A stretch of 64,000 nucleotides of DNA, taken from NCBI RefSeq assembly GCF_054482525.1, contig NZ_JBTHVG010000004.1; one strand, 5' to 3'. The translations under genes and the position numbers were made by a program. The notes under the pieces were generated by a model that was not told the origin of the DNA, ran no database searches, and worked only from the letters and a program-made list of their open reading frames with translations. This DNA is from a plasmid. Numbering within the stretch: position 1 is the first letter of the stretch; every line of letters starts with the position of its first letter. Shown piece after piece: positions 1 through 64,000 of the stretch.

Positions 1-1
1 A

Positions 2-655
2 GAGCGCACGCTGGCAGTCCAGGCGGCACTCATGCAGCAGCCGGACAAATCTCTGGCACTGCTGGCATGGACGCTCTGCCTGAATGTGTTTGGCAGCGGG
101 GCGTACAGTAAACCAGCACAAATCAGCCTGGAATGTGAACATTACTCGCTGACCAGCGATGCGCCATCGGGGAAGGAAGGTGCCGCATTCATGGCGCTGA
201 TGGCAGAAAAAGCCCGTCTTGCTGCCCTGTTACCGGAGGGATGGTCACGGGACATGACGACATTCCTGTCACTCAGTCAGGAGGTGCTGTTATCCCTGCT
301 CAGCTTCTGCACTGCGTGCAGCATCCACGGTGTTCAGACCCGTGAGTATGGTCACACGTCACGCAGTCCGCTGGACTCGCTGGAAACCGCTATCGGCTTT
401 CACATGCGCGACTGGTGGCAGCCGACAAAAGCAAACTTCTTCGGACACCTGAAAAAGCCGCAGATTATCGCAGCCCTGAATGAGGCAGGACTGTCCGGTG
501 CCGCACGGGACGCGGAGAAGATGAAGAAAGGCGATGCCGCTGAACATGCAGAGTTCCATATGAAAGACAACCGCTGGGTGCCTGGCTGGATGTGTTCACC
601 ACGTCCACAGACGGATGCCACTGAACGCGCCGATAACCTGGCTGATGCCGCCTGA
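2..655 (+). CDS. 3' part of a leading-region protein (ParB-like family suspected); 5' end lies outside the window
   Basis: Reading frame is open from the window edge and in frame with ORF 32..655; sits immediately upstream of psiB. Family assignment is from memory of leading-region gene order only. Confidence 0.45.
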   Translation, partial: ERTLAVQAALMQQPDKSLALLAWTLCLNVFGSGAYSKPAQISLECEHYSLTSDAPSGKEGAAFMALMAEKARLAALLPEGWSRDMTTFLSLSQEVLLSLLSFCTACSIHGVQTREYGHTSRSPLDSLETAIGFHMRDWWQPTKANFFGHLKKPQIIAALNEAGLSGAARDAEKMKKGDAAEHAEFHMKDNRWVPGWMCSPRPQTDATERADNLADAA

Positions 656-706
656 TGAACAACCACACCGCCCCGCCGGAGACGGGGCGGCAGAGGGAGA
701 AATACG

Positions 707-1144
707 ATGATGAATACCGAACTGACACTGAATGCCCTGCAGTCCATGAATGCCCAGGAATATGAAGAAATCCGTGCTGCGGGAAGCGATATGCGCCGTA
801 ATCTCACTCACGAGGTGATGCGTGAAGTGGACGCACCAGCTAACTGGATGATGAACGGAGAGTATGGCAGCGAGTTCGGGGGCTTTTTCCCCGTCCAGGT
901 TCGTTTCACGCCAGCCCACGAACGTTTCCACCTGGCATTATGTTCGCCGGGAGACGTCTCTCAGCTCTGGATGCTGGTTCTGGTGAATGGTGGTGGACAG
1001 CCTTTCGCCGTCGTTCAGGTGCAACATATCTTCACGCCTGTCGCGATCAGTCACACGCTGGCGCTTGCCGCGACACTGGATGCGCAGGGATACAGTGTTA
1101 ACGACATCATCCATATCCTGATGGCAGAAGGAGGTCAGGCATGA
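707..1144 (+). CDS. psiB: PsiB, plasmid SOS-inhibition protein B
   Basis: 145 aa product with near full-length similarity to PsiB of F/IncI plasmids (TELTLNxLQxMNAQEYE...HILMAEGGQ); followed by psiA with a 4 bp overlap. Confidence 0.93.
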
Positions 1145-1860
1145 GCGCACGTTCACGGGCACTGATCCCCCTCAGCGCAGAACAACAGGCCGCCATGCAG
1201 GCGGTGGCTGTCACAGAACAACGTCGTCGTCAGGGACGCACACTTTCAGCATGGCCTTATGCCACCGCTTTCTTTCGCTGCCTGAATGGCAGTCGCCGGA
1301 TTTCGCTGACCGATCTCCGCTTTTTTGCCCCTGCGCTGACGAAGGAGGAATTTCATGGCAACCGTCTCCTGTGGCTGGCTGCCGTGGATAAACTGATTGA
1401 AAGTTTTGGGGAAGTCTGTGTTCTTCCCCTGCCATCCGATGCGGGGCACCGTCTGTTCCCGTCCGTGCCTTTTCGTGAAGGTGAGCGTCGTCGTCAGAAA
1501 ACCACGCTGACAGAGCAGAAATACAGCCGCCAGCGGGAACGTGAGGCAGAACGACGGGAACTGGAATACCAGACATGTTTTGCTCAGGCGCAGATTGACC
1601 TTGCGTTTCATACTCCCGCCACGGTCGGAAGCTGGTTGTCCCGCTGGTCTGGTGTTGTTGAGGAGCATGATCTGGAAACGATTTTCTGGGGGTGGTGCGG
1701 GCGTTTTCCGTCACTGTCATCATTTGACCGGTTTTTCTGGCAGGAGGAACCACTCTGGCGGCTGATTTTTGAAGCCGGTGAGGCCGGTCGTGGTGCACCG
1801 ATACAGGTACGTGCACTTGAGCAGTGGATGATCCCGAACAAGCTGGAGAACGTAATATGA
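1141..1860 (+). CDS. psiA: PsiA, plasmid SOS-inhibition protein A
   Basis: 239 aa ORF overlapping the psiB stop (ATGA); size and position match PsiA. Confidence 0.85.
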
Positions 1861-2453
1861 TGAAATCAGACGAAAAATACCAGGTTCCCGCGTGGATGCG
1901 ACCTCTGTTGCCGTTGCTCTGCAACACCGGGGGGAACGATCCGGAAGAACTGCTGAATGATACAGAAACCACTGCCAGTGCGAATGTTGTCCGTTATGTA
2001 CTGATAGTTGCTGTGCGGTCGCAGGTTGATCTGCTGCAGCTTCTGTACAGGAAAGGGCTGTTGCGCACAGAGATACCAGGTGGCTTTTCACCGGAAGAAG
2101 CGCAGGCACTCCTGGATAATCTGGTGCGCAGCCATATCAGCAAGGCGCTGTCGGGCGAGCGAATGGCAGCCCGTGACAGAAATGCCGATCTGGCCTGGAT
2201 TAGACAGCAACTGGTCGATGCCGCCTGGTTTGTCCGTGCCACACTGGAAGCGCATGGGATGAGCGTCGGAAATGAGAGTCCCCCTGCTCCGCCGGAGACA
2301 ATGCCGGACATACAGACACGGGAACTGGTGATGTTGATCAAGCGACTGGCATCATCGCTGAAAGCGGTGAAACCGGACAGTTGTGTGGTGCGTGAAGCGC
2401 AGGACTGGCTGCGCGACAGAAAACTTGTGGATATCACAGATATTCTCCGGTGA
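1857..2453 (+). CDS. leading-region hypothetical protein (about 198 aa)
   Basis: ATG at 1857 overlaps the psiA stop; the listed 1824 start lies inside psiA. No recognisable domain. Confidence 0.55.
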   Translation: MMKSDEKYQVPAWMRPLLPLLCNTGGNDPEELLNDTETTASANVVRYVLIVAVRSQVDLLQLLYRKGLLRTEIPGGFSPEEAQALLDNLVRSHISKALSGERMAARDRNADLAWIRQQLVDAAWFVRATLEAHGMSVGNESPPAPPETMPDIQTRELVMLIKRLASSLKAVKPDSCVVREAQDWLRDRKLVDITDILR

Positions 2454-2914
2454 ACCAGGCATGTATATTTTACGCAGGGACATGCCGGTCATGATCGTTT
2501 CGTTCCAGGGGTGGTCTGGAGATCATGCGGTGTGCTCCCTGCTCTCGCCGGAATAAGGACGTCGCCGCCGGCTCCGCTTTTACCCGGCCATGCGGGGCAT
2601 GGCCTTGTGGGTTTTCAGTTATGTGGCCTCAGCGTCGTGTGCGGGCTGTGCCGTGCCTCCATCGTAGCCGGGCTTCTGCGGGCGGGTTGCAAGGTAAGGT
2701 GAACCGCTGCGGTCACCCGGTCCCTCCTTCCCGTCCGCCGTGATTTTCCGGTCGTTCACCCGCTCAGATTTCGCGGTCTCACCCTCCAACTCCCGCCAGC
2801 CGTGTGCGTCAGGCTGCGGCTTCCCTTGCGCCCTTGCAACCCTGCAGGCCCGGCAAAGATGGAGGCACGGCACCGCCCGGTGTCGCAGAACATGTGACTA
2901 TGGAGGATTCGGGA

Positions 2915-3415
2915 ATGTCTGTTGTTGCACCTGCTGTATACGTTGGAACCTGGCACAAATACAACTGTGGAAGCATCGCCGGACGCTGGTTTGACCTGAC
3001 CACGTTTGATGATGAGCGCGACTTTTTCGCCGCCTGCCGTGCTCTTCACCAGGATGAAGCCGATCCTGAACTGATGTTTCAGGATTATGAGGGATTCCCG
3101 GGGAATATGGCCTCTGAATGCCATATCAACTGGGCCTGGGTTGAAGGCTTCCGCCAGGCACGGGATGAAGGCTGCGAAGAGGCTTATCGTCTCTGGGTGG
3201 AGGATACCGGTGAGACGGATTTTGACACCTTCCGCGATGCCTGGTGGGGCGAGGCTGACAGTGAGGAGGCTTTTGCGGTTGAGTTCGCCAGTGATACCGG
3301 CCTGCTGGCTGACGTGCCGGAGACGGTGGCGCTCTATTTTGACTATGAGGCGTATGCGCGGGATTTATTCCTGGACTCCTTCACCTTTATTGACGGTCAT
3401 GTGTTCCGTCGGTGA
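2915..3415 (+). CDS. ardA: ArdA antirestriction protein (type I restriction inhibitor, DNA mimic)
   Basis: 166 aa from the internal ATG at 2915 (MSVVAPAVYVGTWHKYNCGSIAGRWFDLTTFDDERDFF...), matching ArdA length and acidic composition; the longer 2804 start runs into a GC-rich leader. Confidence 0.9.
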   Translation: MSVVAPAVYVGTWHKYNCGSIAGRWFDLTTFDDERDFFAACRALHQDEADPELMFQDYEGFPGNMASECHINWAWVEGFRQARDEGCEEAYRLWVEDTGETDFDTFRDAWWGEADSEEAFAVEFASDTGLLADVPETVALYFDYEAYARDLFLDSFTFIDGHVFRR

Positions 3416-3770
3416 TTTACTCCCCCGCTCCGGCGGGGGTATGGCCTGCCAGGCCGCCGGAAAACCCTGGCAGGCTTACGCCTGCCTGAAATGCAGGAGG
3501 GCCGCGCCTGCGGCGCTGCCCTTCCTGCCCGTCATGGTGTGAGGCATTTTTCTGTTATGTCGTTTCTGTTGTTCTGATTTCCGGAGGCGGGGACACCTTC
3601 GGCTCCCGGCTGCCTGGCGGCATCCGGTCGTCAGGCCCGACTCCGACAGGCAGCTGCTGGCGCACCCGCCAGTCTCCGCCGAACCCGCTGGCGCGGTTTC
3701 GGGCTGCCGCTACGGTCCGATGTCTGAAAAACCAGGCTTGCAGCGACCGTTCCGGTCGCGCCGCCCCTGT

Positions 3771-4120
3771 CGCGCCGGAAACGGCGCTCCCTGCACACCT
3801 GACGGTGTGTAAGGCCACTGCGCCTGATGGCGCAGTCAACCCTTCCGCCGCCACCCCTGCGGCCTGTTTCCCGCTGTGGACTTTCCGGGGGCTGGAGTAA
3901 CCACATCCCGTTTCAGCAGTCCAGGGGAAGATATACCGTCCACAAAATTTTTAGCCATAAACCCGGCAAAAAATTTTGCGTCCGCCCCCGGACAGCTGCC
4001 CCGTGACGTGGTGACGGACGCCCCATCGGAAAGGTCCACTGCGGGGAGAAACCCCGAAGAAGTGGACGGCAGAAGGGGCTTTCGCCCCTCCGGGGAGCAA
4101 CCGGTCGGCCCGGCGACCTG
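3771..4120 (+). promoter_or_regulatory. Frpo/ssi-like structured repeat, copy 1 (putative single-strand promoter)
   Basis: About 350 bp non-coding block repeated at 6637..6990 with internal palindromes (CACACC-TGACG-GGTGTG; CTGCGCC-TGAT-GGCGCAG); ends about 20 bp before ORF 4144. Confidence 0.55.
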
Positions 4121-4143
4121 ATTCAGCAGAAGGAGACGTTTTC

Positions 4144-4578
4144 ATGACTGTCAGCAGCACGATTTCCGTTTTTTGCCGCGACGGGGTGTTCCGTACCGTT
4201 TACTGCCACCTGCACGGTGAGCCGACCTGGAACGGTCGCATCCTGCATACCCACTATGCCACCGGTCAGCAGGCCGAAGCCCTGGTTGAACACGGTGATA
4301 TCCGTTGCCTCGGTCCCCGTTGCGACAAACCCGCCGGGCATACGCTTCAGAACCCGGTGGACGGTGTGACGGCTTATTACGGACGTGACAGTGGTTTCCG
4401 GATGGACAGTGAGGCGCGTGAGTACCGTTCTTTCAGGGAGGCTATTGCCACTGAAAGCACTGAAGAGGTGCGCTTCCATTATGTGTTCATCGACGGCTAC
4501 TGGAAGGTGATGTACCGCACGCCGGAAGGCTGGAAGATGAAAGCGCTCGCGCTGGCACTGCGTCGCTGTCCGAAATGA
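4144..4578 (+). CDS. leading-region hypothetical protein (144 aa) downstream of ssi-like repeat
   Basis: Clean ORF with GGAG-type RBS (agaaggagacgttttcATG); no recognisable domain. Confidence 0.6.
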   Translation: MTVSSTISVFCRDGVFRTVYCHLHGEPTWNGRILHTHYATGQQAEALVEHGDIRCLGPRCDKPAGHTLQNPVDGVTAYYGRDSGFRMDSEAREYRSFREAIATESTEEVRFHYVFIDGYWKVMYRTPEGWKMKALALALRRCPK

Positions 4579-4670
4579 AAAAAGGCAGGGCGATAAACCC
4601 TGCCTCTCTCCGCCGGCGCTTCCCCGCCAGGAAGTCCGGCATCTCAATCACTATCTATGGAGATTATGCC

Positions 4671-4937
4671 ATGAGACCATCAATTATCTTCGCAACCGCC
4701 GAGTATGTAAAGCGTCTGCGTGAAGAGTGCCTGCGGGAGAATAAACCCCTGCACCGCCATACCCGCTTCAGACGTCAGGAGCTGGCACAGGATGAGATTA
4801 ACCCGGACGTCCTGGCGATGAGCGGCCATATCGCCAGACGCTGCAGTGAGCAGAAGCGGGTGCGTATCCCCGCTATGAAAGTCAGCGAATGGGGCCACCT
4901 GCTCCGCGCGCTTGAAATTGAGCGGGTCTGCCACTGA
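4671..4937 (+). CDS. hypothetical small protein (about 88 aa)
   Basis: ATG at 4671 preceded by ctatggagattatgcc; the listed 4575 start overlaps the previous gene end. Confidence 0.4.
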   Translation: MRPSIIFATAEYVKRLREECLRENKPLHRHTRFRRQELAQDEINPDVLAMSGHIARRCSEQKRVRIPAMKVSEWGHLLRALEIERVCH

Positions 4938-5001
4938 TTAACCCTTGCCGTCTGCCTGTGCAGGCGGCAGGATACGTTCAGACATCTCACCAGGAGGAAC
5001 C

Positions 5002-5892
5002 GTGAGTAAGAAGAAAACCACCACGACGCCCACGCCGCATGATGCCGCGTTCCGGTCGTTCCTGGCGAATCCCGACGTCGCCAGAGATTTTCTGGAACTG
5101 CATCTTCCGGCGGAGTACCGGCAGTTGTGCGACCTGTCCACGCTGAAGCTGGAACCCGCCACCTTTGTTGAGCCGGACCTGCATCAGTACGCCAGCGATA
5201 TCCTCTGGAGTGTGAAAACCACCGGGGGTGAAGACGGCTATGTTTATACGCTCATCGAGCACCAGAGCACCGAAAATCTGTACATGCCTTTCCGCATGTT
5301 ACGTTACAGTGTGGCGGCGATGCAGAGACATCTGGAGCAGCACAAAACGTTGCCACTGGTGATTCCTGTGCTGTTCTATCATGGTGAGCGCAGCCCGTAC
5401 CCGTACAGCATGAACTGGCTGGACTGTTTTGAGAATCCGGCACTTGCGGCTAAAATATACACAAAGCCGTTTCCGCTGGTTGATATCACTGTCGTTGATG
5501 ACAATGAAATCATGAACCATCGCCGGATGGCCGCACTGACGCTGCTGATGAAGCATATCCGCCATCGTGACATGATGGATCTGCTGGACAAACTCCCGCA
5601 GGTCATGGTGGAAATTTCAGACGAGCAGGTGCGTGTTCTGATTCATTACATCGTTAACGCAGGGGACTCTGTATCACCGGAATTTATGCGGGCGCTGGCT
5701 GAGCGTCTGCCGCAGCATGAGGATAAACTGATGACTATCGCAGAACGTCTTGAGCAAAAAGGTCGCCAGGAAGGAGCGCTTGAAAAAGCCCTGGCTATTG
5801 CGTGCCAGCTTCAGAAAATGGGGATGACGCCGGAGCAGATTAAGCAGGCTACCGGACTTTCCGAAGCTGAACTGAAAAAAATCATTCACTGA
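5002..5892 (+). CDS. Rpn-family (YhgA-like) PD-(D/E)XK recombination-promoting nuclease
   Basis: GTG start at 5002 with strong RBS (caggaggaac cGTG); product VSKKKTTTTPTPHDAAFRSFLANPDVARDFLELHLP... resembles E. coli Rpn proteins across the nuclease core and C-terminal domain. Confidence 0.75.
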   Translation: MSKKKTTTTPTPHDAAFRSFLANPDVARDFLELHLPAEYRQLCDLSTLKLEPATFVEPDLHQYASDILWSVKTTGGEDGYVYTLIEHQSTENLYMPFRMLRYSVAAMQRHLEQHKTLPLVIPVLFYHGERSPYPYSMNWLDCFENPALAAKIYTKPFPLVDITVVDDNEIMNHRRMAALTLLMKHIRHRDMMDLLDKLPQVMVEISDEQVRVLIHYIVNAGDSVSPEFMRALAERLPQHEDKLMTIAERLEQKGRQEGALEKALAIACQLQKMGMTPEQIKQATGLSEAELKKIIH

Positions 5893-5902
5893 TGAGAGCA
5901 TC

Positions 5903-5930
5903 ACAGCCCGGCAAAATGCCGGGCTTTTTT
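5903..5930 (+). terminator. rho-independent terminator after the Rpn gene
   Basis: cagcccggcaaaatgccgggc followed by a T-run. Confidence 0.6.
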
Positions 5931-5954
5931 GTCAGCAGGAGCAGAGAAAACAGT

Positions 5955-6149
5955 ATGACGCTTGCAGAACGTCTTATACAGAAAGGTTTCGACGAAGGTT
6001 TTAAAGAAGGTTTTAAGAAAGGTGCGCTTGAAGTGGCGCGGGAAGCAGCCTGCCGGCTGCGGGATATGGGCTGGACGCCGGAACGGATTCAGGAGGCGAC
6101 CGGACTTTCCGGTGAAGAACTGAAAAAGCTGTTTCCTGATGAGCAGTAG
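5955..6149 (+). CDS. stand-alone Rpn C-terminal-domain paralog (about 64 aa)
   Basis: MTLAERLIQKGFDEGFKEG...MGWTPERIQEATGLSGEELKKLF aligns with the last about 55 aa of the upstream Rpn (MTIAERLEQKGRQEGALEK...MGMTPEQIKQATGLSEAELKKII). Confidence 0.6.
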   Translation: MTLAERLIQKGFDEGFKEGFKKGALEVAREAACRLRDMGWTPERIQEATGLSGEELKKLFPDEQ

Positions 6150-6179
6150 CCTGACATTCTGCCAGGCTGTGAATCACGC

Positions 6180-6431
6180 TCACACATTCCCTGCCGTTTC
6201 CCCCAGTTCATTTTCCAGACGCCTGATGATATCTGCCTTGCGCATCCCCTGCATGTGAGGCAGCAGGTCACGGACTGAAAGTGCCTGGGTGGTCCTCCAG
6301 ACGGTGACGTCCACCTGTTCCGCATTTTCCCAGGCGTGCCATGTTCTCTGCGTCACGCCAAATTCTCTGGCCGCTTTTTCGCGTGACCATAGCATGCTTT
6401 TTCGCCAGATTCGCAGTTCCCAGCCGGTCAT
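6180..6431 (-). CDS. small helix-turn-helix DNA-binding protein (83 aa)
   Basis: REKAAREFGVTQRTWHAWENAE resembles an XRE/Cro-type HTH; palindromic sites lie in its upstream region. Confidence 0.5.
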   Translation of the reverse strand: MTGWELRIWRKSMLWSREKAAREFGVTQRTWHAWENAEQVDVTVWRTTQALSVRDLLPHMQGMRKADIIRRLENELGETAGNV

Positions 6432-6447
6432 AAAACACCTTTGAAAA

Positions 6448-6535
6448 AGTGAAAAAACTTCACTTTATTTTATCATCACAATTGCCAAATCAGCGCGATA
6501 AATAAGTGTAAAAAAGTGAAGAAATTTCACTTTTT
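6448..6535. promoter_or_regulatory. pair of 15 bp palindromes (GTGAAAAAACTTCAC and GTGAAGAAATTTCAC), putative operators
   Basis: Two near-identical inverted-repeat sites about 65 bp apart, immediately upstream of the minus-strand HTH gene. Confidence 0.35.
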
Positions 6536-6636
6536 TTGTTTGTAAGTGTCGTGCGGTTTTCTCTGTTTTCACCTGTGCGGGAGTGGTGTGCCAGTGACCA
6601 CCACATGCCATTGTTGTGCCGTCGTTTTTCTTCAGT

Positions 6637-6990
6637 CGCGCCGGATGCGGCGCTCCCTGCACACCTTACGGTGTGTAAGGCCACTGCGCCTGATGGCGCA
6701 GCTGTCTCTTGCCTGTCTGCCGCCGCACTGCGGCCTGTTCTCCGCAGACGGACTTTCCGGGGGTACATACACGACCACATCCCGTTTCAGTCGTCCAGGG
6801 GAGAGATGTACCAGCCACAAAACTTTTTGCCGCTGGCGTCAAAAACTTTTGCGTCTGCCCCCGGACAACTGCCCCGTGACGTGGTGAGCGTCCCCCGTCG
6901 GAAAGGTCCACTGCGGGGAAATACCCTAAGACCCGGACGGCAGAAGGAGCTTCGCTCCTCCGGGAAATGACCTGGCTGACCCGGCAGTCG
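6637..6990 (+). promoter_or_regulatory. Frpo/ssi-like structured repeat, copy 2
   Basis: Homologous to 3771..4120 over its whole length with scattered substitutions; ends about 20 bp before ORF 7012. Confidence 0.55.
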
Positions 6991-7011
6991 TGACGATGAG
7001 GAGACAATGTG

Positions 7012-7860
7012 ATGAATCAGACTTTACCCACTGCTGACCTGAATACTGCCGGCACGACAGATGTTATTCCGTCTGTGGCTATCGACCGCATCATCGCGCA
7101 GCGTAACGAAGGTATTGCACTATTCATGCAGGCGATGGAATGCCTGGCGACAGCGCGCAGGATTCTGCTCGATGCGTCAGGTGATATTTTTCTTTACGGG
7201 TTTGAAGACTGCGTGACTGATTCCGTTCGTCGCATGGATAAGCCGGAAGAAGCGAAAAGGAATATCACCCGTCTTGCCGACCGGAAAATCTGGGACCGCC
7301 TGATGACAGATACGGGCATGTACACCTTCATGAGTTCATGCCAGCGTGATGAGTGGAACAGCCAGCTGATGAGCGACACCTGTCCTGAAATCACCCTGGA
7401 CAATGTACTGGCAACATTCCGCCATCTTAATACCAGCAAGATGCAGACGTTTGAACAGGGACTGATTGATGTCTACCGGAAATTGTCATGGGATTACAGA
7501 ACCAATAATCCCTGCCGTCTGGGCAAGAAAATCATTATTGAAAACATGCTGTACCGCTGGAGTAACGGGCGTGTGACGCTGGACTGCAGCGGACGGGAGG
7601 CACTGGATGACCTGGTACGTCCTTTTTATCTGCTGGAGGGGCGAAACGTTCCTGACTTCCGGAGCAGCATCGGGGCGCAGTATGGTGAATTTCTCGGGAA
7701 CGGCGACAACGTCGGTAAGCTGTTAGAAGGGGAATATTTTACGGTGCGTGGCTACCAGAAAGGGACCGTACACATTGTCTTTAAGCGTCCTGACCTTGTT
7801 GAAAAACTGAATGATATTATTGCACGGCATTATCCTGGTGCATTGCCGCCACGAGTCTGA
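7012..7860 (+). CDS. leading-region hypothetical protein (about 282 aa) downstream of ssi-like repeat
   Basis: ATG at 7012 after GAGGAG RBS; long clean ORF; no domain assigned with confidence. Confidence 0.6.
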   Translation: MNQTLPTADLNTAGTTDVIPSVAIDRIIAQRNEGIALFMQAMECLATARRILLDASGDIFLYGFEDCVTDSVRRMDKPEEAKRNITRLADRKIWDRLMTDTGMYTFMSSCQRDEWNSQLMSDTCPEITLDNVLATFRHLNTSKMQTFEQGLIDVYRKLSWDYRTNNPCRLGKKIIIENMLYRWSNGRVTLDCSGREALDDLVRPFYLLEGRNVPDFRSSIGAQYGEFLGNGDNVGKLLEGEYFTVRGYQKGTVHIVFKRPDLVEKLNDIIARHYPGALPPRV

Positions 7861-7867
7861 TTAAACA

Positions 7868-7905
7868 GAAAAGCCCTGGTATTTATGCCGGGGCTTTTTT
7901 TTCTG
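7868..7905 (+). terminator. rho-independent terminator
   Basis: agccctggtatttatgccggggc followed by a T-run of 8. Confidence 0.6.
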
Positions 7906-7945
7906 TAATCATCATAATCTCAGAACACGATGTGACATTGTCACA

Positions 7946-8287
7946 TCAATTGTTGTTCATATCGATGCCATCTTTCCTGCCTGAATCTGTCTTTTTAGGT
8001 GCTGTTTTAGAGGAAGAACGGCGGGATGGTTTTTTCGATTCTGCTTCCCGAATAATGTCACGAAGTGCCTTCTCTCCTACTTCATACCCTGCATTTTTAA
8101 GCGTGTCACGAACATCTGCCAGTGTATAACCCTTTGTCCTTACCAGGACAATGATGTCATCACGAATGGCATCAAGAAAATCACGCAATGTTTTCCGTTG
8201 AGCGGTGAGGTCCGGCAATTCCGATAAGGCAGCTTTTGCCAGCTGGATGTCATCATCTGAGTAAAATTTTTTAGAAGCCATTGGCAC
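7946..8287 (-). CDS. hypothetical protein (113 aa) with basic Ser/Lys-rich C-terminus, adjacent to oriT
   Basis: Clean ORF; tail SKKPSRRSSSKTAPKKTDSGRK suggests nucleic-acid binding; no family assigned. Confidence 0.5.
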   Translation of the reverse strand: MPMASKKFYSDDDIQLAKAALSELPDLTAQRKTLRDFLDAIRDDIIVLVRTKGYTLADVRDTLKNAGYEVGEKALRDIIREAESKKPSRRSSSKTAPKKTDSGRKDGIDMNNN

Positions 8288-8289
8288 TT

Positions 8290-8514
8290 TCTCTCCGTTT
8301 CATGTTGAAGTCTGATTTTATCATCAAAAACTGACTCCTGGCAGGGCTGCGCCCTGCTTCTGCCGTCTGCATAAGACTATGATGCACAAAAATAACAGGC
8401 TATAATGGCCTGAAAAACGGGACAGGATGTGCAATTGTAATACCGTCACACGCGACGCTATTACAATTGCCATCTGGTCAGGGCTTCGCCCCGACACCCC
8501 GTAAGGAGCCTGAA
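8290..8514. other. oriT region (IncI1-type) with NikA-binding inverted repeat
   Basis: Intergenic region upstream of nikA containing the imperfect inverted repeat GCAATTGTAATA...TATTACAATTGC (about 8430..8470) and the palindrome CAGGGCTGCGCCCTG (about 8340). Confidence 0.65.
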
Positions 8515-8847
8515 GTGAGTGATAGTGCGGTAAGAAAGAAAAGTGAGGTACGGCAAAAGACAGTTGTCAGGACACTCAGATTCTCTCCTGTTGAGGATGA
8601 AACCATCAGGAAAAAAGCTGAAGATTCCGGACTTACTGTATCTGCTTACATCCGAAATGCAGCACTGAATAAGCGAATTAACTCCCGTACAGATGATGCT
8701 TTTCTGAAGGAGTTAATGAGACTGGGAAGGATGCAGAAGCATCTGTTTGTTCAGGGAAAAAGAACCGGTGACAAGGAATACGCAGAAGTGCTTGTTGCCA
8801 TAACCGAACTTACAAATACATTGCGTAAACAGTTAATGGAAGGTTGA
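8515..8847 (+). CDS. nikA: NikA relaxosome accessory protein (ribbon-helix-helix)
   Basis: 110 aa from a GTG start after AGGAG RBS (VSDSAVRKKSEVRQKTVVRTLRFSPVEDETIRKKAED...), matching R64 NikA; the upstream part of the listed ORF is oriT. Confidence 0.85.
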   Translation: MSDSAVRKKSEVRQKTVVRTLRFSPVEDETIRKKAEDSGLTVSAYIRNAALNKRINSRTDDAFLKELMRLGRMQKHLFVQGKRTGDKEYAEVLVAITELTNTLRKQLMEG

Positions 8848-8857
8848 GGATTCTCCG

Positions 8858-11560
8858 GTGAATGCAGTCATTCCGAAAAAGAGAAGGGACGGCAAGTCTT
8901 CGTTCGAAGACCTGGTATCCTACGTCTCTGTCCGGGATGACATGACCGATGAGGAACTGGATTTATCTTCTTCTTCGCAGGCTGAACAACCGCACCGAAG
9001 CCGTTTCAGTCGCCTTGTTGATTATGCGACACGTCTTCGAAATGAGTCATTCGTGGCGCTGGTTGATGTCATGAAGGACGGCTGCGAATGGGTCAACTTT
9101 TATGGTGTCACCTGCTTTCATAACTGTACTTCTCTTGAAACTGCCGCTGCAGATATGGAGTACATTGCCCGGCAGGCACACTATGCAAAAGATGACACTG
9201 ATCCTGTTTTTCACTACATCCTTTCCTGGCAGTCACATGAAAGCCCGCGTCCGGAACAGATTTATGACAGTGTACGTCATACGCTGAAATCACTCGGCCT
9301 TGCCGACCATCAGTATGTCTCTGCCGTGCATACTGATACAGATAATCTGCACGTCCATGTGGCTGTTAACCGGGTACACCCTGAAACGGGTTATCTGAAC
9401 CGGTTATCATGGAGTCAGGAAAAACTCAGTCGTGCCTGCCGTGAGCTTGAACTGAAGCATGGTTTTGCTCCGGATAACGGTTGCTGGGTCCATGCGCCGG
9501 GAAATCGTATCGTTCGCAAAACTGCCGTTGAACGTGATCGCCAGAACGCTTGGACACGCGGAAAAAAACAAACTTTTCGCGAGTATGTTGCGCAGACAGC
9601 GGTCGCTGGTTTACGCAGTGAACCTGTACATGACTGGTTATCCCTGCATCGTCGTCTTGCTGAAGATGGTTTGTACCTGTCTCAGATGGACGGAAAATTT
9701 CTGGTGATGGATGGCTGGGATCGCAACAGGGAAGGTGTACAGCTTGACTCGTTTGGTCCCTCCTGGTGTGCAGAAAAACTCATGAAAAAAATGGGTGACT
9801 ACACGCCAGTGCCAAAAGACATTTTCAGCCAGGTGGAAGCACCAGGACGCTATAATCCGGACTTCATTGCAGCTGATGTTCGCCCGGAAAAAATCGCTGA
9901 AACAGAAAGTCTGCAGCAGTATGCCTGTCGTCATCTTGGAGAACGTCTGCCGGAAATGGCACGGGAAGGACGGCTGGAAAACTGCCAGGCTATTCACCGC
10001 ACACTGGCTGAAGCGGGATTATGGATGCGTGTTCAGCATGGTCACCTGGTTATCTGTGACGGTTATGATCATAACCAGACTCCCGTTCGTGCTGACAGCG
10101 TATGGTCACTGCTGACGCTCGACAATGTGAATCAACTCGATGGTGGCTGGCAGCCTGTACCAACAGATATTTTCCGCCAGGTTACGCCAACAGAACGCTT
10201 CCGTGGTCGTCGTATGGAGAGCTGTCCTGCGACCGATAAAGAATGGCACCGTATGCGTACAGGTACGGGGCCGCAGGGGGCTATCAAACGCGAACTGTTT
10301 TCTGACAAAGAAAGTCTGTGGGGATACAGCATCAGCCATTGTAGCCCTCAGATTGAAGAAATGATCACACAGGGTGAGTTTACCTGGCAGCGTTGTCATG
10401 AGTTGTTTGCACAACAGGGACTGATGCTACAGAAACAACATCACGGGCTTGTTGTCGTTGATGCCTTTAATCATGAGCAAACGCCGGTGAAGGCCAGCAG
10501 CATTCATCCTGATCTGACTCTGGGGCGTGCAGAGCCACAGGCCGGACCTTTTGTGAGTGCCCCAGCAGATTTGTTTGACAGGGTGCAACCTGAAAGTCGC
10601 TATAACCCGGAGCTGGCTGTCAGTGACAGGTACGGGGTCAGCAGTAAACGTGACCCAATGCTGCGCCGGCAGCGACGTGAAGCCAGAGCTGAGGCCCGTG
10701 CTGACCTGCGTGCCCGCTATCTGGCATGGCGTGAACAATGGCGTAAACCAGATCTGCGTTATGGGGAACGTTGTCGGGAAATTCATCAGGCATGCCGTCT
10801 GCGGAAGTCACACATTCGTGCGCAGTACGATGATCCGGCATTACGTAAGCTGCATTATCACATTGCAGAAGTTCAGCGAATGCAGGCATTGATCAGGCTG
10901 AAAGAAGACATCAGGGATGAGCGGCAGAAACTTATTGCTGACGGGAAGTGGTATCCACCCTCTTACCGTCAGTGGGTCGAAATTCAGGCTGCTCAGGGAG
11001 ACAGGGCTGCTGTATCGCAGCTGAGAGGCTGGGATTATCGCGATCGCCGTAAAGATAAGTCACGCACAACGACAACAGACCGCTGTGTCGTGCTTTGTGA
11101 ACCGGGCGGAACGCCGGTATACGGTAATACCGGTGATCTCGAGGCCCGTTTGCAGAAGAACGGGAGTGTTCGTTTCCGTGACCGTCGGACGGGAGAGTTT
11201 GTCTGTACGGATTATGGTGACAGGGTTGTTTTCCGTAATCACCATGACCGCAATGCGCTGGCAGATAAACTGGATTTGATTGCACCGGTATTATTCGGGC
11301 GTGATCCACGCATGGGTTTTGAACCAGAAGGAAACGACAAACAATTTAACCAGGTCTTTGCTGAAATGGTTGCCTGGCATAATGTGACAGGCCGTACCGG
11401 TCACGAAGACTACAGGATTACGCGACCGGACGTGGATCATCACCGTGAAGGAAGTGAACGCTACTACCGCGATTATATCGCGGCGAACAGCAACGATGAC
11501 GCATCACTGCCTCCGCCGGAGCAGGATAAACTCTGGGAACCGCCTTCTCCGATGAGATGA
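8858..11560 (+). CDS. nikB: NikB relaxase (MOBP-type)
   Basis: 900 aa ORF after nikA; contains the histidine motif HVHVAVNRVHPETG; size matches R64 NikB. Confidence 0.9.
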   Translation: MNAVIPKKRRDGKSSFEDLVSYVSVRDDMTDEELDLSSSSQAEQPHRSRFSRLVDYATRLRNESFVALVDVMKDGCEWVNFYGVTCFHNCTSLETAAADMEYIARQAHYAKDDTDPVFHYILSWQSHESPRPEQIYDSVRHTLKSLGLADHQYVSAVHTDTDNLHVHVAVNRVHPETGYLNRLSWSQEKLSRACRELELKHGFAPDNGCWVHAPGNRIVRKTAVERDRQNAWTRGKKQTFREYVAQTAVAGLRSEPVHDWLSLHRRLAEDGLYLSQMDGKFLVMDGWDRNREGVQLDSFGPSWCAEKLMKKMGDYTPVPKDIFSQVEAPGRYNPDFIAADVRPEKIAETESLQQYACRHLGERLPEMAREGRLENCQAIHRTLAEAGLWMRVQHGHLVICDGYDHNQTPVRADSVWSLLTLDNVNQLDGGWQPVPTDIFRQVTPTERFRGRRMESCPATDKEWHRMRTGTGPQGAIKRELFSDKESLWGYSISHCSPQIEEMITQGEFTWQRCHELFAQQGLMLQKQHHGLVVVDAFNHEQTPVKASSIHPDLTLGRAEPQAGPFVSAPADLFDRVQPESRYNPELAVSDRYGVSSKRDPMLRRQRREARAEARADLRARYLAWREQWRKPDLRYGERCREIHQACRLRKSHIRAQYDDPALRKLHYHIAEVQRMQALIRLKEDIRDERQKLIADGKWYPPSYRQWVEIQAAQGDRAAVSQLRGWDYRDRRKDKSRTTTTDRCVVLCEPGGTPVYGNTGDLEARLQKNGSVRFRDRRTGEFVCTDYGDRVVFRNHHDRNALADKLDLIAPVLFGRDPRMGFEPEGNDKQFNQVFAEMVAWHNVTGRTGHEDYRITRPDVDHHREGSERYYRDYIAANSNDDASLPPPEQDKLWEPPSPMR

Positions 11561-11682
11561 CAGATGAAGCTTTATTAGTTTCGTTATAGAATGAAAAAAT
11601 CACCAATATTAAATATGGGTGTGGTGGTAAAAATAAATATGTTAGGCAATGTTAAGTAACTCTATTGACGGAATCATGTTTT

Positions 11683-12501
11683 ATGAGCACTAATCTTGCT
11701 TTTCGTTATGCAAGTGTTGAAACTTTTTTTAAAATGATTGAAAACCAAGAATTATGGTTTACCGATCTTCGGAATATGAATGATCCGGAAGAATACTCGG
11801 CTGGCTATGAAATAGTCAAGAGAATAATAAATGAGGAATTTCCAGATTGCATTAGACTATTAGAAGAAGTATCACCTAATAAGATAGACGAAAATTTTAA
11901 GATATTAATTTGTTGTTTCTGTTCTGATGGAGATCGTTCCAACATGTGGAGCGAGTATGGTGATAATGGCAAAGGCGTTGCTATTGGTTATGATAAGAAT
12001 ATTATAACCCAAAATCATATTTTGGCTCGGTTTGAAGAACATTTTCAACCTATTAGTGGTAGAGTTGTCTTTCATCCTGTTATCTATTCAGAAGAACTGT
12101 TTCGAGAATATGTAAGAAACGCATTGCATGATTATATTAATCGCTCAAGTTTAAATATTAAATATGCACGTGGCATACTTCATGCACATCTTATCAGACT
12201 ATGTTCATTATATAAGAGAGAGAGTTTTGAATGTGAAAATGAGGTCCGAGGACTTATTGAAGTAGATGAACGTACATTCCCACCATACAAACTTGAAAAA
12301 CGTAGTACTGATTACGGAATTGCGTATTATACTAAGGTGAAATTTACCTGTAACAATATTACGGCAATTAGAGAGATTGTGTTGGGGCCTTTATTTGAAC
12401 AATCTGATGAACAGCTTCGGTCAAAATTAGATGATCTAGGGTTAAAGAATATAAAAATTAGACGTTCCATATGTACCTACAATGATGTGGTTAATCTGTA
12501 A
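11683..12501 (+). CDS. AT-rich cargo gene, DUF2971-like protein (about 272 aa)
   Basis: Markedly AT-rich codon usage compared with flanking nikB/trbC; motifs FTDLRNMNDPEEY and CCFCSDGDRSNMWSEYGDNGKGVAIGY recalled as DUF2971-like (not searched); terminator follows. Confidence 0.6.
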   Translation: MSTNLAFRYASVETFFKMIENQELWFTDLRNMNDPEEYSAGYEIVKRIINEEFPDCIRLLEEVSPNKIDENFKILICCFCSDGDRSNMWSEYGDNGKGVAIGYDKNIITQNHILARFEEHFQPISGRVVFHPVIYSEELFREYVRNALHDYINRSSLNIKYARGILHAHLIRLCSLYKRESFECENEVRGLIEVDERTFPPYKLEKRSTDYGIAYYTKVKFTCNNITAIREIVLGPLFEQSDEQLRSKLDDLGLKNIKIRRSICTYNDVVNL

Positions 12502-12504
12502 TCT

Positions 12505-12540
12505 GAATGCTGGTATCTAGTACCAGCATTTTTAAATAGG
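12505..12540 (+). terminator. rho-independent terminator after the DUF2971-like gene
   Basis: atgctggtatctagtaccagcat hairpin followed by ttttaaa. Confidence 0.55.
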
Positions 12541-12573
12541 TTTTTTGCGGGAAGACCAAAGTATGGTCACAGT

Positions 12574-14865
12574 TCAGTACATTCCGTCCCAGTCCGGACG
12601 GTTGTTTTTTTTATGATGAAACCCGTTTACAGGACGCCCTGTCGGGTGGTTATTGTCCTGTGGAAGCGTTAACAGGTTTATACCGGCTCTTTCTGCTCTC
12701 ACTGATATCTGATTTTCCTCATTTGTTTCAGGTAGTTCTGGTCTGTTCAGTGTGATATAGCGAATTCGTCGCTCTTCCCGGGTGGTCGTTTTAAGCGTAT
12801 TCACCGCTGTTTCCCATAAGGCACTTTCACGTGCGTTGATATCCGTGTCGTACTCTTCCAGCATTGCCATAGCCGCCTGACGTCCTGCAATGCGTTGCTG
12901 GAATGTATCCACGATCGTGTGCGGCTCTGTGCGAATTTTTCGTCTTTTTCTGGAGGGTTTTGCAGTCAGGACGCCAATGATGGCACTGACATTTTCCGGT
13001 GACGGTATTCGACGTTGAGTAGTACGGGGAACAAGACGGCGGAGACGGTCCAGGCGTGGCGCATCCACGCTGATATACCTGTTTATAACAACGGGATCGC
13101 TGCTGCAGCTTTTCTCATCGTCAGGGATGAAGAATGATGCTGATGGTACGGTTTCTCCCCGGAAAATAGAAAAGAACTCGCCAGGATGAAGTTCAATCAA
13201 CTCCTGAACATTTATCTTGCTTTCCATCAGGATGCTGATTTGTGGGCTGTCAATCCATGATTCACCAAATATGCCGTCCTGACGCTGCAGGTTGTTCATC
13301 CTCGCCCTGGCTTCTTCACCGGCGGCGCTTTTCAGCGTTCTGGCCGTACTACCCTCGCTGACAATCCTGCCGGCAAATTTTGTCCCCGTGTTCTGCATCA
13401 GTGTTGCAGTATTCGTGGCTGTTGTCTGTCCTTCTATACGTTCCTGGTCCTGTGCCATCAAAATCAGAGCAAAATCCAGTGAACGCACCTGAGTGGCTTC
13501 CACAGCAATACGGTCCGTATAGTATGCCCCCACTTCATCAAGGAAACACAGATAAGGGAAACGCCCCTTATATTTTTTGACTTCCAGTGCATCGGAATCA
13601 GTTCCTTCGAGGCGGTAGCCCAAATCACGGGCGAGAATCATACTTTTCTGGGTGATAAACATTCGTCCAAGAGCAGACGTTGTATGCGCTGATGTATCCA
13701 GAGCGGGGATCATTACCATCAGAATCCTGTCGCTGTGAATGCTGTCACGGATATCGATATCACCGGAATCTTCAGCAAAAATATCCCCGAATGCTTCCGT
13801 GAATGTGCTGAAAGTTTCAGAAAACTGCCCGGAGAGATAAGCATGTTGTTTTCTGGGTTCTTCCGTCCAGGCTGATGGTGTCCTGACCAGCGACAGGTCG
13901 AAACCGGGAACGTCCTGAAGGTAGTTACGTAACGGTGCGATAGCTTCTTCCGGCCACTGATCATCGAGGCCACGACAGTAAAGTTTGGCCATCCCTTCGA
14001 GAGTCATATGTTCACGGAGCATCTGCAGCGACATTGTTTTGCCTTCGCGCACACACCAGAATTTAGTACCAAATACCAGTGCCTTATTCATGGCAATGGC
14101 CCGGGACTGCCACTCGCCCCCCTGGACGTTCTGGGGCAGCATTGACTGCATTGTCTCCGCTGTGAATGCCTCAGTGCTGTAACAGAAGGGATTCCAGGTA
14201 TTTGACTGAGGACGCGTTTTTTCACCACTCAGAATGATTTCACTGCGGGATTTTCCTCCGTTCATGAAGTTAATGACTTCCACATCGTCTTCACGTCCAA
14301 AGCGTCTGGCCAGATACCAGATCGTTCTTGCCGTATCATTCTGTGCCTTGCCATCGACAAGGGTGAATCCTCTTGCCCAGCAAAGTGGGTTAATCGCCCA
14401 GGCAAAGATGGTTTCCGTTTTACCGCCACCGGTGGTGGCGAAAAACATTATATGGCGGGTCAGATCGTCCATACTCAGCCATAACTCCCTGCCAATATCC
14501 CTGACGCGTTGATAACCAACATAGAATATGCCGCTGGCCGGTGATTCCAGAATGACCTCATACTGGAACAGGGTTGGCCAGAAGCTGAAAAGACTTCTTT
14601 TAATCATTCTGTCCTGTGACGGGTCAGCACATTCCAGCGTCATGGGCATACGAAGAGGGCAGCGCCATCGCTGCAGACTAAATACCAGCATTGTTATCAG
14701 TGTGAACAACAGACATGCCGGTAATGCAAGTGGCCAGATAAAACTGGCCACAAGACTTGCCACCAGGCAAAAGCCATAGATATTGAGACTCTGGAGTGCA
14801 TTCCAGACAGGATTTCCCCAGGCTGTACGGTGTAAAAGCTCGGGGTTAACGCGATGTTCACTCAT
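12574..14865 (-). CDS. trbC: TrbC, type IVB coupling ATPase (DotL/IcmO-like)
   Basis: 763 aa, N-terminal transmembrane segments, Walker A (TTGGGKTET); position after nikB as in R64. Confidence 0.8.
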   Translation of the reverse strand: MSEHRVNPELLHRTAWGNPVWNALQSLNIYGFCLVASLVASFIWPLALPACLLFTLITMLVFSLQRWRCPLRMPMTLECADPSQDRMIKRSLFSFWPTLFQYEVILESPASGIFYVGYQRVRDIGRELWLSMDDLTRHIMFFATTGGGKTETIFAWAINPLCWARGFTLVDGKAQNDTARTIWYLARRFGREDDVEVINFMNGGKSRSEIILSGEKTRPQSNTWNPFCYSTEAFTAETMQSMLPQNVQGGEWQSRAIAMNKALVFGTKFWCVREGKTMSLQMLREHMTLEGMAKLYCRGLDDQWPEEAIAPLRNYLQDVPGFDLSLVRTPSAWTEEPRKQHAYLSGQFSETFSTFTEAFGDIFAEDSGDIDIRDSIHSDRILMVMIPALDTSAHTTSALGRMFITQKSMILARDLGYRLEGTDSDALEVKKYKGRFPYLCFLDEVGAYYTDRIAVEATQVRSLDFALILMAQDQERIEGQTTATNTATLMQNTGTKFAGRIVSEGSTARTLKSAAGEEARARMNNLQRQDGIFGESWIDSPQISILMESKINVQELIELHPGEFFSIFRGETVPSASFFIPDDEKSCSSDPVVINRYISVDAPRLDRLRRLVPRTTQRRIPSPENVSAIIGVLTAKPSRKRRKIRTEPHTIVDTFQQRIAGRQAAMAMLEEYDTDINARESALWETAVNTLKTTTREERRIRYITLNRPELPETNEENQISVRAERAGINLLTLPQDNNHPTGRPVNGFHHKKNNRPDWDGMY

Positions 14866-15928
14866 GGCCAGACTCGCTGTCGGTGGTTTTCAGGAATAAA
14901 TTAAGCGTGCCAGTTTCCTGCAGAATTCCTGTAGGCAGATGCCAGCCGGTGTCGGACAGCACCCATGGGGTACCGGCAAATCCGAACTTACGGAAGGCGA
15001 CATTGTTAACATCAATCGCAGCTCTGGCTGCTTTCAGGCATGTTTCATCTGCAGGCGTTGTTTCTTCTGATGGCGTCATCATTCCGTTATCTGCGGAATA
15101 CAGTCGGTGCCAGCCGGCAGCACGTTTCTGAGCATCTTTTTCACACAGCAGTGGTGCCACACGGTCGGTGGATTCCTCTCCACCAATAACTGAAACCGGG
15201 TAGATAACGACATTGAAGTCGCTGGCCAGGCGTTTTAAGGCCGGCTCCAGAAGTCTGCAGTTAGGACAGGCAGGATCGAGAAATGCGAACAGGGTTCGTT
15301 CATGACCGGATGACAGGTTGATGGTAAACATGCCCCGATCGGCGTTCCGCTTCAGAACAGTAGCCAGATTATGTCGCGCAGCTGCGGCTTCCGGATTTTT
15401 GCTTGTGATTGTTTTCTCCGGGACCTGGACGTCTTTTTTCGGGGGAACCGGGAGTTGAATGCCTTCATTTAATGGCACAGTGTGATTCAGGTGAGGGGGT
15501 AGCAGTCGTGGCTCACCTGCTGTCTGTACTGCTTCAGGCGTTGTATCATCCCAGAATACACGATCAACATAGCGGAACAGAGAGAAGCCAATCGTTGCCA
15601 TTACGAACAGCACAACGCTGGCGATTATGCCACGGAACAAAGGTGTTCTGCTGAAGCGGCGTTCCATCAGATATTCAAGGCGCAGGCAGGAATCAATAGC
15701 TGTAAGTATCTGGTCAGCGTTATGCTCCTGTTTATCAATCAGGACGGTTTCTCTGTTACGGGTGCCCATGGCGTCAAAGGCTATATGAATCAGTTGATTA
15801 TTTCGTGTTACCAGCCCTGACAGGGCATCCCGTGGAAGGACAGCAATAATTTCTGTCCTGCCATCCGGCCAGATTGCCTGCACGGAAATATGTTTTGCAA
15901 TGCGTGTTGCAAAGTACTCGATTGTCAT
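14858..15928 (-). CDS. trbB: TrbB, thioredoxin-fold disulfide isomerase-like protein
   Basis: 356 aa with a CPNC thiol-disulfide motif; overlaps the trbC start. Confidence 0.75.
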   Translation of the reverse strand: MTIEYFATRIAKHISVQAIWPDGRTEIIAVLPRDALSGLVTRNNQLIHIAFDAMGTRNRETVLIDKQEHNADQILTAIDSCLRLEYLMERRFSRTPLFRGIIASVVLFVMATIGFSLFRYVDRVFWDDTTPEAVQTAGEPRLLPPHLNHTVPLNEGIQLPVPPKKDVQVPEKTITSKNPEAAAARHNLATVLKRNADRGMFTINLSSGHERTLFAFLDPACPNCRLLEPALKRLASDFNVVIYPVSVIGGEESTDRVAPLLCEKDAQKRAAGWHRLYSADNGMMTPSEETTPADETCLKAARAAIDVNNVAFRKFGFAGTPWVLSDTGWHLPTGILQETGTLNLFLKTTDSESGHE

Positions 15929-15946
15929 TTTCAGTTCTCCGGATAA

Positions 15947-17155
15947 TCAGAATTCGTTGTCTGTAGCAGGTGTGCGGGGCAGGATGTCGTCGGTGAGGGA
16001 CCAGTTGGTCAGGATGCGGCGTTTCCGGTCGCGATCTGGTTGTGGTTCATCCCAGATAAGACCGAGACTGAGCATATCCCGCCGTAAGCCTTCCACCGCT
16101 TCATCAACACAGGGTTCAGGGCAGGGAAGACCAAAACGCATGGCTTCGGCCTCTGCACGTGCAACGGCCACCACGCCAGCGCCTTCAATAAATCCTTTCG
16201 TGGTATTGGCGCGGTGTAATGCATAAAACAGCGTTCTGTCCACGCCTTTCAGCCAAATCCAGTTGGGTGGCGTAAGCCGCAGGTCATGTGCATACAGCCA
16301 GACCAGCCCACTGCGGACGTAGCGATGTTGTTTCAGCCATTGCTGTGCTCCGTTGCTTTTAATCACTCTCTGGAAAGCTGATTTGGCCAGTGAATAAACA
16401 GGGGTACAGAATTTCCCGCTGTCCCGTTTGCTTTTAATTCTGCATGAGAGGTTCAGTGTATCCATGAGCTTTAATGCTGCCTTCCGATCATCCAGGAAAT
16501 ACTGAAGGCCAAATATGGCAAAGAGCGCTTTTTCATGTGGTGCCATGTCTTTCCAGGACGTTAAAGGTTTACCCAACTGGGCCATGAAACATCGTCTTGC
16601 AGCTGCAACATCGAGCTGCATATTGGTGATGAGAGTATGCTGTTCGACAAATGCTTCCGGGGTGAGAGCAACCCGCCGTTCAGGTCGTTTACCACCATGA
16701 AAGAGTTTTTTCGGATCACCATCTGCCAGTACAGGGGCGATAGCAGGGGATAACGAAGCAAAGATGTGTGGCAGTCGGGTAATATCTACTGGTCTGCGGG
16801 TGAAACGGCTTTGTCCCGGATGTTGATACCATTCCCACAAACACCAGAGTGTCACAGGTAAGAGGTACATCCACAGAATACCTATGGTCTGTTCCATGAC
16901 GTTAACCCACTGGCTATAGCTTATGTTGGCGGCGTTGTTACCGGTCATGGCAAGCAGGTTGTATCGTGGTGCTGCATAGTTATGAAATGGTCCCCAGTCG
17001 ACCAGTCCCCATAAGGTATGAAGAATCAGGCAGCTGGTGTAAACCACTTCCGGCAAGAATAACCATATGACGAATAGCAGCAGGATAAGAAGGACACCAA
17101 CAGCGCCCCATATCTGCATAGGATCTTCTGCGACAGGCTGTCGATTGTAAGACAT
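15947..17155 (-). CDS. trbA: TrbA, membrane protein (DotM/IcmP-like)
   Basis: 402 aa hydrophobic N-terminus; operon position upstream of trbB. Confidence 0.75.
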   Translation of the reverse strand: MSYNRQPVAEDPMQIWGAVGVLLILLLFVIWLFLPEVVYTSCLILHTLWGLVDWGPFHNYAAPRYNLLAMTGNNAANISYSQWVNVMEQTIGILWMYLLPVTLWCLWEWYQHPGQSRFTRRPVDITRLPHIFASLSPAIAPVLADGDPKKLFHGGKRPERRVALTPEAFVEQHTLITNMQLDVAAARRCFMAQLGKPLTSWKDMAPHEKALFAIFGLQYFLDDRKAALKLMDTLNLSCRIKSKRDSGKFCTPVYSLAKSAFQRVIKSNGAQQWLKQHRYVRSGLVWLYAHDLRLTPPNWIWLKGVDRTLFYALHRANTTKGFIEGAGVVAVARAEAEAMRFGLPCPEPCVDEAVEGLRRDMLSLGLIWDEPQPDRDRKRRILTNWSLTDDILPRTPATDNEF

Positions 17156-17252
17156 GACAAAGTCTCCATTTCTGGAATTTAAATCAAACGGAAAGGTTAA
17201 AAATTTATTTGCAGGCGATAAGAGCTAACCAGAGGAATTAGCCGTGTGATAA

Positions 17253-17420
17253 AAGGATTGTTGCAGATACGAAAGTCGTTAGAATAGCCGCGGACGCTTG
17301 AGGCTGTATGCCGAAAGCGTTTTGTGGATGGTATACAGCAGAAAGCCCCCTGGAGATTTTTTATCAATCAACCAGGGGCTCTACTGTAATGCCTAGACAA
17401 CATTATAGTAGCCTGATAAT
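17253..17420 (+). repeat. partial duplicate of the pnd leader region (no toxin ORF)
   Basis: About 170 bp that matches 18672..18845 with roughly ten differences by eye, then diverges just before the position of the pndA start. Confidence 0.6.
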
Positions 17421-17461
17421 TTAGATATGTGTACATCCTACCGGAAAAGATACTTTTCAGG

Positions 17462-18553
17462 TCATTTATCAATGGGTGTTATTACCACCGGTAGTTTGTT
17501 TACGTCTTCTAAATTAACTGGTACCGGAGGTAACCATATTAATCTAGGTTTACGCTCATGGGCTAGTTCTGGTTTCTTACTTCCTGTCCAGTATGTATGC
17601 CAGTGTCCCCGGCGTATATGAGGACGTTTGCTACCTATTGTTGTCCGCTCTTTCCCTGTGGGTTCTGCTTGGCGATATTGCCGTATGGCTTGCCCCATTC
17701 GAATACCAACGTCCCACTCCCGAATGTTTTGTGCTGGTAGTTCATGGTGAGTGTGAACATGCTTTTTGTGCTTTTCTGACCGTTTAAATTGATTTTTTTC
17801 TTTTATATCATTGATCTGTGAACAGATATAAAGCACCATTGATATCTGTGCGTTAAGAAGATTAAACTCCCTGTCTCTGAAATCTTTGAGCTTTTCGTTA
17901 ACTGTTACGACGACTTCACCATCGATACACTCCATCTTTCTGGAGTCAAGAAGTCCTTCACGAGAGTCCTTTATTCTGATGATATTATTGACGACGTCAA
18001 CATCCTTTTCTTTTAGCCCTGTAGTTCCTTGACTTTGTTTCAGATCATCAATAATGAAAAGCCGGATAATATTTCCATTATTGTCCAAAAATGGATAAAA
18101 GAAAAATCCATGTATCGGATAGGACGTAGGAAGTATAGTATGCAGATTTTCGGCTGAAACATAGATACTCCATGAAGGGAGTTCCTTGAGGATCTGTGCA
18201 GGAATGTTATCAACATAGGTGTTAGCCACATCACTGATGATGTCCTCGCTTAGGCGATAAATTTTCTTTGTATAGCGCCAGTATATAAAACACAAAATAC
18301 TGTGTGGTGACGATAATTCGTTTCCATGAAATAAAGATTCTAGTTTAGAAGCCAGTTCTTCATTTTTTTGTTGGCTCTGGAGACGACTCATTAGTATGCG
18401 TTCTTCATCTTTTCTGTCGATAAATAATAATGGATTGTCGCTGCGTTTTTTATTTCGGCATGCAAAGATTTGCTCTTCAAGCCCAGGGATTGTGTTGATG
18501 ACTTTTTTTATCTTTTTCAGGAAAATAGGTTGTTTTAACTGCGACATTTCCAT
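17462..18553 (-). CDS. AT-rich cargo gene, 363 aa protein of unknown function
   Basis: Clean ORF with AT-rich codon usage unlike neighbouring trbA; basic His/Trp-rich C-terminal block (RPHIRRGHWHTYWTGSKKPE...RKPRLIWLPPVP); lies between the two pnd-leader copies. Confidence 0.65.
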   Translation of the reverse strand: MEMSQLKQPIFLKKIKKVINTIPGLEEQIFACRNKKRSDNPLLFIDRKDEERILMSRLQSQQKNEELASKLESLFHGNELSSPHSILCFIYWRYTKKIYRLSEDIISDVANTYVDNIPAQILKELPSWSIYVSAENLHTILPTSYPIHGFFFYPFLDNNGNIIRLFIIDDLKQSQGTTGLKEKDVDVVNNIIRIKDSREGLLDSRKMECIDGEVVVTVNEKLKDFRDREFNLLNAQISMVLYICSQINDIKEKNQFKRSEKHKKHVHTHHELPAQNIREWDVGIRMGQAIRQYRQAEPTGKERTTIGSKRPHIRRGHWHTYWTGSKKPELAHERKPRLIWLPPVPVNLEDVNKLPVVITPIDK

Positions 18554-18671
18554 CTCCTAAGGGGATTCTTTTATTAACTAAAATCAGCATAACATGCGTT
18601 GTTGTGAAGTAGAGAACCATGTATTGGGTTGGTTGTTAACTTCAAAAACAACGCTGAATCATTCAAATAAT

Positions 18672-18864
18672 AAAAGGATTGTTACAGATACGAAAGTCGT
18701 TAGAATAGCTGCGGGCGCTTGAGGCTGTATGCCGAAAGCGTTTTGTGGACGGTATACAGCAGAAAGCCCCTGGAGATTTTTTTATCAATCAACCAAGGGC
18801 TCTACTGTAATGCCTCAACAACATTATAGTAGCCCGATAACCGCCGGAAGGCAATGGAGGGGCT
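18672..18864 (+). promoter_or_regulatory. pnd leader region (mok/pndC-like overlapping frame and probable antisense RNA pndB)
   Basis: Conserved leader directly upstream of pndA; in hok/sok-type loci this region carries the antisense RNA and the translational-coupling ORF. RNA ends were not mapped. Confidence 0.45.
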
Positions 18865-18867
18865 ATG

Positions 18868-19020
18868 ATGCCACAGCGAACGTTTTTAATGATGTTAATC
18901 GTCGTCTGTGTGACGATTCTGTGTTTTGTCTGGATGGTGAGGGATTCGCTTTGCGGACTCCGGCTCCAGCAGGGAAACACAGTGCTTGTGGCAACGTTAG
19001 CCTACGAAGTTAAACGTTAA
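18868..19020 (+). CDS. pndA: PndA, Hok-family type I toxin
   Basis: 50 aa hydrophobic peptide MPQRTFLMMLIVVCVTILCFVWMVRDSLCGLRLQQGNTVLVATLAYEVKR, typical of Hok/SrnB/PndA; not in the ORF track because it is under 60 aa. Confidence 0.8.
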   Translation: MPQRTFLMMLIVVCVTILCFVWMVRDSLCGLRLQQGNTVLVATLAYEVKR

Positions 19021-19091
19021 CGGGCAACACGGCGGCAGGTTTTCTGCCGCCGCTTTGTTGCGAAGGCTGACCTCATTGCGCCCTTTCTTCT

Positions 19092-19343
19092 TCAATGAAG
19101 CGTATCTGGTATTGTTTCATTTTCCCTGAAGCCGATTAGCTCCAGCCGAATGCCTTTGCCATCGGGGGCCACGTTCTGCATTTCGCAGATACCACGTCGG
19201 GTCATGAGTGTGAAGGCTGTCATTGCCAGCATGGCTAACGCGTTTTCCTCGCTTCCGCTGCGTTTCTCGAGAGCATCGGCAATTTCTTCTATGCTCCCCA
19301 CCTGAAAGCAAGAGTCGAATTCTTTACTCCACTTTTCTGACAT
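19092..19343 (-). CDS. hypothetical protein (83 aa)
   Basis: ORF only; no recognisable domain. Confidence 0.35.
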   Translation of the reverse strand: MSEKWSKEFDSCFQVGSIEEIADALEKRSGSEENALAMLAMTAFTLMTRRGICEMQNVAPDGKGIRLELIGFRENETIPDTLH

Positions 19344-19495
19344 CGGATTTTCTCTCTGTATTTATGGGTAGTTATCGAACTGAATGTGCCAGTTTTTTCA
19401 GGAGACGGCAAAGTTGAGATGATTGGTTCTGATTCAAAGCATGAGTTTCCCCGGTGTGACGGGCATGTCGGGCGGATTTTGAGAAACAACAGATG

Positions 19496-19530
19496 TAAAA
19501 AAACCGACTGGTGAGGTCGGTTTTTTTACT
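19496..19530. terminator. bidirectional terminator-like hairpin
   Basis: aaaaaaaccgac tggtgag gtcggttttttt: stem flanked by an A-run and a T-run. Confidence 0.5.
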
Positions 19531-19540
19531 GTTCCGTTAC

Positions 19541-19771
19541 AGAGTGGGTGGCTCTGGTCGGAAAAGAACTGTCTATAACTGACTTGTAGATAGTACGTCT
19601 GGAATTATATTTCTGCAAGTACTGGATAAGTGTATACTCGGCATGTCAGCTCTGAGGCATGTTCTGTCCGACATATTGTTCAGCGGGAAGAACAGGTTGC
19701 AAGTCCTGGCCAAAACATCAGGTGGTGCTGGTTTTGGTGCTCTGGTCGGAGAAGAACTGTCTATAACTGAC
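19541..19771. repeat. two copies of a 33 bp direct repeat (GCTCTGGTCGGARAAGAACTGTCTATAACTGAC) about 200 bp apart
   Basis: Copies at about 19541..19573 and 19739..19771 differ at one position. Confidence 0.5.
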
Positions 19772-20003
19772 ACTATAGAAACCGTTGTGACAGGCAGTGT
19801 AAGAGCGAACAACGGGGTTCTTTCTCCAGTGATGGAGAAGCGGATGATTAATCTGTTAATCATCGTTCTCAGGGCAGTAGTTGCCGTTGCAAACGCGCTG
19901 ATTGCTGTTCTGGAACTGATCCGGGAACTTATCGACTGATAAGCCTGGAAACGTAACTAAGGGCAGGGAGTTACCGCTTCCTGCCCTTTAACAAAAAGAG
20001 ATC

Positions 20004-20180
20004 TCACGTTAAAAATTTGTACCCTTCTTTAACTTCCAGTGCCTGCTCCTTTGACTCAAACATCAGTCTTGTTTTCCCGGGAACACCCCATGAAATGTAT
20101 TCAACATCTATCCACCATTTTCCATATTCTTCATATGGCTCGGATATTACTTTTTTGACAAAGGCGTCTACCAGATTCAT
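20004..20180 (-). CDS. small hypothetical protein (about 58 aa from the internal Met)
   Basis: AT-rich small ORF MNLVDAFVKKVISEPYEEYGKWWIDVEY...; weak evidence. Confidence 0.3.
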   Translation of the reverse strand: MNLVDAFVKKVISEPYEEYGKWWIDVEYISWGVPGKTRLMFESKEQALEVKEGYKFLT

Positions 20181-20565
20181 TGTTTTTTCCTTTTTGTGTT
20201 GAAAATAATTAATGCCAGAGCACAGCGAAAATAATGAATGCGCTGGCTGTGATAATTGCGATTTTCTCCCATATGATATTTTTCTCATGGGGGTTTCTAC
20301 GGAGATTATTTCTTCGCATTGAGATACCGGTATTCATGTTTTATCTTGGATTTTTGTTTTGTTGTCTGTCTGGCAGGCTGTTCTGCGCCCGTTTGTGACA
20401 AGGTTAGCTTATGGGGTTAAATGGTCACGGACATCATGCGGACGGTTCCCTGTCACATGCCATCTGGTTTTTTCATTCAAATTGAGAGATATTGCTAAGT
20501 TGAGTCGCTTGCGATAGTGGACTCCTGTTTGCAAGTGAGTGCCATTGTTTATTTCATGAAGAGGA

Positions 20566-20781
20566 TTGATTATGAGCATGCCTCCTGCGATAGCTAATAC
20601 TTTCTTGTTTGAAATGATGAAGAGTAAATCAAAAGACGTTACACTTGCTGCGATCTATGCATTAGGTGAAGGCCGGTGTCAGGCGGAGAACATTACTCGT
20701 GAATTACATAGATTGAGTCAAAGTGATGATATGGAAATAAAAATTGCTGCGATTAAAGCACTTGGTCGAATTTATCGGTAA
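20566..20781 (+). CDS. small hypothetical protein with HEAT/PBS-like repeat signature
   Basis: AAIYALGEGR...IKIAAIKALGRIY resembles two short HEAT-type repeats; weak evidence. Confidence 0.3.
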   Translation: MIMSMPPAIANTFLFEMMKSKSKDVTLAAIYALGEGRCQAENITRELHRLSQSDDMEIKIAAIKALGRIYR

Positions 20782-20852
20782 CGGCATAAGTTATCTGTTG
20801 TAATGAACAAAAGCCGGCTCATTTGAACCGGCTGTTATGGAGGGAGCTTATC

Positions 20853-21515
20853 TTAAAATACTTCGGCTACAGGTATGCCTGCAATCTGCTCCCACTCCTT
20901 ACGCTTTTCCTGAATCAGGCGAGGAAAGTCGACAGGGTAATCATATCCTCGACTTGCCATCGCGTGCATGGTGTTTGATGCGGTTTCTGGATGAGTACAC
21001 CATGATGGAATAGGAACCATTGGCAGGTTGATGTATTTCGTATGAATTTCCAGTGTTTTGTCGTCTGTTACAGTACGAGTGAAATTATGAATGTCAAAAC
21101 CGATAACATCCATAATGTTGCCTGGATAAATACGGACATACAACATTGTGCCATTTTTAAGGTCAATACCGAAATAAGCTCCCTGAGTTAAAGATAATCC
21201 TTCATACCCCTTCTCTGGAGAGTAGAAGCCTGACTCTTTTATTGTTTGTACAACTTTTCTTATTTTTTCTCTCCTTGTTTTTGCACGTGAGTACATCCAT
21301 ATGCCTGGCGCAAGTAATAAGAACCAACTACCAAAAGTGACAACATAATCTTCGACCTTATTTCCGAAATAACGATCAGAACATAGCATTTCGGTAAAGC
21401 CTAATGCGCAGAACAGAAAAAAAGGTATTCCAAGAAAGAAATAAGCTTTTCTTAATACATAATAAAATAGCCACCAGGTTGGAAATCTGTCTGTTGTTTC
21501 TTTTTTAGCTTTCAT
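20853..21515 (-). CDS. excA: ExcA entry-exclusion membrane protein
   Basis: 220 aa with hydrophobic N-terminus, immediately downstream of traY as in R64. Confidence 0.7.
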
Positions 21516-21585
21516 ATAATGCCTCCCCTCGTACTATCTATTATTTTAATGCCGATGGGGAGGTTGTGCAATATTTATATTGATA

Positions 21586-23823
21586 TTATCCTTTTATTCC
21601 GTCCTTGTCGTCACTTCCTTTTGTATTATCTTTAAGACGATCTGTTTTCATTCCAGGAGTATGTCGGATATTGCGACTTCCTCCAATAAATATTTCTTTA
21701 ACAGAATTTGCCATGCTGCCAAGCGTGTTGGCTCCATCACGTCCCCCTAGGAAGTTAATAACATGATCAGGTAGGTAGGCCTGAAGGGCAAATATGGCAG
21801 CTACAGTGGTTGTACAAATTCTGGCGTATATCAGCAAGAAACCAGCAAGACTGAAAATACCGGTCAGCGAATTGAACTGTACGTTAACCAGGGCAGCGCC
21901 AAATAATGCATTCAGTATTGTGCCTACGGCGATGATGGCTACAGAAGCAAAGAAAAAACCAAAGACCATGATGGGCGGCCTTATCATACTATCAATTAAG
22001 TATATATAACCGTAGGCTGCCCGACTTCCTCTGTCTTCTGATGTCCCGAGATGTGTTGCAGCCCACAGCGGCCCGGCGGTACATCCTATTAATACGCTGA
22101 CTATCCAGTTCCCGATGCCTGTCATCCAGAAAATAAACGGAATGAATGGCAGGTAAATTGATAAGGAAAATCCAGCACAGAACATCAGGAACAAAAGAAA
22201 ATAAACAGGTGGTGCAAGTGCTTCAAACAGCGCGGTAAGCATCGAAGCGGCACCTGTTAGTGAGTTAAAGAATTTTACAAGAATTGAATCTTTGCCACCG
22301 GCAACGACAACTCTGGCCGTTGTATATATAGTCCAGATTCCTTCTGCACTTACCATTGTTATATCTCCGATATTTTTCATTTTTATCAGAGGATTAATTT
22401 GAGCACTGGTTGTGCCTGTGCCACTTGTTTCCGTTGCAATCCTGTTAGTGAGACTAACAAGGGGGCCCATAATTTCAGACAAGGCAGATTTCGGATCTTG
22501 TGCATTTGCCATGCGTTGTTCACTGGATGATACTACTGTGCCCAGCGGTGGCGTATAGGAGGAATTCTGCAGTTGCGTCCTATAGGCACTCATGACCGCA
22601 CTGAATAAGTCAGTATCACCAACTTCTCCCAGTGATGACATTGAAGTTACAGCTGGAGCTCTGTCAGCCAGCTCTGCCAGACGCTGGTTAGCAGTGGCAA
22701 AGGTCTGATACCATGCGCCAAGCGTTACCCACCCGTAGGTTGTGAGATAAGATTTAAGAGCCTCTTTTCTGGATTGCTCTCCGTTATCAGTGGGTAGCGA
22801 TTTTTGCACAGCACGTTCGTATTCGTCGGCTGCTTTCTGAATTCGTGTCTCGATATCCGGCAGTGTTCCGTTGCCAGAATTTCTTTTTTCCAGAAATGTT
22901 GTCACAAACTCACTGGCAGCGTTGTCCATGTCGCTAATCATATTATCCATGGCTGCACGTTGTGCTGAGATAACACCGCTGTATTCGTTTTTACTGAAGG
23001 GATTAAAGAATTTTCCAATCGTCGACTGATCTGTTGTTCCGTTCCCTTCTACTGACAGGCTGGCAGTACCACAGATACCGCTGCCATTGGATATTGTGAC
23101 AGTGTAATTACCACTGGCGGTTTTAGCTGATTCTGTCATCAGTGAAGTCGAGGATTTGGCCGTCTGATTAAAATCATTTAGCCCTGCGTTAACCGCATAC
23201 TTACACAGTTCCATTTCAAAAATGCCACGCGCTGCTGTTCGTGTGGATGCCTGAACTGGCTGTACAGTCATTGAATAACCATTTGCGATATTATCAGCGG
23301 CAACTTGCACCATCACATTGGCGGACCCAACCCCCATTATCGATGCGCCCCATAACATAATGAGCTGAGCGAGACTCCAGCCATTTCCGGTAGGAACGAT
23401 CATCAGAAAACCTGCGACGAAACTCAGTATGCCGACAATATCGCGCCCGACGCTGAATACCTGTCCCTGATGCCCCGAACGCACAACATGGCGGATACTA
23501 ATGAAGATACACCAGACGATAGCAAGTACGGCAATGATATTGTTGAACACCCAGAACATGCTTCCGATCAGGGTGGGGTCGCTGGTTGACAGTGGATTGG
23601 TGACCACATCACCGAATATCGTGACCAGCGCCTGGCGGGACAGATCGTCAGGATTGGTGGCGGCAGACACAATATCCTGATAGGTCACTGAAGCCATTGC
23701 CGGCAGTGAGGATATAGCAAGGCCTGCACAGAGTGCGCGAAGTAAAATTTTCACAGTAACTCCGGAATAGAATTGCGTATGGGCAAAGGCCACACAGGAT
23801 TTAATTAAGGGGGATGGCGACAT
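21586..23823 (-). CDS. traY: TraY polytopic inner-membrane protein (DotA-like)
   Basis: 745 aa with multiple transmembrane segments; position and size match R64 TraY. Confidence 0.8.
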   Translation of the reverse strand: MSPSPLIKSCVAFAHTQFYSGVTVKILLRALCAGLAISSLPAMASVTYQDIVSAATNPDDLSRQALVTIFGDVVTNPLSTSDPTLIGSMFWVFNNIIAVLAIVWCIFISIRHVVRSGHQGQVFSVGRDIVGILSFVAGFLMIVPTGNGWSLAQLIMLWGASIMGVGSANVMVQVAADNIANGYSMTVQPVQASTRTAARGIFEMELCKYAVNAGLNDFNQTAKSSTSLMTESAKTASGNYTVTISNGSGICGTASLSVEGNGTTDQSTIGKFFNPFSKNEYSGVISAQRAAMDNMISDMDNAASEFVTTFLEKRNSGNGTLPDIETRIQKAADEYERAVQKSLPTDNGEQSRKEALKSYLTTYGWVTLGAWYQTFATANQRLAELADRAPAVTSMSSLGEVGDTDLFSAVMSAYRTQLQNSSYTPPLGTVVSSSEQRMANAQDPKSALSEIMGPLVSLTNRIATETSGTGTTSAQINPLIKMKNIGDITMVSAEGIWTIYTTARVVVAGGKDSILVKFFNSLTGAASMLTALFEALAPPVYFLLFLMFCAGFSLSIYLPFIPFIFWMTGIGNWIVSVLIGCTAGPLWAATHLGTSEDRGSRAAYGYIYLIDSMIRPPIMVFGFFFASVAIIAVGTILNALFGAALVNVQFNSLTGIFSLAGFLLIYARICTTTVAAIFALQAYLPDHVINFLGGRDGANTLGSMANSVKEIFIGGSRNIRHTPGMKTDRLKDNTKGSDDKDGIKG

Positions 23824-23850
23824 GCCACTGGTACTGGCATCTGGACGTGA

Positions 23851-24435
23851 TCAGTATTGTTTACTGGTTACGGCAATTAATGTGGCATTGCGCCAGCCAT
23901 TGCGGTCGTTCAGAAAATCACGGAAAGTCCCCTGCTCGGGTTCGCTGACTTTTCGTTCATGCAACTGCCAGAGGCGGTATGTAACAATCAGTGCTCTGGA
24001 AGCACAAAGAGCGACGCCTGACAGTATCAACACAAGAGTGCTGATGGCGCGTACCAGAGTCGTAAGAGGTAATGAAGAGGCGGCAAAGAGCATACCACTG
24101 AGAAACAAAGCGATGGCCAGCAGACTCCAGCAACAGAATCGCCATACTGTTCTGCGCCGGCGGAAACGACGATCCAGATCGTCTACTGACATATGGCTGG
24201 CCTGCAGAGCTTCTTCCCACGTGAGGTGGAGTTGCGCCTTTTTATTATTTACCTGACGAAATCTGTCCAGCCTGCGTTTTTGTTGTTCCAGCATATGCTG
24301 TACAGAATTCGTTATCAGGCGAGTCTCCATCAGCGGAACAAAAATGTTAATAATCCTCCGGGTGGCTATGCGGGTTATGGATGGTGATTTTTTGACGTTT
24401 TTCGTCTGGTCTGAATTTTCCGGTAACTTATTCAT
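23851..24435 (-). CDS. traX: TraX membrane protein
   Basis: 194 aa; operon position. Confidence 0.65.
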   Translation of the reverse strand: MNKLPENSDQTKNVKKSPSITRIATRRIINIFVPLMETRLITNSVQHMLEQQKRRLDRFRQVNNKKAQLHLTWEEALQASHMSVDDLDRRFRRRRTVWRFCCWSLLAIALFLSGMLFAASSLPLTTLVRAISTLVLILSGVALCASRALIVTYRLWQLHERKVSEPEQGTFRDFLNDRNGWRNATLIAVTSKQY

Positions 24436-24463
24436 TTTTTCAGTCCTGTTCTGACGTCAGCTT

Positions 24464-25666
24464 TCAACGTGCGTTTGCCTGATTGATTGTTTTCTCAAGG
24501 CTACCGAGTTGTTTTTCATAATACTGGCGGGCAGTCAGAGCCAGTTGCTGGCCAGAGATAACATTACCCTGGCGGATCTGTTCTTTCAGATCGTTCAGCT
24601 GCCAGTTCATTTGCGCAGTGATTCTTACCAGTTCACGGAGCAGGTTATCCCCCTGCATTTCCTGTAAATCCACCAGGTATGCTGTGTTGGCGTAGCGCCG
24701 GCCAGCCTCAAAAGCTTCAAACTCACGGGTACTCATATATCCCCGTGCTTTTGCTTCTGGTGAAGCCACCTGGTCGAAGTAAGCGGCCGCTGAGTCTGAC
24801 TGCAGTGTTTCAGCCAGTGCTTTACGTGTGCTTTCATTAGGCGTGCTGTCAGCAATCAACGTCAGTTGGGGATTCGACGCAGAATCAATGATGCCGTTGT
24901 ATTCGTTCTGGAGTCCGACGTAGGTTCGCCCACTCTGGGTATTCACTTCTCCTTTACCCAGAGCACGACCGGCAGAGGGGCGGGAAGTGTTTTTCATGTA
25001 AGCCGTCGCTGCATCTATTTGCTTCTGATCCCATGTCAGTGCCGCAGGTGTGTCCGCTGTACCTGCGCCGTGGTAAATCGAGCGTACCTGACTGTCTCCA
25101 CCTGGTATTTCGCCCACAGAAGGACAAACGGCGGTTCCTCCAAAACGTGCATATTCTGCTTCTGTACAGTAACTGGCGTGTATGGCCGCGCCATCATAAG
25201 CTTCCCGCACGGGAGAGTTTGCTGCGCTGGCCAGACGGTCGCGGATGCTACGGTTGCTCACACCGCCACCTTTACTGAGTTTTGAGGCTGCGGATGCTGA
25301 GGCACTTTTGCTTTCTGTTGCAATCCCTGATGCGGATTCACTGCAGATGGAGTCTGGCACGGTGAAGCTTTTCCGTGCCTCCTCGAGGCGCTGAGTTTCA
25401 TTACTGAAAATCATCTGCTGACGTGTCGCCTGTCCGTTCTGGGCAATGACACTTGCCAGCTTTTCAGAGTTCTGATTGATAGCGGTACCCGTGGCTGTCT
25501 GGGTACTCAGTATGTCACTCAGCACACCTTTGATGGCCTCCATTCTGGGGACGACCTGCTGTTCAACGGGACGGCTGGCGACGACGGTGACTGAATAAGC
25601 ATGAGCCTGGTATGCCGTTCCATTCAGGATAGCTATAAGGGCTGCGAGTAATGTTTTTCTTTGCAT
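24464..25666 (-). CDS. traW: TraW lipoprotein
   Basis: 400 aa with signal peptide; operon position. Confidence 0.7.
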   Translation of the reverse strand: MQRKTLLAALIAILNGTAYQAHAYSVTVVASRPVEQQVVPRMEAIKGVLSDILSTQTATGTAINQNSEKLASVIAQNGQATRQQMIFSNETQRLEEARKSFTVPDSICSESASGIATESKSASASAASKLSKGGGVSNRSIRDRLASAANSPVREAYDGAAIHASYCTEAEYARFGGTAVCPSVGEIPGGDSQVRSIYHGAGTADTPAALTWDQKQIDAATAYMKNTSRPSAGRALGKGEVNTQSGRTYVGLQNEYNGIIDSASNPQLTLIADSTPNESTRKALAETLQSDSAAAYFDQVASPEAKARGYMSTREFEAFEAGRRYANTAYLVDLQEMQGDNLLRELVRITAQMNWQLNDLKEQIRQGNVISGQQLALTARQYYEKQLGSLEKTINQANAR

Positions 25667-26247
25667 TTTATTGTCTCCTGCTCGGGGTGGAGCACAAGGT
25701 CAGGAAGGCTGTCGTATTTTCTGTCTTCAGGTAGTGGGGCCAGTGGGAAACACTGATATCGCCTGGTGATATAACCTTTCCTGTTCCGGTTATCGATGAT
25801 GCTGAAAGAACGACGTCTGACGCGCCGTAAGGTGGAAGGGTCAGTATCCATTACAGGCCAGTCACCGGCACTCAGTGCCGGCGTTCCGGGAACGGATGGC
25901 CATAACCAGGTATCATCGGACATCAGCGAAGCCAGCGGTGAAGGGAGTATCCACTGGATGACATGCTGAACGTCGAATGGTGCTTCATCCGGGACAGAAA
26001 CCTGCCATATTGCCGTTGTTATCAGCTCATCTGTGCTGGACGGCAACAACAGCCGCATGCCTGTAACCTTTCCCTGTGTTCTGGCATCCGAGGCGTATAT
26101 CACTCTGGGATTGGGGGCCGGATGTAACCTGAAGACACGTGACGGCAGAGTGAATGAGAAACTGTCACCTTTTACCTCAAGTTTTTTAAGAAATACCTGC
26201 CCTCTGGCAGGTCTCCGGCAGCGTGGGGTGATATGAATTGTACACAT
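25633..26247 (-). CDS. traV: TraV
   Basis: 204 aa ORF overlapping the traW start; operon position. Confidence 0.6.
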   Translation of the reverse strand: MCTIHITPRCRRPARGQVFLKKLEVKGDSFSFTLPSRVFRLHPAPNPRVIYASDARTQGKVTGMRLLLPSSTDELITTAIWQVSVPDEAPFDVQHVIQWILPSPLASLMSDDTWLWPSVPGTPALSAGDWPVMDTDPSTLRRVRRRSFSIIDNRNRKGYITRRYQCFPLAPLPEDRKYDSLPDLVLHPEQETIKCKEKHYSQPL

Positions 26248-29200
26248 CAGAGATTGTATCCCTGTTTTCGGATGAGCTCCGAGGCCAGTTCTTCAATAAC
26301 ATTGTCACTGTTATGTTGGCCCGCCCGGTGCTCAATTAATGACGTTGCAGAACCTCTGGGGAAGTTTTCGGCCAGAATCTTACGTGCCCGAACTGAACCT
26401 AACTTATTTGTCAGTGTTTTACGCAGGGCACTGTCTTTTGGCGATGAGTTCAGCGCCCATAGCTCCAGTGGACCGACGGTAAATTTGAGTATTCTCGCAA
26501 GCGTGCCACTTTTTACCCTGAATACTCCCAGAACAGGAACACCACTACCATCTGGTGCCGGGCCTTCCGGCATTTTCAGGAAGCGTTTCAGCATAAATTC
26601 AGGCACGTTGAAGTTATCCCTCAGTACGGGGATATCTTCGGGTTTGTAGCGCAGTAACCAGAGAGTATTTGCTGACTTAAGAACGCTTTCCGGGTAGTCC
26701 CTCAGATACTGCGTACTCAGAACCGTGCGGATAGCAAACTTGCGTTGCTCACGCTCCTGGGTATCCAGATTTTCCCAGATGAAGTCAATGCCCCGGGCGT
26801 TATGCAGTTCATCATAAACTTTTGTCTTAACCTCCTGATCAAGTTGGTTAATACGTTTAAGAGCGATTTCATGGTATTCCCGTGGAAGCTGCTTTAACAC
26901 TTCATCCCTGTATTGTGGCAGGGTGAAGTCACCACCGGCGATCTGACCTGCAAGCAGGTACATGATGCCGGTTTTAAGCCTGCCTGCAGGCGTTTTGTCA
27001 CCGGCAACATTATTCAGATCGACAGCGATGACCCGGGTTTCCGGGTTGATCATAAACCGGGTATACCCGGATATCATGGGGTAGTCGTTATGTCCCTGCT
27101 CGAGAGCGCGGCGGATGTAGTCCAGCAGAAGTTCGTTTGAACCATCACGCTGAACAGTACCGAAAACATCCCTGAGACTGGTATGGCCCAGCATCGAGGA
27201 CACTTCGGGAAGCTGGGGCATTGCCTGATAATGTGCCCGCTGAGCCGCCATGATATACCCGGCATTGTGGAGCATATCCCGGACTTCGAACCAGGTTGAT
27301 CTGGCCCACCAGGCTGCATCATGTTTTTCATACAGTCCCGAGTCCTGCAGTGCTGAATCCACCAGTTCTTCCGTTGAGGCGCGATAAAGTCGCGGATTAT
27401 TTTCACCGTACTCTTTAAAAGCCAGCTCGATAAGCTGGTTGATAATTTGTCGGGTGTCTCCGGGGTTACAGGGTTGACCGGTACCGGTATCGACACAGAG
27501 AGCACACAGCACAGATGACATGAAATTCTTTTCCGGCGTAATAGGCTTTTTAGCGCCGTACATCACGTCAAAAAGGTTACGGGTGTATTCCGGATCATTG
27601 CTCAGAATAATACCGACAGCTTCGTCTTTTCTTTCCGGAGGAAGACTGTCGCGAATAAGCTGAACCAGTCCCTGAGCACTGTATCCCTTATCGATATAGG
27701 CAATGAAGGGCAGGTTTTTCTGAGCAGATGATATCTGTATTTCCGACAACGTATTAATCAGAACTGATTTACCCAGTCCCGGATCGCCTGGTGCCAGTTC
27801 TGTATGTTTATTTTGTTGGGATGACGCCAGACCAACCTCAAATGCGGAACCGTCTTCTGTATGTAACATCAGATTCCCTTTGCCTCGCCAGACAGAGCCT
27901 GCCCTGTTAAGCGGGAAAAGCGAGATGGCATGTGACAACGGGGGATACAGGGGAACCGGGCCGGAGCCTCCGGATGCCGCGAGAATGGTATTCACCCAGG
28001 CGCGTCGGGGATCGCCAAATGTTGTCGTGGTGCCACATACGCCCCAGCCTTCAATGGCCGATTTCAGAATGGCCTGGTTTCGTGTGCATATTTCACGTGT
28101 TTTTCCCCACGTGGAGGCCATGATGGTCATTATGCAGACAGGTTCTTTTTCATCCGTTGCAGCCAGGGTCATAACGGATTCATACATTGGACGAACGGCA
28201 GAAATGAAGCTGCTGTAAGTCAGAAGCGTTTTCTTCAGATTAAGAGCCTTCATCCCGCCGGGCATCAGATCCATTCTGATGCGCCAGGGGACTGCGCGGG
28301 GGACGGCACGGACCAGTTCGTTAAACGTCTGCAGATTTTGCGGAGGTAAAGTAATCGATACCATTCCGTGCCAGAGTCCGCCCGCCTGAACCAGGTTGCC
28401 CTGTGTGGTCACCTGAGTGTTGAATAACTGCAAATGCAATGAAGGAGCATGTAGTACGGATTCATCGTCAGTCCAGCGATATCCCGCTGGCTGGGCATCT
28501 TCAGGCAGGTGGGGTTGCCAGTTACGCGGTGTGCTGTGCCGTTCTGTCTGACGACGTATTTCACGCCCGACCTCGTGTATATCCAGTAGCCGGAGAATCA
28601 GGCCATCAGATGAATGTCTCAGTGCCTGTTCCACATTATCAAGAAAAGCTTCGTGGCGGATTTTCAGTGCAGATAAGGCCCACTGCCAGGGGGACTGGGC
28701 AAAGCGTGCTTTCGGTACCCGTTCAGCCAGTCTTCTGACAAGCTCATCATGGGCGGTGCGATCGCTGTTGCTGATAAGGTCGGGTCCACTCCAGATCGCC
28801 AGCCAGCAACGCTCCCGGACCAGCCATGGGGACAGTGTTGTGACTTTCTCATCGACCACATCCTGTAACTGGATACCTGTATTAGCCAGTGAGCGCTTTT
28901 GTGGGGCGACCATGTCTTCGATTTCTTCTTTCCCCATGTCAGGATCACGCTCAAAAACGAAGCTGATTTTATGACCGCTGTTTTTATATGCCGTATTCAG
29001 GCTGTCACTCATGCTGGTGATCAGCGATTCCAGTGAACCTGGGCCAGTCTGGTCGGATGCTTCATCCATTTCCCTGAAAGCACCGCTGACTTCAAAGACA
29101 GAGAGATATTCTCCACGCTTTGTGGCTGCAATATAGGGCGAATTCAGCCATGGGCGGCGTTCACGATCCTGTCTGTCCAGACCAATTACAGTACGTAAAT

Positions 29201-29291
29201 CGCAATATTCAACAAAACTGCTTGCGACAGAGAAACGGGATAGCGTGTTCAGACAGTCTTCGATAGTGAAGATTAAACGGTTTATGTTCAT
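26247..29291 (-). CDS. traU: TraU ATPase (DotO/IcmB, VirB4-like)
   Basis: 1014 aa from the internal Met (MNINRLIFTIED...); Walker A GDPGLGKSV; the extended ORF start to 29384 would overlap traT. Confidence 0.8.
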   Translation of the reverse strand: MNINRLIFTIEDCLNTLSRFSVASSFVEYCDLRTVIGLDRQDRERRPWLNSPYIAATKRGEYLSVFEVSGAFREMDEASDQTGPGSLESLITSMSDSLNTAYKNSGHKISFVFERDPDMGKEEIEDMVAPQKRSLANTGIQLQDVVDEKVTTLSPWLVRERCWLAIWSGPDLISNSDRTAHDELVRRLAERVPKARFAQSPWQWALSALKIRHEAFLDNVEQALRHSSDGLILRLLDIHEVGREIRRQTERHSTPRNWQPHLPEDAQPAGYRWTDDESVLHAPSLHLQLFNTQVTTQGNLVQAGGLWHGMVSITLPPQNLQTFNELVRAVPRAVPWRIRMDLMPGGMKALNLKKTLLTYSSFISAVRPMYESVMTLAATDEKEPVCIMTIMASTWGKTREICTRNQAILKSAIEGWGVCGTTTTFGDPRRAWVNTILAASGGSGPVPLYPPLSHAISLFPLNRAGSVWRGKGNLMLHTEDGSAFEVGLASSQQNKHTELAPGDPGLGKSVLINTLSEIQISSAQKNLPFIAYIDKGYSAQGLVQLIRDSLPPERKDEAVGIILSNDPEYTRNLFDVMYGAKKPITPEKNFMSSVLCALCVDTGTGQPCNPGDTRQIINQLIELAFKEYGENNPRLYRASTEELVDSALQDSGLYEKHDAAWWARSTWFEVRDMLHNAGYIMAAQRAHYQAMPQLPEVSSMLGHTSLRDVFGTVQRDGSNELLLDYIRRALEQGHNDYPMISGYTRFMINPETRVIAVDLNNVAGDKTPAGRLKTGIMYLLAGQIAGGDFTLPQYRDEVLKQLPREYHEIALKRINQLDQEVKTKVYDELHNARGIDFIWENLDTQEREQRKFAIRTVLSTQYLRDYPESVLKSANTLWLLRYKPEDIPVLRDNFNVPEFMLKRFLKMPEGPAPDGSGVPVLGVFRVKSGTLARILKFTVGPLELWALNSSPKDSALRKTLTNKLGSVRARKILAENFPRGSATSLIEHRAGQHNSDNVIEELASELIRKQGYNL

Positions 29292-29380
29292 AGGTGAGGG
29301 AACTCCGGACTTACAGGAGGGAGGTTTGTGCAGTTTGATTTTTTTAATGCCACCCCGCGCTGGAGTGGCATGAAGAAAAA

Positions 29381-30181
29381 TCAATCAACGTATTCTTTTT
29401 TGATGAATGAATCTGGTGTCAGAATCAGGGCAATCCCGTTCATTTTTTCACGCAGGGGCGAACGACCGGAAGGTGGATAGCGACGAAAAACGTCAGCGAA
29501 ATCGGCCGGGCGGAAACTGCGGAATTTATCCTCAACCGCCAGTCTGTTTTGCATCAGTGCAGAGAGCGCTTCCCGTCCCCGCCGGACCCGGAACTTATCA
29601 TTACTGAAAACTTCCTGTAATGAACGGCGGTTAAGGGCCACGACTGTGGATGGATGAAGGTCGGGTAGCCACACCATAACGCCCTGTGCTGCGGCATAAC
29701 CATTCAGTGAATGCCAGGCGTGGCAGAAAGCACATAAGCTGTAAGGCGGGCCGTCTTCATGAAACAGTTCCTGCTCTTTCTCTGACAACGGCTCTGTACT
29801 GGTGATTTCAGCTTTCTGTACATGGCGGAGTGAAAGACGTCTGGCAGACAGACGGGCCTGCTCAAGCGCCCGTTCAGCGGCTTTTACTGCCGTGTTGTAC
29901 TTTTCCTTTTCGCCGGTTGCGACTGGTTCACCACGCCTGATTAACTTAACCAGATGTTCTGTGGCCTTATTAAGACGAACTCGTGTGTCACTGATTGTGT
30001 CGGTAAGCTGTCTGAGTGGCCATGAGTCATCCAGTCTGAAACGGTGCCTGACGTTTTGCCGGCAGCAGATACATCGACCGGGCGTTGTTAATTCCGGTTC
30101 CGGTAACAGTGGCTCCTGTGTATGAACCACATCAATTTCTGGAAAGGGATACAACCACAAGTTTTTAATGCTGTGTTGCAT
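29381..30181 (-). CDS. traT: TraT
   Basis: 266 aa; operon position. Confidence 0.65.
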   Translation of the reverse strand: MQHSIKNLWLYPFPEIDVVHTQEPLLPEPELTTPGRCICCRQNVRHRFRLDDSWPLRQLTDTISDTRVRLNKATEHLVKLIRRGEPVATGEKEKYNTAVKAAERALEQARLSARRLSLRHVQKAEITSTEPLSEKEQELFHEDGPPYSLCAFCHAWHSLNGYAAAQGVMVWLPDLHPSTVVALNRRSLQEVFSNDKFRVRRGREALSALMQNRLAVEDKFRSFRPADFADVFRRYPPSGRSPLREKMNGIALILTPDSFIKKEYVD

Positions 30182-30353
30182 GAGCAGGCTCCGTACTGGT
30201 GTAACGTTTCACGGCTTCCAGAATGATGTTTGCGATTTCATCGGAACAGCATTCTGCAAAAATGAATTCCTGATCGTCCCGACTGTCGTGGGCAATCACA
30301 TTGCCGTTTTCTGTTCGTCGTAACGTTATGTGCTCCGGGCTCCAGGCAGACAT
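30165..30353 (-). CDS. traS: TraS
   Basis: 62 aa ORF overlapping the traT start. Confidence 0.5.
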   Translation of the reverse strand: MSAWSPEHITLRRTENGNVIAHDSRDDQEFIFAECCSDEIANIILEAVKRYTSTEPAHATQH

Positions 30354-30416
30354 ATGTGCCTCCTTGTATTGCCGAACAGGAAGGGCACCGGATAAATGCC
30401 AGTGCCCTGGACAAGA

Positions 30417-30821
30417 TTAGCCAATGGAAATTGAGGAAATCCCCAACTGTTTCTGGCTGCGACTCATCATTTCAGGTCCGGCGACAAGTACCGCCCCAAT
30501 GACGATAGATACAATGCAACTAGCCAGTCCCATCCCCCCTTGTTTCCCAACTTTTTTCAGGCCAATCAGGCCCCCGAGAAACAGAATTACGCCGATGAAC
30601 TGCGCAATAGTCAGTGATGATGACTGTGCTGTTTTGGCACCTTGTTCGACATTGCGAACCATATCGGCAAGATCTCCATCGGCAAGAACGGCTTTGGGCA
30701 GCAACATCATGGGAATGAGCAGCAGGAACTTAGTCAGTTTGCTCCGGCATGACATTACAAACAGTTGTGCGTGGATAAATGCGGCGTACAGACGGGCCGC
30801 TACGACACGAATACGTGACAT
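30417..30821 (-). CDS. traR: TraR membrane protein
   Basis: 134 aa hydrophobic; operon position. Confidence 0.6.
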   Translation of the reverse strand: MSRIRVVAARLYAAFIHAQLFVMSCRSKLTKFLLLIPMMLLPKAVLADGDLADMVRNVEQGAKTAQSSSLTIAQFIGVILFLGGLIGLKKVGKQGGMGLASCIVSIVIGAVLVAGPEMMSRSQKQLGISSISIG

Positions 30822-30871
30822 AGTTTCTCCTTAAATGGATATATCAGTGGTTTATATGAAGGTGAAAAAAA

Positions 30872-31399
30872 TCAGAAGACGATTCCAATGCTTGCCAGCA
30901 GGGCATTGAGGACACGATCGATAAAGACCAGCAGGACGCCGGCAATAAATTTGACGTTTCCCTTACTGACGGATTCACTGGCACTCAGTGCGGTATGTCC
31001 ATCGAGTCCGGCCTTGCGCCAGATGGATATCCCGTTCATTACAAATCCAACACCGGCCAGCTTGGCCAGCGACAGAACTGCATTTGCTGCGCCAGCAGCA
31101 GCGCCAAACGTCTGAGGTTGTACATATGCAATCGGGCCAAATGAGTCAGCCCTGAATCCCATTTGTACGCCTCCGGCGTTAATCATTGCCGGGAGTGATA
31201 CGAGCATGCAGCTGGTTAACATCCCCGCAATAAATTTTCCGGGAGACATTTTTACCGGACCGGCTGAACGGGCGCGGGCAAACAGGGTAATCATGCTGAT
31301 CACCCCGATGAATTCTCCCCAGGTAAACAGGAAATCCATTCCGGCACTGAAAATACTGCTGGCAAAGTTCTCAATGGCGGTCAGGGCATCCATGTTCAT
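30872..31399 (-). CDS. traQ: TraQ membrane protein
   Basis: 175 aa hydrophobic; operon position. Confidence 0.6.
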   Translation of the reverse strand: MNMDALTAIENFASSIFSAGMDFLFTWGEFIGVISMITLFARARSAGPVKMSPGKFIAGMLTSCMLVSLPAMINAGGVQMGFRADSFGPIAYVQPQTFGAAAGAANAVLSLAKLAGVGFVMNGISIWRKAGLDGHTALSASESVSKGNVKFIAGVLLVFIDRVLNALLASIGIVF

Positions 31400-32103
31400 C
31401 AGCGTAACGTCCCTGCACTGGTGATGATGGTCCGGGTAGTCGGATCAATCCGCTGGATCACCACATTGCCCAGCGTCTGACCTTCTCTGACAGCCCAGGT
31501 ACTACCCTGCCAGCGAATCCAGGCCATACCAGTTTCCATCGACATGATTTTCATTCCGTTAAGTACAGACGACGTTTTTTTCTTTGCTGGATGCGGTGTG
31601 GAAGAGGATTCAGTGACGCTTTTCTGTGTCATTATTCCGTTCAGGCGGCTCCGGATATCATCCAGCTGACGGCGTGTTTCCTGTGCGTATTCTTCATCCT
31701 TTTTTATAGCTTCGCCCAGCTTGTTAATGCTGTCGTGAAGCATATTCAGTGTTGCCTGAATTTTTTCATCGCGGTTATCCAGCTCTGTTTTTACATCCCG
31801 GGCAAGCTGGCTCATATCTTCTCCTGTCCGGACAGTCATAGTCTCAGTGGACTGAACGGAAGGTGATGATTCTTGTGTGGTTTGCCAGGTCTGTACGCCA
31901 GCATCCGCATCATTAAACGGAGGCATGCCTGTTTCCGATGGCGCTCTCAGGAACAGATACCATATGGCTGCGAGCAACACGATTGCACATAGCCCCCATG
32001 TTGCTACAGATATCCCCCAGACGGAACGTTTCCAGAAGGGGGCGGGTTTCTCTTCGGGTTCACCGAAGCTGCCGGTTTCATCTATTTCTGTTTCAGGTTT
32101 CAT
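31399..32103 (-). CDS. traP: TraP
   Basis: 234 aa with one transmembrane segment; operon position. Confidence 0.6.
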   Translation of the reverse strand: MKPETEIDETGSFGEPEEKPAPFWKRSVWGISVATWGLCAIVLLAAIWYLFLRAPSETGMPPFNDADAGVQTWQTTQESSPSVQSTETMTVRTGEDMSQLARDVKTELDNRDEKIQATLNMLHDSINKLGEAIKKDEEYAQETRRQLDDIRSRLNGIMTQKSVTESSSTPHPAKKKTSSVLNGMKIMSMETGMAWIRWQGSTWAVREGQTLGNVVIQRIDPTTRTIITSAGTLR

Positions 32104-33392
32104 TATGGTGTCTCCGGTTGTTCATCATACCGACGTTGCATCACAGCTTTTCTTTGCTCCATGGCTGTCTGCATTCGTGCCTGCGAGCGTTGTTCCGCCT
32201 GTGATGTACGATTAACTGAAGGGGAAATGCCACTGGAAAGGGAAGATGACCTGGCGTCGTTTGTCATTACCGGGTCAACAAACAGAATTGATACGACTTC
32301 ATGCTGATACACTTCTACCTGTTTATAGGGCTCACTTTCTGCCTGGCGGGTTAATATCTGACTTCCTCTTTCCGCCATACCACCGGCAATAACGCCCGCA
32401 ACAGCTTCACCACTGGGCATTCCCACGCGTCCGGTAACCGTGCCATAGTTACCCTGAATAACCTGCGTGTTGGCATCTTTATAAAGTGTGCCAATACTGC
32501 CCACACCTCCTAACACTGACGGCAGAATGATATGTTTAAACCAGCGTGTATTCACATTGCTGGCCACGGATGACATCAGGTTGTCTTCCCGTTGAGCATA
32601 TGCATTGACCTTAAGGTCCATGCCGTTCCAGCTCATCCGGTCGAAATGGATCTCCACGCCGTTACCCACCAGTTTGACTCCCGGACTGAACAGCGTTGCC
32701 CCTGCCCAGGGGCCAGCGGGAATGGTTGCGATAACCTTGGATGACGGGTTATCAGAATCCACTGCAGTATCAATATATGCCGGTATACGGGTCAGAGCAG
32801 GTATCAGTTGTATCCCTTTTTCTGCTACAGGCGTGGACAGGCTGGCATTCTGTAATGCGAATTGCTGCGTACCATTCTGCCCTGTTGTTTCTGCCGGAGA
32901 TTTATTCCACATAGTCGTTGCTATGGTTGGTGTACTACCGGCAGGATGCTGATCTTTTATTCTTACAATCAGCTTTTGCAGCCGCTCCATACGTTTTTCA
33001 CTGGCTGCTCGATCCTCCTGTGGTGTGCCGGAAGCCTGGCGATGAGCATAGTTTTCCGGTTTTGCTGCAGGCTGTTGTTGCTTTTCCGGAGTGTCCGGAA
33101 TATCAAGCCCCTGTGGAAGACTGGCAATGAACGTCTGATTATTGCGGGCTGCAGCTGCGGCCCCTCGTTCATTATCCGCTCTTAACAGTTCACGATAGTG
33201 AGGCGTTTCGGTAACGCTGCGCGTTCCGCCGCTTGCTGCACTGTTAATGTTCACGGCTGACTGCATATCGCTGTTACTCCCTGATAGTTTGGAAAACGCG
33301 ATATAGCCGCCGCCAAATAAGATGATGCTGCCCAGTCCAAGCAGGGCAGCCAGTTTCTTTCCGGATTTACCGGCATCCTGTTCAGCACTCAT
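32103..33392 (-). CDS. traO: TraO (DotG/IcmE-like core component)
   Basis: 429 aa; N-terminal transmembrane segment; operon position. Confidence 0.7.
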   Translation of the reverse strand: MSAEQDAGKSGKKLAALLGLGSIILFGGGYIAFSKLSGSNSDMQSAVNINSAASGGTRSVTETPHYRELLRADNERGAAAAARNNQTFIASLPQGLDIPDTPEKQQQPAAKPENYAHRQASGTPQEDRAASEKRMERLQKLIVRIKDQHPAGSTPTIATTMWNKSPAETTGQNGTQQFALQNASLSTPVAEKGIQLIPALTRIPAYIDTAVDSDNPSSKVIATIPAGPWAGATLFSPGVKLVGNGVEIHFDRMSWNGMDLKVNAYAQREDNLMSSVASNVNTRWFKHIILPSVLGGVGSIGTLYKDANTQVIQGNYGTVTGRVGMPSGEAVAGVIAGGMAERGSQILTRQAESEPYKQVEVYQHEVVSILFVDPVMTNDARSSSLSSGISPSVNRTSQAEQRSQARMQTAMEQRKAVMQRRYDEQPETP

Positions 33393-33394
33393 GA

Positions 33395-34378
33395 TTACTC
33401 CAGTTCTGGTGTCACGTGAACGGACTGGCCATTCACAGAGAAAGTCAGTAGTGGGGTGACGGGAAGTTTCCAGAGATGAGTTCCGTCGGCAGAGGACAAG
33501 GTCTGTTCAAATTCATCGCGCAACATCGCCCGGGAACGAACCAGAAGGTCATCGCCGTGTTGCCAGATCGTTGTATCCGGGACATTACCTGTGAATTTCA
33601 GCCTCTTAACTGAAGGGTCCCGGGGAGGAATACCATCCAGAAATGCCTGTAATGTTGCATCATGCAGGGCGATCTTATCCGTCGGGATGGAGACAACTGG
33701 GCTGGTTGGTCCCTGCCGTGGTATTCGCAGATCCAGACGACTGTCCATTTCCTGACTGGATGACGGCGTATCTGTTTCGCCACTGGTTACGTTCAGGATG
33801 ACCGGTACCGACAGACCTTTCAGGTAGACAGAAATATTTCCGGATGCCCATGGCCGCAATGGTGTGATTGTCACCATGTTCTCGTTGTACTGCACATCAA
33901 AGAGTTTTGGTGCCGCGTTATAAGGAGGATCGGATTGTGGCCATGGTGAACCGTTGATATCGGTAAATGTCACCACGCTCAGGTTGTTCATGGCTGTGCG
34001 AACAAGAGGAAGGCTGGCACCGGGGGACAGATTAACTGTCAGAGAGCTGATACGGGGTACAACACTGGTGATGGGCGCATTGATGGCCCGCTCGTTATCC
34101 GCCATGAGACTGCGTAGTGAGCGAATCTCATCGGCGGAGAGCTCAGAATCAAGCCTTGCCGCATCCTGTACCAGCGGGCTGGCCTGCCCGGGGGCAGGCA
34201 GCTCACCTTTTACCAGTGTTGCCGGAACACCTCCGGTGTTTTGGGAGGTGTTCTGAACGTGATCGCTGGCAGAATTTGTCGTTTGTGGTGTGCGTGCGTT
34301 CTGCCATCCTGCGTTATCTGCAGACGTGGCGGCGCTGCACACCAGGAGCAGTGTGCTCAGTAAATAACGTGATTGCAT
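33395..34378 (-). CDS. traN: TraN (DotH/IcmK-like)
   Basis: 327 aa with signal peptide; operon position. Confidence 0.7.
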   Translation of the reverse strand: MQSRYLLSTLLLVCSAATSADNAGWQNARTPQTTNSASDHVQNTSQNTGGVPATLVKGELPAPGQASPLVQDAARLDSELSADEIRSLRSLMADNERAINAPITSVVPRISSLTVNLSPGASLPLVRTAMNNLSVVTFTDINGSPWPQSDPPYNAAPKLFDVQYNENMVTITPLRPWASGNISVYLKGLSVPVILNVTSGETDTPSSSQEMDSRLDLRIPRQGPTSPVVSIPTDKIALHDATLQAFLDGIPPRDPSVKRLKFTGNVPDTTIWQHGDDLLVRSRAMLRDEFEQTLSSADGTHLWKLPVTPLLTFSVNGQSVHVTPELE

Positions 34379-34388
34379 ATTACTTATC

Positions 34389-35081
34389 TCAGGAGTTCGG
34401 TCCGGCGTTACGGGAGATCATCTGCCGGATTTCCATACCGGATGGTTTCAGTCTGGGGTCAACACGCTGGATGGTGATTTCGAAAACAAAAGACTGTTCT
34501 GGCTTGCTGGTTGTCTGGCCGACCAGACGCATACGGACAGGATACTGGAATGTCCAGAACCATACGCCGTCGGACATTTGTCCCTGTCGTACCAGAACGC
34601 CAGCACCTGTCGTGGCGGTCAGATTCATCTTCTCTTTCTTGATCGTCTCCAGAATGTTAGATGCCTGTAATGCATTCACATATCCGACAAAACCTTCGTC
34701 AGAAAAACGCGGAGACAGGGAGGAGATCTGTGAACGATAGTGCACAAAATCCAGGTTGAATGCGGTCGCCAGTGCCTGGCTGCCAAAGGCCATTGCATCA
34801 TTCTGACTCCATGCTGGCTGACTTGTTGGTGCCAGCCTGACCAGACGACCATTGTCTGTAGCGAAATATTCGCGCTCCACATTCGTTGAGTGCCAGTACT
34901 GAATGGCGTTACCAGTAATACTGATAAGAAGACATGTGCCCGTACATAAAAGCGCTTTTATCAGCGCAGGGACATTATTTGCCCGCTGTTCTGACTGCTT
35001 CATAGCCCTGATTGTGCTCTTCAGTATTTCCGGGTCAGGTGCCGGATGTGATGGCGAGGATGGCTCGGTATTTTCGGTCAT
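34389..35081 (-). CDS. traM: TraM (DotI/IcmL-like)
   Basis: 230 aa; operon position. Confidence 0.7.
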   Translation of the reverse strand: MTENTEPSSPSHPAPDPEILKSTIRAMKQSEQRANNVPALIKALLCTGTCLLISITGNAIQYWHSTNVEREYFATDNGRLVRLAPTSQPAWSQNDAMAFGSQALATAFNLDFVHYRSQISSLSPRFSDEGFVGYVNALQASNILETIKKEKMNLTATTGAGVLVRQGQMSDGVWFWTFQYPVRMRLVGQTTSKPEQSFVFEITIQRVDPRLKPSGMEIRQMISRNAGPNS

Positions 35082-35425
35082 AGGTTGTAGTCCTTCCAGG
35101 GATCAATATTCCCCGGCAGCTTTTCATTCACCTTGTCCACGACCGCGTCGCAGACCTGGTTTTCCAGCTGCGACAGAATGTCGTCAAGGCTGGGGAACTG
35201 GGGGAGGTTTATGCTGATTTTTTTGATTCGTGACAGACAGGACTGCAGGGATGAGGAAACATCGTTTTCACGTTGTGACCATGCATCCGCAGCTGCACGT
35301 GCTCGCTCATATCCTGTATTACTACCGGCCTGTGCCGCGCTACCCGCACGACAGGTTGCAGCACTTGCCGTGGATGAAATCAGGATAAGGCCGAGCACGG
35401 CAACCAGAGACTTATGCATGTTCAT
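35078..35425 (-). CDS. traL: TraL lipoprotein
   Basis: 115 aa with signal peptide; operon position. Confidence 0.6.
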   Translation of the reverse strand: MNMHKSLVAVLGLILISSTASAATCRAGSAAQAGSNTGYERARAAADAWSQRENDVSSSLQSCLSRIKKISINLPQFPSLDDILSQLENQVCDAVVDKVNEKLPGNIDPWKDYNL

Positions 35426-35442
35426 ATGGCTTCCTTACCGGC

Positions 35443-38400
35443 TCATCGGCCGGGGCTGTGGGAGAGATCCTGATGCAGAGTTTTTTCCTGCCTGTCCTCC
35501 GGCTTTTGGCTGTTGGACCACTGCTGCCATGACTGCTCGAAGCCCAGGTTCCGGTACAACGCATCAGGTTGTTTTTCCGGCGTGTAGACAGCAGCAAAAA
35601 GCGGTTCTTCCCGGGTTTTCAGATGAAACTGCATAAGCTCCGGTGCAGGGCGATTCGTGCTGTCAGCATCGTGGTTTACCGCTTCACCATAACCTGCAAA
35701 GCGTAAACCTTTGTCGGTCAGCGCATTGATAACCAGCTGACTGTTGTCGGCTGATGGGGTGGCCAGTGCCGGATACAATGTGCCGTTCAGCCGGACCACA
35801 CCCTGCAGATGTTCATCGGCACTCTGGACAAGTAGCAGGTTGAGTTCACGCGTATCCTTATCCACTGATCCCAGAACAGGTGTCAGCTTGTCAGGGGCTG
35901 CGCTGGTTATTTCTGTTACCTGATTTGCGTTCTGTGGCGCGGAGACCGGATGTCGGTCTTCACCGATAAACAGATGTGAGCCGACGTTTTCTGGCATACG
36001 TAACGCTTTCATCTCTTCGGGCCACCCCTGGCTGATTTGCGCAGCCACTTTCATAAAGGTTTCGACCGGAATCGCCTGAATACGCTGACCTTTATCCGGA
36101 TTATCATGTGATACCGAGATCCCGTTGGTAACTGACTCCATGGACCACTTATTCCGGAAACGTGCTTTTTGCTCTCCCGGGAGGATGAATTGTTCGCGGT
36201 TCTGAAGTGTCAGTGTCACCACGTCACCTTTCTGATGGTTTTTGACCAGACTTTCCAGTTGTTCCCCCCAGTAGAGTTTGCTGCCACTGCGGTTTTTAAG
36301 CTCAACAAAGAAACTCTCTCCTTTGCCGGGTGCATATTCAGCACGACCAAAATTGTGCAGTACGGCAGTCACGCTCTCTCCCGGGCGAAGTTTTCCTGGT
36401 GGTTCTTCACCTTGTGCCGCATCTGCCGTTTTGCCAGGTTCAGCCGGTGATGATGCAGGGACGGTGCTGACGGTTGATGCTTCAGGGGCTACTGGGGACG
36501 CCGGGGATTGTGTGGCTTCTTTTTCCTGAACAGGGTCTGGGACTGCTGGTTGTTCAGGGGTATTCCGGTTAAGTTCCGGTGTTGGCTTATGGGTGACAAC
36601 AGTATCCTTACCGACAGCCATTTCCTTGCGTAATTTTTCGAGCGCCGCTCGCTGATCCGGGAATTTCATGCGCACTTTGATGTTGTGCTCGATGATCAAC
36701 TGCATCGCTTTTTGCTTAAAGGCATCACTGCCCGTCAGCTCAATGACACCACCATAAAAATCAGTGGCCACAGCAAGTGCAGCCAGAACACTGCGATCGT
36801 CATTGCTGGCACCGTTGACCATTTCCAGCCGGTTTACCCGGTCAATGAAGGCAGGTTTGCCATCCAGTTTGTACAGGACGGTTCTGTCTGCTCGTTCTTC
36901 ACCTTCCAGCGATTTAATGATTTCGTCCAGATTGAGCGATATCGGTGCATCAGGGCGTTCCGGGGCGTAGACAATACTGTCAGGTGCCGGTGTGGTCGTC
37001 GTGGTTTCCGGTGAGGGTGTGGGATCACTGTTCTCATGCGCCTGGGAATCCGTTTTTTTACGCGTAAAAAAGCCACGCGCTTTGTCGAGAAACGATGAAG
37101 TATTATCAGAAGATGATGTGCTCTGAACAGGTTGCTGTGGAGTGGGGTCATCCCGGACAGCCGGTTCTACTGTATCTGTTGTGGCCTGAAGTTCTGACTC
37201 ATCAGCCTGAACGTGGCCTGTGTCCGGTTGCGACGGCATATCACTGTTTTCCTGCAGATGCTCAGGATTTTCATTGTTCATCAGCTCCTGATATGTGCTG
37301 TAGTTTTCGTATTCTTCGGGGCCATCTGACTCAGGAAGGAACGGCTCTGGCTGAAGGGGAATGTCTTCAGTTACATGGTTGACCGCCTCTTCCCGGGGAG
37401 TATCCGGGGATATTCCGGTGCTTTGTTTGTCATCAGGCTCCGTCATCACGGTCATTTCCTCTTTGACTGCATCAGGGGAAGGTGATGGCTCGGCTGATTC
37501 ATTCATGGTTTCAGATGAGGGACTGTCTTCAGGGGATGCGGTGGTGGCAGCAGGGGCCGGTATTTCAGGTGAAGTGCCGGATTCCTGTTGTGACTCGTTT
37601 TTTTCCGGTTGTGACAGTTCAGCTTCAAATTCACGCCAGTCTTTATCTGTGGCCACCGAGACAACTTTTTCCGGAGGTTCCGCCGGATGAGCGGGTTCAT
37701 CAGGGGCAGACGCCGTTGTACTTTCCGGGGACGCCAGTGATTCTGCAGGGGAGTCCTGAACTACAGAGCTTTCCGTTTGCGCCTGAACGTTATCAGCGTG
37801 CCGCTCATCTTTGCCGTTATTTTCAGTGGCGTGACTGGTAAATGACTGTGTTTCATCAGCAATGTTACTGCTGGAAGCAGCTGGTTGTTCCTGCTGCGTG
37901 GCGGACGGCAGAGAAGGTCCCTGGTCATGGCTGTGCCCTGTATCGGGTGATGTTTCAGGATATTCTGTCGGAGTCATGGTTTTTTCCTCAGTGTGGACCG
38001 GTGTAAAAACGAGGTTGCCTATCACCAGTGCCTCGCGCATTTCCGGGGTGTTACTGTTGGGGGTGGAAACCCCGATGTGTTCTAACTGGGCGTTGATGAC
38101 ATGCTGAAAAGCGGCCCGTCCCCGGCTTGCGTCCAGGTCATTGAAATCGGTCAGCCCCTGCGCTTTTTCGGCATCGGTGAACGCAGGAAAGATGACCGAT
38201 CCTCCTGTCAGTTCTGCGGCTTTTGTTGCACTGACGATACCTTTGTTAACCCGGATTGCATGATCGTTGTCGGCACAGAAGATAAAGGGGCTTTGCGTCC
38301 ACTTTTGCCGGGCATTTTCGGCAACGGCAATCATGTTGCCTCCATCCACCGTCATCAGTACCGGAAGGCCCGTGGCTTCGTGCAGGGAGGCCGCAGTGGC

Positions 38401-39246
38401 ATAGCCCTCGGCAAACAGTACCGGCTGACCGTTGCGCGGTGTGCCCAGCGCAAACCAGTTACCGGTTTTCTCCGAATCTATCAGGATGCGGGCATCTTTC
38501 CCCCCGGTGACCGGAATACGCTGGTAAGAGCGTATCGCGCCGTTACGGTTACTGAAGGGAATAACCAGTTCATTTTTGTTGTTTACCCGCACCCCCGGTG
38601 CAGCCTGAATGCCTTTCCGGGTCAGGTATTCATGTGCTGTGGCCTGCGGCCATTTGTTGATATAGCGGCGGGCATACGCGGCCTGTCGGTTGTACTGTGC
38701 TTTCAGTTCCCGCTCCGCGTCCTCCCTGCGTTGCATTGAATGCGCTTTCAGGTGGAGTCTTGCGCGGGGATCTGTCTGTTCTCCGCCGGAGAAGGTCCAG
38801 GTGATCGGCGAATTATCCGCGCTGCGATAATCCCTGTACCAGCCGGCAGGTCTGCCGTCCAGGAATCCGCGATATGCGCCACTTTTTTGTCCTTTTTTGT
38901 CATCGGCGGTCGGGACACGGTGGATTTTCCCGTCCATGACCGGCAGTTCTTTCAGAACCAGTCCGGCATTCTCCAGAACCTGGGCAAACTCGGTGACCGG
39001 ATCACTGCCGTTCATGGAGACGTCCTGTGGCCGGGGCAGCCAGCGGTCCAGCCTGGACAGGTCCGCCCCCGGGCGGGCGAACCAGAGTTTGTGCTCCTTG
39101 TCCCAGATGACGGGCGTGTGCCCGTTCATCGGGGGATGTGCTTTTTTGAGATCTTCTATTTCATCTGCAGGCACGGCAAGCCAGGTGCGGTAGCGGGATA
39201 CAGACGGCATGAGTGCTTCTCCTGAAAAAAGACGGAAAAAAACCAC
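35443..39246 (-). CDS. sogL: SogL DNA primase (SogS expected from an internal in-frame start)
   Basis: 1267 aa; N-terminal primase region, long acidic Pro/Ser/Thr/Glu-rich linker, C-terminal domain; matches IncI1 Sog. Confidence 0.85.
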   Translation of the reverse strand: MVFFRLFSGEALMPSVSRYRTWLAVPADEIEDLKKAHPPMNGHTPVIWDKEHKLWFARPGADLSRLDRWLPRPQDVSMNGSDPVTEFAQVLENAGLVLKELPVMDGKIHRVPTADDKKGQKSGAYRGFLDGRPAGWYRDYRSADNSPITWTFSGGEQTDPRARLHLKAHSMQRREDAERELKAQYNRQAAYARRYINKWPQATAHEYLTRKGIQAAPGVRVNNKNELVIPFSNRNGAIRSYQRIPVTGGKDARILIDSEKTGNWFALGTPRNGQPVLFAEGYATAASLHEATGLPVLMTVDGGNMIAVAENARQKWTQSPFIFCADNDHAIRVNKGIVSATKAAELTGGSVIFPAFTDAEKAQGLTDFNDLDASRGRAAFQHVINAQLEHIGVSTPNSNTPEMREALVIGNLVFTPVHTEEKTMTPTEYPETSPDTGHSHDQGPSLPSATQQEQPAASSSNIADETQSFTSHATENNGKDERHADNVQAQTESSVVQDSPAESLASPESTTASAPDEPAHPAEPPEKVVSVATDKDWREFEAELSQPEKNESQQESGTSPEIPAPAATTASPEDSPSSETMNESAEPSPSPDAVKEEMTVMTEPDDKQSTGISPDTPREEAVNHVTEDIPLQPEPFLPESDGPEEYENYSTYQELMNNENPEHLQENSDMPSQPDTGHVQADESELQATTDTVEPAVRDDPTPQQPVQSTSSSDNTSSFLDKARGFFTRKKTDSQAHENSDPTPSPETTTTTPAPDSIVYAPERPDAPISLNLDEIIKSLEGEERADRTVLYKLDGKPAFIDRVNRLEMVNGASNDDRSVLAALAVATDFYGGVIELTGSDAFKQKAMQLIIEHNIKVRMKFPDQRAALEKLRKEMAVGKDTVVTHKPTPELNRNTPEQPAVPDPVQEKEATQSPASPVAPEASTVSTVPASSPAEPGKTADAAQGEEPPGKLRPGESVTAVLHNFGRAEYAPGKGESFFVELKNRSGSKLYWGEQLESLVKNHQKGDVVTLTLQNREQFILPGEQKARFRNKWSMESVTNGISVSHDNPDKGQRIQAIPVETFMKVAAQISQGWPEEMKALRMPENVGSHLFIGEDRHPVSAPQNANQVTEITSAAPDKLTPVLGSVDKDTRELNLLLVQSADEHLQGVVRLNGTLYPALATPSADNSQLVINALTDKGLRFAGYGEAVNHDADSTNRPAPELMQFHLKTREEPLFAAVYTPEKQPDALYRNLGFEQSWQQWSNSQKPEDRQEKTLHQDLSHSPGR

Positions 39247-39299
39247 CGCCGGAAGCCGGGGGTGGCTGGGGGGATAGAAAATCGGGGGAGAAATGTTTG

Positions 39300-39851
39300 T
39301 CAGGGTCTCCAGTCTGTACCCTTATTCCAGCGATCCTGCCAGTGTTCAAGATATTGTGCGGCTACATCCGGCATATTCTTGAGCACAACGACATTCTCTG
39401 AATTCTTGCGTGCAGCAGCACGAGAGAAGTTATAGGAGCCAGTTTCAACCGTGTTTCCGTCAACAATGATGACTTTGTCGTGATGGATGGGGAAGGCATC
39501 TACAGTCCGGAGAGGAATGTCCAGCAGGTTGATATATTTCATCGCTTCCTGACTTGCCCGGTTCGTATTCCCCTTGTCATCAACAACAATACGGACGTCC
39601 ACTCCGCGTTTTTTCGCTTTTGCCAGCGCATGCATTACATCCGGGTCGGTGAAGGAATATGCCATCATCCTGATGGAGCTTTCCGCACTGTTGATTGTGT
39701 CAAGCACCAGAGCGGATGCGCTTCCTTCAGGAGAAAAGCCGACCTTCACGGATGGCGTGTCGATCATTGCAAACGATGGTGTCGTGAACAGTAACGGGCA
39801 TGCCAGTAGCGATACCCGGAGCAGAGTAACGATAGTTTTTTTACCTGACAT
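39300..39851 (-). CDS. nuc: Nuc, phospholipase-D-family periplasmic endonuclease
   Basis: Internal Met followed by a signal peptide (MSGKKTIVTLLRVSLLACPLLF); HxK(x)4D-type motif HHDKVIIVDGNTVETGSYN; the longer 303 aa ORF lacks a plausible start context. Confidence 0.75.
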   Translation of the reverse strand: MSGKKTIVTLLRVSLLACPLLFTTPSFAMIDTPSVKVGFSPEGSASALVLDTINSAESSIRMMAYSFTDPDVMHALAKAKKRGVDVRIVVDDKGNTNRASQEAMKYINLLDIPLRTVDAFPIHHDKVIIVDGNTVETGSYNFSRAAARKNSENVVVLKNMPDVAAQYLEHWQDRWNKGTDWRP

Positions 39852-39865
39852 AAAGACTCCAGAAT

Positions 39866-40156
39866 TTAATCGAGGCCAGTCCAGTCTCGTGGTGATTCCG
39901 TATGGTGGCGATACCACCATGGACGACCGGAGGCGATGGCCCCTCTCAGAATGCTGAAAATGCGAGTACAGATCGTCCTGACAGTCCAGCCTGAACGGTC
40001 GAGAATGACGAAAAATAAAATGATGCCGGTGCAAATCCAGAAGGTTGTTTTGGAGGGAAAGGGGCATATAAACAGATAAATCATGGTGAACGGCAGAGGT
40101 ACGCCCTGGATGTTGACTGGCGGTGTTGCATATCGCCAGAAACCTTCTCTTTTCAT
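39866..40156 (-). CDS. traK: TraK small membrane protein
   Basis: 96 aa hydrophobic ORF between traJ and nuc; start overlaps the traJ stop. Confidence 0.55.
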   Translation of the reverse strand: MKREGFWRYATPPVNIQGVPLPFTMIYLFICPFPSKTTFWICTGIILFFVILDRSGWTVRTICTRIFSILRGAIASGRPWWYRHHTESPRDWTGLD

Positions 40157-41301
40157 GACCGTAACTCCCCTGGCGGGATAAAAAGAATCGCTTCTCTTCG
40201 GTCAACTTCATTCCGGATATACATTTCCAGAATCTGGTCCCGGATACGGCGCTTCTCCTGCCGGATTATGGCATCAATGTGATGCCCCCACTCTGCATGC
40301 GGCATTCCGGAAAGATTGTCGCGAAGCTCATCGTTAATGACGATATATTCCCGGACGGCTTTACGACCACCGTCATTTGTTCTGACCAGAACCTGAACCA
40401 GAATGAACTGCAACAGTGACAGGACAGCCCAGGCCATCGAATCCCTGATGACAGGGGGAAACAGCCCAAGAAGACGTGCCAGCGTTTCACCAGGAGATTT
40501 CGTATGCATGGTGCTCAGGCAGTAATGCCCGGTGTTGCCTGCCTGTACCGCTGCGTCGGCGGTTTCGTTATCCCTGATCTCACCAACACCGATAATTTCG
40601 GGATTACGTCGTACAGCAGAACGCAGTCCGGCAGCAAAACTGACCACATCACGCCCGATTTCTGCCTGATGCGGTGGGAGCAGATCGTTTTCATTTCCCA
40701 GGATATATTCCACCGGGTCTTCATATGTCACGATTTTGGCGTCGGGGAAATTGTCCATAATGTAACGGTACAGTGCTGAACACAGCGTTGATTTTCCTGA
40801 CCCGGTTTCACCACATACAAATCCCAGACCGCTTTTGCAGACCATTGCTTCAAGCAGGTCTGGTTCAATGTTCATGGAGAGAATGTCCGGTATTTCTGTC
40901 GGGATGACACGCATGGTTATTGAGACTGCTTTCTCCTCTGCACCAGATGTGCCCTGAATGAGGTGAGAGCGTAACCGGATGCGTTCTCCGCGTTTAAGAC
41001 CATAGCGACCGGATGCATCCCCGTTAATCTGTATCGTCCTGTCAACCGGATTGCCTGCCAGAACGCGGGGAACGACTTCCCGACCGAACAGTTCATCAAT
41101 CAGGGAGGACATGAGTGTGGTTGGTAACGTTGCACTGGAACAACGCACCCGTCGGCCAAAGCGACTGACAGATACAGGTGACCCACCGGTCAGATCCACA
41201 TCACTGACTTTATGTGCGGCACACCAGACAAAGAAATGCCGTAATTCATCTGCAGTGAAACGCTGAAACGGAAAAAGACCAAACTCATCAGGAATATTCA
41301 T
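40153..41301 (-). CDS. traJ: TraJ ATPase (DotB/VirB11-like)
   Basis: 382 aa with Walker A GETGSGKST. Confidence 0.85.
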   Translation of the reverse strand: MNIPDEFGLFPFQRFTADELRHFFVWCAAHKVSDVDLTGGSPVSVSRFGRRVRCSSATLPTTLMSSLIDELFGREVVPRVLAGNPVDRTIQINGDASGRYGLKRGERIRLRSHLIQGTSGAEEKAVSITMRVIPTEIPDILSMNIEPDLLEAMVCKSGLGFVCGETGSGKSTLCSALYRYIMDNFPDAKIVTYEDPVEYILGNENDLLPPHQAEIGRDVVSFAAGLRSAVRRNPEIIGVGEIRDNETADAAVQAGNTGHYCLSTMHTKSPGETLARLLGLFPPVIRDSMAWAVLSLLQFILVQVLVRTNDGGRKAVREYIVINDELRDNLSGMPHAEWGHHIDAIIRQEKRRIRDQILEMYIRNEVDRREAILFIPPGELRS

Positions 41302-42116
41302 CGGGAGCCTCCTTCAGTGCCTATAAGCGGACGCCAGTGAGATTTCTGAAGATTGAATTCCGCATGATTTTTAAGGCGACGAACACGATCTCCAGTGACC
41401 AGTTTTTTCCCGTCACCTGTAACGGTTTGCATTTGATCAGAAACATCCGGACGGGTGATCATGCCCTGACGCCAGAGAAGTGAGTACAGCATCATGCCCC
41501 GGTAATCACGGGTGAGGGTTTTCTGGTTGGCTTCAAGCGTCAGGTCGGCGTTTTGTCTTCCTTCCTGCCATCCCTGCCGTAATGCGGTTTCCCACACTTT
41601 TCGTTGCACGCTGTCTTCTGGAACGACGCTGCCTTCTGTACCCGGAGTGGCTGTTGTTGAAAGCCCCCGGAGAAGCCAGTCACGCCAGCCCGGTGGATTG
41701 CTGACAAAGCGTTCAGGGCGAATGATGGTCCAGACCCGGGAAGAGGTCCGGATTTGATCTGGCGTGATATGAGCTACGTCCTGTGCTTCATCAATAACCG
41801 GTGGTAGCCAGCCTTCCGGGCTAATCAGTGGCCGGAAATCGTATAAGGCATTAAGTGTGCTTTCCCGGGCGTTGAGTGCCTGAATCAGCTCCCATGAACG
41901 CTGAGCCTTGCCACCACGAAATCCAAGCGTTTTACCTGCGTCGGTCAGCATTTTCCAGCGTGTTTCTGACAGACTATCCGGCTTTTCACTTCGTGGTTTA
42001 AGCCATGCATTAATGTCAGGTGGTGGCGTATTGACACCACCTGGCGAGATGGTAGGGGAAGAAGAACAACCAGTAAGCAGTATTACTGGCAAAATGAGAG
42101 AGGTGAGTGCTTTCAT
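41298..42116 (-). CDS. traI: TraI lipoprotein (DotC-like)
   Basis: 272 aa with lipoprotein signal (LTGCSS). Confidence 0.75.
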   Translation of the reverse strand: MKALTSLILPVILLTGCSSSPTISPGGVNTPPPDINAWLKPRSEKPDSLSETRWKMLTDAGKTLGFRGGKAQRSWELIQALNARESTLNALYDFRPLISPEGWLPPVIDEAQDVAHITPDQIRTSSRVWTIIRPERFVSNPPGWRDWLLRGLSTTATPGTEGSVVPEDSVQRKVWETALRQGWQEGRQNADLTLEANQKTLTRDYRGMMLYSLLWRQGMITRPDVSDQMQTVTGDGKKLVTGDRVRRLKNHAEFNLQKSHWRPLIGTEGGSR

Positions 42117-42571
42117 TTTTTCCGGTTCTCCGGCTGCATGAAGCTGACCTGTAACAAGCCCGGATATTGATGGATTGTTGCTCTCCAGGCTGTCTGGGCT
42201 TCAATAAGTCTCAACGTATTGGAAAACGTCATATCCCGGACGTGAAGGTTGACTGGTAACGGCAGGCGGACACCATTGTAGTTAAACTGCATCCCCCTGA
42301 CTCTGGCCAGTTCGTTCAGTAATTCAATTGCATCACCTTCCCAGTCAAAGGAAAGGCGATCGCTGTTAGCTGTCAGAAGATGAGACCCCGTTGAAACCGG
42401 AAGTTGGCCGGAAAACACACCTTTGTCCCATAATGTGTACTGAGTGTGCCGGGTAACCGCCACATCAGAGGCAGCACCGTAGTTACGCGGAACAGGAGTA
42501 TGCTGAGAAGGGGAGTTGCAGCCAGCCAGAAAAAGGGCGGCAAGACACCCCGCAGGTATAATACGGTTCAT
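42113..42571 (-). CDS. traH: TraH lipoprotein (DotD-like)
   Basis: 152 aa with lipoprotein signal (LAGCNS). Confidence 0.7.
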   Translation of the reverse strand: MNRIIPAGCLAALFLAGCNSPSQHTPVPRNYGAASDVAVTRHTQYTLWDKGVFSGQLPVSTGSHLLTANSDRLSFDWEGDAIELLNELARVRGMQFNYNGVRLPLPVNLHVRDMTFSNTLRLIEAQTAWRATIHQYPGLLQVSFMQPENRKK

Positions 42572-42780
42572 AATAATTCCTGAGCAGTTAAATCAGAATG
42601 GGATATACCGGTGCTCCGGTACAGACAGGATGATGTTTGTTTCCGGCTATACTTGCGTTACCGGAAATAAATGCCAGTGTGGCCAGGTAAATAGCCTCAT
42701 AGTTTACTGAAGGTGATTATTCCTGATACTGGCTGGTTGATGTGTCGTCAGACATAAAACGAATATGAGCGTAATCTTTA

Positions 42781-42915
42781 ACGCTCCGCGCCGAATCGAT
42801 CCATGATGGATGACTCGACGATTTATGAATCGAACGTACCGGCGCTTGTCCCTGAAACAGTTCCCGGCCCTCGTCCGGATGACCTGCAATTCAGACAGGC
42901 ACATGTGCCCGTACA
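42781..42915 (-). promoter_or_regulatory. conserved tra-region element, copy 1 (mini-ORF MDRFGAER)
   Basis: Shares a 5' core AACGCTCCGCGCCGAA-CGATCCA and a 3' block (CTGCARTTCWGACRG) with copies at 62171..62300 and 63233..63365. Confidence 0.45.
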
Positions 42916-42965
42916 CTCTTGTATCTTACTGAGTATATCAGAATTTATGTAAATTCAAATATCCT

Positions 42966-43550
42966 CTATGCCTCTTTGTTGTATTTTCCGTCAAGTATGA
43001 GCCGGGTACCATCGTAATGCATGATCAGGGCATCAAGGTACGCCGGTTTGAATTTCTTGCCGAGCCTATCTCTGGCCAGAAATGATAAACAATGATTATG
43101 TGTCATTATTACTATGTTCCTTTTATGAGATTCTCTTGCGATTGATTCAAGCGTCTTATAAAGATCATTATTGCAGTCTGATAAACTGTCCATAACGACG
43201 GGGTCTTTACCGGAGAAGAATTTTGCAGTTTGTATGGTTCTTACCGCATTGCTGGAGTAAATATCATATTCACTGAAGATTGTTGCGAACTTAATACCTT
43301 CCTGCTGTGCTTTCTCTGTACCGGTAATAGTGATTCCGCTTTTATCCGAATAGCATGGCATATCTGAACGGTCGCAACGTTCTCCATGGCGGAAAAGGAA
43401 AATAACGGTGTTATCAGCATTAATTTCTTTTGCCTGTTCTAGGGTGATATCGGGAAGCGAGCTTTTTGCTTTTGTCACTGCAGCTACCAGGAAAACAGAA
43501 AATAAAAGAATGAATGCTGTCTTTGAATAAGAAGAACGTGGTTTCATCAT
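42966..43550 (-). CDS. traG: TraG-position protein, histidine-phosphatase superfamily, secreted
   Basis: 194 aa with signal peptide and RHG catalytic motif (FLFRHGER); AT-rich; gene symbol assigned by position only. Confidence 0.55.
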   Translation of the reverse strand: MMKPRSSYSKTAFILLFSVFLVAAVTKAKSSLPDITLEQAKEINADNTVIFLFRHGERCDRSDMPCYSDKSGITITGTEKAQQEGIKFATIFSEYDIYSSNAVRTIQTAKFFSGKDPVVMDSLSDCNNDLYKTLESIARESHKRNIVIMTHNHCLSFLARDRLGKKFKPAYLDALIMHYDGTRLILDGKYNKEA

Positions 43551-43609
43551 GTTATTTAAAATGAATATAAAAATACCCCCGGGTTTAGTGCCGGGGGCGG
43601 GGACAGTAA

Positions 43610-44812
43610 TCAGAAAGTGAACTGAAGTTGTGCCATTGCACCGTAATCGTGGTCAGTTCCTACCAGGCCGGAAACATCGATATGTACGACGTCAAATGGA
43701 GAGATACCAACGCCAGCGGTGAAGGCGCTTCCGGAGTTTGATGCCATGTTCTGACGATAACCGGCACGCAATTGCGCCCATTTCCATGCGTTAAATTCAG
43801 CACCAACACTTGCAAACTGACGTTTGCTGTCAGAAGTGAAGCCACTGGCAGGAGTCAGATCAACGTCAAGAGCAGTGGTAAACAGGTCATTATGCCAGGA
43901 TACACCGGCGGTTGCCTGTGGACGAACTTTGAAGGTTTCTTTAAAGCCATTGACGACTTTAGTATCAATACTGCGTGGAATGATGTTCTGGGCAACAAGA
44001 CCGACAGTCCAGTTGTCATTCAGGTCTGTATAAGCACCAATATCGGCGTTGAATCCGTTTTTCGTGTTGTGGTACTTGTCACCGTCAAAATCGTCTTTGT
44101 CGTAATCACGAACCGTTACGTTGTAGTTAAACAGGTCCACACGCTGATATTTTGGTGTGACGCCAAGAGACCATTTTTGTCCGGCCGTTTCCAGTTCTTT
44201 GGCAAATGAAATTCCGACGTCGGTAATTACAGCTGCACGCCCGAATGCGCGTGAGGTCAGGGCATTCTTATCGACGTCGGTAATTGTTCCATTGGCAACT
44301 TTGTCCAGATAATCCAGGTCTGCATCGTTTACTTTTCCGTTTACGCTGACAGTTCCGTAAGACTTGACCATAAGGGCAAACGGCAGAGTGTCATTTGCCA
44401 TGGCTGCTACAGCTGATACACCTACCTGAGCATCTGCATTGATATTGCGGAATTCCTGCAGACGATGTTTAAGATTTGCCGCTGCCTGTTGTACGCCATG
44501 CTGGTTATCTACAGCACTGTCAAACAAATCCCAGTCATCTTTAACATCATCAGCTTTATTTGATACATCATCAGGATCAGCAACTTGTGCCCCAACAGAC
44601 GGCAGAAGAAGGCTGAAATCATCATTGCTGTTGTGCTTTGTCAGTAAAGCCGGGTTTGCCAGAGGTGCCACACCATAATGGGAAGATGCTACCCCGGTGC
44701 CACCCATTGCATCGTTACGCGCTTCAAAATATGACGTTGCTGCTGCAGCGTTAAAGGAAAATAATACAGCAGATGCAATGATGGTGCGGGTAATATGATT
44801 TTTCTTCATCAT
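43610..44812 (-). CDS. traF: TraF outer-membrane beta-barrel protein
   Basis: 400 aa, signal peptide, C-terminal aromatic residue (…QLQFTF) typical of beta-barrel OMPs. Confidence 0.65.
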   Translation of the reverse strand: MMKKNHITRTIIASAVLFSFNAAAATSYFEARNDAMGGTGVASSHYGVAPLANPALLTKHNSNDDFSLLLPSVGAQVADPDDVSNKADDVKDDWDLFDSAVDNQHGVQQAAANLKHRLQEFRNINADAQVGVSAVAAMANDTLPFALMVKSYGTVSVNGKVNDADLDYLDKVANGTITDVDKNALTSRAFGRAAVITDVGISFAKELETAGQKWSLGVTPKYQRVDLFNYNVTVRDYDKDDFDGDKYHNTKNGFNADIGAYTDLNDNWTVGLVAQNIIPRSIDTKVVNGFKETFKVRPQATAGVSWHNDLFTTALDVDLTPASGFTSDSKRQFASVGAEFNAWKWAQLRAGYRQNMASNSGSAFTAGVGISPFDVVHIDVSGLVGTDHDYGAMAQLQFTF

Positions 44813-44897
44813 TTAATTTCCTGTTTATCAGAATTTAGACAAAACAACGCTATGACACGGATGTGCCGTAAATTTTTACTTTGGTACTATCTGGTAT

Positions 44898-45722
44898 TTA
44901 CCAGGGTAATAAAGACGTATTAAATAAGCTAACAGGTAGTATTTGCCCTGTAATAAGGTTTCCGGCAAGGCCAGGTCTCAACGTAACGCGTCGCAAAGAC
45001 ATTGTTGTATTCTGCCTGGTTGTATATTCAGTTAACCATTTTCTTTTTTCATCGTTCAGAAGTGTTGGTGATAATGATAGTGCCGGATATATTACAGAGC
45101 CATTTATTTCTTTTTCCTGTCTCAATATTACCCCGCAATATTCTCTTTTCGTGTTTCCTGCGAAGGGGAAACTATGCCAGAAAATAACTTCAGTGTTGCT
45201 GCTATTATTAATAAGCATTCTGAAATTATCAGCAGTATCTGGCCATTCACCGGACAACGCTATCGGATAGTTTTCATGGCCATTCAGCCAGTCCGGATTG
45301 AGATTAAAACATTCAGCAAGATGTTCGAGAGCGTCAGCTGAAAGATAGTCTGCAAGTCTGGCCGGGTCCTGTATAACCGTGGAGCGGATATTCCATGGCG
45401 ACAGCAATGTTGCCAGTAATGGCGCATTTATATCATGCGACAGCATGATGTATTCAATTCTGCTTATTATGTTTCCTGTGGTGTTATCCGCAGGCATAAA
45501 CATATTATGAAGAGCATCCTCAAGCAGGATTCGGGTTAAATCAGCGGTGGATATGGCTAATTGTTCGCTCATTATCCCCAGAACTTCTCTTACCCCTTGT
45601 GGGTAACGGACCTGCAGAGGTGTCGGGTTTATCTGACGACCGTTGATGAGTTTTTCGCCGATTGCTTTTTTGTCCAGCGAGAGCATCATTCGGGCCGCAA
45701 TACCGGTCGTATTCAGTCTCAT
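44898..45722 (-). CDS. traE: TraE
   Basis: 274 aa, first gene of the block downstream of rci. Confidence 0.6.
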   Translation of the reverse strand: MRLNTTGIAARMMLSLDKKAIGEKLINGRQINPTPLQVRYPQGVREVLGIMSEQLAISTADLTRILLEDALHNMFMPADNTTGNIISRIEYIMLSHDINAPLLATLLSPWNIRSTVIQDPARLADYLSADALEHLAECFNLNPDWLNGHENYPIALSGEWPDTADNFRMLINNSSNTEVIFWHSFPFAGNTKREYCGVILRQEKEINGSVIYPALSLSPTLLNDEKRKWLTEYTTRQNTTMSLRRVTLRPGLAGNLITGQILPVSLFNTSLLPW

Positions 45723-45872
45723 TGTTCCTCCGACTGAAAAAGTCTTTTCAGCTCATGTGGTTATTGTATCTTCGGTGTTTTTTCTGGTGAAACGAATAAT
45801 TTCGATCATGCAGATCGAATGTGTTTGGCGAGTTGTTGCAACTCGCCTTTCTGTATGTGTTTTGAATGATGT

Positions 45873-47027
45873 TTACAGCGGGGTGCTGCCCGGGTTCAGA
45901 GGGCAAATCATAATGTAGTCAGGGTCGTTAACAGGTAACGCTCCGGGAGATGGGACACGTTCGCCTTTCTGTGCTGCAATGGCCAGTGTACGCAACAAAA
46001 CCTCACTGGCGCGGTGAACTGCTTCCTCTTTCGTTGTGGCAGTGACGTGAAGGTTATCAAAATCACCGATCTCAATACGATGCGCTTTCTGCCCATTTTC
46101 TTCATCGATGGTCGTGATATGGGCAGGATACGGCACAAACCATGCTGCCACTTTTTGTGTCTGCCGCCGGCGGGCATCAAGCTTACTGACCAGTTGCCAT
46201 GCACGAAGATGAGTATACCGTTTCAGCATATTCATGGAACGATGTCCTGATATTGCAGCAATCTCCATTACATTCAGGCTACCCAGTTCGAAGAAGCGGC
46301 TTATTGCTTCATGCCGTAGATCGTGAAAATGCAGGTCCTCGATGCGAAGTCGTTGTGTGGCTATTCTCCAGGCATTTTTAAAGCCGGATGCGGTGTAATC
46401 AAAAACATTGCCGTGGAGATTAACGGGCATCATCTGAAGAAAGTTACGGGCACGTCTGGACAGAGGAACATCCCGTGAGTGACCGTTTTTGGTTTCAGGT
46501 AAATGAGCCACACCGTGGCGCAAATCAATGTGTTCCCAACGTAAGGCCAGTATTTCGCCCTGCCGCATGGCTGTTTCAAGGGCAAGATGGAAAATGACAT
46601 ACAACATCAGATTTTTTTCGCGGAAATAGCGAGAAAGGCGACGTTCTTCTGAAGACGTTAGCCGACGATCTCGTCCGGAGGATACTTTCGGCTTGCGAAC
46701 CAGTTCAACCGGGTTAGTACGACAGGTTCCCCATTCAACACGAGCAATATTGAACAGAGATGACAGAAGGGCGAGTTCAAGACGTACAGTATTACCTGTA
46801 ATGGCTTTACCCGTTCGGGGGTTGATTTCTGCTAAACGAACGTCTCTGTATGTAGCAATATCAACGGTTGTTATTTCGTCCATATTCCGAAGGGCAATGG
46901 GATATCGCTTGATAACATTGCTCCGGTAAAACTCCTGTTGATGCCCTTTCTTGTGAACAGAAACTGTTTTCAGGTACTTATCCAGTGCGCGTGACAGGGA
47001 CATTTTACGGATGCGTGGAGACGGCAT
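45873..47027 (-). CDS. rci: Rci shufflon-specific tyrosine recombinase
   Basis: 384 aa from the internal Met ([20 protein letters not shown]...); integrase-family catalytic residues (R...HDLRH...Y); adjacent to sfx repeats. Confidence 0.9.
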
Positions 47028-47077
47028 GCTAACCTCAAAAGAGGAAAAAATAATGCCAACAATCATTCTCTGCAAGC

Positions 47078-49014
47078 GTGCCAATCCGGTACCTGGCGTA
47101 AAAGCAATTCTGGTAGTACGGTGATAACTGGTCGTATAGCAAATGGTCAGCAAATACCGCTGCCAACAGGATTTTCTGCCAGTCAGTGCTCATGGAGTGT
47201 GAGCAATGCAGAAAACCCTCAAGGTTGGAAGCCGAATTACTTTGCTGGATCAGTTGCAACTTATGATGCAAATCGAATTGTTAAATGTGGTTTTTATGAT
47301 GAATACAATTTCCATAAAGGGACATTTAGAGCTGATTTAACCGGAAAATGTAGTTATGTCGTCGCGTGTCAGAACTGAGATTAAATTGCTGGCGCTGCTG
47401 GCCTACGTGCCAATCCGGTACCTGGAGAAAGGTAGGATCTGGTGAGCTTCAAATTGCTACAGCACAGGCGACAGGTTGGCGCTTTCCTGGAGCAACAGCT
47501 ACCTGTCCAACTGGAAAACGTGTTACAGGTGGCGGCGGAATATGCACCTCACGAACTGGTTACATATGGCTTACCAGGTCATTCCCATCAGCCAATAACT
47601 CATGGTCGGCTGCGTGCGATACAACCGAAGATCAGAATGGTTCAATAACTGTATATGCCATTTGCCAATAAGCTATTTCAAGCAAGTAATCTTCATAAAG
47701 TAGGACGAATACTGTGTGTAGTTTTTGGCTTGCCAAGTCATCTCGCCGTTAGAGTCAGGCATGTCAATAGGAACGACTTCTGTTTCTGCCATTTCACGCC
47801 CGTCAATACGATAGGTGTTAATACACAGTTTAAACCTCCCTAAGACCTGTGTGTTTTTGGGATATAACGTAAATGTTTTTATATTCGTCCATATCGACGC
47901 TGATGATGATTTCCAGGTACCGGATTGGCACTGGCCTACGTGCCAATCCGGTACCTGGGGCGCTCCTAAAACTCAATTCACAACGCAGACCTACAACATA
48001 GCTAAAAACACTCGTAATTTAAGGCTCGGGGTCCATGCATATTGCTCATGGACTTACCTGAATGGCTCACCCTTTGGTGGTTTTCAACAGGTATATTCCG
48101 ACCAAAACAACGTTTGGTATGTGAGTAATTATGCTTGGGGAAATTATGAGTCTGGTGGGACCATATCAGTCACATGCCTCAATCTTCCTGGTGCTGGAGT
48201 TTAATTAAAGGGGCAACAGTAGGCATCGACATGTTCCTCATCAACACCATCACCAATACCGTACATGCGTGTTCCAGTCATAATGTATCCAGTCGGACAT
48301 TGAATCGGCTTGTAATAGATCGAACCACCACTCTTACCGCCGATAAAGTGATTCATTGCTACGGATGATTTGTACCAATTACATGCTGAGTAATTAATTT
48401 TATTACCCCCTGACCACCGACCGGATTGGCACGTAGGCCAGTGCCAATCCGGTACGTGGAAGACTTCTGGTTCGCTCAATGGTTCTTACACAAACTTAGG
48501 TTCACATAGAGGTTCATTCTCAGGGCGGAATTCAGGGGGCAGTACATTGTTTATTTATGCATCTGGAGGTAATGGAGGATCTGCCGGAGGTGCATGTGCA
48601 AATACATCCCGACTGCAGGGATATGTTGGTGGGACGCTAATTAGCGTGAATGCCAGCAATAACCCTGCATATGGAAAAACAGCCTTTATCAGCTTTGCTG
48701 TACCTGCAGGTACTTCCTATCAGATAACATCCTATCCAACAGAAAATACATCATGTGGTGCCGGGGTATTTTCAGTATTTGGATATCAAACTTAATTGAG
48801 CGTTACACACGACGCAATACAACCTGTCTTATGCTCGTATTTGTACCATTTACGTGAACCTGCTGGGCTCTCAACTACCTGGCAGTAGTGGGCATCCTCT
48901 GCGTTGCCCATTCTGGCAATGGCACAGAAGTCGAATTGCCCCAGATAACCTGTGGTGGAAAGCTGAGTAACTTTGAGTTTTCCACCTATTGTCCTCCACG
49001 TACCGGATTGGCAC
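47078..49014. mobile_element. shufflon multiple-inversion region with seven 19 bp sfx sites
   Basis: sfx core GTGCCAATCCGGTACNTGG at about 47078, 47408, 47940, 48441 (one orientation) and about 47913, 48413, 48996 (inverted); each encodes C-Q-S-G-T/R-W and is followed by alternative PilV C-terminal reading frames on both strands. Confidence 0.9.
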
Positions 49015-50096
49015 GAAAGTATTGCCCCTGTATTATCGCGGCCTACAAGGCCGTTAGGCGAACATGATGCGCCAGCAACGGCAGTTCTTTCCAGTTGTAA
49101 GTATTCACCAGTATAAAGGCGACCATCAGCACGAACAGTACCGCCTTTCACCTGACCGCCGGTATAGATGCCCTTGTTGTTTACACTTCGAACCCATGAT
49201 CCGTCGGACATATAAAATCCGCCACCGTGAGTTTCATTGAGCCAGCCTTTGCTGTTACGAGTAATTAACCAACCATTATTACTTCTGATATCACCGCCAG
49301 CGGTGACATTTACGTCAAAGTTTCCGCTATTGCCTTTTACCTGACCGCTGAAAGTGCCATTTACACCATTCACATTGCCGCTGAAATTACCAGTCTGGGC
49401 ATTTACTGCCCCAATGTTATTCAGGTTATTTGATCCCATATCAATGGCCGTGTGCATTTTGTTTAAGTCAGGGCGACCATTGACCTGGAATCTGTAAAGA
49501 CGATCAGTGTCCTCTGCTGCACCACTAAGTTCATCTGTCGATAACAGTACGGCAATATGCCCGTTACCGCTTTTGGCACCATAATTACTTAAAGCTACTG
49601 ACCAGGAACGTAATGCACCTGTGGCTGTTTTGCCGTCCTGGATATATCCACCAAGACCAGTGGTAATATCCTTAGCCATCTGGATAAGTGCTTTCACTGG
49701 ATAAGGGGTGCCACCACTGGATACAACCATTGCCTGTAGTAATTCCGGGTTTTGGGTGTTTCGAACTACATATGCCTGTAACCGCTGCCCCTCGCTGTTT
49801 GTCTCAGTAAAGCCGCTGGACAAAAAGCCGGTATTTTTCAGCATGGTTGTCGTGATAACGGCAGGGGTTGTTGTGGTACTACTGGCCTGGAGAGTTGTGT
49901 AGTTTTTCCCTATATAAGAGCGGGCTGCACTGGCCCAGTTGCTGACAAGACGAGCTTCAGCCTGCCAACCTTTGGTTTTTAAATAGTCCTGCCATATGCC
50001 TGCACCCCAGGCAACTATGATCATAACAATCAATAAAGCCGCGCCAATTTCCAGCGATGCCCAGCCTCGGTCATATTTTTTCATCAGATTACCCAT
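48792..50096 (-). CDS. pilV: PilV thin-pilus adhesin (minor type IV prepilin) with currently joined shufflon C-terminal segment
   Basis: 434 aa; prepilin-like N-terminus; reading frame crosses the sfx at about 48996..49014 (…SCQSGTWRT…) into the adjacent invertible segment. Confidence 0.85.
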
Positions 50097-50767
50097 AGTG
50101 GTTGATAAAGATTATCCAGTAGCAAAAGGACATGGCCAAGACACAGCCATGGACCCAGTGGGCCTTCTTTATGTCCTTTTATGCACCATGTTGAATGCCA
50201 TAAGACAAATCCTCCTGCGCCCAGCAACACACTCCATATGGCGTTATATAGCCCTGACCATGCGGTAATACCTGCAATAAGCCACAGGTCTCCTGTGCCA
50301 ATATTAAGACGATGGCGGTTAACCAGTTTATGCAGACAGAATAAGACAATTGCGGCAGAGACAATTTCTGTTGCACGGAGCCACCATATATCAGTTGTGA
50401 TTTGTGATAATATTCCAGCGATTAAAAAACGCCTGGTGAATGTACCCGGTAAGAGGCCTGTTAGTGCATCCGTTACTGCCATTTGCAGCATGAACGAAAG
50501 AATAAGAACAGCATGAATACGGTAGATAAGTGGGGATGACGATAAAATAATTAATGCCACAGCTATACTATATAGCCATATTCCTGACAGAACTGCAGTG
50601 TGTGTCTTATACCAGAGATGTTCTGTATCAGATAAAAAATAACGAACTCTGAATAACAGAGTTCGTCCAATAATGGAAAATATGAACATCAATGGGAGGA
50701 TATAAACAGGGGAGAGACTTATGCCTACGATTGTCTGCATTGTCTGCCTCCCTGCCCGGGAAGGCAT
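50084..50767 (-). CDS. pilU: PilU prepilin peptidase
   Basis: 227 aa polytopic membrane protein; operon position. Confidence 0.75.
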
Positions 50768-51285
50768 ATCCCTTTCATGTCACGATAAATTCTCCATACT
50801 TTATTAGCATATTGCTCTCTTGTTTCATGTCTGTCCTTACGGAATCCGGCATTGTATGACCCAAGGCAATTCCAGCTGACGCCACATATCTGAAAATGTC
50901 TTGCCAGTATCCAGCTTCCTATATGGATATTAAGACATGGTTTGGTAATTAAATCCTCAGACTTTTTGATTACGCCCATCTTTATAAGCTTTGGAATATG
51001 GGTTGAGTTTATTTGCATCAACCCATAATCCGTACTACTGGCTTTGCCTGTTTTTCTGTCCTTATTTATGTTAATTGCGCCCGGCTTCAATGAAGATTCC
51101 CCGGCAGAAATGGCCTTCAACAATAATGGTTCAATTTGATAGCGTGCGCCGGCGGCGGCAAAGCAATTGTCCCACTTGTTAGTCCAGATTTGTTTGGGGG
51201 CGATGTATGAAGCTCGGGCGGGATAAATAAGAGAACAAAGCAGGATTAATGAAATAAGTCTGAGGGGCACTTTACCCCCGGACAT
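50725..51285 (-). CDS. pilT: PilT lytic transglycosylase
   Basis: 186 aa with signal peptide and SLT-type motif (AISAGESS…YGLMQIN). Confidence 0.75.
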   Translation of the reverse strand: MSGGKVPLRLISLILLCSLIYPARASYIAPKQIWTNKWDNCFAAAGARYQIEPLLLKAISAGESSLKPGAININKDRKTGKASSTDYGLMQINSTHIPKLIKMGVIKKSEDLITKPCLNIHIGSWILARHFQICGVSWNCLGSYNAGFRKDRHETREQYANKVWRIYRDMKGICLPGQGGRQCRQS

Positions 51286-51294
51286 TAAAACTCC

Positions 51295-51909
51295 TTAGCC
51301 ATTGATGGTGAAGATTAGTTTGTTTGTACCGGTGCTGCCATTATCAGCTGTGCATTGCGCACTGGCTTCTTCAGTAGTGACTTTTCCATCACTGTGAGCC
51401 GTACTGTTCAGGGTAATACCGTTAGTTAAACCAGTACGACTGATTTGTGTGGCAATCTGGATACAGGCATCCTGTGGGACTTTTTCATAGGTGACGGTAA
51501 AACCATTGTTGAAACCTGATGTTGAAGCCGGAGCAACAGTTACGGCACCGCCCCATGAGTTATAGAGCGTTGCTGTACCTGATGATGGAGTACCACGCAC
51601 TGTCATGGTCTTGGGTACGCCACCCATCTGAATGAGAGCACCCGTCATTTTGGCTCCACTGGTAAACGTATATCCATCGCTACCTTTTAGCAGCCCCTGA
51701 GTACTTGTGATGATTGTCTGTATGTTCGAACTTTCATTTGCCACACCGGTTCGTGAACGCAACATATACAATCCACCAAAAACAAGGGCAAGTACGATAA
51801 TTACAACAAGTGCTATTGCACCCTGTTCCATAATACCCCAGCCTTTGTCATGAGACGTTTCTTTCTCATTTTTCTTCAGAACGTTAGCATTAATATTTTG
51901 AATTAACAT
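51295..51909 (-). CDS. pilS: PilS major type IVB prepilin
   Basis: 204 aa with long leader and hydrophobic pilin N-terminus (WGIMEQGAIALVVIIVLALV). Confidence 0.8.
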   Translation of the reverse strand: MLIQNINANVLKKNEKETSHDKGWGIMEQGAIALVVIIVLALVFGGLYMLRSRTGVANESSNIQTIITSTQGLLKGSDGYTFTSGAKMTGALIQMGGVPKTMTVRGTPSSGTATLYNSWGGAVTVAPASTSGFNNGFTVTYEKVPQDACIQIATQISRTGLTNGITLNSTAHSDGKVTTEEASAQCTADNGSTGTNKLIFTING

Positions 51910-51925
51910 AAATACCTCGTTTTAT

Positions 51926-53011
51926 TTAAATACTACCCATACTGTTGTCGCCAATAGACTGAATGTCTACAACGGCCATGACCAGTAACAGGAGTGACAT
52001 GACAAGAAATATCAGCATAATTAAACGCACAACAGCTGCTCGTTTTTTTACACGCTCCAGCGTTTGTACAAGCCACCGTTGGCCATAATTGCCGATTAGC
52101 TCCGTTGCACCATCTCCCTGTAATAAAGACAGAAAGTTGGCAGACTCCCTGGAAGGGAAATGATAACCGCACTGTCGTAAAGCCAGCCCAAGGTGATCCC
52201 CCTGGCGGACGCGGTAAATAATGCTGTCAAGGCGTGTACTTAACCATGGTGATGCAAATTCCTGAAGAACGTTCAGTGAGTTGAGCGTTGTCATTTTGGC
52301 TTTCAGAAGTGCAGCCATATTCAGGAGGAATGCTGCCCCCTGTATATCCTTATAAATACTCCATGGCATTATATTGTCAGCCAAAGAGCGGCTTTTCCAG
52401 TTTTTCAGAGACCATGATATTACACCTGTGACCACTGCAAAAAGAACGGCACATATAGCGCCGTAATTATCGACAAACAAAGATAATCCATAGAGAAAAC
52501 CAAGAGCACCACTCCATGAATCAGGGGAGCTTATTTTGCTCAGTACAGGTATTAGCTCTGTATTAAGAACATATAATGTCCCCGTCATCATGATTAACAA
52601 TCCCACCGGGTAAATAGCCATTTGCCATATGGCCTGATGGAGTTGCTTTTTGGCATCTGTAAGCGTGGTGGCAAATTGTAATGCATCCACAATGGAACCA
52701 CTTCTTATTCCGGCACTGATTACTGCAGCCTCTTCCTGGGGAACCCATAAACCAAGAGTATATTCCAGAGAGTTTTCGCCACTGTTTTCACGAAGAGACT
52801 CAATACAGTCTGTGGCCAGTTCAGCAAAGGGGTGCCATTTTCGTCCAAAGTCTGTCCAGGCATCCCGCATCTGTTCCAGTGCGGTCTTTAATGGCTGTTT
52901 ATTTTCCAGCAGAAAACGCAGAGCTTCGTAAAACTGCACCCTGTAGGGGGCGCTGAACGTTTTTCTGACAATGAAACGTCTCAGCCGTTGACTGAAATTC
53001 ATTTCACGCAT
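51926..53011 (-). CDS. pilR: PilR inner-membrane platform protein (GspF-like)
   Basis: 361 aa polytopic membrane protein. Confidence 0.75.
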   Translation of the reverse strand: MREMNFSQRLRRFIVRKTFSAPYRVQFYEALRFLLENKQPLKTALEQMRDAWTDFGRKWHPFAELATDCIESLRENSGENSLEYTLGLWVPQEEAAVISAGIRSGSIVDALQFATTLTDAKKQLHQAIWQMAIYPVGLLIMMTGTLYVLNTELIPVLSKISSPDSWSGALGFLYGLSLFVDNYGAICAVLFAVVTGVISWSLKNWKSRSLADNIMPWSIYKDIQGAAFLLNMAALLKAKMTTLNSLNVLQEFASPWLSTRLDSIIYRVRQGDHLGLALRQCGYHFPSRESANFLSLLQGDGATELIGNYGQRWLVQTLERVKKRAAVVRLIMLIFLVMSLLLLVMAVVDIQSIGDNSMGSI

Positions 53012-53023
53012 GTTGTTCTCCTG

Positions 53024-54577
53024 TTAGGCATCATCGATGCTGAGGCGTTCGTCTTCGTCCAGAGGGATGATTCTGTCGGCTTCAAGAGGGTCCACCAGGC
53101 CTTCATTGATACGGCGAAGCAGATGCTCCACACGACTGATGCCATGCATGTTTTCAAGCCAGTATTTACGTGCTGCAACTTTGCCGCGTGTTTTCAGAAT
53201 CTGAAATAAGCGATTATCAGGTTCTATCACTTCAGCAATTACGGTCCTGCCGGTGAGGCCTTTACCTATTTCACCGCGCTTTCTGCCGTTAATAATTACG
53301 TCGTGATTACAGTCGGAGCATCCGTGAGGATTTCGGAACCAGATATTATCTGTACTGCAGAGTGAATCTTTATTGCAGTGCCGCTCAAGGTAAGCGCGGT
53401 CGTCTTCGCTAAGTTCAGGTACTCGCTTTTCCCATGGAATACGGCAGGAGGGACACAGCGTTGGTACAAGGCGCTGGCTTATCATCCCAATCAGTAATTG
53501 CGCATCACAAATAAGATCGGCATTCATACCCATCGTAATCATTCGCTCCGGTATACCCAGAGCTGAGTTTGTATGTAATGTCGTCAGAACGATGTGACCG
53601 GTCTGAGCCGCGTAGGTGGTTGACATCATCGAGACAAGATCGCGCATTTCCCCTTCCATGATGGCATCGGGGTCAAGTCGCATTGCCGATGAAATAGCAC
53701 GACTCCATGCCAGTTTGACGGCCTCTTCGTCGGATTTGTCACAGATAATCGGGGTTTGTGTTGCCCCCAGTATCTGTCCTTCCAGCGGATCTTCGATCGT
53801 CAGCAGGTGTCGCCCCTGATTATCGTCAAGATATACACGGCAGGCACTGCGTAACGTTGTTGATTTACCCGAACCTGTTGGACCAGACAGAACAATTTTC
53901 CCTTCCGGGCGGCGCAGCATGACGTTCAGCAACCGGATTTGCTCCGGTATAAAGCCCAGTTGCTTAAACGTGGGAACTTTGTCTCCGTCATCGGGTATCA
54001 GGCGCATAACCGCAATCAGACCATCTCCCGTAGGTCTGTGACTGTATCGTGCACCAAATATTCCTATTTTTCGCATTAATTGTGGGGACAGGCGCGCATC
54101 CTGTTCCCTTTGAGGGAAGAAACTGGTTTCAGTGACATCAGCCATTGACAGAATGGCTGTTGCGCAAAGTGAATAACCCAATGCAGGTTGATCTTCATCT
54201 ACAGTCTGCAGTTCACCGAATATTCTCATGCGAACTTTGAAAATAGACTCTGAAATTAAAAAATGAATATCCGAAGCACCAAGTTTTCTGGCCGTTTCAA
54301 AATAGGAGAGAACTTTCTTCTCACTTTCACTGACATCTGCAAGATCTTTCAGATGAATAATCCGTTCTTTCGGACCTTTATTTTCATCATCCTGACCGGC
54401 TTCCTGTAACTCAGACAGCGAGACTACTTTTGGGGTGATGTCAGGGTATAACTTTAGCAGTTCCTGGAGATTACTCTGTACGTCAGGTCTTGTTCGCTGA
54501 TTTGTTTCGATGAGAATTTCATGGGTGTCTCCCCGGGATATAAAAAGGAGAGCATCCTTCAGATTATATTTGTCCAT
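53024..54577 (-). CDS. pilQ: PilQ assembly ATPase (GspE-like)
   Basis: 517 aa with Walker A GPTGSGKST and a Cys cluster. Confidence 0.85.
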   Translation of the reverse strand: MDKYNLKDALLFISRGDTHEILIETNQRTRPDVQSNLQELLKLYPDITPKVVSLSELQEAGQDDENKGPKERIIHLKDLADVSESEKKVLSYFETARKLGASDIHFLISESIFKVRMRIFGELQTVDEDQPALGYSLCATAILSMADVTETSFFPQREQDARLSPQLMRKIGIFGARYSHRPTGDGLIAVMRLIPDDGDKVPTFKQLGFIPEQIRLLNVMLRRPEGKIVLSGPTGSGKSTTLRSACRVYLDDNQGRHLLTIEDPLEGQILGATQTPIICDKSDEEAVKLAWSRAISSAMRLDPDAIMEGEMRDLVSMMSTTYAAQTGHIVLTTLHTNSALGIPERMITMGMNADLICDAQLLIGMISQRLVPTLCPSCRIPWEKRVPELSEDDRAYLERHCNKDSLCSTDNIWFRNPHGCSDCNHDVIINGRKRGEIGKGLTGRTVIAEVIEPDNRLFQILKTRGKVAARKYWLENMHGISRVEHLLRRINEGLVDPLEADRIIPLDEDERLSIDDA

Positions 54578-54587
54578 ATCACATCAC

Positions 54588-55040
54588 TCAGAAAGTAAGG
54601 GTGGTGCCATCACTTAACGTGACGCCAGACAATGAGATCGACTTCACCGTGACGGATGTACCCGGAAGCTGGCTACCAGTGGTGACGCTTGTCTGACGTC
54701 CATCAGCCATGCGAAGAACGGCATGAAGACGTTTATCTTTGCCGTTTATTTCCATAATAACGGGCAATTCCTTTCTGTTTTTAGATGTCGGCTGCTCTGA
54801 AACTGATGGCAAGGAGGCAGTCACACCAGAGAAACCTGAAACAGTTTCTGATGACAGATTAACATCTGATTCTTCGAGTTGTTTCTGTAGCTGTGCGCCC
54901 TGAACTTTTGCCTGTAAAAGAATATTCCGGTTTTGTTGTGCTTCAAGTTCTCCTATTGTGACAAGAGGTTGTGTTGTTGCAAATGAAAAACCAGAGAAGA
55001 AAAATATGGATGGAATAATGAGTAATTTACCTGGACGCAT
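54588..55040 (-). CDS. pilP: PilP
   Basis: 150 aa with signal peptide; operon position. Confidence 0.65.
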   Translation of the reverse strand: MRPGKLLIIPSIFFFSGFSFATTQPLVTIGELEAQQNRNILLQAKVQGAQLQKQLEESDVNLSSETVSGFSGVTASLPSVSEQPTSKNRKELPVIMEINGKDKRLHAVLRMADGRQTSVTTGSQLPGTSVTVKSISLSGVTLSDGTTLTF

Positions 55041-56322
55041 ATATATGACCTTCTGAGGAATAACTGAAAGTACCGCCGTTTAATTCAAAATGGATATTGC
55101 TCAGACGAACGCCGGTATCCTGAAATAAAGGGAACAACTCATCAGGATTTACAGGCGTTGATAAACTGAACTGATATTCTTTCCATTTCTGAACAGGGGC
55201 TGGTTCACCATCGTTACCTGGTAATGGTTCCTGTATGGCTATTTCATTAATGGCCGGCGTTAACTGTTTTTTCTGAAACCACGTGAACACCCGCATCAGT
55301 TGTTCTGAGGGGGCAGGGACTGCCTCATCCCTGCGGGGCAGGGAAGGCAGTGGCCGGGTTACAGAAGCCAGGCGTGCACCATCTTTAAGGTTAAAGTCAG
55401 GAATAACATTAAAGATTTCTTTGCTTCTTGCCAGAAAGCCTTCAATAGTTCCTCCTGGCTGTCGTTCGTAAATCAGTGTGAATGTCTCGGGAGTACATGT
55501 TCCACCGGTAAGTTTCCAGCCTTCTAGCGCGACCGGTGATGGTTTTCGAAGGTCCGCGCAGGCTTTCAGAAAATCACTGATTACAGGTTGTGACGCCCAT
55601 GGATGCGGGAGCTCCGGTGGTGGTTCGGGCTTTTTAAACTGTAATCTTGCCCGTGCAGCTATCTCCTCGGCGGTCGGTCCTACATCAGGCTCTGGCTGAG
55701 TCATCCAGAATACTGTGCCTGCGCCGGCTGCTACTAAAAACAGTACGGCAGGAAGTGTGAATTTGCTGCGATTGCCGACAGTAAGTTTGCAACGGCGGAG
55801 GTCTGCTGATGATAACCGGGTAATAATACTTTCCCAGTTATCAGGATGTTCCAGAGACGATACAACCTGCCATTTTTCGGGGGGCTCTTCGTTCATCGCC
55901 AGAAAAAGGCTGACCTTTTGGGCAACGTCGGCATCATTTCCTGATAAGTCAGCCATAACGGCAGGCTGGCCATTAATGGAAGCAAGGAATAAGAGCTCCT
56001 TATCGCTGTACCGGAAGACACCGTATCCATTTCTGACCCATGAGCAGAAAGCCAGTGCCAGGGAAAAATAATGATTGCGTTCTGGCCTGGTCAGTATTCC
56101 TGTGCCGGTAAGGCGGCTGATCTCTCCACGGGAATTTCTGCTGCCTACAGTCACTTTCAGGGAGGTAAGCCGTCTGGGTTTTACATGAGACTTGTGTTTA
56201 TGATGTGAGGGGACGCGCTGTTTTTTTACGACAGGAGTCCATTTAAGACAGGCAGCCCACACGCGATGATTTACTTTAGGATCTGCGAGAAGCACTACCG
56301 GGTTGATATCTTCATCAGCCAT
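55027..56322 (-). CDS. pilO: PilO
   Basis: 431 aa; operon position. Confidence 0.65.
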   Translation of the reverse strand: MADEDINPVVLLADPKVNHRVWAACLKWTPVVKKQRVPSHHKHKSHVKPRRLTSLKVTVGSRNSRGEISRLTGTGILTRPERNHYFSLALAFCSWVRNGYGVFRYSDKELLFLASINGQPAVMADLSGNDADVAQKVSLFLAMNEEPPEKWQVVSSLEHPDNWESIITRLSSADLRRCKLTVGNRSKFTLPAVLFLVAAGAGTVFWMTQPEPDVGPTAEEIAARARLQFKKPEPPPELPHPWASQPVISDFLKACADLRKPSPVALEGWKLTGGTCTPETFTLIYERQPGGTIEGFLARSKEIFNVIPDFNLKDGARLASVTRPLPSLPRRDEAVPAPSEQLMRVFTWFQKKQLTPAINEIAIQEPLPGNDGEPAPVQKWKEYQFSLSTPVNPDELFPLFQDTGVRLSNIHFELNGGTFSYSSEGHIYASR

Positions 56323-57997
56323 TATTGCCTCCTGACGGGAAAGTCGGGGTAATGATGATCACAAGCGTGCTGCGTTCATTTTTCCCGGTTTGTGAACCAC
56401 CAAATAATGGATTTGCTGGCGTAAACGTACCGGCTTTACTTGTCGTCGTATTGTTCTGATCGAAACCAGTAACGACAAGTGATTGCCCTTCTTTCAGATT
56501 GACCTTCTGGCTCAGTGAACGCAGTTTGGTATATGGCATTTCGATGTAACTGTTTCCGTCTTTTGACGTAAAGCTACGGATAGTCGGGGGATCAGACAGA
56601 TTAAAGTTCATCTGCAACTGGAGATTGCCTGTTTTCTGAATTAAAGGCAGCAGGGTCATATTGAATCCAGTGGTGATCATGCCCGGTGTTAATGTTGTTG
56701 TTGCCCCTACATCCGTAGTCGTAGTTGTTGCTGACTGGGCGACGTAAACTGTCTGATCTGCCATCTGGATAGGTACCGGCGTCAGGTTTGTGACCGTGCT
56801 TTCTTGTGAAGTTACAACGCTGACATCGCCTTGTTCACTCAGTGCTTTAATCAGAAGGCTGGAACCGCTGAATTTGGCGGCATTCCCTGTTGCCGTATCC
56901 AGAATTGATACGCCTGCAGATGTAGCGCCTGTAAAATCTCCGCTTGCATTGTTCAACGTTGCTCCGGCGGAATGTAGCGATTTGTAAACAAGGTTCCAGT
57001 CCAGACCGAACTGCTCGTTTCTGGTATTGCTGACGCTCAGAACCTGTACGTTCAGGGCTACCTGGCGGTTCATAATACTGTTTTGTTCGTCCACATATCG
57101 TGCGACGGCTTCCTGGACAGCAGGAGTATCAGTGACTGTTAGCGTTGAGCTCGATGCAGATAACCAGTAACGGCCTTTTTCTGGTGTCAGCATCGCTTCA
57201 ATAGTTTTCCGGATGTCTTCATACAGGTCGTATTCCTGACCGACGGTTGTGCTCTGAGAGGACGTAGCATCACCGGATGCTGAGTTATCCTGGCCTCCTG
57301 TTGCCCCCATTGTGCTTGTTGAGCCAGAGCTGACGCTGGAACTGCTGCTGGTTTTGGTGTTCAGCATATGAAGTGGATACGTTCTGGTTTCAGTCAGATA
57401 GAATACAATCCGACCATTATCCATGCGCCAGTACAGACCGCTTCGGCTGGCCATCAAATCCAGAAGACCATTGATATCTCCCTGCCACATGAGGTTATTC
57501 AGCGTTAATGGCTGAGTGGAGGTAGTCATTGTTGTGCTGCCCAGGCTGCTTAACGGCAGACGACCATTTTCATCAGGTGCTGGTAGTGTCCCAGTCATCT
57601 GGCGGGTAGCGCCTCCTTCAAGAGTTGAATTGGCTGCGTCAGGGGTGATGATTACGGGGATGCCGCATACGGCAGTAATACGTTGCCCCAGTTCCTGTAG
57701 AGTGATCTCTCCTTTTCTTGCCTGCGTGATGTAGCAGGCCGGAGCTGTTTGTTTTTTCTCTCTTGATACCTGAGCGACCGGAACAGGGTTTATCCATTGA
57801 TTATCGAGCCAGGTAAGAGCCTGTGATTTGCGGGCAGAAAGGGCTGATACCTTTTCCCGTGCATGTGCTGAGTCCTCCTGTGCTTTTTTCTGCATTTTAT
57901 TGATTTCGCTGAAAGTACATCCGGAGATGGAAAGAGCGACGGCGATCATGCAGGGGAGCACCGCCAGCTTCATTGAACGCTGGTGTGATTTTTTCAT
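56315..57997 (-). CDS. pilN: PilN secretin-like lipoprotein
   Basis: 560 aa, lipoprotein signal (ISGCT), Ser/Thr-rich region and secretin-like C-terminal domain. Confidence 0.75.
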   Translation of the reverse strand: MKKSHQRSMKLAVLPCMIAVALSISGCTFSEINKMQKKAQEDSAHAREKVSALSARKSQALTWLDNQWINPVPVAQVSREKKQTAPACYITQARKGEITLQELGQRITAVCGIPVIITPDAANSTLEGGATRQMTGTLPAPDENGRLPLSSLGSTTMTTSTQPLTLNNLMWQGDINGLLDLMASRSGLYWRMDNGRIVFYLTETRTYPLHMLNTKTSSSSSVSSGSTSTMGATGGQDNSASGDATSSQSTTVGQEYDLYEDIRKTIEAMLTPEKGRYWLSASSSTLTVTDTPAVQEAVARYVDEQNSIMNRQVALNVQVLSVSNTRNEQFGLDWNLVYKSLHSAGATLNNASGDFTGATSAGVSILDTATGNAAKFSGSSLLIKALSEQGDVSVVTSQESTVTNLTPVPIQMADQTVYVAQSATTTTTDVGATTTLTPGMITTGFNMTLLPLIQKTGNLQLQMNFNLSDPPTIRSFTSKDGNSYIEMPYTKLRSLSQKVNLKEGQSLVVTGFDQNNTTTSKAGTFTPANPLFGGSQTGKNERSTLVIIITPTFPSGGNNG

Positions 57998-58010
57998 GAA
58001 TATATCCAGA

Positions 58011-58448
58011 TTAGTTAACGTAGACGACAGAACCAGCAGTAATGCCTGCCGGGGGTGTCAGACCGGTTGCAGTTCCTGATAGCCAGGTGAGTTGCCCGTT
58101 TTGGAAGATCCCTATTAGTGCAGAACCACGACTTTTTGAACGCAAAGTTTCAACAAGTCCTGGTTGTTCAGGCATCCATACCCACAGACGTCCCTGTTGT
58201 AACTGATGTTTAATTCGGGAGTCCGGAGTGACAGGGAGAGCCAGTTTATCTGAAGAAATTACTCCGTCCTGCTGGCCTGATACGTATCTGATATCATTGA
58301 TTCTGTTAGCAATCATTAGTATCTGACTTGCCCATACAGACGCACTTGCATATTGCTGGGCGTTCGTGGTTTCAGACATCTGCTGATTCTGGTAGCTTCC
58401 AGTGATAATCAGAATGGTCAGGCCGACGGCCATGACCAGCCATCCCAT
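58011..58448 (-). CDS. pilM: PilM
   Basis: 145 aa; operon position. Confidence 0.6.
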   Translation of the reverse strand: MGWLVMAVGLTILIITGSYQNQQMSETTNAQQYASASVWASQILMIANRINDIRYVSGQQDGVISSDKLALPVTPDSRIKHQLQQGRLWVWMPEQPGLVETLRSKSRGSALIGIFQNGQLTWLSGTATGLTPPAGITAGSVVYVN

Positions 58449-59515
58449 TAGCGACCATCCCTTGTATCAGAAACTGTAATGATGCACTGCATGCGGGAGG
58501 CCTGTGCGTATAAAGGTTTTTGCGCGGTCCGATATAACTCAAATACCTGCTCCATGGCTGATTCAAATGATCCCCGGAACATCAAAGGCGCATCAAGACG
58601 GTAATCGGTTACAGAAAGTGGCCATATGACCATCCAGTGCGTTGATGCCATGCTTTCGCATTTTGTTTCTTCTGCCCACTTAATAATGTTTTCCCTTAAT
58701 GTAGTGCCTGCCGGCGCACGCCACTCTTTACCCTGAGATACCGGTTTGACAGGTGTCCCGGTCATGAGTGGGATAGACTTGACTGTGGAGCCGGTCGGAG
58801 TCGGGATTGCAGCGGGCGTAGACGGAGATACGCTGTTTCCCCTGAATGGGTTTCGTGGTTTGTTCTGGCTATTTGCTGTCGTTGAAGACTCCGGGGAAGT
58901 GGATGTGGTTACCATGGCTGCTGGCGAGATAGTGGTTGCCGTGTCCTGTGCCGGTGCAGTAGCCGATGTTGTGACGGTCAACGTTTTATTATCCCAGTCC
59001 AGATGGCCCCAGAGGTGTTGTTCTTCCAGCAACCGGTTCAGAGAACGGGTCCACTGATCATTGGCAGACCATGAAACCAGTTTGGTATTCAGTTTGGGCG
59101 TGGCTGCATTCTCTTGTCTGAATTTCCATCCTTCCGGTAGTAATGTTTTTATCCACTGACTGACGGTCCGGTTACGGGCCGTCGGCGATAGTGTTACAGG
59201 GGCGCTACCAGGCTTGCCTGTAATGATTAACCGGGAGAAATTCTGACTTATTGTTGGTGAAGGTAACGGTCGGGATTCGCTTACTGGCTGTGCTGTTTTT
59301 ACTGTCTCTGGCACGCTGACTCTCGGGGGCGGAGTTATTTTAGGTGGAGAAAGTCGTTGTTGCGTAAGTGCCAGGACGCCAGCACTCTCACTGATTTGTC
59401 CGTCAACAAAAACCAGAGCAGGCGTATCTGATGGTGCCACGTTATTGCCGCCGGAAATTCCGGCACAGCCGGACAATAATGACGGCAGTATAAGTGTCAG
59501 ACAGTTTTTTTTCAT
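58448..59515 (-). CDS. pilL: PilL lipoprotein
   Basis: 355 aa with lipoprotein signal (LSGCAG). Confidence 0.65.
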   Translation of the reverse strand: MKKNCLTLILPSLLSGCAGISGGNNVAPSDTPALVFVDGQISESAGVLALTQQRLSPPKITPPPRVSVPETVKTAQPVSESRPLPSPTISQNFSRLIITGKPGSAPVTLSPTARNRTVSQWIKTLLPEGWKFRQENAATPKLNTKLVSWSANDQWTRSLNRLLEEQHLWGHLDWDNKTLTVTTSATAPAQDTATTISPAAMVTTSTSPESSTTANSQNKPRNPFRGNSVSPSTPAAIPTPTGSTVKSIPLMTGTPVKPVSQGKEWRAPAGTTLRENIIKWAEETKCESMASTHWMVIWPLSVTDYRLDAPLMFRGSFESAMEQVFELYRTAQKPLYAQASRMQCIITVSDTRDGR

Positions 59516-59548
59516 AACGGAGACTCCGTGTTCGTATATACGAGTTTG

Positions 59549-60142
59549 TTAATTGATGTGAGGCGGCTGGAGAGGACGAATGACGACTGTCATTCCGTCC
59601 GAATGCAAATGCGGGAAAGACCACTGAAATAAGAGATATATAAAAGGAATTGATAATTTTTCGTACAGACTTGTTTTCCGTGGGTATGTAATAACTGAAA
59701 AACTCAAATCATAAGATTTCAGTCTCTTTATAAGTTTATTTATTCTTGCTGGAGTAAAGAGATGTGAATGCATGACAATGATTTCATCATTATTAATTGC
59801 TTTTGATATCAGAGAAAGCAATACATCCCAGTGTTTCCTCATTGACTTCGGGCAACGTGTGTCAGCATAGGGGCTAAGATGTATAGTTGATTTCTTGCTT
59901 CCCTTTTTCTTCTTCACAAAGAATGTGAAGTCGTATTTAGATGCAGACCTTACAATAAGAAGTACACATCTGAAAAGTAGTGGGAAAATGCAAATCACAA
60001 CCACCACACAGAAATATAACATATAAGGCAATGATAAGTTGTCAGTGTATGGATAACGTAAGTATTGCCATGGGGTAGTGATGTACAGACAAAGCGTACA
60101 CCAAAGCAACCAGAGATATAATGGTACGTTATTATTTTTCAT
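59549..60142 (-). CDS. pilK: PilK
   Basis: 197 aa AT-rich membrane protein; operon position. Confidence 0.55.
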   Translation of the reverse strand: MKNNNVPLYLWLLWCTLCLYITTPWQYLRYPYTDNLSLPYMLYFCVVVVICIFPLLFRCVLLIVRSASKYDFTFFVKKKKGSKKSTIHLSPYADTRCPKSMRKHWDVLLSLISKAINNDEIIVMHSHLFTPARINKLIKRLKSYDLSFSVITYPRKTSLYEKLSIPFIYLLFQWSFPHLHSDGMTVVIRPLQPPHIN

Positions 60143-60266
60143 GTTGGCTGAGGCAGGCGACTAAAATAACAGACTAAGGAGGATTAACTGTTTAATTCTT
60201 TGGAACAAAAAAATGCAGTTCCTGATCATCACACACCATTGAATAAACATTTTGCTTCGGTTGCGT

Positions 60267-60521
60267 TCATGATAGCCAGTCCTGTAGATGCTGATGGCGG
60301 GAGCTGCTGCCCTTGTGCCAGCGGCAGTGGCTGCCGGGAGCACGCTCCAGTCGGAACAGAAATCGGTTGTCGCGTAGTACCACCACGAGACAGTTATCCG
60401 GCGTGCAGAAACGTCGGGCAAGCTCATCGGGGTCTGTCGGTGTTTTCGTTGAAAACAGCCTGCGTTTGCAGTGTGCGTCGACGACCAGTATTTGCAGTCG
60501 TCCGGGATGTTGCTGTGGCAT
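60267..60521 (-). CDS. pilJ: pil operon small protein (pilJ by position, about 84 aa)
   Basis: Internal Met (MPQQHPGRLQILVVD...); naming by order only. Confidence 0.4.
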   Translation of the reverse strand: MPQQHPGRLQILVVDAHCKRRLFSTKTPTDPDELARRFCTPDNCLVVVLRDNRFLFRLERAPGSHCRWHKGSSSRHQHLQDWLS

Positions 60522-60692
60522 CAAAGACTCCTTCCGGAACGGGAAAAGAAGCAGCTGTACCGTCATAACTGCACGTACCGGTTGCGAAAAAACGGCACAA
60601 GCGAGTAGTGACAGAAAGAATGTCGGAAACGGCAGGAAGGGCGGTACAGGCTGCGAAGACTGGAAACGGGGTATGCCGGGGATTACACATCC

Positions 60693-61376
60693 TCAGTGTA
60701 ATGTGATAGTCGTCTGCTCCTGTGTTGCACCCCAGACATCTTCTGGCAAGCTGGGCAGCCCGATAAATAGGGTGTGAAAGAGGGTTTCTCTGCGTTCGAT
60801 CCCGAATTGATGTTCGTATCCTCTCACCACCTGAAATCCTTCGTCGGAGAATATTAACTCTGCCGTTTCCAGAAGCTGCATAGTTTTGCGGTGTAGTGGA
60901 GTGATCAGCTGCAACGTAACTGGTGCCCTCATATCGCCTGTCGGTAGAAAACACTCTTCGGTGCGACTTAGTTGTAGCAGATGGCGTTTCCCGGAACAGG
61001 CCCGTTCAATGGATTCATTGAACACCCTCTCAGGCCATGGGCAGACATAAGTGCGCCAGCCTGCTTTCTGTAATTTACCCAGCGCAGCCCGAAAACGAAA
61101 CAACGGACATTCCCCGACAGTGGCAGAGCTGAGAAAGAGCGTATTCAGCGTTCCGATGATGGGAATATTGCGATCTTTTTCGGTCAATGCTTTTAACGCC
61201 ATGATTTCGCCAGGGAGACTACTGAACTCAGGATGTCTGCTGGCACCAGAAAGCCATTCAAGCAGGTAATGCCGTAATCCGGTTTCACTGGTTATATTGT
61301 GGTTTTCCTGTGCCGTTTTCAGGGCATTCAGTGCACACCAGAGCAACTGGCGCACGGGATGTTCTGTCGTGGTCAT
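60693..61376 (-). CDS. pilI: first gene of the pil operon (pilI by position, 227 aa)
   Basis: Clean ORF upstream of the pil block; naming by order only. Confidence 0.45.
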   Translation of the reverse strand: MTTTEHPVRQLLWCALNALKTAQENHNITSETGLRHYLLEWLSGASRHPEFSSLPGEIMALKALTEKDRNIPIIGTLNTLFLSSATVGECPLFRFRAALGKLQKAGWRTYVCPWPERVFNESIERACSGKRHLLQLSRTEECFLPTGDMRAPVTLQLITPLHRKTMQLLETAELIFSDEGFQVVRGYEHQFGIERRETLFHTLFIGLPSLPEDVWGATQEQTTITLH

Positions 61377-61588
61377 GCGAATGTCCTACTGTGAGATGAA
61401 AAGAAGACCGGTATCCGTTCTCTCCGCCACACGTGATGGCACGGGCCGGCCTTTGATAAAACGAATCAATACTCTGGGGTGAAGCCTTTTATTTCTTTCG
61501 CCATTAAGAAATACACGGTTCCATCAAAAGACAGGGGGAGTCCATGGTGGGGATGGCTTCGTGCAGGCTTCACTCCGGAATATTCTCT

Positions 61589-61625
61589 TGAATTGAAAAA
61601 AGCCCGGCCCGAAGGCCGGGAAATA
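61589..61625 (-). terminator. rho-independent terminator downstream of the NusG-like gene
   Basis: Minus-strand read: cccggccttcgggccgggc followed by ttttttc. Confidence 0.6.
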
Positions 61626-61629
61626 CTGG

Positions 61630-62163
61630 CTATGGGATGTTTACAAGGCGCTCCATAAAGCCGTGATGTTCGGCATTTGATACCAGTTCCAGGAGCAGGG
61701 ATATCCTCGACTCAGGCTGGAGAGTATTTTCCATTCTGAGGAGATACTGATATTGTGCTTTTGTCAGCCATATGCTGGAAGCCGCATTCAGCTCTTCCCT
61801 GGCTCCCGGATTTAGCACAGGGTCCGGGTAAATCTTCATTAATCCATCAACAATATCTTTATTGACGGGTTTTATTTCACCGCCAAACTTCACGAAATCA
61901 ATGAAGGCGCTATGGCGACGTAATGCCGATACTGGTTGAATGTCAAAATTAGCCAGAATAAAAAAGTACCCTGGAAAAATAGCGAATATTCTTTCACGGT
62001 AACAGCACCTGGAGTCTGCCCGTCTTATCTTTCTTGTTATTAATGGAGTCCATGGTACGACGTTTTGCTCATTCAGCCATGAGAATAAAGATTCTCTGTT
62101 TTTGCCGGCTGTATTATATTGCGCAAGATACCAGTTCCGGTTATTCAGGTGTTCTATATTCAC
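61630..62163 (-). CDS. NusG/RfaH-family transcription antiterminator paralog (tra regulator; TraC-like by position)
   Basis: N-terminal NGN-like region (NWYLAQYN...FPGYFFILANFD) comparable to RfaH; no ATG at the N-terminus; likely GTG start at 62163 five nt after the mini-ORF stop. Confidence 0.6.
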   Translation of the reverse strand: MNIEHLNNRNWYLAQYNTAGKNRESLFSWLNEQNVVPWTPLITRKIRRADSRCCYRERIFAIFPGYFFILANFDIQPVSALRRHSAFIDFVKFGGEIKPVNKDIVDGLMKIYPDPVLNPGAREELNAASSIWLTKAQYQYLLRMENTLQPESRISLLLELVSNAEHHGFMERLVNIP

Positions 62164-62170
62164 GAAGTTC

Positions 62171-62300
62171 AACGCTCCGCGCAAAACCGATCCATGATGG
62201 ACGATTTTGCGATGTCAGGCGAATATGCTAAATCATATGTCTGAAGCAGTGTCCAGCCCATATCTGGATAAACTGCAGTTCTGACAGGCATATAACCAGC
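62171..62300 (-). promoter_or_regulatory. conserved tra-region element, copy 2 (mini-ORF MDRFCAER ends 5 nt before the NusG-like start)
   Basis: Same 5' core and 3' block as copies 1 and 3. Confidence 0.5.
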
Positions 62301-62604
62301 AGACTCTAGTACGTTCTGTATCGGTGATTTGGCGAACTCACAGATAAAGAACGGCTAAGCACTAATATCAGCAATACAGTGGCACAGTATTGTGATACGC
62401 GAAATAAAACATCAGCACGTCAGTTCAGAGTAAGGTCGCCATATATCGGGCATGAGCCAGATACAAATAATTGGGACACCGTCTGAAGTGATTTGCTTTA
62501 TTAAAGTAACTTGTGCTTGGTGTTTATGTTTATCAATTTGGGATCGCCTGTAAAGTGCAAAATGCAATTTCCATGAAAGTGTCCCCTTTAATGGGGACAC
62601 CTGT

Positions 62605-62913
62605 TCACATTTTTTCGTTTTCTTTAGCTGTATTGCTAATCATGAAAACGAACGTTCGCATCAGCACAGCAGAGCGAAGTGCATCATATCCTTCCAGATT
62701 TAAGTTCTTCAGGCTTCGCTTCAGGTAGGTTCGTACCGTTTCGGGAGAAAGCCGACAGTTCTGAGCAATGGCGTCGTAAGGAACACCCATTGCGTAAAAA
62801 ACGCAGACTTTAAGCTGGTTTGTTGATAGCTCGGGAAACATGCCTTCCAACAGAGTGATGGCCGGGAGTTTCTGTATCAGTTGAGGTGACATAGCAAAGG
62901 TCTCCGATGACAA
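62605..62913 (-). CDS. LuxR/FixJ-type HTH transcriptional regulator (TraB-like by position)
   Basis: 102 aa with C-terminal HTH (LSPETVRTYLKRSLKNL). Confidence 0.6.
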   Translation of the reverse strand: MSSETFAMSPQLIQKLPAITLLEGMFPELSTNQLKVCVFYAMGVPYDAIAQNCRLSPETVRTYLKRSLKNLNLEGYDALRSAVLMRTFVFMISNTAKENEKM

Positions 62914-63232
62914 CTAAAAACGCTATCACTGAGTTCCTACGCTCATTGGTGATAGCCCAGACGGGGGTAGGAATACCGGCGTCATCGGAAACCGGCCAGG
63001 CTAATGCCTGCCCCGCCTGAGCTACCATAGATGACGACAAGAAATACAAGTTCCTGTCTTTATGGTATGGCAAAAAACGACGCCAAATGAAGAAATTAAC
63101 TTCTGCGCCGACGATGACTACGCGGGTTCCTACGCCCGATCACAGTTTTGCCTGTGACCAGTAAAGGGTACTTAGTATAACGCACCGAGTCAACTAACAG
63201 CTTAAAAAACATACAAAAAAGCGTCAAAACTT

Positions 63233-63365
63233 AACGCTCCGCGCCGAAGCGATCCAGGCGTGATGCTTCTGCTTTGTGGCGTTCGAACATGCTGGTCCAT
63301 ATGCACGAAACGGTGTCTGACCCTCGTCCAGACAATCCGCAGTTCTGACGAACATATGAACAAAT
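63233..63365 (-). promoter_or_regulatory. conserved tra-region element, copy 3
   Basis: Same 5' core (AACGCTCCGCGCCGAAGCGATCCA) and 3' block (CCGCAGTTCTGACGAACATAT); mini-ORF frame is preserved but begins with CTG. Confidence 0.45.
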
Positions 63366-63446
63366 ATGCTCTTGTAGAGGCTGTTGTTACACAATTGGCG
63401 GGTTGTGTAACAAATGGTTTTATCATCTAAGAATTATTCTATTTAC

Positions 63447-63712
63447 GATCGAATGATCTACAAAATGATTTTTTAAAGGTTTTTTAGATCGTTTAATTGC
63501 ATTAAAACAGAATATTATTCTGTTAGGTGGATCGGTTGTAAGATAAATGATCGTGAGCAGGACAAAAGTCGATCTTTTAATCCAAAAGAAGGATCTAAAG
63601 CAGAAAAATCTGCTTTTAAAAATAGATTTTATTTTTTTGACGCAGGTCAAGATTAACTTATTAGAGGTATCAGTGAGGAGGCACTGGAAGAGAAGAGATC
63701 GTTGTAATGCTT
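63447..63712. other. AT-rich region with a cluster of eight GATC sites
   Basis: Eight GATC counted by eye in about 265 bp, mostly as GATCG/CGATC. Confidence 0.4.
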
Positions 63713-63888
63713 TTCAAATTAACGTAAAGCGGGTATATTTCGGCTGTTATTAGCTGTGCAGAGGGTGGCACTCTGTGGAGCAAAGCGGCGAAAGTCGGAC
63801 GGCAGAATGCGCCATAAGGCATTCAGGAGAGATGGCATGTACGGGCAGTAAGTCAGAAGACTGAAGATGTTCCGGAAGCCATAAAAGG

Positions 63889-63950
63889 AAAACCCCCACT
63901 ATCTTTCTTACGAACTTGGCGGAACGACGAAAGATAGTGGGGGCCTCACA
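63889..63950. other. long perfect hairpin (15 bp stem, about 24 nt loop)
   Basis: CCCCCACTATCTTTC ... GAAAGATAGTGGGGG. Confidence 0.5.
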
Positions 63951-64000
63951 GAATACGGGTAAAGTATAATGAAACCGTACCAGAGATTCAACCCTGTGCA

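Follow-up and report, generated by a model that had tools for sequence, protein, structure and literature searches.

The oriT-adjoining gene yggA of an IncI1 resistance plasmid, a probable donor-acting repressor of the StbA/TraK kind

Counterparts of the gene considered here have been described in the plasmids RP4 (IncP-1), R388 (IncW) and pCTX-M3 (IncM). In RP4, traK encodes a small basic oriT-binding protein, which binds between nic and traK and acts as a repressor of the two divergent promoters (traJ and traK). The gene is followed by traL and traM, and the template of its mRNA is the complementary, not the transferred, strand. In recipients of RP4, traK is induced 1.1-fold, as compared to 5- to 15-fold for genes that are templated by the transferred strand (PMC7314908). 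In R388 (NC_028464), stbA directly follows nic, diverges from the relaxosome operon and faces the other leading genes; the stb genes are located on the 3' side of the nick and enter the recipient first (Guynet 2011). Promoters repressed by StbA include its own and others of the leading region; the protein limits conjugation ~50-fold and has a dual role, i.e., in plasmid stability/positioning and in limitation of conjugation. Its binding sites are two sets of five 9-bp direct repeats, and its gene is followed by stbB, encoding an ATPase, and stbC. Operons of this type were reported with MPF_T systems and in MOBF11, MOBP11, MOBP6 and MOBP13/14 plasmids; IncI1/MPF_I is not included.

The third protein, Orf35 of pCTX-M3 (named "MobC" in IncL/M annotations, including that of pOXA-48), is a direct homologue of YggA and of the same size class, with a published identity of 32%. 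Deletion of orf35 raised the mRNA levels of nikA 40-fold, of nikB 23-fold and of traH 80-fold, and increased mobilization >100- to >200-fold, while self-transfer was unchanged; later strain constructions without orf35 also mobilize more efficiently. Complementation of the deletion was weak and condition-dependent, such that the inserted cassette could account for part of the phenotype in cis. Of the two homologues, it is Orf35 for which repression was measured.

The DNA stretch analyzed here (the window, 64,000 nucleotides) belongs to an IncI1 resistance plasmid, the oriT of which is present and complete. A repeat search revealed a 17-bp inverted repeat, i.e., the NikA-binding repeat (8431-8447/8454-8470), and on its far side there is an 8-bp inverted-repeat hairpin (8476-8494), a published feature of R64-type oriT, the core of which (GTCGGGGCG.AGCCCTGA) is unchanged in five of five lineages in an alignment referred to as A4. 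The nick region, CATCCTG/TCCCG on the minus strand (8429 to 8418), matches the MOBP consensus and is conserved in all aligned lineages. A single base separates this consensus from the proximal arm of the 17-bp repeat, cleavage falling 8 nt beyond that arm, and from the match and the spacing we infer that nic lies between 8423 and 8422 of the minus strand. Its position with respect to the inverted repeat agrees with the published R64/RP4 oriT layout. The minus strand is the one transferred, heading to lower coordinates.

The first gene past the nick on the leading side is yggA (7946..8281, minus strand), a known, uncharacterized gene. From nic to its start codon there are 141 nt without any gene, in agreement with a preliminary description of this DNA, which had named it the nearest leading-side gene. 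The sense of yggA is that of the transferred strand, which means that the incoming single strand cannot template its mRNA. The plus-strand genes psiB (707-1144), psiA (1141-1860), ardA (2804-3415) and ygfB/DUF4942 (7009-7860), on the other hand, have the transferred strand as template. The strand assignment given earlier for yggA and for psiB and ardA is thus confirmed. Genes that are expressed from single-stranded DNA (psiB, ardA and ssb, with Frpo-type promoters) share the leading region with yggA, but differ from it in being templated by the transferred strand. The preliminary description had pointed out the reverse orientation of yggA as a contrast to psiB and ardA. The same position and orientation are, however, standard for traK and stbA, and within the window ygeA (HTH_31; 6180-6431, minus strand) is a second leading gene that is oriented as yggA.

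Public annotations place the start of yggA at the ATG at 8281, which yields 111 amino-acid residues. A length of 113 residues, as stated previously, is obtained when counting from an alternative GTG at 8287 (open reading frame 7946..8287), but the ribosome-binding spacing favors the ATG, with a Shine-Dalgarno sequence GGAGAG, read from the sequence, at 8296-8291, i.e., 9 nt upstream. The basic nature of the protein, also part of that statement, holds (pI 9.36). Thousands of IncI1 records annotate the gene as yggA or "MobC". The latter PGAP name, along with the molybdopterin-guanine dinucleotide "Mob" designation, is a misnomer; neither Pfam nor NCBIfam gave a match to such a family at E<=1, and YggA yielded only sub-threshold matches there (transposase HTH parts, Clr5 and Nif11). 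The idea that yggA is not a real gene was discarded because the protein displays a clear conserved motif pattern down to ~25% identity with synteny kept.

A structural model obtained with AF2 (pLDDT 80.6, five helices) indicates that YggA is composed of a helix-turn-helix (HTH) core (residues 1-85) and a disordered basic tail (residues 86-111). In the core the pLDDT is mostly 86-95, dropping to ~76 in a loop (residues 21-30); in the tail it is 56-61 in blocks. The protein is basic because of its tail, which has a pI of 10.4 and contains 7 Lys/Arg and 7 Ser/Thr among 26 residues, while the pI of the core is 6.2. It was the Ser/Lys-rich tail that had originally been taken to suggest DNA binding. 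This argument fails, as the tail is the disordered part and is variable in the family alignment (A1); the case for DNA binding instead rests on the conserved HTH core.

Which of the described proteins does this core resemble? When the YggA family profile was compared to PDB sequences, it matched the C-terminal HTH of sigma-54 with an E of 3e-4 and StbA with an E of 0.04. Using hhalign, StbA was matched by the YggA single sequence with a probability of 85% (E 6e-6) and by the family with 81% (E 1.3e-5, 78 columns), a score that was reached by none of 100 column-shuffled controls. A sigma-54 HTH fragment, however, scored equally well (92%, E 7e-7), which renders the sequence link to StbA unspecific, and a claim of homology from sequence alone was therefore withdrawn. 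A Foldseek search of the model against the PDB gave nothing significant, the top matches being calmodulin-like helical proteins. The predicted HTH fold fits StbA (PDB 7PC1) as the best structural match: YggA displays the N-terminal tri-helical HTH domain of the 7PC1 fold, and both proteins combine an N-terminal HTH domain with a non-conserved, disordered C-terminal part. Alignment with the TraK family using hhalign was in the same HTH register, but weak (probability 10%, E 0.003). The Pfam family of TraK (PF17273, DUF5338) was not matched by YggA at E<=1 and was touched by one of 49 YggA family members (E 0.0042), and a search of PDB sequences with the TraK profile gave no relevant match. Membership of YggA in the TraK family was rejected on the basis of the weak alignment and the lacking PF17273 match.

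Homologues of YggA are widespread. A phmmer search returned 78 cluster representatives at E<=1e-3, and using tblastn homologues were found in 3544 of 72,556 PLSDB records, i.e., in ~5% of sequenced plasmids. Homology is detectable at the sequence level across the group of YggA, Orf35 and the "MobC" proteins of I-complex and IncL/M plasmids, with 38-44% identity to the IncL/M-type members in tblastn. In the window, yggA is divergent from nikA (8515..8847, plus strand; Pfam NikA-like, E 3.5e-22), which encodes a relaxosome accessory protein and is followed by the relaxase gene nikB (8858..11560, plus strand; identified as an open reading frame and by annotation). Synteny was compared in IncI1, I-complex and IncL/M lineages, including pOXA-48-type IncL, and in further uncharacterized contigs; the divergent arrangement of yggA and nikA/relaxase across oriT is kept from 100% down to ~31% identity. 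As is yggA, orf35 is the first leading-region gene, divergent from nikA-nikB and dispensable for transfer. A difference is that nikAB of pCTX-M3 heads a long tra operon, such that Orf35 controls genes of the T4SS, whereas the IncI1 nikAB genes form a separate two-gene operon. Consequently, the effects of losing Orf35 and YggA may differ.

The region between the two divergent genes contains predicted promoters for both. A consensus scan placed a yggA promoter at 8315..8344 on the minus strand, with a -35 element CTGCCA (8344-8339) and an extended -10 element TGATAAAAT (8323-8315); two diverged I-complex lineages of alignment A4 have retained this -35/TGn-10 arrangement. A putative -10 element of the nikAB promoter, TATAAT (8401..8406, plus strand), was read from the sequence on the leading side of nic and is conserved in the I-complex lineages of A4. 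Both predicted promoters are overlapped by palindromes. The first, O2 (GCAGGGC-GCA-GCCCTGC, 8341..8357), is found 66 nt from nic, overlaps the yggA -35 element and may serve as an operator or, alternatively, fold into a hairpin in the transferred strand; in an Enterobacter lineage its symmetry is preserved through changes on both arms (GGCAGTGC-GGA-GCACTGCC). The second, O1 (CATCATAGTCTTATGCAG, imperfect here; 8367..8386), covers the predicted nikA -35 region and is a candidate YggA operator. At the aligned position there is a perfect palindrome both in lineage L011 (CATCATA-N4-TATGATG) and, with a different sequence (TCGCC-TAGT-GGCGA), in the Enterobacter lineage. In pHUSEC41-1 both O1 and YggA are identical to those of the window, while NikA is 59% identical, and the 17-bp oriT repeat co-varies with NikA, not with YggA. 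Hence, the palindromes appear to track YggA rather than NikA in the three or four lineages compared, where linkage to yggA explains part of the pattern. At the aligned positions in IncL/M-type oriT regions the I-complex palindromes are not conserved. On the distal side of yggA, between this gene and the convergent ygfB, a GC-rich hairpin with flanking A/T runs (7873..7903) was seen by eye. It is absent from the terminator scan and was given low weight, but is probably a bidirectional terminator, in which case yggA would be monocistronic.

Based on the above discussion, we consider it probable that YggA is a DNA-binding repressor of the StbA/TraK/Orf35 kind, which acts in the donor on the divergent nikAB and yggA promoters. 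According to this proposal, yggA would be transcribed from its own sigma-70 promoter in the direction away from oriT, and it would be expressed only from double-stranded DNA, i.e., in the donor or, once the complementary strand has been synthesized, in a transconjugant. The protein would bind within the ~140 bp that separate the yggA start codon from nic, likely at O1 and/or O2, where these overlap the -35 regions of the nikAB and yggA promoters, and binding would hold expression of the relaxosome genes low. Upon loss of YggA, self-transfer would continue, nikAB would be derepressed and co-resident plasmids with an IncI1-type oriT would be mobilized more. The present analysis establishes which gene this is, its strand relation to the transferred DNA, the conserved synteny and the predicted fold. 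Repression by homologues or analogues and dispensability for transfer are published; the identity of the operators, autoregulation and repression in IncI1 itself are inferred. The preliminary description had also suggested that the protein acts in the donor on DNA near oriT. This part of the suggestion fits the HTH fold, the pairing with nikA and the data on Orf35, TraK and StbA, even if the tail argument that accompanied it does not stand.

An alternative scenario is that YggA is a positive accessory factor of the relaxosome, which, as TraK, would bend or wrap DNA near nic for NikA and NikB, such that any effect on transcription is secondary. The position shared with traK, the binding of TraK between nic and its gene, and the weak profile similarity to the TraK family, including the single family member that touches PF17273, are consistent with such a role, although YggA itself lacks a match to the TraK Pfam family. 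TraK contributes positively to relaxosome function; yggA is by contrast dispensable. In a transposon screen (TnSeq) of pESBL, insertions in yggA were neutral, with a value of 0.99 for being non-essential for transfer, and the gene was not flagged in a second I-complex screen (TraDIS of pMS7163B). Furthermore, deletion of orf35 raises rather than lowers mobilization, and >1000 small plasmids carry only a ~90-bp oriT that lacks the nic-to-yggA segment; for one of these, the oriT of pEC156, mobilization by R64 was published. These observations make the accessory role unlikely. It was proposed previously that dispensability for transfer, together with a lack of DNA binding, would refute a function of YggA at oriT, but dispensability was already published for both yggA and Orf35 and is compatible with a repressor. 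Neither of the two I-complex screens reported yggA as a transfer repressor, which is what would be expected if only mobilization of multicopy oriT plasmids benefits from its loss.

YggA could also act mainly in the new transconjugant, where, with the leading end made double-stranded, its early expression from a normal promoter would shut the nikAB and leading-region promoters and end the establishment burst. The location of yggA at the extreme leading end, the repression of several leading-region promoters by StbA, and the notion that repressors encoded by incoming plasmids end zygotic induction are in line with this explanation. It is nevertheless improbable given the 1.1-fold induction in recipients of RP4 traK, which has the same orientation. 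In addition, Frpo-like repeats are found at 3769-4023 and 6635-6896, upstream of plus-strand genes, and none is found upstream of yggA; the nearest of these elements belongs to ygfB. A search for a repeated candidate operator elsewhere in the leading region found none.

The similarity to StbA could also be interpreted to suggest that YggA is a positioning or segregation adaptor that tethers the plasmid to the nucleoid and balances stability against transfer, with effects on transcription as a by-product. StbA, the best structural match, shares the two-domain architecture and has such a dual role, and in the most distant members of the YggA family (L006 and L008) the next gene encodes a TraL/StbB-like ATPase of the ParA type. 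In IncI1, however, yggA stands alone, without followers such as stbB and stbC or traL and traM, and the next gene, ygfB, is convergent. StbA is needed for plasmid stability, whereas the pESBL TnSeq data gave yggA a probability of 0.00 of being essential for maintenance. Neither is there a centromere-like repeat array upstream of yggA that would correspond to the StbA-binding repeats; a short direct-repeat array is absent in 8250-8530, where the repeat search gave two two-copy families only, and palindromes are found instead. The core of the StbA repeats, TGCATCAT, occurs in one exact copy near yggA (8379-8386). This copy was regarded as a chance occurrence and not as an StbA-type site, since the motif is not enriched in the window (8 copies, as compared to 4.3 expected) and none of the copies is in a leading-region promoter. 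IncI1 plasmids have a separate partition system. Taken together, a positioning function is very unlikely. Even less credible is that YggA is a generic small HTH regulator of cargo or host genes that resides near oriT by accident, because, even though the sigma-54 C-terminal HTH similarity is as strong as that to StbA and two transposon screens revealed no phenotype, the divergent pairing with nikA/relaxase down to ~31% identity would be difficult to account for if the genes were not functionally linked, and the Orf35 phenotype also argues against it.

The proposed donor-acting repressor would be a remote relative within the known StbA/TraK-type class, where a backward orientation is usual, and specialists in conjugation would expect the layout found here. 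Grouping YggA with StbA and TraK replaces a misleading database name and extends the pattern of these proteins to MPF_I plasmids. We also raise the more speculative possibility, to which we assign somewhat less than even chances, that YggA is a solo StbA-like protein, i.e., one without StbB, associated with MPF_I and using palindromic operators in place of direct-repeat arrays, which gates relaxosome supply in IncI1, I-complex and IncL/M plasmids, including pOXA-48. If so, natural loss-of-function alleles of yggA would yield super-mobilizers of the many small plasmids of the Col type with only an IncI1-type oriT. Carriers of YggA homologues include IncI1 ESBL plasmids as well as pOXA-48-type carbapenemase plasmids. 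If YggA limits the relaxase in the same way as Orf35, it would set how well the >1000 small plasmids with only an IncI1-type oriT are mobilized, and its loss would turn the resident plasmids into more efficient helpers.

The window comes from a conjugative plasmid of the IncI1 type; its segment 7800-8900 is 99.9% identical to hundreds of IncI1 plasmids, in which the genes are annotated as ygfB (DUF4942), yggA, nikA and nikB. The small minus-strand gene beside oriT is yggA. The open reading frame as listed (7946-8287, 113 residues) begins at a GTG, but all public annotations use the ATG at 8281 (7946-8281, 111 residues), for which the Shine-Dalgarno spacing is better. In thousands of records the NCBI pipeline (RefSeq/PGAP) names the product [quoted passage not shown], a name backed by no Pfam or NCBIfam model when YggA was scanned. 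It looks like a corruption of the mobilisation-gene name "MobC", by which IncL/M annotations call the equivalent gene and which is also found in pTF-FC2.

The spacer between yggA and nikA (8282-8514) contains the complete IncI1 oriT, i.e., a 17-bp inverted repeat found by repeat search (arms 8431-8447 and 8454-8470), an 8-bp inverted-repeat hairpin on the nikA side (8476-8494) and, on the minus strand, the MOBP nick consensus CATCCTG/TCCCG (8429 to 8418), a single base away from the nearer arm of the 17-bp repeat. From this arrangement we infer a nick (nic) between 8423 and 8422, 8 nt beyond that arm. Because the inverted repeat lies 5' of nic on the nicked strand, and so enters the recipient last, it is the minus strand that is transferred, with a 5' end at 8422 from which it proceeds to lower coordinates until, 141 nt on, it reaches the yggA start. 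In sense, the yggA mRNA matches this strand, which is therefore no template for yggA, unlike for psiB (707-1144), psiA (1141-1860), ardA (2804-3415) and ygfB (7009-7860), all on the plus strand. The nick and reading-frame strands thus confirm the preliminary description on this point, and the literature (including Dmowski et al.) agrees with the layout; IncI leading genes have been described as co-oriented and driven by Frpo-type single-stranded DNA promoters. However, yggA is not the sole reversed leading gene, as ygeA (6180-6431) is also on the minus strand, and the yggA orientation that had drawn attention is the rule at this position, as in the R388 stbA and RP4 traK layouts.

The second non-template-strand gene, ygeA, encodes an 83-residue HTH_31/HTH_3 protein and is located just before an Frpo-like element. 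This element is found in two copies (3769-4023 and 6635-6896; 87-96% identical) upstream of plus-strand leading genes, and across 6440-7005 the minus strand folds much better than shuffled sequences do (z -8.8). The copies are consistent with Frpo/ssi-type single-strand promoters, in which case ygfB would be the first gene that the transferred strand can template. A separate 124-nt direct repeat (5756-5879 and 6004-6127, 72% identity) links the 3' end of a Transposase_31/YhgA-like gene (4945-5892) with the next 85-residue reading frame (5892-6149), which suggests partial duplication of a C-terminal coding region.

Every sufficiently long comparison locus harbors a yggA-like gene divergent from a nikA-like gene and a MOBP relaxase, ~230-300 bp apart. 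These loci include I-complex variants (L010, L011, L013, L016), a pOXA-48-type IncL plasmid (L014), another MPF_I plasmid, typed IncFII, whose MobC is IncL/M-like (L015), and metagenome or genome contigs with YggA homologues of 31-36% identity (L002-L005). In each, the neighbouring leading genes (DUF932, DUF5983, PsiA, PsiB) face oriT on the other strand. Exactly the same layout is found in R388 (IncW), where trwA and stbA diverge, stbB and stbC follow stbA, and ssb, ardC and other leading genes converge, as well as in RP4 (IncP-1), where traJ and traK diverge and traL and traM follow traK. P0129 and P0127, which are among the most distant members of the YggA family, each precede a gene for a ParA-like ATPase with a KGGTGK motif, and the ATPase after the YggA-like gene in L006 is homologous to RP4 TraL (E 1e-8); the P0129 and P0127 loci are a contextual bridge to the traK-traL and stbA-stbB operons. 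Guynet et al. (2011) grouped StbA_R388, TraD_NAH7, TraK_RP4, MobC_pTF-FC2 and YciA_R721 by iterative PSI-BLAST and noted that their genes are located 3' of the nick, first to enter; the plasmids they list are MOBF11, MOBP11, MOBP6 and MOBP13/14, mostly with MPF_T systems, and do not include IncI1 (MPF_I).

The YggA family is small: 1.84 billion cluster representatives yielded 78 at E<=1e-3. When 49 full-length members are aligned, they show a conserved core, LPDL..R.T...L..LK..I..L...KGYs..dI..aL...G..vS.kaI, followed by a variable tail. An AlphaFold2 model based on this alignment (mean pLDDT 80.6) comprises five predicted helices (9-20, 32-38, 40-48, 54-63, 70-82), with pLDDT of 86-95 for most of the core, ~76 for the loop 21-30 and 56-61 for the tail. 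The protein has a pI of 9.4, the first 85 residues being near neutral (pI 6.2) and the last 26 basic and Ser/Thr/Lys-rich. The tail had been taken as a sign of DNA binding; it is indeed basic, but variable and disordered, and the helix-turn-helix (HTH) resides in the conserved core. Searched against PDB sequences, the family profile matched the sigma-54 C-terminal HTH domain with E 3e-4 and, with E 0.04, the DNA-binding domain of R388 StbA, while a Foldseek search of the PDB with the model gave no significant match. Profile-profile comparison linked the family to the single StbA sequence (85% probability, E 6e-6) and to a 30-member StbA alignment (81%, E 1.3e-5, 78 columns); none of 100 column-shuffled controls came near the observed score (maximum 17.9 vs 35.3). 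Because a sigma-54 HTH fragment scored equally high against the YggA profile (92%, E 7e-7), the sequence identifies the core as an HTH domain rather than as a StbA-family protein. That YggA groups with StbA/TraK, standing alone on MPF_I plasmids, is probable; the affiliation with StbA draws on how the folds rank, on an aligned span that is longer and takes in the N-terminal helix, on the genomic context and on the shared architecture, as StbA also combines an HTH domain with a disordered, non-conserved C-terminal part.

In the spacer aligned from five lineages, the nick region and the 8-bp inverted-repeat hairpin are nearly unchanged. A conserved plus-strand TATAAT (8401-8406) probably serves as the -10 box of nikAB. 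It would sit on the leading side of nic (8401-8423), and the nick would then part this predicted promoter from nikAB on the template strand, matching what is reported for RP4 traJ. A consensus scan predicts a minus-strand yggA promoter, conserved in the alignment, with -35 CTGCCA (8344-8339) and extended -10 TGATAAAAT (8323-8315). Palindrome O2 (GCAGGGC-GCA-GCCCTGC, 8341-8357) overlaps the yggA -35 and keeps its symmetry in the Enterobacter lineage despite changes on both arms (GGCAGTGC-GGA-GCACTGCC). Palindrome O1 (8367-8386), over the expected nikA -35, is imperfect in IncI1, perfect in L011 (CATCATA-N4-TATGATG) and replaced in the Enterobacter lineage by a different perfect palindrome, TCGCC-TAGT-GGCGA. 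In pHUSEC41-1 (L016), YggA is 100% identical to that of the window and the nic-to-yggA DNA ~98% identical, while both arms of the 17-bp NikA-binding repeat are rewritten and NikA shares only 59% identity; the 17-bp repeat therefore tracks NikA, and O1 and O2 track YggA. This fits O1 and O2 as candidate YggA operators, although the pattern is in part accounted for by linkage to yggA and comes from only three or four lineages. The exchange itself (window 8430-8847 vs L016 3830-4401) is a modular specificity swap with breakpoints at the nick/repeat boundary and the nikA start. Two similar GC-rich hairpins, CAGGGC-NNN-GCCC(T/C)G, flank the oriT core 137 bp apart (8341-8357 and 8476-8494); on the nikA side this is the known 8-bp inverted repeat, and for the copy on the leading side we know of no prior description.

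yggA is a gene already known and named, and both the homologue phenotype and the dispensability of yggA have been published. Orf35 from pCTX-M3 (IncM), 32% identical to YggA, is not needed for transfer. Its replacement by a cat cassette raised nikA, nikB and traH transcripts ~40-, 23- and 80-fold and mobilisation of an oriT plasmid >200-fold; later constructs without orf35 were likewise 100- to 1000-fold more efficient at mobilising, and complementation was weak. The authors proposed that Orf35 acts as a repressor of the tra operon and remarked that it shows no known DNA-binding motif. In R388, StbA represses its own promoter and others of the leading region, and its loss raises conjugation ~50-fold. 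We consider it fairly likely that YggA, with its gene transcribed on double-stranded DNA from an ordinary promoter, would bind beside nic via its HTH core and repress the divergent nikAB and yggA promoters, thereby limiting relaxosome supply. A positive, TraK-like architectural role appears improbable; yggA was classified by TnSeq of pESBL as non-essential (probability 0.99; essential for maintenance 0.00, required for transfer 0.01), and an I-complex TraDIS screen listed it among neither required genes nor repressors. A StbA-like positioning role is similarly doubtful; a repeat search of the yggA-nikA region found no StbA-type direct-repeat arrays. A lone TGCATCAT (8379-8386), tried as such a site, is no more than chance expects. 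Shut-off in the recipient phase is also hard to favour; in the RP4 mating transcriptome, traK/L/M, marked as transcribed from the complementary strand, changed 1.1- to 1.4-fold in the comparison specific to the recipient (a rifampicin-sensitive donor with a resistant recipient) vs 5- to 15-fold for genes templated by the transferred strand. That YggA regulates an unrelated target is also unlikely, given its place beside nikA.

Over 1000 small Col-like plasmids (1.5-5 kb) possess just the ~90-bp IncI1-type oriT (window 8414-8503; 80-96% identity), without yggA or nikAB, and at least one such oriT, that of pEC156, is published as mobilised by R64. Under repression by YggA, the low relaxosome supply would not limit transfer of the low-copy plasmid itself but would cap mobilisation of multicopy plasmids with an IncI1-type oriT. 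New here are the recognition of an HTH in a family that had been described as without DNA-binding motifs, its probable placement with StbA/TraK, solo on MPF_I plasmids, and candidate operators and predicted promoters.

Follow-up and report, generated by a model that had tools for sequence, protein, structure and literature searches.

The finQ sequence of IncI1 plasmids was reportedly given by Ham and Skurray in 1989. FinQ of these plasmids lowers the transcripts of the F tra operon, so that the transfer of F-like plasmids is inhibited (review; preprint), and the older literature describes this as Rho-independent transcription termination at several sites (review). FinW, PifC, Osa and FipA are likewise single accessory genes that reduce the transfer of an unrelated co-resident plasmid, but they are unrelated to FinQ in sequence and act on TraM transcription, the coupling protein or the degradation of transferred DNA (review). 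AcrVA2 of Moraxella bovoculi (PDB 7CI1 and 7CI2) is an anti-CRISPR that triggers a translation-dependent loss of the cas12a mRNA (preprint). Its activity is lost or reduced in the mutants W79A, H286A, R288A and H291A, and D89 gives a moderate mutant phenotype (preprint). FinQ is listed among the homologues in a preprint on AcrVA2. The surroundings of finQ are also described, since the same trbA-finQ-pndC/pndA structure is found in PMC8004404 and PMC2887853, the former with a 1250-bp FinQ insert and a duplicated 173-bp trbA-pndA intergenic sequence. The trbA-pndC locus of the IncI1 pMLST scheme is of variable length owing to this insertion. What was already published is thus finQ itself (1989), its link to AcrVA2 (2018, 2022-23) and the insertion with the duplicated trbA-pndA intergenic sequence (2008-2021).

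The stretch of DNA analysed here, called the window, is 64,000 nucleotides long and comes from a plasmid (contig NZ_JBTHVG010000004.1). It belongs to an IncI1-type conjugative plasmid; in a 100% identical plasmid the left flanking gene is labelled "IncI1-type conjugal transfer protein TrbA". The features of the locus are the following:

15947 to 17155, minus strand: trbA, an IncI1 conjugal transfer gene seen as an open reading frame, which borders the variable site on the left and belongs to the backbone.
17249 to 17419, plus strand: left pnd leader, truncated, with promoter hexamers, 5' leader and a truncated pndC' frame and no toxin ORF.
17330 to 17410, ends approximate, minus strand: predicted orphan pndB', a Sok-like antisense RNA, from sequence reading and RNA folding.
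17420 to 18669, no strand: finQ cassette, the unique insert of 1250 bp, missing from empty-site IncI1 plasmids in the alignment with one such locus (L002).
17462 to 18553, minus strand: finQ, longest ORF, 363 aa.
18554 to 18609, minus strand: finQ upstream region, conserved at the nucleotide level with finQ alleles of IncF and Serratia plasmids.
18670 to 18840, plus strand: right pnd leader, complete, running on into pndC/pndA, with the promoter TTGTTA-16-TAGAAT at 18679-18706.
18750 to 18853, ends approximate, minus strand: predicted pndB antisense RNA of the intact locus, from sequence, folding and analogy to hok/sok.
18865 (or 18868) to 19020, plus strand: pndA, a Hok/Gef-family toxin of 50-51 aa, from the ORF and the annotation "Hok/Gef family protein".

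It is very likely, in our view, that the locus as a whole is explained by finQ, an AcrVA2-like gene, on a cassette inserted once in the gap between trbA and pnd, with inhibition of the F tra operon as its function and the left leader as a by-product.

The AT-rich ORF of 363 aa that the earlier note had pointed out is present, with a GC content of 0.39 as compared to 0.51 for trbA; the 1250-bp insert as a whole has 0.385 and the window 0.49. It is the only substantial ORF of the insert. The insert is flanked by two copies of a direct repeat of 171 nt, at 17249-17419 and 18670-18840, which are 92% identical when compared ungapped. In the gapped alignment they show 8 substitutions and 2 single-base indels, that is 10 differences, about as many as the note had estimated, and 94% identity, and the longest run without a mismatch is 34 nt. 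An identity of 94% over 171 nt is far above chance expectation. The repeats had been placed at 17253..17420 and 18672..18845; they exist, but with shifted limits, the right copy stopping at 18840. Outside both ends of each copy the sequences are unrelated.

Both copies had been read as hok/sok-type pnd leaders, and this is borne out by the Rfam family RF01794 (hok/sok leader, gathering score 59 bits), which gives 84.6 bits for the left copy (17292-17449, with the last hairpin unmatched) and 132.8 bits for the right copy (18713-18870). Compared to pnd of the IncI plasmids R483 and R64, the right copy is complete, with leader, overlapping pndC frame (18729-19013), Hok/Gef ORF and, in the terminator scan, a terminator hairpin 3' of pndA at 19030-19052. 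The left copy corresponds to the first 171 nt, without the toxin ORF or the 3' fold-back element and with the native -35 of the predicted antisense promoter replaced, and its truncated pndC-like ORF (17308-17424) is 38 aa long. The right copy alone qualifies as a hok/sok (pnd) locus, and it was correctly seen as the only one leading into an intact pndA.

The cassette entered the pnd leader at its 3' edge, where it separates the -10 from the -35 of the predicted antisense pndB promoter. Since there is a 171-bp leader copy on either side, the sequence next to trbA is as in the empty-site plasmids and the toxin/antisense module to the right is complete. Uninterrupted pnd is seen at this position in the empty-site plasmids (L002, L014), which was the comparison with other IncI1 plasmids that the earlier note had proposed. 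The insertion with its duplicated leader beside pnd is thus real, but it is already known. An IS element or transposon with target-site duplication was considered and rejected; there is no transposase, and the duplication is 171 nt long and 6% diverged. A search for terminal inverted repeats at the ends of the insert found none.

The gene is finQ, an accessory fertility-inhibition gene of the AcrVA2-like family. Over 2 kb the sequence matches, at 100% identity, many IncI1 plasmids whose copy of the gene bears the annotation finQ, and the identical 363-aa protein has the NCBI name "protein finQ" and a precomputed PF26125 label. As compared to FinQ of the IncI1 plasmids R820a, R62 and ColIb-P9, it is the same gene in the same trbA-pndC/pndA position, with no biological difference. 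The identity to SwissProt FINQ_ECOLX is 83% over the full length. That entry has 342 aa, gaps and a garbled HxR motif, HIRRDTGIHT as compared to HIRRGHWHTYW here, and judged from the sequences these differences are most likely old sequencing errors. The earlier note could assign no family and suggested an undescribed defence or anti-defence function; the gene is called FinQ by PGAP, the annotation pipeline of NCBI, is FINQ_ECOLX in SwissProt and is a member of PF26125, and fertility inhibition is its described role. With a name and a family already in place, it is therefore not an undescribed gene of either kind.

The probable start of finQ is the second ATG, at 18547, because a Shine-Dalgarno sequence, AGGAG, is situated 6 nt upstream of it, and the product would then be 361 aa. 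The SwissProt FinQ begins at M3 of the 363-aa ORF, and the homologues of FinQ are 360-361 aa long with the N-terminus MSQLK. PGAP calls finQ only at 17462-18241, with the ATC codon at 18241 as start and a product of 259 aa, an error seen in the RefSeq records examined here. The 259-aa form is without the invariant W92, and cloning from that annotation would therefore probably yield a dead protein. By blastn, finQ of IncF and Serratia plasmids (L010-L012) is homologous over 18609..17462, upstream region included. In this upstream region there are the Shine-Dalgarno sequence and what may be an extended -10 (TGTTATGCT). A finQ promoter may be situated at this extended -10, which the consensus promoter scan did not flag. 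The distal end of 18554..18609 is what is left of the 3' end of a DUF2913 gene, which is situated ahead of finQ in the IncF and Serratia plasmids.

The PF26125 family is labelled AcrVA2-like in the database, and the assignment of FinQ to it is built on precomputed database labels together with sequence and fold matches in the PDB. A phmmer comparison of FinQ with AcrVA2 (PDB 7ci1) gave an E-value of 3.9e-17 over two stretches, residues 85-160 and 232-347. Structure prediction, which the earlier note had put forward as a check, turned out to be informative: the AlphaFold model (pLDDT 76.9, pTM 0.80) matched AcrVA2 in a Foldseek search of the PDB, 7ci2_A with E 1.5e-11 and 7ci1_A with E 6.2e-11, at a probability of 1.00 and TM 0.52-0.64. 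The AcrVA2 entries were the only significant ones in this search, the next best having E 0.44. The identity between the two proteins is low, about 18-20%, and they are homologous over most of their length. In an alignment of 23 homologues W92, H312, R314, R315 and H317 are invariant. W92 aligns with AcrVA2 W79, H312/R314 with H286/R288, and H317 corresponds to H291 by its position in the shared motif PHIRRGHWH, so that the required residues W79, H286, R288 and H291 are all matched. D89 of AcrVA2 faces a Ser in FinQ and is not conserved. A phage protein family, phrog_6160, is also homologous to FinQ (E 9.6e-48). The Pfam-A scan found no family, with a local library that may predate PF26125; the NCBIfam scan found none either, and the PADLOC scan gave only an insignificant match (E 0.0086). 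By sequence, modelled fold and conserved residues taken together, FinQ is to be placed in the AcrVA2-like family.

Inhibition of F transfer by this copy of finQ is predicted from its sequence identity to the IncI1 gene that was studied. The AcrVA2-like fold and the aligned residues that have been mutated in AcrVA2 suggest, as the most likely mechanism, that FinQ recognises a Tra polypeptide, probably during its synthesis, and that this recognition would lead to the loss of that tra mRNA. FinQ and AcrVA2 are alike in that each of them reduces the mRNA from genes of a competitor (preprint, review). They differ in target, the transfer operon of the F plasmid as compared to Cas12a, and in carrier, a conjugative plasmid as compared to a prophage. 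The mechanism is extrapolated from a protein of only about 18-20% identity whose N-terminal region, presumed to recognise the target, is different, and the translation dependence is a feature of AcrVA2 that would apply to FinQ by analogy.

The classical model, in which FinQ binds nucleic acid and directly causes premature Rho-independent termination in F tra, irrespective of the translation of the target, would explain the same drop in mRNA by another molecular route. FinQ is basic, with a pI of 9.2, and Arg, His and Trp are abundant in its C-terminus, a feature that the earlier note had taken as a sign of nucleic-acid binding. This stretch is instead the HxR motif of the family, which in AcrVA2 is needed for the down-regulation of the target mRNA. 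Furthermore, the fold search found no known DNA- or RNA-binding fold, AcrVA2 being the sole significant match, and AcrVA2 acts independently of promoter and codons, needs the amino-acid sequence of its target and requires the same C-terminal HxR residues (preprint). Termination and decay cannot be told apart by a lower level of downstream mRNA. We regard the classical model as rather unlikely, and a DNA- or RNA-binding terminator would appear less likely than AcrVA2-like recognition of a polypeptide. Membership in the same family as AcrVA2, and the existence of the homologous phage family, could also be taken to mean that the product is directed against Cas12a as an anti-CRISPR, in line with the UniRef name "AcrVA2 family anti-CRISPR protein", or that the gene is a new one of phage defence or anti-defence. 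It is extremely unlikely that this is so, as the homologues of AcrVA2 are typically found in contexts free of Cas12a and are most divergent in the N-terminal region (preprint), what has been documented for FinQ is that it inhibits F transfer (preprint, review), and PADLOC gave no significant match.

The gene is accessory: at least 80% of the 2-kb query is present in 391 of 1954 matching plasmid records, and the site is empty or differently occupied in other plasmids. The alternative considered in the earlier note, a backbone gene found in all relatives, is not the case; only a minority of the relatives have it. Of 550 records with FinQ, 512 plasmids contain the left junction and 497 the right one, and in 373 of the 374 E. 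coli records the identity of finQ is 99% or more. The insertion was one event, followed by spread among plasmids of the IncI complex, because almost all carriers have both junctions in common. The leader alleles are mosaic across the plasmids and were reshuffled by recombination and gene conversion after the insertion. Most of the differences between the left and right leaders are allelic polymorphisms also present in empty-site plasmids, and 3 substitutions are private to left copies. No hok/sok leader was found near the distant finQ homologues (a Kosakonia chromosome, a Serratia contig, a metagenome contig and IncFII, IncFIB and Serratia plasmids), where the nucleotide homology ends at the limits of the ORF. 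The association with pnd is therefore local and not ancestral to the gene.

The same gap between trbA and pnd is filled by an unrelated cargo gene in 103 plasmids (the L004/L016 type). Its protein is unrelated to FinQ and has only RHH and HTH regulator-like domains, and no relatives of it were found in the PDB. One of these loci, L016, is derived from the L004 type by a deletion, and in another plasmid (L017) pnd is replaced by a type II toxin-antitoxin pair. As seen in the deletion that gave L016 and in the mosaic leader alleles, recombination between leader repeats does occur. The direct repeats imply that a unit of 1421 bp, the insert and one repeat, could be gained or lost by homologous recombination.

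How the cassette came in, and whether the left leader does anything, can be considered together. The earlier note had thought of recombination between the pnd loci of two plasmids. A single crossover of the Campbell type, in which the resident pnd leader recombined with a circular or co-integrated molecule that had finQ beside the pnd-like leader of another plasmid, would leave direct repeats exactly bracketing the insert, as observed, and the repeats would be hybrid alleles. The 6% divergence of the copies, the 6 out of 8 diagnostic sites at which an empty-site allele (L002) agrees with the right copy, and the second cargo cassette, which also has a pnd-leader fragment and recombined through it, are in line with this. 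On the other hand, an empty-site plasmid (L014) has most of the left-type variants as well, and these are inconsistent among left copies, only the 3 private substitutions being left; an old duplication in situ followed by drift and gene conversion fits the data just as well. The searches gave no donor in which finQ adjoins an intact pnd-like locus. Nor did a chimeric query of left leader and pndA find an intact pnd locus with the whole left-copy allele; the best full-length match, 98.0%, was like ordinary empty-site alleles. The Campbell-type crossover is thus possible, if somewhat doubtful. Whatever the route, the host would be harmed or killed if the antisense promoter of a killer locus were broken, and therefore only insertions that leave an intact pnd would survive, so that the left copy may most simply be regarded as a by-product of the insertion.

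It is improbable, in our judgement, that the left leader is instead functional, as the source of an additional PndB-like antisense RNA, of a shortened pndA leader transcript or of both, and thereby alters the toxin/antitoxin balance of pnd or controls finQ convergently. In that case finQ would be wired into the type I toxin-antitoxin module, which is what the earlier note had proposed. The left copy retains the pndA promoter hexamers of functional empty-site alleles (TTGTTG at 17258-17263, a 16-nt spacer and TAGAAT at 17280-17285), and the predicted antisense RNA is whole, an extra C and an A-to-G change keeping the hairpin pairing. The predicted pndB' keeps its -10 (TACTAT/TATAAT, 17410-17402) and terminator hairpin, and the native -35 is swapped for cassette DNA, TACACA, with 4/6 matches at a spacing of 17 nt. 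In the intact locus the predicted pndB has its -35, TTGCCT, at 18853-18848, outside the repeat, its -10 (TACTAT/TATAAT) at 18831-18823 and the terminator hairpin next to it, and it would be transcribed towards finQ. The search for terminators covered the stretch from the left leader to the 3' end of finQ and the region upstream of the gene, and it gave weak hairpins only (z -0.5, -2.1 and +0.1), which speak neither for nor against insulation. With promoter hexamers retained and no convincing terminator, antisense transcription from the left leader into finQ is possible. The left copy is kept in about 500 plasmids, but this is to be expected anyway from a single recent origin and an identity of at least 99%. 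Moreover, the left copies differ between plasmids and have traded blocks with other alleles, no constraint is visible in them, the finQ homologues elsewhere work without a hok/sok neighbour, and the promoters of the left copy, like those proposed for pndB and pndB', are consensus matches.

A broader reading, that the pnd leader is a portable homology patch by which plasmids of the IncI complex acquire, lose and swap single competition genes, and that an active left copy, through an orphan PndB-like RNA and a convergent transcript, tunes finQ and the killer locus, appears quite improbable. If true, the leader of a type I toxin-antitoxin locus would also act as a place of recombination and as an element that regulates the cargo. 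The genes exchanged would be finQ, in about 500 plasmids, and the RHH/HTH regulator-like gene, in about 100.

Returning to the single insertion of an AcrVA2-like finQ with a by-product leader, the additions made here are the common junctions in about 500 plasmids, the mosaic leaders, the second cargo in 103 plasmids, the truncated 259-aa PGAP product and the likely product of 361 aa. The value as a discovery is small. The finQ insertion affects the typing scheme of IncI1 plasmids. With FinQ there is also a system, accessible in E. coli, in which one can ask if the destruction of mRNA guided by the nascent peptide, as proposed for AcrVA2, is general in plasmid conflicts. The gene is found in about 7% of complete E. 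coli genomes and is broken in nearly half of those that have it, often by ISEcp1-blaCMY, and such breakage may allow co-resident F-like resistance plasmids to spread with less restraint.

The insertion between trbA and pnd contains a single substantial gene, is flanked by two copies of the pnd leader, and has the following neighbours.

Features of the trbA-pnd region in the window
17249-17419, left pnd leader copy, direct repeat (171 nt, repeat search)
17420-18669, finQ insert, 1250 bp between the leader copies
17462..18553, minus strand, finQ open reading frame (363 aa), the sole substantial one of the insert
18670-18840, right pnd leader copy, direct repeat (171 nt, repeat search)
18865/18868-19020, pndA, Hok/Gef toxin open reading frame, reached from the right leader copy only
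19030-19052, pndA terminator, after the toxin frame
19495-19582, minus strand, AgrB-like antisense RNA (Rfam RF02891, 53.7 bits)
about 19844-19939, plus strand, dqlB, DinQ-like toxin gene of a second type I toxin-antitoxin module right of pnd (19495-19939)

The anatomy described in the earlier note is confirmed. The direct repeats of about 170 bp are present, with the earlier coordinates off by a few bases, and the divergence at roughly ten positions corresponds to 8 substitutions and 2 single-base indels in a gapped alignment, the longest identical stretch being 34 nt. Sequence beyond both repeat ends is unrelated between the copies. Both are leaders of the hok/sok type, scoring 132.8 (right) and 84.6 bits (left) against Rfam RF01794 with its gathering score of 59 bits, and an intact pndA follows the right copy alone. 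The minus-strand gene is indeed AT-rich, the insert having a GC content of 0.385, trbA 0.51 and the whole window 0.49.

The gene is finQ, and its product belongs to the AcrVA2 family and retains the key residues. A megablast search of 72,556 plasmids with 17100-19100 as query gave 100% identical IncI1-type conjugative plasmids annotating it as 'finQ: protein FinQ', and the identical 363-aa protein stands for a cluster (829 sequences) that bears the name 'protein finQ' and has a precomputed match to Pfam PF26125, labelled 'AcrVA2-like'. A PDB sequence search matched it to AcrVA2 (7ci1, E 3.9e-17), and the AcrVA2 structures were the sole significant fold matches of the AlphaFold model (pLDDT 76.9, pTM 0.80, 23 homologues), with E 1.5e-11, probability 1.00 and TM 0.52-0.64; the next match had E 0.44. 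The protein is thus not without an assignable family, as had been thought. It also matches the uncharacterised phage family phrog_6160 in PHROGs (E 9.6e-48); local Pfam-A and NCBIfam scans of the protein gave no match, and PADLOC nothing significant. The basic His/Trp-rich C-terminus, read earlier as suggesting nucleic-acid binding, is real and is the functional motif of the family: the residues invariant in the 23-homologue alignment are W92, P126, Y242, G283, P311, H312, R314, R315, H317, G324, W340 and P343.

The FinQ product is probably 361 aa, since SwissProt FinQ and all close homologues (360-361 aa) begin at the second ATG (18547, MSQLK...) and the Shine-Dalgarno AGGAG lies 6 nt upstream of it, while abutting the first (18553). 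The PGAP call in the annotations of L001 and of L013, another finQ plasmid, is 780 bp (17462-18241, 259 aa) with an ATC start codon at 18241. This model is almost certainly a mis-call; it drops residues 1-104, including the family-invariant W92. The SwissProt entry FINQ_ECOLX (342 aa) is 83% identical to the window protein over its full length, and the differences, gaps and locally scrambled stretches, look typical of early sequence. In the region of residues 310-325 this 1989 reference reads HIRRDTGIHT--DRS as compared to HIRRGHWHTYWTGS in all modern homologues, and it also lacks 16 residues around position 55-70; both are probably sequencing errors in a curated reference, falling in the functional motif.

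The cassette between the leader repeats was acquired once. Any part of the 2-kb query was matched by 1954 plasmid records, and at least 80% of it by 391; most IncI-type records match the trbA and pnd parts only, so that their site is empty. By tblastn FinQ was found in 550 plasmid records (394 full length), and in many of the others an ISEcp1-blaCMY element interrupts it at residue 115. Probes of 100 nt across the junctions were present in 512 (left, at at least 80% coverage) and 497 plasmids (right). As almost all carriers have both junctions in common, essentially all of them go back to one insertion event. Among complete E. coli genomes 369 of 5,426 have finQ, intact in only 197, and in 373 of 374 E. 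coli records it is at least 99% identical. The position at which finQ is often broken corresponds to about 17804 in the window (finQ nt 750, residue 115); the interrupting element is ISEcp1-blaCMY with sugE and blc, as in the finQ plasmid L003, in agreement with the previously reported ISEcp1-blaCMY-2 hot spot.

As in hok/sok, an antisense RNA, here PndB, is predicted to be transcribed from the minus strand. The predicted pndB -10 (TACTAT/TATAAT) and terminator hairpin are inside the repeat. On the right the -35 (TTGCCT, 17-nt spacer) is just outside it, and on the left it is replaced by cassette DNA, TACACA, which places the cassette exactly between the predicted -10 and -35. A plain insertion at that point would cut pndA off from promoter and leader and harm the promoter that drives the antitoxin of a killer locus. 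With the duplication, the right side has a full pnd module and the side towards trbA keeps its native sequence. This, we infer, explains why no other form of the insertion is seen.

It is conceivable that the cassette came from a second plasmid by a Campbell-type event, in which case the two leaders would be hybrids of alleles from two plasmids. The leader alleles do not divide cleanly into resident and foreign. The single leader of the empty-site plasmid L002 has the upstream flank of the left copy and the downstream flank of the right, and within the repeat the right-copy state at 6 diagnostic sites and the left-copy state at 2; the empty-site plasmid L014 has a left-type central block; and the left copies of L013 and L003 differ from that of the window. 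All left copies have just three private substitutions in common, and no intact pnd locus was found to carry the left allele in full (best 98.0%). The alleles are mosaics, which is what continuing recombination and gene conversion between IncI plasmids would produce. The left copy could alternatively be active: it retains the pndA promoter hexamers of functional empty-site alleles and no convincing terminator was found between it and finQ, so antisense transcripts may run convergently into finQ, and an orphan antisense RNA may also be made. It is probably a scar.

The genomic surroundings of close and distant finQ homologues are unrelated: a chromosomal island of Kosakonia, a Serratia contig that also has colicin M, and IncFII, IncFIB and Serratia plasmids. 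None of the loci examined has a hok/sok leader nearby. finQ is therefore a mobile single gene, and its association with pnd is peculiar to IncI plasmids. Nucleotide homology to other alleles is limited to the reading frame and 56 bp upstream (18609-17462). The IncF and Serratia plasmids have, on the same strand and 44 bp upstream of finQ, a DUF2913 gene of which the IncI1 cassette keeps only the last 20 bp or so (about 18590-18609); this gene could be an operon partner, lost from the cassette. In L010-L012 (IncFII Enterobacter, IncFIB Salmonella and Serratia plasmids; 2836-3456) the homologue has about 78% nucleotide identity, with DUF2913 upstream, and is followed by a 220-aa hypothetical gene. 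In the Kosakonia sp. MUSA4 chromosome (L006, 1-7178) it is 77% identical and adjoins a tyrosine integrase, a CAP12-PCTIR_TIR-domain gene and a CbtA toxin, a defence-island-like setting and not a conjugative plasmid.

In 103 plasmids the trbA-pnd gap holds another gene, of 317-328 aa and unrelated to FinQ (L004, CP088700.1, 2607-4131; also L016, NZ_CP019215.2). In its protein a FitA-like ribbon-helix-helix domain (Pfam E 3e-6) at the N-terminus is accompanied by an XRE/DicA-like helix-turn-helix region; no PDB relative was found, and the C-terminal part had no family match. On the right, this cargo and the finQ cassette join the pnd leader at identical junctions, and the cargo DNA also contains a partial leader fragment. 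L016 is an L004-type allele in which this fragment has recombined with the complete leader, with loss of the 296 bp between them; comparison of the two alleles is direct evidence of recombination between leader repeats here. The hybrid leader (L016 2812-2899, L004 3918-4301) lacks the usual pndA promoter and 5' end, and pndA may not be normally expressed there. In the IncI-gamma/K1 plasmid L017 (NZ_CP025846.1, 3693-4344) a type II toxin/MqsA-family antitoxin pair stands beside trbA, replacing pnd; the position seems to accept different stability modules. Right of pnd, the AgrB-like RNA would be able to pair with the toxin mRNA leader through a direct repeat of 33 nt (19551-19583 and 19739-19771, 97% identical).

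The suggestion that the gene has an undescribed function does not hold, as inhibition of F transfer by FinQ is already in the literature. FinQ lowers the tra operon mRNA and the transfer of F-like plasmids; a preprint (10.1101/2022.11.29.518452) recalls both effects for F, names FinQ of E. coli plasmids an AcrVA2 homologue and overlays the predicted structures, with a conserved HxR motif. There, AcrVA2 is shown to recognise Cas12a by its N-terminal polypeptide and to bring about a loss of cas12a mRNA that depends on translation, an activity impaired by W79A, H286A, R288A and H291A. W79 aligns with W92 of FinQ and the HxR motif is common to both, whereas the mRNA affected is cas12a in one case and the F tra operon in the other. 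By analogy, FinQ would most likely recognise a Tra polypeptide, probably co-translationally, and its HxR-containing C-terminal domain would trigger loss of the mRNA. A direct termination factor is the other, less likely model; the 1989 finQ study, as summarised in a review, reported Rho-independent termination at several F tra operon sites. An anti-Cas12a or defence role is a further, unlikely alternative.

Through the leader repeats the 1421-bp unit could be lost and regained in a RecA-dependent manner. All of this, the gene, its family and the flanking duplication, is known already: PMC8004404 reports a FinQ insert of 1250 bp together with a duplicated 173-bp stretch between trbA and pndA, and in the pMLST scheme the length of the IncI1 locus trbA-pndC varies owing to the finQ insertion (PMC2887853). 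The most useful by-products are the single origin with mosaic leader alleles, the second cargo allele at the trbA-pnd site and the PGAP truncation of finQ.

Follow-up and report, generated by a model that had tools for sequence, protein, structure and literature searches.

A threefold structured leader RNA with an ops-like core in an IncI1 plasmid: a candidate loading site for the RfaH-like paralog TraB

In this study, an element of 165–190 nt, read in the tra sense, was found in exactly three copies (c1, c2 and c3) in an IncI1/Iγ plasmid, of which a stretch of 64,000 nucleotides (the window) was analysed. The element is a structured sense-strand RNA, and this leader probably serves as an undescribed loading site for the plasmid's own anti-terminator, by which the transfer genes are switched on. 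The best explanation, to which we give an even chance, is that the element is the transcribed, cis-acting leader RNA of the TraB regulon, which loads TraB and was duplicated to three operon heads. traB and traC have been known since 1993 as essential activators of transfer, and to our knowledge their cis target has never been identified. Reviews still rank plasmid NusG paralogs as awaiting functional assessment. No description of the element was found in the literature searched. The copies and the presumed partner gene were located as follows.

42770 to 42932, minus strand: copy c1, with helices P1-P2-P3 and the ops-like core and without hairpin P0; flanked in the gene annotation by a traG-like gene (42966-43550) on one side and traH (42113-42571) on the other
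62161 to 62352, minus strand: copy c2, with P0, P1-P2, P3 and the core; its end lies 5 nt before the traB GTG at 62163
63223 to 63413, minus strand: copy c3, with P0, P1-P2, P3 and the core; upstream of a C4-like RNA/Hft module and traA
61630 to 62163, minus strand: traB, an RfaH-like NusG paralog and the presumed trans-acting partner of the element

An earlier note on this DNA had placed three copies of a shared leader module in the tra regulatory regions. Repeat search (direct repeats, family D3) and alignment A1 (mean column identity 75%) confirmed the three places, and the module itself was supported; its secondary structure, P0, the close match of its core to ops and the ancestral traB copy were all absent from that account. 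c2 and c3 also reached further 5' than first noted because of the extra hairpin P0. The covariance model R1 gave 154.1 bits for c1 (E 3.8e-41), 145.1 bits for c2 and 151.9 bits for c3, with E values from 1e-38 to 4e-41, scores that are no independent test since the three copies were in the R1 training alignment. An R1 scan of the window and the remainder of the same plasmid revealed no fourth copy. Pairwise identity was 60–66% overall, 58–64% outside the 3' core and 81–88% within it, which indicated old duplicates under selection rather than recent repeats; the core was kept though no ORF follows c1 or c3. c1 was at least 99% identical in 1353 of the 1412 plasmid records having a match, and the c2/c3 region was present in 1482 records.

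The element was compared with 10 other (non-IncI1) MPF_I plasmids, whose TraB was 51–64% identical. All ten carried one copy only, 0–11 nt before the traB start, as found by nhmmer, R1 and alignment; the whole plasmid was scanned for one IncK2/Z plasmid. The element adjoined the rep region in every plasmid examined. The traB copy (the c2 position) is ancestral, and c1 and c3 are IncI1-specific duplicates.

The RNA fold was investigated with alignment A5 of 13 sequences. The common fold had 39 base pairs, 88.5% of the cells were standard pairs, and compensatory changes on both sides occurred in 22 of the 39 pairs. Covariation was 0.437, against 0.240±0.018 in shuffles (none of 500 as high) and 0.125 at most in slid controls. 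Cells with G:U numbered 73 and cells with A:C only 11, which assigned the fold to the tra-sense strand. A5 had been adjusted to the model, but alignments made with MAFFT only (A2 and A4) yielded the same P1 and P2, and RNAalifold, run independently, recovered both of these helices together with the apical half of P3. The fold of the c1 RNA had z = -2.76. P1-P2 was a long stem with covariation, interrupted by the conserved internal loop UCAGAACU and capped by an apical hairpin that varied, and ACAAGAAT was the 5' strand of helix P1. Helix P3 had 10 pairs, 5 of them with compensatory changes, and was 84.6% paired.

62183 to 62208, minus strand: helix P3 of c2, AAAATCGTCCA/TGGATCGGTTTT
42793-42816 (c1) and 63246-63269 (c3), minus strand: the equivalents of helix P3

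Compensatory changes in favour of one fold on one strand mark the element as a structured cis-regulatory RNA in the general sense. A search of the three copies against Rfam 15 (including JUMPstart, PK-repZ and C4) gave no match at gathering score, and nothing credible up to E of 10; the best, Guanidine-III, reached 15.4 bits where the gathering score is 36.

The 8-codon ORF M/L-D-R-F-G/C-A-E-R could be read intact in all three IncI1 copies, with a CTG start in c3, stop-to-stop changes and third-position changes, and its translation could in principle regulate the downstream genes. Its stop in c2 was confirmed to lie 5 nt before the annotated traB GTG at 62163. Outside IncI1 the ORF was not conserved. 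Of the 10 other plasmids, 7 had no start codon. Those of Salmonella, Apirhabdus and Serratia have GGG in place of ATG, and the IncK2/Z core has a 1-nt deletion with a frameshift and no ATG. The stop was lost in the Pectobacterium versatile, Enterobacter and Lelliottia plasmids, and in Pectobacterium the mini-ORF was confirmed to be continuous in frame with traB. The seemingly synonymous third-position variation was base-pair covariation with the 5' strand of P3. A leader peptide, which the earlier note had suggested, or a translational attenuator was rejected on these grounds and is barely credible.

The exact 12-mer GCGCGGAGCGTT was confined on the minus strand to the three copies in a 12-mer search.

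42780 to 42791, minus strand: ops-like core of c1, GCGCGGAGCGTT, a GC-G-G-A-GC mini-hairpin followed by GT
62171 to 62182, minus strand: ops-like core of c2, GCGCGGAGCGTT, with a GGAG 11 nt before the GTG, possibly the traB Shine-Dalgarno sequence
63233 to 63244, minus strand: ops-like core of c3, GCGCGGAGCGTT

GCGCGGAGCGTT is the ops signal of RfaH, GGCGGTAGCGTG, without its T6, a likeness that was recognised after the fact. With the published anatomy of ops as reference (PMC5995543), the two agreed at all positions from G2 to T11, T6 alone being missing. The core, nGCGG-AGCGTT, consequently departs from the 12-nt ops consensus, and canonical ops GGCGGTAGnnTG was found nowhere in the window with up to one mismatch. 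The consensus of the 13 sequences was G-C-G-(G/A/AG)-A-G-C-N-T; AGC-N-T was kept in all 13, and the loop was G, A or AG. In all 13, GC-G-(G/A/AG)-A-GC is compatible with a non-template mini-hairpin, whose form in ops is a C3:G8 pair with loop G4-A7, the loop bases being exposed. At ops, RNA polymerase pauses at T11, so that the factor has time to load. From the end of P3 to the position equivalent to ops T11 the distance was 11–12 nt, which together with the conserved AGC-N-T would suit the geometry of a pause.

The resemblance to ops/RfaH extended beyond the core. Both sites lie in the leaders of long, horizontally acquired operons, occur more than once per replicon, have an RfaH-like NusG paralog as cognate factor and share G-C-G-G-(T)-A-G-C-G-T, in which a GC stem is followed by a closing position (G/A) and by AG-nn-T. 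In contrast to ops, the element's core lacks the flipped T6 that RfaH reads specifically, has a 2-nt AG loop in Serratia plasmids and a single A in Enterobacter plasmids, lies within a conserved RNA structure of about 150 nt and directly adjoins the start codon of the gene for the factor itself.

TraB is the presumed cognate RfaH-like NusG paralog. It matched the Pfam NusG NGN domain, and it matched NCBIfam RfaH over the full length with E 7.7e-11, under the curated cut-off. Its best PDB matches were all RfaH-named: 9ik0 (E 5e-12, N-terminal NGN domain only) and E. coli RfaH (E 4e-4). Chain 9ik0 is probably IncX3 PrfaH, an identity that we assume. The ops-contact residues of RfaH, K10, H20, R23, Q24, N70, T72 and R73, corresponded to T, W, E, Q, R, H and S in TraB, as taken by hand from the HMMER alignment; these differences from RfaH fit a different loop specificity. 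The AlphaFold model of TraB was poor (pLDDT 59.6, C-terminal domain below 50), and RfaH-like autoinhibition could not be read from it.

IncX3 PrfaH, of the ActX family, has an ops-like site at -42 to -25 in the prfaH 5' UTR (PMC11880322). It resembles the present case as a plasmid-encoded RfaH-like activator that is essential for conjugation and autoregulatory, with a site in its own 5' UTR and a predicted non-template hairpin. It differs in that its sequence TCGGGGTCATCCGAG is unrelated, with a 3-bp stem and a 6-nt loop, that IncX3 has one site and no associated structured RNA described, and that the match of the TraB family to 9ik0 is restricted to the NGN domain. The processive-antitermination RNAs of LoaP (leader hairpin), lambda (nut boxB) and HK022 (put), together with EAR, are likewise structured RNAs in the leaders of long operons, with a specialised NusG-type factor beside or downstream of the RNA, and P0, like boxB and the LoaP hairpin, has a conserved loop on a free stem. 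The element, however, has no sequence or Rfam similarity to any of them, its architecture is P0, a long P1-P2 stem and P3, and its partner is putative.

The copies might themselves be an activator-dependent promoter module, with CCGCCAA and ACAAGAAT as DNA sites by which TraA, TraC or TraB fires three promoters. The 5' blocks are conserved in sequence and roughly 23 nt apart, and one sigma-70-like sequence lies just upstream of c1.

42932 to 42958, minus strand: candidate sigma-70 promoter TTGAAT-15 nt-TATACT, directly 5' of c1 P1

It was the single match in the window, where 0.03 were expected; its 15-nt spacing is suboptimal, and it would start a transcript about 7 nt before P1. A sigma-70 scan found no promoter inside c1, c2 or c3, so that -35 and -10 hexamers at a spacing of 16–18 nt were absent from the copies. 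Published traB::lacZ constructs reaching to window positions 62502 and 62550 included the whole of c2 and gave no expression in a plasmid-free host; expression required a further 54 bp upstream (62551-62604), and TraA in trans did not activate constructs with c2 alone. c2 is therefore a transcribed leader downstream of the promoter. These assays were run without TraB or TraC, which leaves room for a TraBC-dependent promoter. Against such a module, ACAAGAAT is a covarying P1 strand and CCGCC a covarying hairpin loop, single-strand features with many G:U pairs, and the element is retained in IncK2/Z and Salmonella-type plasmids, where traA is absent. The supposed -10 block was the 5' strand of P1. 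The promoter reading of the earlier note was not borne out, and a promoter module is improbable.

Hairpin P0 was present in c2 and c3 and absent in c1.

62313 to 62352, minus strand: hairpin P0 of c2, loop GUUCGCCAAA, from the fold
63384 to 63413, minus strand: hairpin P0 of c3, loop CCCGCCAA, stem an 11-bp inverted repeat, z = -6.3

The P0 stems were unrelated, and the apical loop was conserved in all 12 leaders having P0: CCGCCAA or CGCCAA in 8 and CCGCC(U/A) in the other 4. CCGCCAA is the exact complement of UUGGCGG, loop I of the repZ leader (rep mRNA), and all examinable rep leaders among the plasmids with the element carried CUUGGCGG. The P0 loop is the loop motif of the Inc antisense RNA; judged by its letters, P0 would qualify as an Inc/CopA-type hairpin, with a loop complementary to rep mRNA UUGGCG. 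In replicons of the I complex and of IncFII type, the pseudoknot of the repZ leader (Rfam PK-repZ) and the Inc antisense RNA share with the element the loop pair UUGGCG(G)/(C)CGCCAA and a GGCG beside the ribosome-binding site. The polarity is reversed, with the CGCC loop of the element upstream and GGCG near the ribosome-binding site; the overall fold differs, PK-repZ gave no match, and pairing of P0 with rep is putative.

These features suit a post-transcriptional riboregulator, in which the leader would control traB translation or attenuation by RNA–RNA pairing like the neighbouring repZ leader. The P0 loop could pair over a long range, as a pseudoknot, with GGCG/GCGGAG beside the Shine-Dalgarno sequence of traB, or it could form a kissing complex with UUGGCGG in the rep mRNA loop. 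Alternatively, an Inc-type antisense RNA, whose loop is identical to that of P0, could bind the core. TraB would in these cases act elsewhere. The GGAG in the cores of traB copies, which in Salmonella-type plasmids lies 5 nt before the traB ATG, could simply be a Shine-Dalgarno sequence. Hft::Tn mutants just downstream of c3 have about twice the plasmid copy number (PMC4288162). Duplexes of loop and core are possible at -6 to -12 kcal/mol, but they barely beat shuffles (mean z = -0.8), and no covariation between the P0 loop and the core was found. The core is perfectly kept in c1 despite the missing P0, c1 and c3 offer no ORF for translational control, and the close copy of ops in the core is left unexplained. 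A riboregulator is a minority view and rather unlikely. Somewhat less likely still is a new class of structured regulatory RNA with functions beyond an ops-like DNA signal, with P0 as an antisense mimic pairing with rep UUGGCGG or traB GGCG/GGAG and P1-P2 as a ligand for TraB and/or the orphan-fold TraC.

Loading of TraB was the best fit among the options of the earlier note, which had proposed a loading site for the NusG paralog. The conservation, position, fold and strand of the element, the ops likeness of its core and the RfaH-like character of TraB were established here; pausing, TraB binding and antitermination are inferred. In its ancestral form the element would be the 5' leader of traB, whose product is needed for transfer. 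Duplication in IncI1/Iγ would have placed copies ahead of a further two transcription units, the C4-RNA/traA module (c3) and traH (c1). RNA polymerase would pause 11–12 nt past P3, and the core hairpin would be read by TraB, which would bind the polymerase. There is precedent in IncX3 PrfaH, whose own 5' UTR contains the ops-like hairpin of the non-template strand to which it binds (PMC11880322). The modified polymerase would resist Rho, NusG and the terminator-like hairpins following c1 and c3, and it may also couple to ribosomes.

63218 to 63240, minus strand: terminator-like hairpin and U-run at c3, GGAGCGUUAAGUUUUGACGCUUU UUUGUAUGUUUUUU, its 5' arm overlapping the c3 core
42767 to 42786, minus strand: weaker terminator-like hairpin at c1, GAGCGU...ACGCUC and then AUAUUCGUUUU, overlapping the c1 core

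Both hairpins are weak as terminators (z about 0). The long pil/tra operons would thereby be expressed, and with one of the sites ahead of traB the circuit would be a positive feedback loop. At least some of the function must lie at the RNA level, since a 12-nt DNA signal cannot explain about 150 nt of RNA structure and the P0 loop.

ESBL and AmpC resistance is carried to a large extent by IncI1 plasmids and their relatives in the I complex. With a 12-nt core and an RNA fold at three operon heads, the question of the TraB cis target becomes directly approachable, and Rfam may gain a new RNA family from the fold. If TraB loading is true, the core would represent a third natural specificity in the ops/RfaH recognition code, with a single-base or AG loop instead of GT, and the positive feedback behind "superspreader" derepression would be explained. 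Recruitment of TraB by RNA plus DNA would, if true, combine the modes of RfaH and LoaP. The P0 loop also suggests a possible link between transfer and replication control; its pairing, if true, would physically link transcription of the transfer regulon to the copy-number control network.

The window matched E. coli plasmid pAMSC6 (NZ_CP031111.1; typed as IncI-gamma/K1, MOBP and MPF_I) at 100% identity. All transfer genes of the region were carried on the minus strand. The three copies of the element (c1, c2 and c3) and the features around them, read in the tra direction, were as follows.

63885, plus strand: rep region with PK-repZ
63916-63922: loop I (UUGGCGG) of the repZ leader, within Rfam PK-repZ, 500 nt from the element
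between the rep region and c3: GATC-rich spacer
63223-63413, minus strand: c3, 3' of the GATC-rich spacer and followed by a C4-like RNA
63119-63171, minus strand: a1b1-like, matching c4-a1b1 targets below threshold (32.9 bits)
62945-63032, minus strand: C4 antisense RNA (Rfam C4, 77.5 bits)
near 62895-62915, minus strand: traA ribosome-binding site
62605-62892, minus strand: traA, encoding a LuxR/sigma-region-4-like HTH protein
62161-62352, minus strand: c2
61630-62163, minus strand: traB, after c2
60693-61376, minus strand: traC, after traB
after traC and before c1, minus strand: pil genes, rci with the shufflon, and traEFG
42770-42932, minus strand: c1, followed by traH and later genes

Transfer requires both traB and traC. 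Searches with TraC found neither a family match nor an informative fold match.

The repetition reported in the earlier note was confirmed. The repeat search recovered the three copies as one family (D3) with 75% mean column identity over ~200 nt in a MAFFT alignment, and within the window the 12-mer GCGCGGAGCGTT was present at these copies only. The copies scored 145–154 bits with a covariance model whose source alignment contained them; this model detected no fourth copy in the window or in the remaining 31.6 kb of the plasmid. Each copy was near-invariant across ~1400 IncI1-type plasmid records. An exact-pattern scan of 100,044 genomes returned IncI1-like contigs only, plus two matches that are probably due to chance. 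Because pairwise identity among the copies was only 60–66% overall versus 81–88% in the 3' core, they are old paralogs and not a recent duplication. Other repeats in the window included a ~290-nt duplication outside the tra regulatory region (3769-4054 and 6635-6926, spacing ~2870 nt, 87–96% identity; families D4, D6, D7 and D17). At 17292-17449, 18713-18870 and 19495-19582 lay two sok antitoxin RNAs, which share 92% identity (family D1), and a match to AgrB antisense RNA.

TraB, the RfaH-like NusG paralog, had homologues in 3439 plasmid records by tblastn. Loci were compared from ten lineages with TraB 51–64% identical to the window protein: IncK2/Z, Enterobacter pOP-I, Lelliottia, two Pectobacterium plasmids, Salmonella Inverness, Salmonella Rubislaw, Apirhabdus (locus identical to a Hafnia plasmid) and two Serratia plasmids. 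By nhmmer and the covariance model, all ten held exactly one copy, always ending at the traB start codon; for IncK2/Z the scan covered the whole plasmid. No additional copies were found near traH, trb or nik in other plasmids, nor in the rest of the window's plasmid. Extra copies were present in all five IncI1-like loci. Since the single copy lies at the traB start in 10/10 other lineages, the traB leader is the ancestral element. Copies c1 and c3 are duplications, and among the plasmids compared only the IncI1/Iγ ones carried them. No TraB relatives were found in viral contigs. The possibility that the copies are relics of a repeat or mobile element was ruled out by their syntenic position in all plasmids and by purifying selection on the structure. 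The finding is real and non-trivial.

Alignment and folding showed the element to be a folded RNA. With MAFFT alignments as input (7 or 13 sequences), RNAalifold gave the same long helix P1, whose enclosed internal loop UCAGAACU is conserved, together with a variable apical hairpin and the short helix P2 (GCAG/CUGY); hairpin P3 and a 4-bp helix P4 appeared additionally in the 7-sequence alignment. In A5, a model-guided alignment of 13 distinct sequences with 39 pairs, 88.5% of cells were standard-paired and 22 pairs were changed on both sides (64 cells). Compensatory changes occurred in 15/21 P1 pairs and 5/10 P3 pairs. The covariation of A5, which is fitted to the model, was 0.437 versus 0.240±0.018 in 500 shuffles, none of which reached it, and at most 0.125 with partners slid by 1–3 columns. 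The same P1 and P2 emerged when RNAalifold was run independently on A5, as well as from the MAFFT-only alignments. Among paired cells, 73 were G:U or U:G versus 11 A:C or C:A, which places the fold on the tra-sense strand. Because of its length, the fold forms in RNA. Folded alone, c1, c2 and c3 each adopted the shared shape (z = -2.8, -3.0 and -1.1). The element matched no known RNA family in Rfam. A Guanidine-III similarity in c1 (42841-42901, minus strand) scored 15.4 bits (gathering score 36; E 0.69). It rests on CCGGACGAGG...CAGGGACAAG, occurs in c1 only and was taken as chance.

The conserved 8-codon mini-ORF (M/L-D-R-F-G/C-A-E-R) proposed in the earlier note as a possible leader peptide was contradicted by the other plasmids. 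At this site IncK2/Z has GGGGATCGATTTT-CGCGGAGCGTT, lacking the ATG and carrying a 1-nt deletion that shifts the frame, and the Salmonella, Apirhabdus and Serratia plasmids have GGGGATCGGTTCG..., also without ATG. In Pectobacterium versatile the stop is lost and the frame continues into traB. The codon changes that read as synonymous (CGA/CGG/CGC/CAA and TTC/TTT) make up the 3' strand of P3, whose strands covary (GAGTC/GATTC, AAATCG/CGGTTT, GAAGC/GCTTC and GAATT/AATTC). A leader peptide was rejected on these comparative data, and the mini-ORF is an artefact of the conserved helix.

The hairpin P0 was located ~25 nt upstream of P1 in c2, c3 and 10/10 other leaders, and was absent in c1. Its stems had no common sequence (c3 TTGTTACACAA/TTGTGTAACAA, Enterobacter GATCCTTAAGTAT/ACTTAAGGATC, Apirhabdus AGAACAT/GTGTTCT), and its loop was conserved as (C)CGCC(A/U)(A/U). 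Loop I of the repZ leader has the motif UUGGCGG, to which CCGCCAA of P0 is exactly complementary. In antisense control of I-complex and IncFII plasmids, UUGGCG is reportedly the motif of the target loop (work attributed to Asano and Mizobuchi, 1998). P0 and the Inc antisense RNA thus share the same loop. CUUGGCGG was found in the rep leader of every tra-leader plasmid whose rep leader was examinable. Intramolecular pairing between P0 and the core was energetically possible and no better than in shuffles (mean z = -0.8). TTGGCGG partners were not enriched in the window, with 7 found versus 9.9 expected. One TTGGCGG complementary to the P0 loop lies on the tra-sense strand within traB (61880-61886, minus strand), ~280 nt into the gene.

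The suggestion that the copies are a shared promoter module was not supported for c2. Poidevin et al. 2018 reported no significant expression from traB::lacZ constructs starting at 62502 and 62550 in a plasmid-free host, even with TraA in trans. Mapping of their primers onto the window showed that both silent constructs include all of c2 with P0. Adding 62551-62604 gave traB expression, which was stimulated by TraA (Poidevin et al. 2018). No sigma-70 promoter was found inside c1, c2 or c3 by scan. Since the c2-containing constructs are silent and 62551-62604 is needed, the traB promoter lies upstream of c2, which is a transcribed leader and not a self-sufficient promoter. An Frpo-like single-stranded-DNA promoter was thought unlikely, since the element abuts the traB start codon in the last-transferred region. 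A perfect 22-bp palindrome GTGTCCCCATTAAAGGGGACAC lies within 62551-62604 (62579-62600), 5 nt after the traA stop; it is possibly a lux-box-like TraA operator or a terminator, and a comparable palindrome follows traA in Pectobacterium (locus L002, ~19755-19780).

Copy c1 may have its own promoter, with the candidate TTGAAT-15 nt-TATACT ending at 42932. Copy c3 lies behind the same GATC-rich spacer that, in the two traA-lacking plasmids compared by eye (IncK2/Z and Salmonella Inverness), comes directly before the traB leader. GATC sites are densest in the window at 63447-63592, between the rep region and c3 (7 per 200 nt vs a mean of 0.54), and several of them are embedded in (A)ACGATC(T). In IncK2/Z (L007 300-580) and Salmonella Inverness (L009 19640-19790), similar ACGATC repeats are found ahead of the traB leader. 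The cluster may serve the main tra promoter as a control region, Dam-sensitive or iteron-like.

The region published as Hft (high-frequency transfer) in pESBL (NC_018659.1 35394-35663) mapped exactly to a phage-P1 immI-like module at 62915-63184 (minus strand). Inspection by eye paired GGUUUCCGAUG, the C4 loop, with CAUCGGAGACC, the ribosome-binding site of traA. Such a module would explain the ~50-fold derepression of traA that follows Tn insertions or the drd11 X2 mutation in Hft. The word antisense does not occur in the Hft papers, and no paper linking Hft to C4 was found in the literature searched.

The RfaH loading signal ops is G1 G2 C3 G4 G5 T6 A7 G8 C9 G10 T11 G12; its non-template hairpin has a C3:G8 pair and a G4-A7 loop, with T6 flipped into the RfaH pocket H20, R23, Q24 and R73 (PMC5995543). 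The IncI1 core C G C G G - A G C G T T is the same as ops G2 to T11 with T6 absent, and the pattern across 13 sequences was GC-G-(G / A / AG)-A-GC-N-T. The sequence d(GCGNAGC), associated with Hirao and colleagues, is said to be a classic, exceptionally stable DNA mini-hairpin. No canonical ops with ≤1 mismatch was found in the window. The claim of Liu et al. 2019 of an ops element in the pTF2 tra promoter region was not reproduced. P3 ends 11–12 nt before the T11-equivalent position, a spacing that would fit the geometry of a hairpin-stabilised pause.

TraB resembled RfaH in having an NGN domain and in matching NCBIfam RfaH over its full length (E 7.7e-11, below the curated cut-off). Its best PDB matches were all RfaH-named: 9ik0 (E 5e-12), probably IncX3 PrfaH (an assumed identity), and E. 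coli RfaH (E 4e-4). In an alignment of TraB with RfaH from the PDB, read by hand, the TraB consensus has T, W, E, Q, R, H and S, respectively, at the ops-contact residues K10, H20, R23, Q24, N70, T72 and R73 of RfaH. Because of these differences, the loop specificity of TraB is expected to differ from that of RfaH. The AlphaFold model of TraB was of too low quality to show which state the C-terminal domain adopts.

Among the functions first suggested, a loading site for the NusG paralog was the best supported by conservation, position, fold, strand, ops likeness and the RfaH-like TraB. The leader would be transcribed and RNA polymerase would pause after P3; the non-template core would then form a mini-hairpin on which TraB loads, and the modified polymerase would read through the sequence downstream. 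In c1 and c3 a terminator-like hairpin comes next, with GAGCGU of the core as its 5' arm and then a U-run, and it would be the read-through target. Since traB directly follows c2, the target there would be traB itself, giving positive feedback. A precedent is IncX3 PrfaH: this plasmid-borne RfaH-like activator binds a non-template hairpin, similar to ops, in the 5' UTR of its own gene. No paper describing a TraB target or this leader was found in the literature searched. Loading of TraB leaves ~150 nt of conserved RNA structure unaccounted for. On these comparisons, the element is best interpreted as a structured RNA leader without prior description that carries an ops-type site for loading a specialised NusG paralog.

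Follow-up and report, generated by a model that had tools for sequence, protein, structure and literature searches.

The transfer region of IncI1 plasmids carries, between traF and traH, a gene (traG) whose product is, as judged by profile, alignment and tree, a predicted member of the Ais/PmrG 'LPS core heptose(II)-phosphate phosphatase' subfamily of histidine phosphatases and not an orphan phosphatase. Our comparisons show, as far as sequences can, that the gene is intact, selectively maintained and accessory to the transfer machine, and we consider it moderately likely that TraG dephosphorylates the inner-core heptose in the manner of PmrG, which would give the plasmid control over a reduction in the negative charge of the core. 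Plasmids of the IncI1 group rank among the main vehicles of ESBL and AmpC genes in E. coli and Salmonella, and the finding poses a puzzle, namely why a putative editing enzyme for the LPS core should be encoded on a plasmid that makes pilus adhesins for that very core. Public annotation already gives the gene, its place in the region and its family label (R64 traG; RefSeq and older annotations), and the novelty at the sequence level is low because the family assignment is already in RefSeq; full-text literature searches returned no functional study of IncI1 TraG and no traG phenotype on record. What is new here is the recognition of traG as an exchangeable accessory cassette, the purifying selection acting on it, the fact that a sister I-complex plasmid does without it and the finding that no PmrA-box-like site lies in front of it.

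The traG locus

The DNA analysed here, referred to as the window, is a stretch of 64,000 nucleotides from a plasmid (contig NZ_JBTHVG010000004.1), and the coordinates of the features discussed below are collected in Table 1. Among the open reading frames of the window, traG is a 194-codon frame with an ATG start, located between traF, encoding an outer-membrane beta-barrel protein, and traH, the first gene of a Dot/Icm-like block. This block continues 3' of traH with traI (PF16932, T4SS_TraI), labelled as DotC family in some plasmid records, and with traJ, which by Pfam encodes a T2SSE-family secretion ATPase. On the other side of traF lies traE, for which a Pfam search returned no family. A gene at the equivalent position in pN537 carries the label traG, and the R64 TraG protein (NC_005014.1, 99096-99680) differs from the window protein by a sole substitution, D116E; gene order and the R64 match therefore identify the gene as traG of an IncI1 plasmid.

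Two further observations concern the surroundings of the gene. The traG-traH spacer contains a 70-aa frame with a GTG start (42704-42916, minus strand), which lies in the least conserved stretch, returned no family in a Pfam search and is probably not a gene. In K-12 (L002, 4734-6621) ais is found two genes from yfaZ, encoding a putative porin, and the plasmid traG adjoins the barrel gene traF; this likeness is probably a coincidence.

Table 1. Coordinates in the window of traG, its functional elements and its neighbours
Feature	Position	Strand	Basis
traG CDS, 194 aa, predicted exported Ais/PmrG-subfamily histidine phosphatase	42966..43550	-	ORF list; His_Phos_1; NF011945; comparison with Ais and R64
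Residues 1-28 (MMKPRSSYSKTAFILLFSVFLVAAVTKA), predicted Sec-type signal peptide or signal anchor	43467..43550	-	Hydropathy; sequence; AlphaFold
RHG motif: R54, nucleophile H55, G56	43383..43391	-	Translation check; alignment A1; aligns with RHGE of a SixA-like protein
R104, second phosphate-binding arginine, motif SSNAVRTIQTA	43239..43241	-	Invariant in A1; aligns with SSSAIRTRQTA of a SixA-like His_Phos_1 protein
H151, second active-site histidine, motif THNHC	43098..43100	-	At least 90% of A1; aligns with the GHNP histidine of a SixA-like protein
G+C-rich, terminator-like hairpin with T-tail between traF stop and traG ATG	43575..43598	-	Hairpin scan
traG-traH spacer, 394 bp, part of the exchangeable tract	42572..42965	-	Sliding identity, window versus L003
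Divergent 'cassette', traG with both spacers, approximate extent	42550..43640	-	Sliding identity, window versus L003; per-gene dS
traH, downstream neighbour, DotD-family lipoprotein, first gene of the Dot/Icm-like block	42113..42571	-	PF16816; traH label in pN537 and R64
traF, upstream neighbour, TraF_2-family outer-membrane beta-barrel	43610..44812	-	PF13729, E = 4e-73
traE, 274 aa, upstream of traF	44898..45722	-	ORF list
rci, upstream of traE	45873-47153		ORF list

Family, fold and catalytic residues

Membership of the histidine phosphatase superfamily, read by the initial annotation from an RHG motif that is indeed present as R54-H55-G56, is borne out by a profile search: TraG scores 34.7 bits against Pfam His_Phos_1 (PF00300, branch 1; cut-off 21.7, E = 1.9e-8). 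Within the superfamily the protein is placed by NCBIfam NF011945 (PRK15416), which it matches with 294.5 bits (cut-off 142), residues 1-192 being aligned to profile positions 4-200 of 201; on the same scale K-12 Ais reaches 391.9, Ais orthologues 340-392 and island paralogues 187-212. In a BLASTP comparison TraG and K-12 Ais (b2252) are 43% identical over 164 aa with a single one-residue gap (E = 5e-51), and in a neighbour-joining tree the TraG clade is found among the enterobacterial members, next to the clade of Ais orthologues. The family is small: a profile-free exhaustive search of 1.8 billion representatives yielded 131 proteins at E <= 1e-3 and 13 at E <= 1e-30.

A second profile, NF052369 ('PmrG equivalog', cut-off 170), gives TraG 123.7 and K-12 Ais 145.8, and is passed only by P0061 (209.4), a 230-aa protein of another clade. 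The sub-threshold score of TraG was considered as an argument against orthology and set aside as uninformative, since K-12 Ais (L002, 6022-6621) fails the profile too; the profile appears to have been built on a non-enterobacterial group.

Conservation was scored on a family alignment of 63 sequences (A1), in which H55, C59, C66, G72, R104 and C126 are invariant and R54, E57, R58, D60, S62, T150, H151 and C154 are conserved in at least 90% of the members. The subfamily motifs RH[GA]ERCDRS and THNHC and the four cysteines of the family (C59, C66, C126 and C154) are all present in TraG, and the catalytic histidines and arginines (R54, H55, R104 and H151), whose absence on alignment would have spoken against the initial annotation, are conserved across the 63 sequences. 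No solved structure with a sequence relationship to TraG was found, and the fold was for this reason judged from an AlphaFold model, which has a pLDDT of 94.9 and adopts the alpha/beta histidine-phosphatase fold.

A predicted N-terminal export signal

The N-terminus of TraG consists of a basic n-region (K3, R5 and K10), a 15-residue hydrophobic core with a mean Kyte-Doolittle value of 2.72 and, after this core, small residues that offer candidate cleavage positions (VAA/V or TKA/K). In the AlphaFold model residues 10-28 form a helix detached from the globular domain. The n-region, h-region and small-residue pattern agree with the description of TraG as a signal-peptide protein in the initial annotation, the segment being predicted to act either as a cleaved peptide or as an anchor. 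The four family-wide cysteines would fit an oxidising compartment.

Base composition and cassette exchange

The observation that the gene is AT-rich compared with its neighbours holds, with about 40% G+C in traG and 43-53% around it. The G+C fraction of traG is 0.403, which corresponds to the 5.8th percentile of 585-nt windows, next to 0.433 for traE, 0.470 for traF, 0.512 for traH, 0.525 for traI, 0.513 for traJ and 0.491 for the whole window, and the AT bias is thus moderate. Values of 0.33-0.43 were obtained for all enterobacterial family members compared, including K-12 ais (0.433). Because all relatives are AT-rich, the low G+C content is best regarded as characteristic of the whole family, a gene in horizontal circulation, and not of this plasmid.

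Evidence for the exchange of traG comes from an I-complex contig (L003), whose TraE, TraF, TraH, TraI and TraJ proteins are 96.7-99.8% identical to those of the window, with dS values of 0.015-0.15. Its TraG shares 72.4% protein identity with the window TraG, with a dS of 1.03 and a dN/dS of 0.157, a ratio indicating that both versions are under purifying selection. Along the DNA, sliding identity is ~100% up to the traF stop, drops to 66-94% (mostly ~70-78%) in traG and recovers inside early traH, and the traG-traH spacer is only 40-80% identical, with indels, the genes on both sides being about 99% identical. The sharp identity edges and the contrast in dS therefore show that traG has been exchanged, together with both spacers, as a unit between diverged lineages. 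As for the mechanism, a search for repeats on either side, as expected of a site-specific insertion, yielded only chance-level repeats at the locus, and the exchange boundaries fall at the traF stop and the traH start, which agrees with homologous exchange. On the same contig (L003, 1979-3832) pilV is followed by traE after ~560 bp, with no rci and no shufflon segments, making it a shufflon-less relative.

A further allele, 87% identical to traG of the window, is located on an EAEC pAA-like contig that carries dispersin, aat-type ABC genes and T2SS fragments (L015, 6817-7587, corresponding to window 43734-42964), accompanied by the last ~125 nt of traF and the intergenic hairpin. No other tra genes are present within the 14.6 kb examined; the locus is what is left of an I-type tra region, traG alone having stayed intact.

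Two protein clusters initially suggested gene decay. The representative of the largest cluster (P0001) carries an R54H substitution (HHG for RHG), and in cluster P0002 an 18-nt in-frame deletion between short SD-codon repeats removes six residues including C66; the coordinates given for these rare alleles are NZ_CP120559.1 89827-89883 (traG; clusters P0001 and P0002). Decay was rejected since allele-specific searches revealed both alleles to be rare: R54H occurs in 1 of 1355 plasmids, yet represents the largest cluster, and the C66 segment is whole in 1353 of about 1375 records.

Distribution of traG within and beyond IncI1

Conservation of traG at this position in IncI1 plasmids is as extensive as that of its neighbour: at a nucleotide identity of at least 90%, traG is matched by 1375 plasmid records, traH likewise by 1375, and the genus breakdown of the two is nearly alike. 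For TraG at an identity of at least 80% the number is ~1373 plasmids, two of them only at 80-90%, and no plasmid matches fall in the 60-80% band. Homologues of TraI/DotC are found on 3726 plasmids, 2375 of these at less than 90% identity. Within IncI1 proper, traG behaves as a backbone gene; beyond IncI1 it disappears. The IncB/O plasmid p3521 (L018, NC_014843.1) has a traE-like gene, traF and then, after 103 bp, traH, followed by traI and traJ in collinear order, and traG is absent from its traF-traH interval. The same plasmid (p3521, 4195-5959 and 7921-8275) is also without nuc between traK/icmT and a sogL-like gene. With traG and nuc both absent from p3521, two genes of the IncI1 'tra region' are therefore to be seen as lineage-specific inserts.

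We favour the view that traG is an accessory gene that entered the traF-traH interval and that its product does not belong to the Dot/Icm-like machine. The initial annotation had left the choice between an acquired accessory enzyme and a backbone gene of unexplained function: the former description stands, in keeping with a transposon-sequencing (TnSeq) screen in which the gene is non-essential, its absence from p3521 and the cassette exchange, and the latter applies within IncI1 alone, where the 1375 records equal those of traH.

Regulation

The G+C-rich hairpin that follows traF (CCCCCGG-N7-CCCGGGGG) has a stem conserved in three traG allele classes and loops that differ among them, its T-tail is missing in the L003 allele, and p3521 has an analogous hairpin 3' of its traF gene. 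The element may terminate traF transcription or act on mRNA stability. No obvious Shine-Dalgarno sequence precedes traG and no convincing sigma-70 promoter is located between the hairpin and the traG ATG, promoter-like matches across the region numbering 5 versus a shuffle mean of 7.4. With a terminator-like hairpin 24 nt upstream of the ATG and no obvious Shine-Dalgarno sequence, the expression of traG could be low. An Rfam search of the traF-traG-traH spacers gave no credible structured RNA or known regulatory element.

Chromosomal ais/pmrG is driven by the PmrA/BasR signal. Upstream of traG no PmrA box (YTTAAK-N5-YTTAAK-like) was detected, nor was one present in the traG-traH spacer, and matches across the window are at chance level; a control scan of the K-12 ais-arnB spacer recovered a PmrA-box site with one mismatch. 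Control of traG by a PmrA box was rejected on the strength of the empty upstream scan and the positive ais-arnB control, and the driver of traG is probably a signal other than PmrA/BasR, as far as the upstream DNA indicates. The PmrA box and the linkage to arn characterise the orthologues on the chromosome; they do not define the protein family.

Proposed function and alternative explanations

We propose a model in which TraG would be a Sec-exported, periplasm-facing histidine phosphatase with the full catalytic set (R54, H55, R104 and H151) that would strip phosphate from the inner-core heptose (Hep II), as Salmonella PmrG is stated to do, once LPS has reached the periplasmic side. The LPS core of the plasmid host would then be less negatively charged and differently cross-bridged whenever traG is expressed, and the chromosomal PmrA/BasR signal would have no part in that expression. 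What the plasmid gains is speculative: host cells might have a fitter envelope, better able to tolerate metals or cationic compounds, or surface properties that matter in mating might be altered. Dephosphorylation of heptose II of the core is ascribed to PmrG in PMC8129183, which cites Nishino et al. 2006. RefSeq still lists Ais of E. coli as 'putative', and at 43% identity substrate specificity may not be conserved.

The location of traG within the tra cluster, co-oriented with traE-traF and traH-traJ, and the equal number of IncI1-type plasmid records for traG and traH (1375 each) would be expected if TraG helped to build the thin pilus or the type IVB secretion system of IncI1, as a structural component or an assembly factor, with a phosphatase fold that is incidental or serves maturation of the machine. 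We regard this as extremely unlikely, given that TnSeq of the IncI1 plasmid pESBL found TraG not to be required for transfer (Table 2 of PMC4288162: non-essential 0.79, maintenance 0.21, required for transfer 0.00). In the same screen TraF, with a non-essential value of 1.00, and TraE are non-essential too (PMC4288162). The loss of traG in IncB/O p3521 despite otherwise collinear traE-traF-traH-traI-traJ, the restriction of high-identity TraG copies to the IncI1 group next to the far wider spread of TraI/DotC and the survival of one allele outside a tra context all point in the same direction, as does the fact that TraG is not named among the MPF_I proteins discussed in the available portions of Guglielmini et al. 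2014 (PMC4027160). Dispensability in the sole available screen could equally be claimed for a functionless passenger, a decaying remnant hitch-hiking with the tra region, and the AT-richness of the gene, its weak translation-initiation context with a hairpin just 5' and the occurrence of damaged alleles (R54H, the C66 deletion and truncated database entries), rare as these are, could be read in the same way. Such decay is very improbable in view of a dN/dS of 0.157 maintained across a near-saturated synonymous distance, the retention of the catalytic residues in every allele class, the rarity of R54H (1/1355) and of the deletion, whose lost segment is kept in 1353/~1375, and the retention of traG after its move to the non-conjugative context of L015.

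As an active periplasmic histidine phosphatase, TraG might alternatively hydrolyse a substrate other than LPS core, such as a phosphorylated envelope protein, the head group of another phospholipid or of a glycolipid, or small phospho-metabolites. Catalysis in the superfamily is promiscuous, with SixA phosphohistidine, phosphoserine and cofactor phosphatases among the structural neighbours, TraG-Ais identity is only 43%, and the NF011945 score of 294.5 lies below the 340-392 of true orthologues. We consider this rather unlikely, since the entire mature domain aligns with Ais with its single one-residue gap, RH[GA]ERCDRS, THNHC and four cysteines are common to both, and the gene neighbourhood points to no other substrate. 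More specific is the possibility that TraG is a conjugation-linked LPS editor, in which dephosphorylation of the donor core alters recognition by the LPS-core-binding PilV thin-pilus adhesins, resulting in surface exclusion by receptor editing, less donor-donor clumping or a lower surface charge that favours mating in natural habitats. PilV adhesins of IncI thin pili use LPS core structures as receptors, and in the case of the IncI2 plasmid TP114 one adhesin needs the phosphate on Hep I, not that on Hep II (PMC10654706). What points to this speculative reading here is solely the co-location of traG with pilus and type IV secretion genes, and we hold it to be improbable. Of the explanations considered, dephosphorylation of the inner-core heptose by a TraG accessory to the transfer machine is the one in which we place moderate confidence.

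Implications

If TraG edits the LPS core, the outer-membrane charge of every IncI1 host would be altered independently of PmrA signalling. Were this true, the change could bear on how well the cell tolerates metals and cationic compounds, on the attachment of phages with LPS as their receptor and on recognition of the cell by the LPS-binding adhesins that the plasmid itself encodes. On the further assumption that the LPS-editor reading is correct, the exchange of traG alleles would reflect adaptation to differing host core types, and TraG would be the first LPS-modifying enzyme dedicated to plasmid transfer ecology.

Comparison with known systems

The closest known systems are E. coli Ais and Salmonella PmrG, which, like TraG, are ~200 aa long, start with a predicted N-terminal hydrophobic export segment and are encoded by an AT-rich gene. 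The 43% identity extends over the mature domain, and RH[GA]ERCDRS, SS.xVRTIQ[ST]A, THNHC and the four cysteines are found on both sides. The chromosomal genes are neighbours of the arn operon, whereas traG lies on a plasmid, with traF and traH on either side; its upstream region is without a PmrA-box-like site, whereas one is present in the ais-arnB spacer; and TraG forms a separate clade with divergent alleles of its own.

Horizontally carried Ais-family paralogues of E. coli and Salmonella resemble TraG in size, motifs, low G+C content and location on mobile DNA, and score 187-212 bits against NF011945. One of them (P0033) is found on pO157-like plasmids beside an EspP-type autotransporter, and others (P0020, P0039 and P0041) are located on islands with AraC, GrlA or PerC-type regulators. 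On three pO157-like contigs (L006-L008, 8001-8582) a 44%-identical paralogue has as its neighbours the gene of an EspP-type serine-protease autotransporter and two genes for alpha/beta-hydrolases, so that virulence plasmids are a recurrent location of LPS-phosphatase homologues. The paralogues differ from TraG in that they are 38-59% identical to it and that none lies in a conjugation cluster, TraG being the sole tra-embedded branch found.

SixA and other small branch-1 phosphatases (PDB 1ujc, 2rfl and 1h2e) are more distant, with 13-20% sequence identity to TraG. SixA is cytoplasmic, acts on the phosphohistidine of a signalling protein and has neither a signal sequence nor the conserved cysteines. 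A functional parallel is offered by msbB2/lpxM of pO157 and Shigella pINV, a second lipid A myristoyl transferase. It differs from TraG in acting by lipid A acylation and not core dephosphorylation, in belonging to another enzyme family and in lying outside a transfer operon; like traG, it is a plasmid copy of a chromosomal LPS-modification function placed under its own control.
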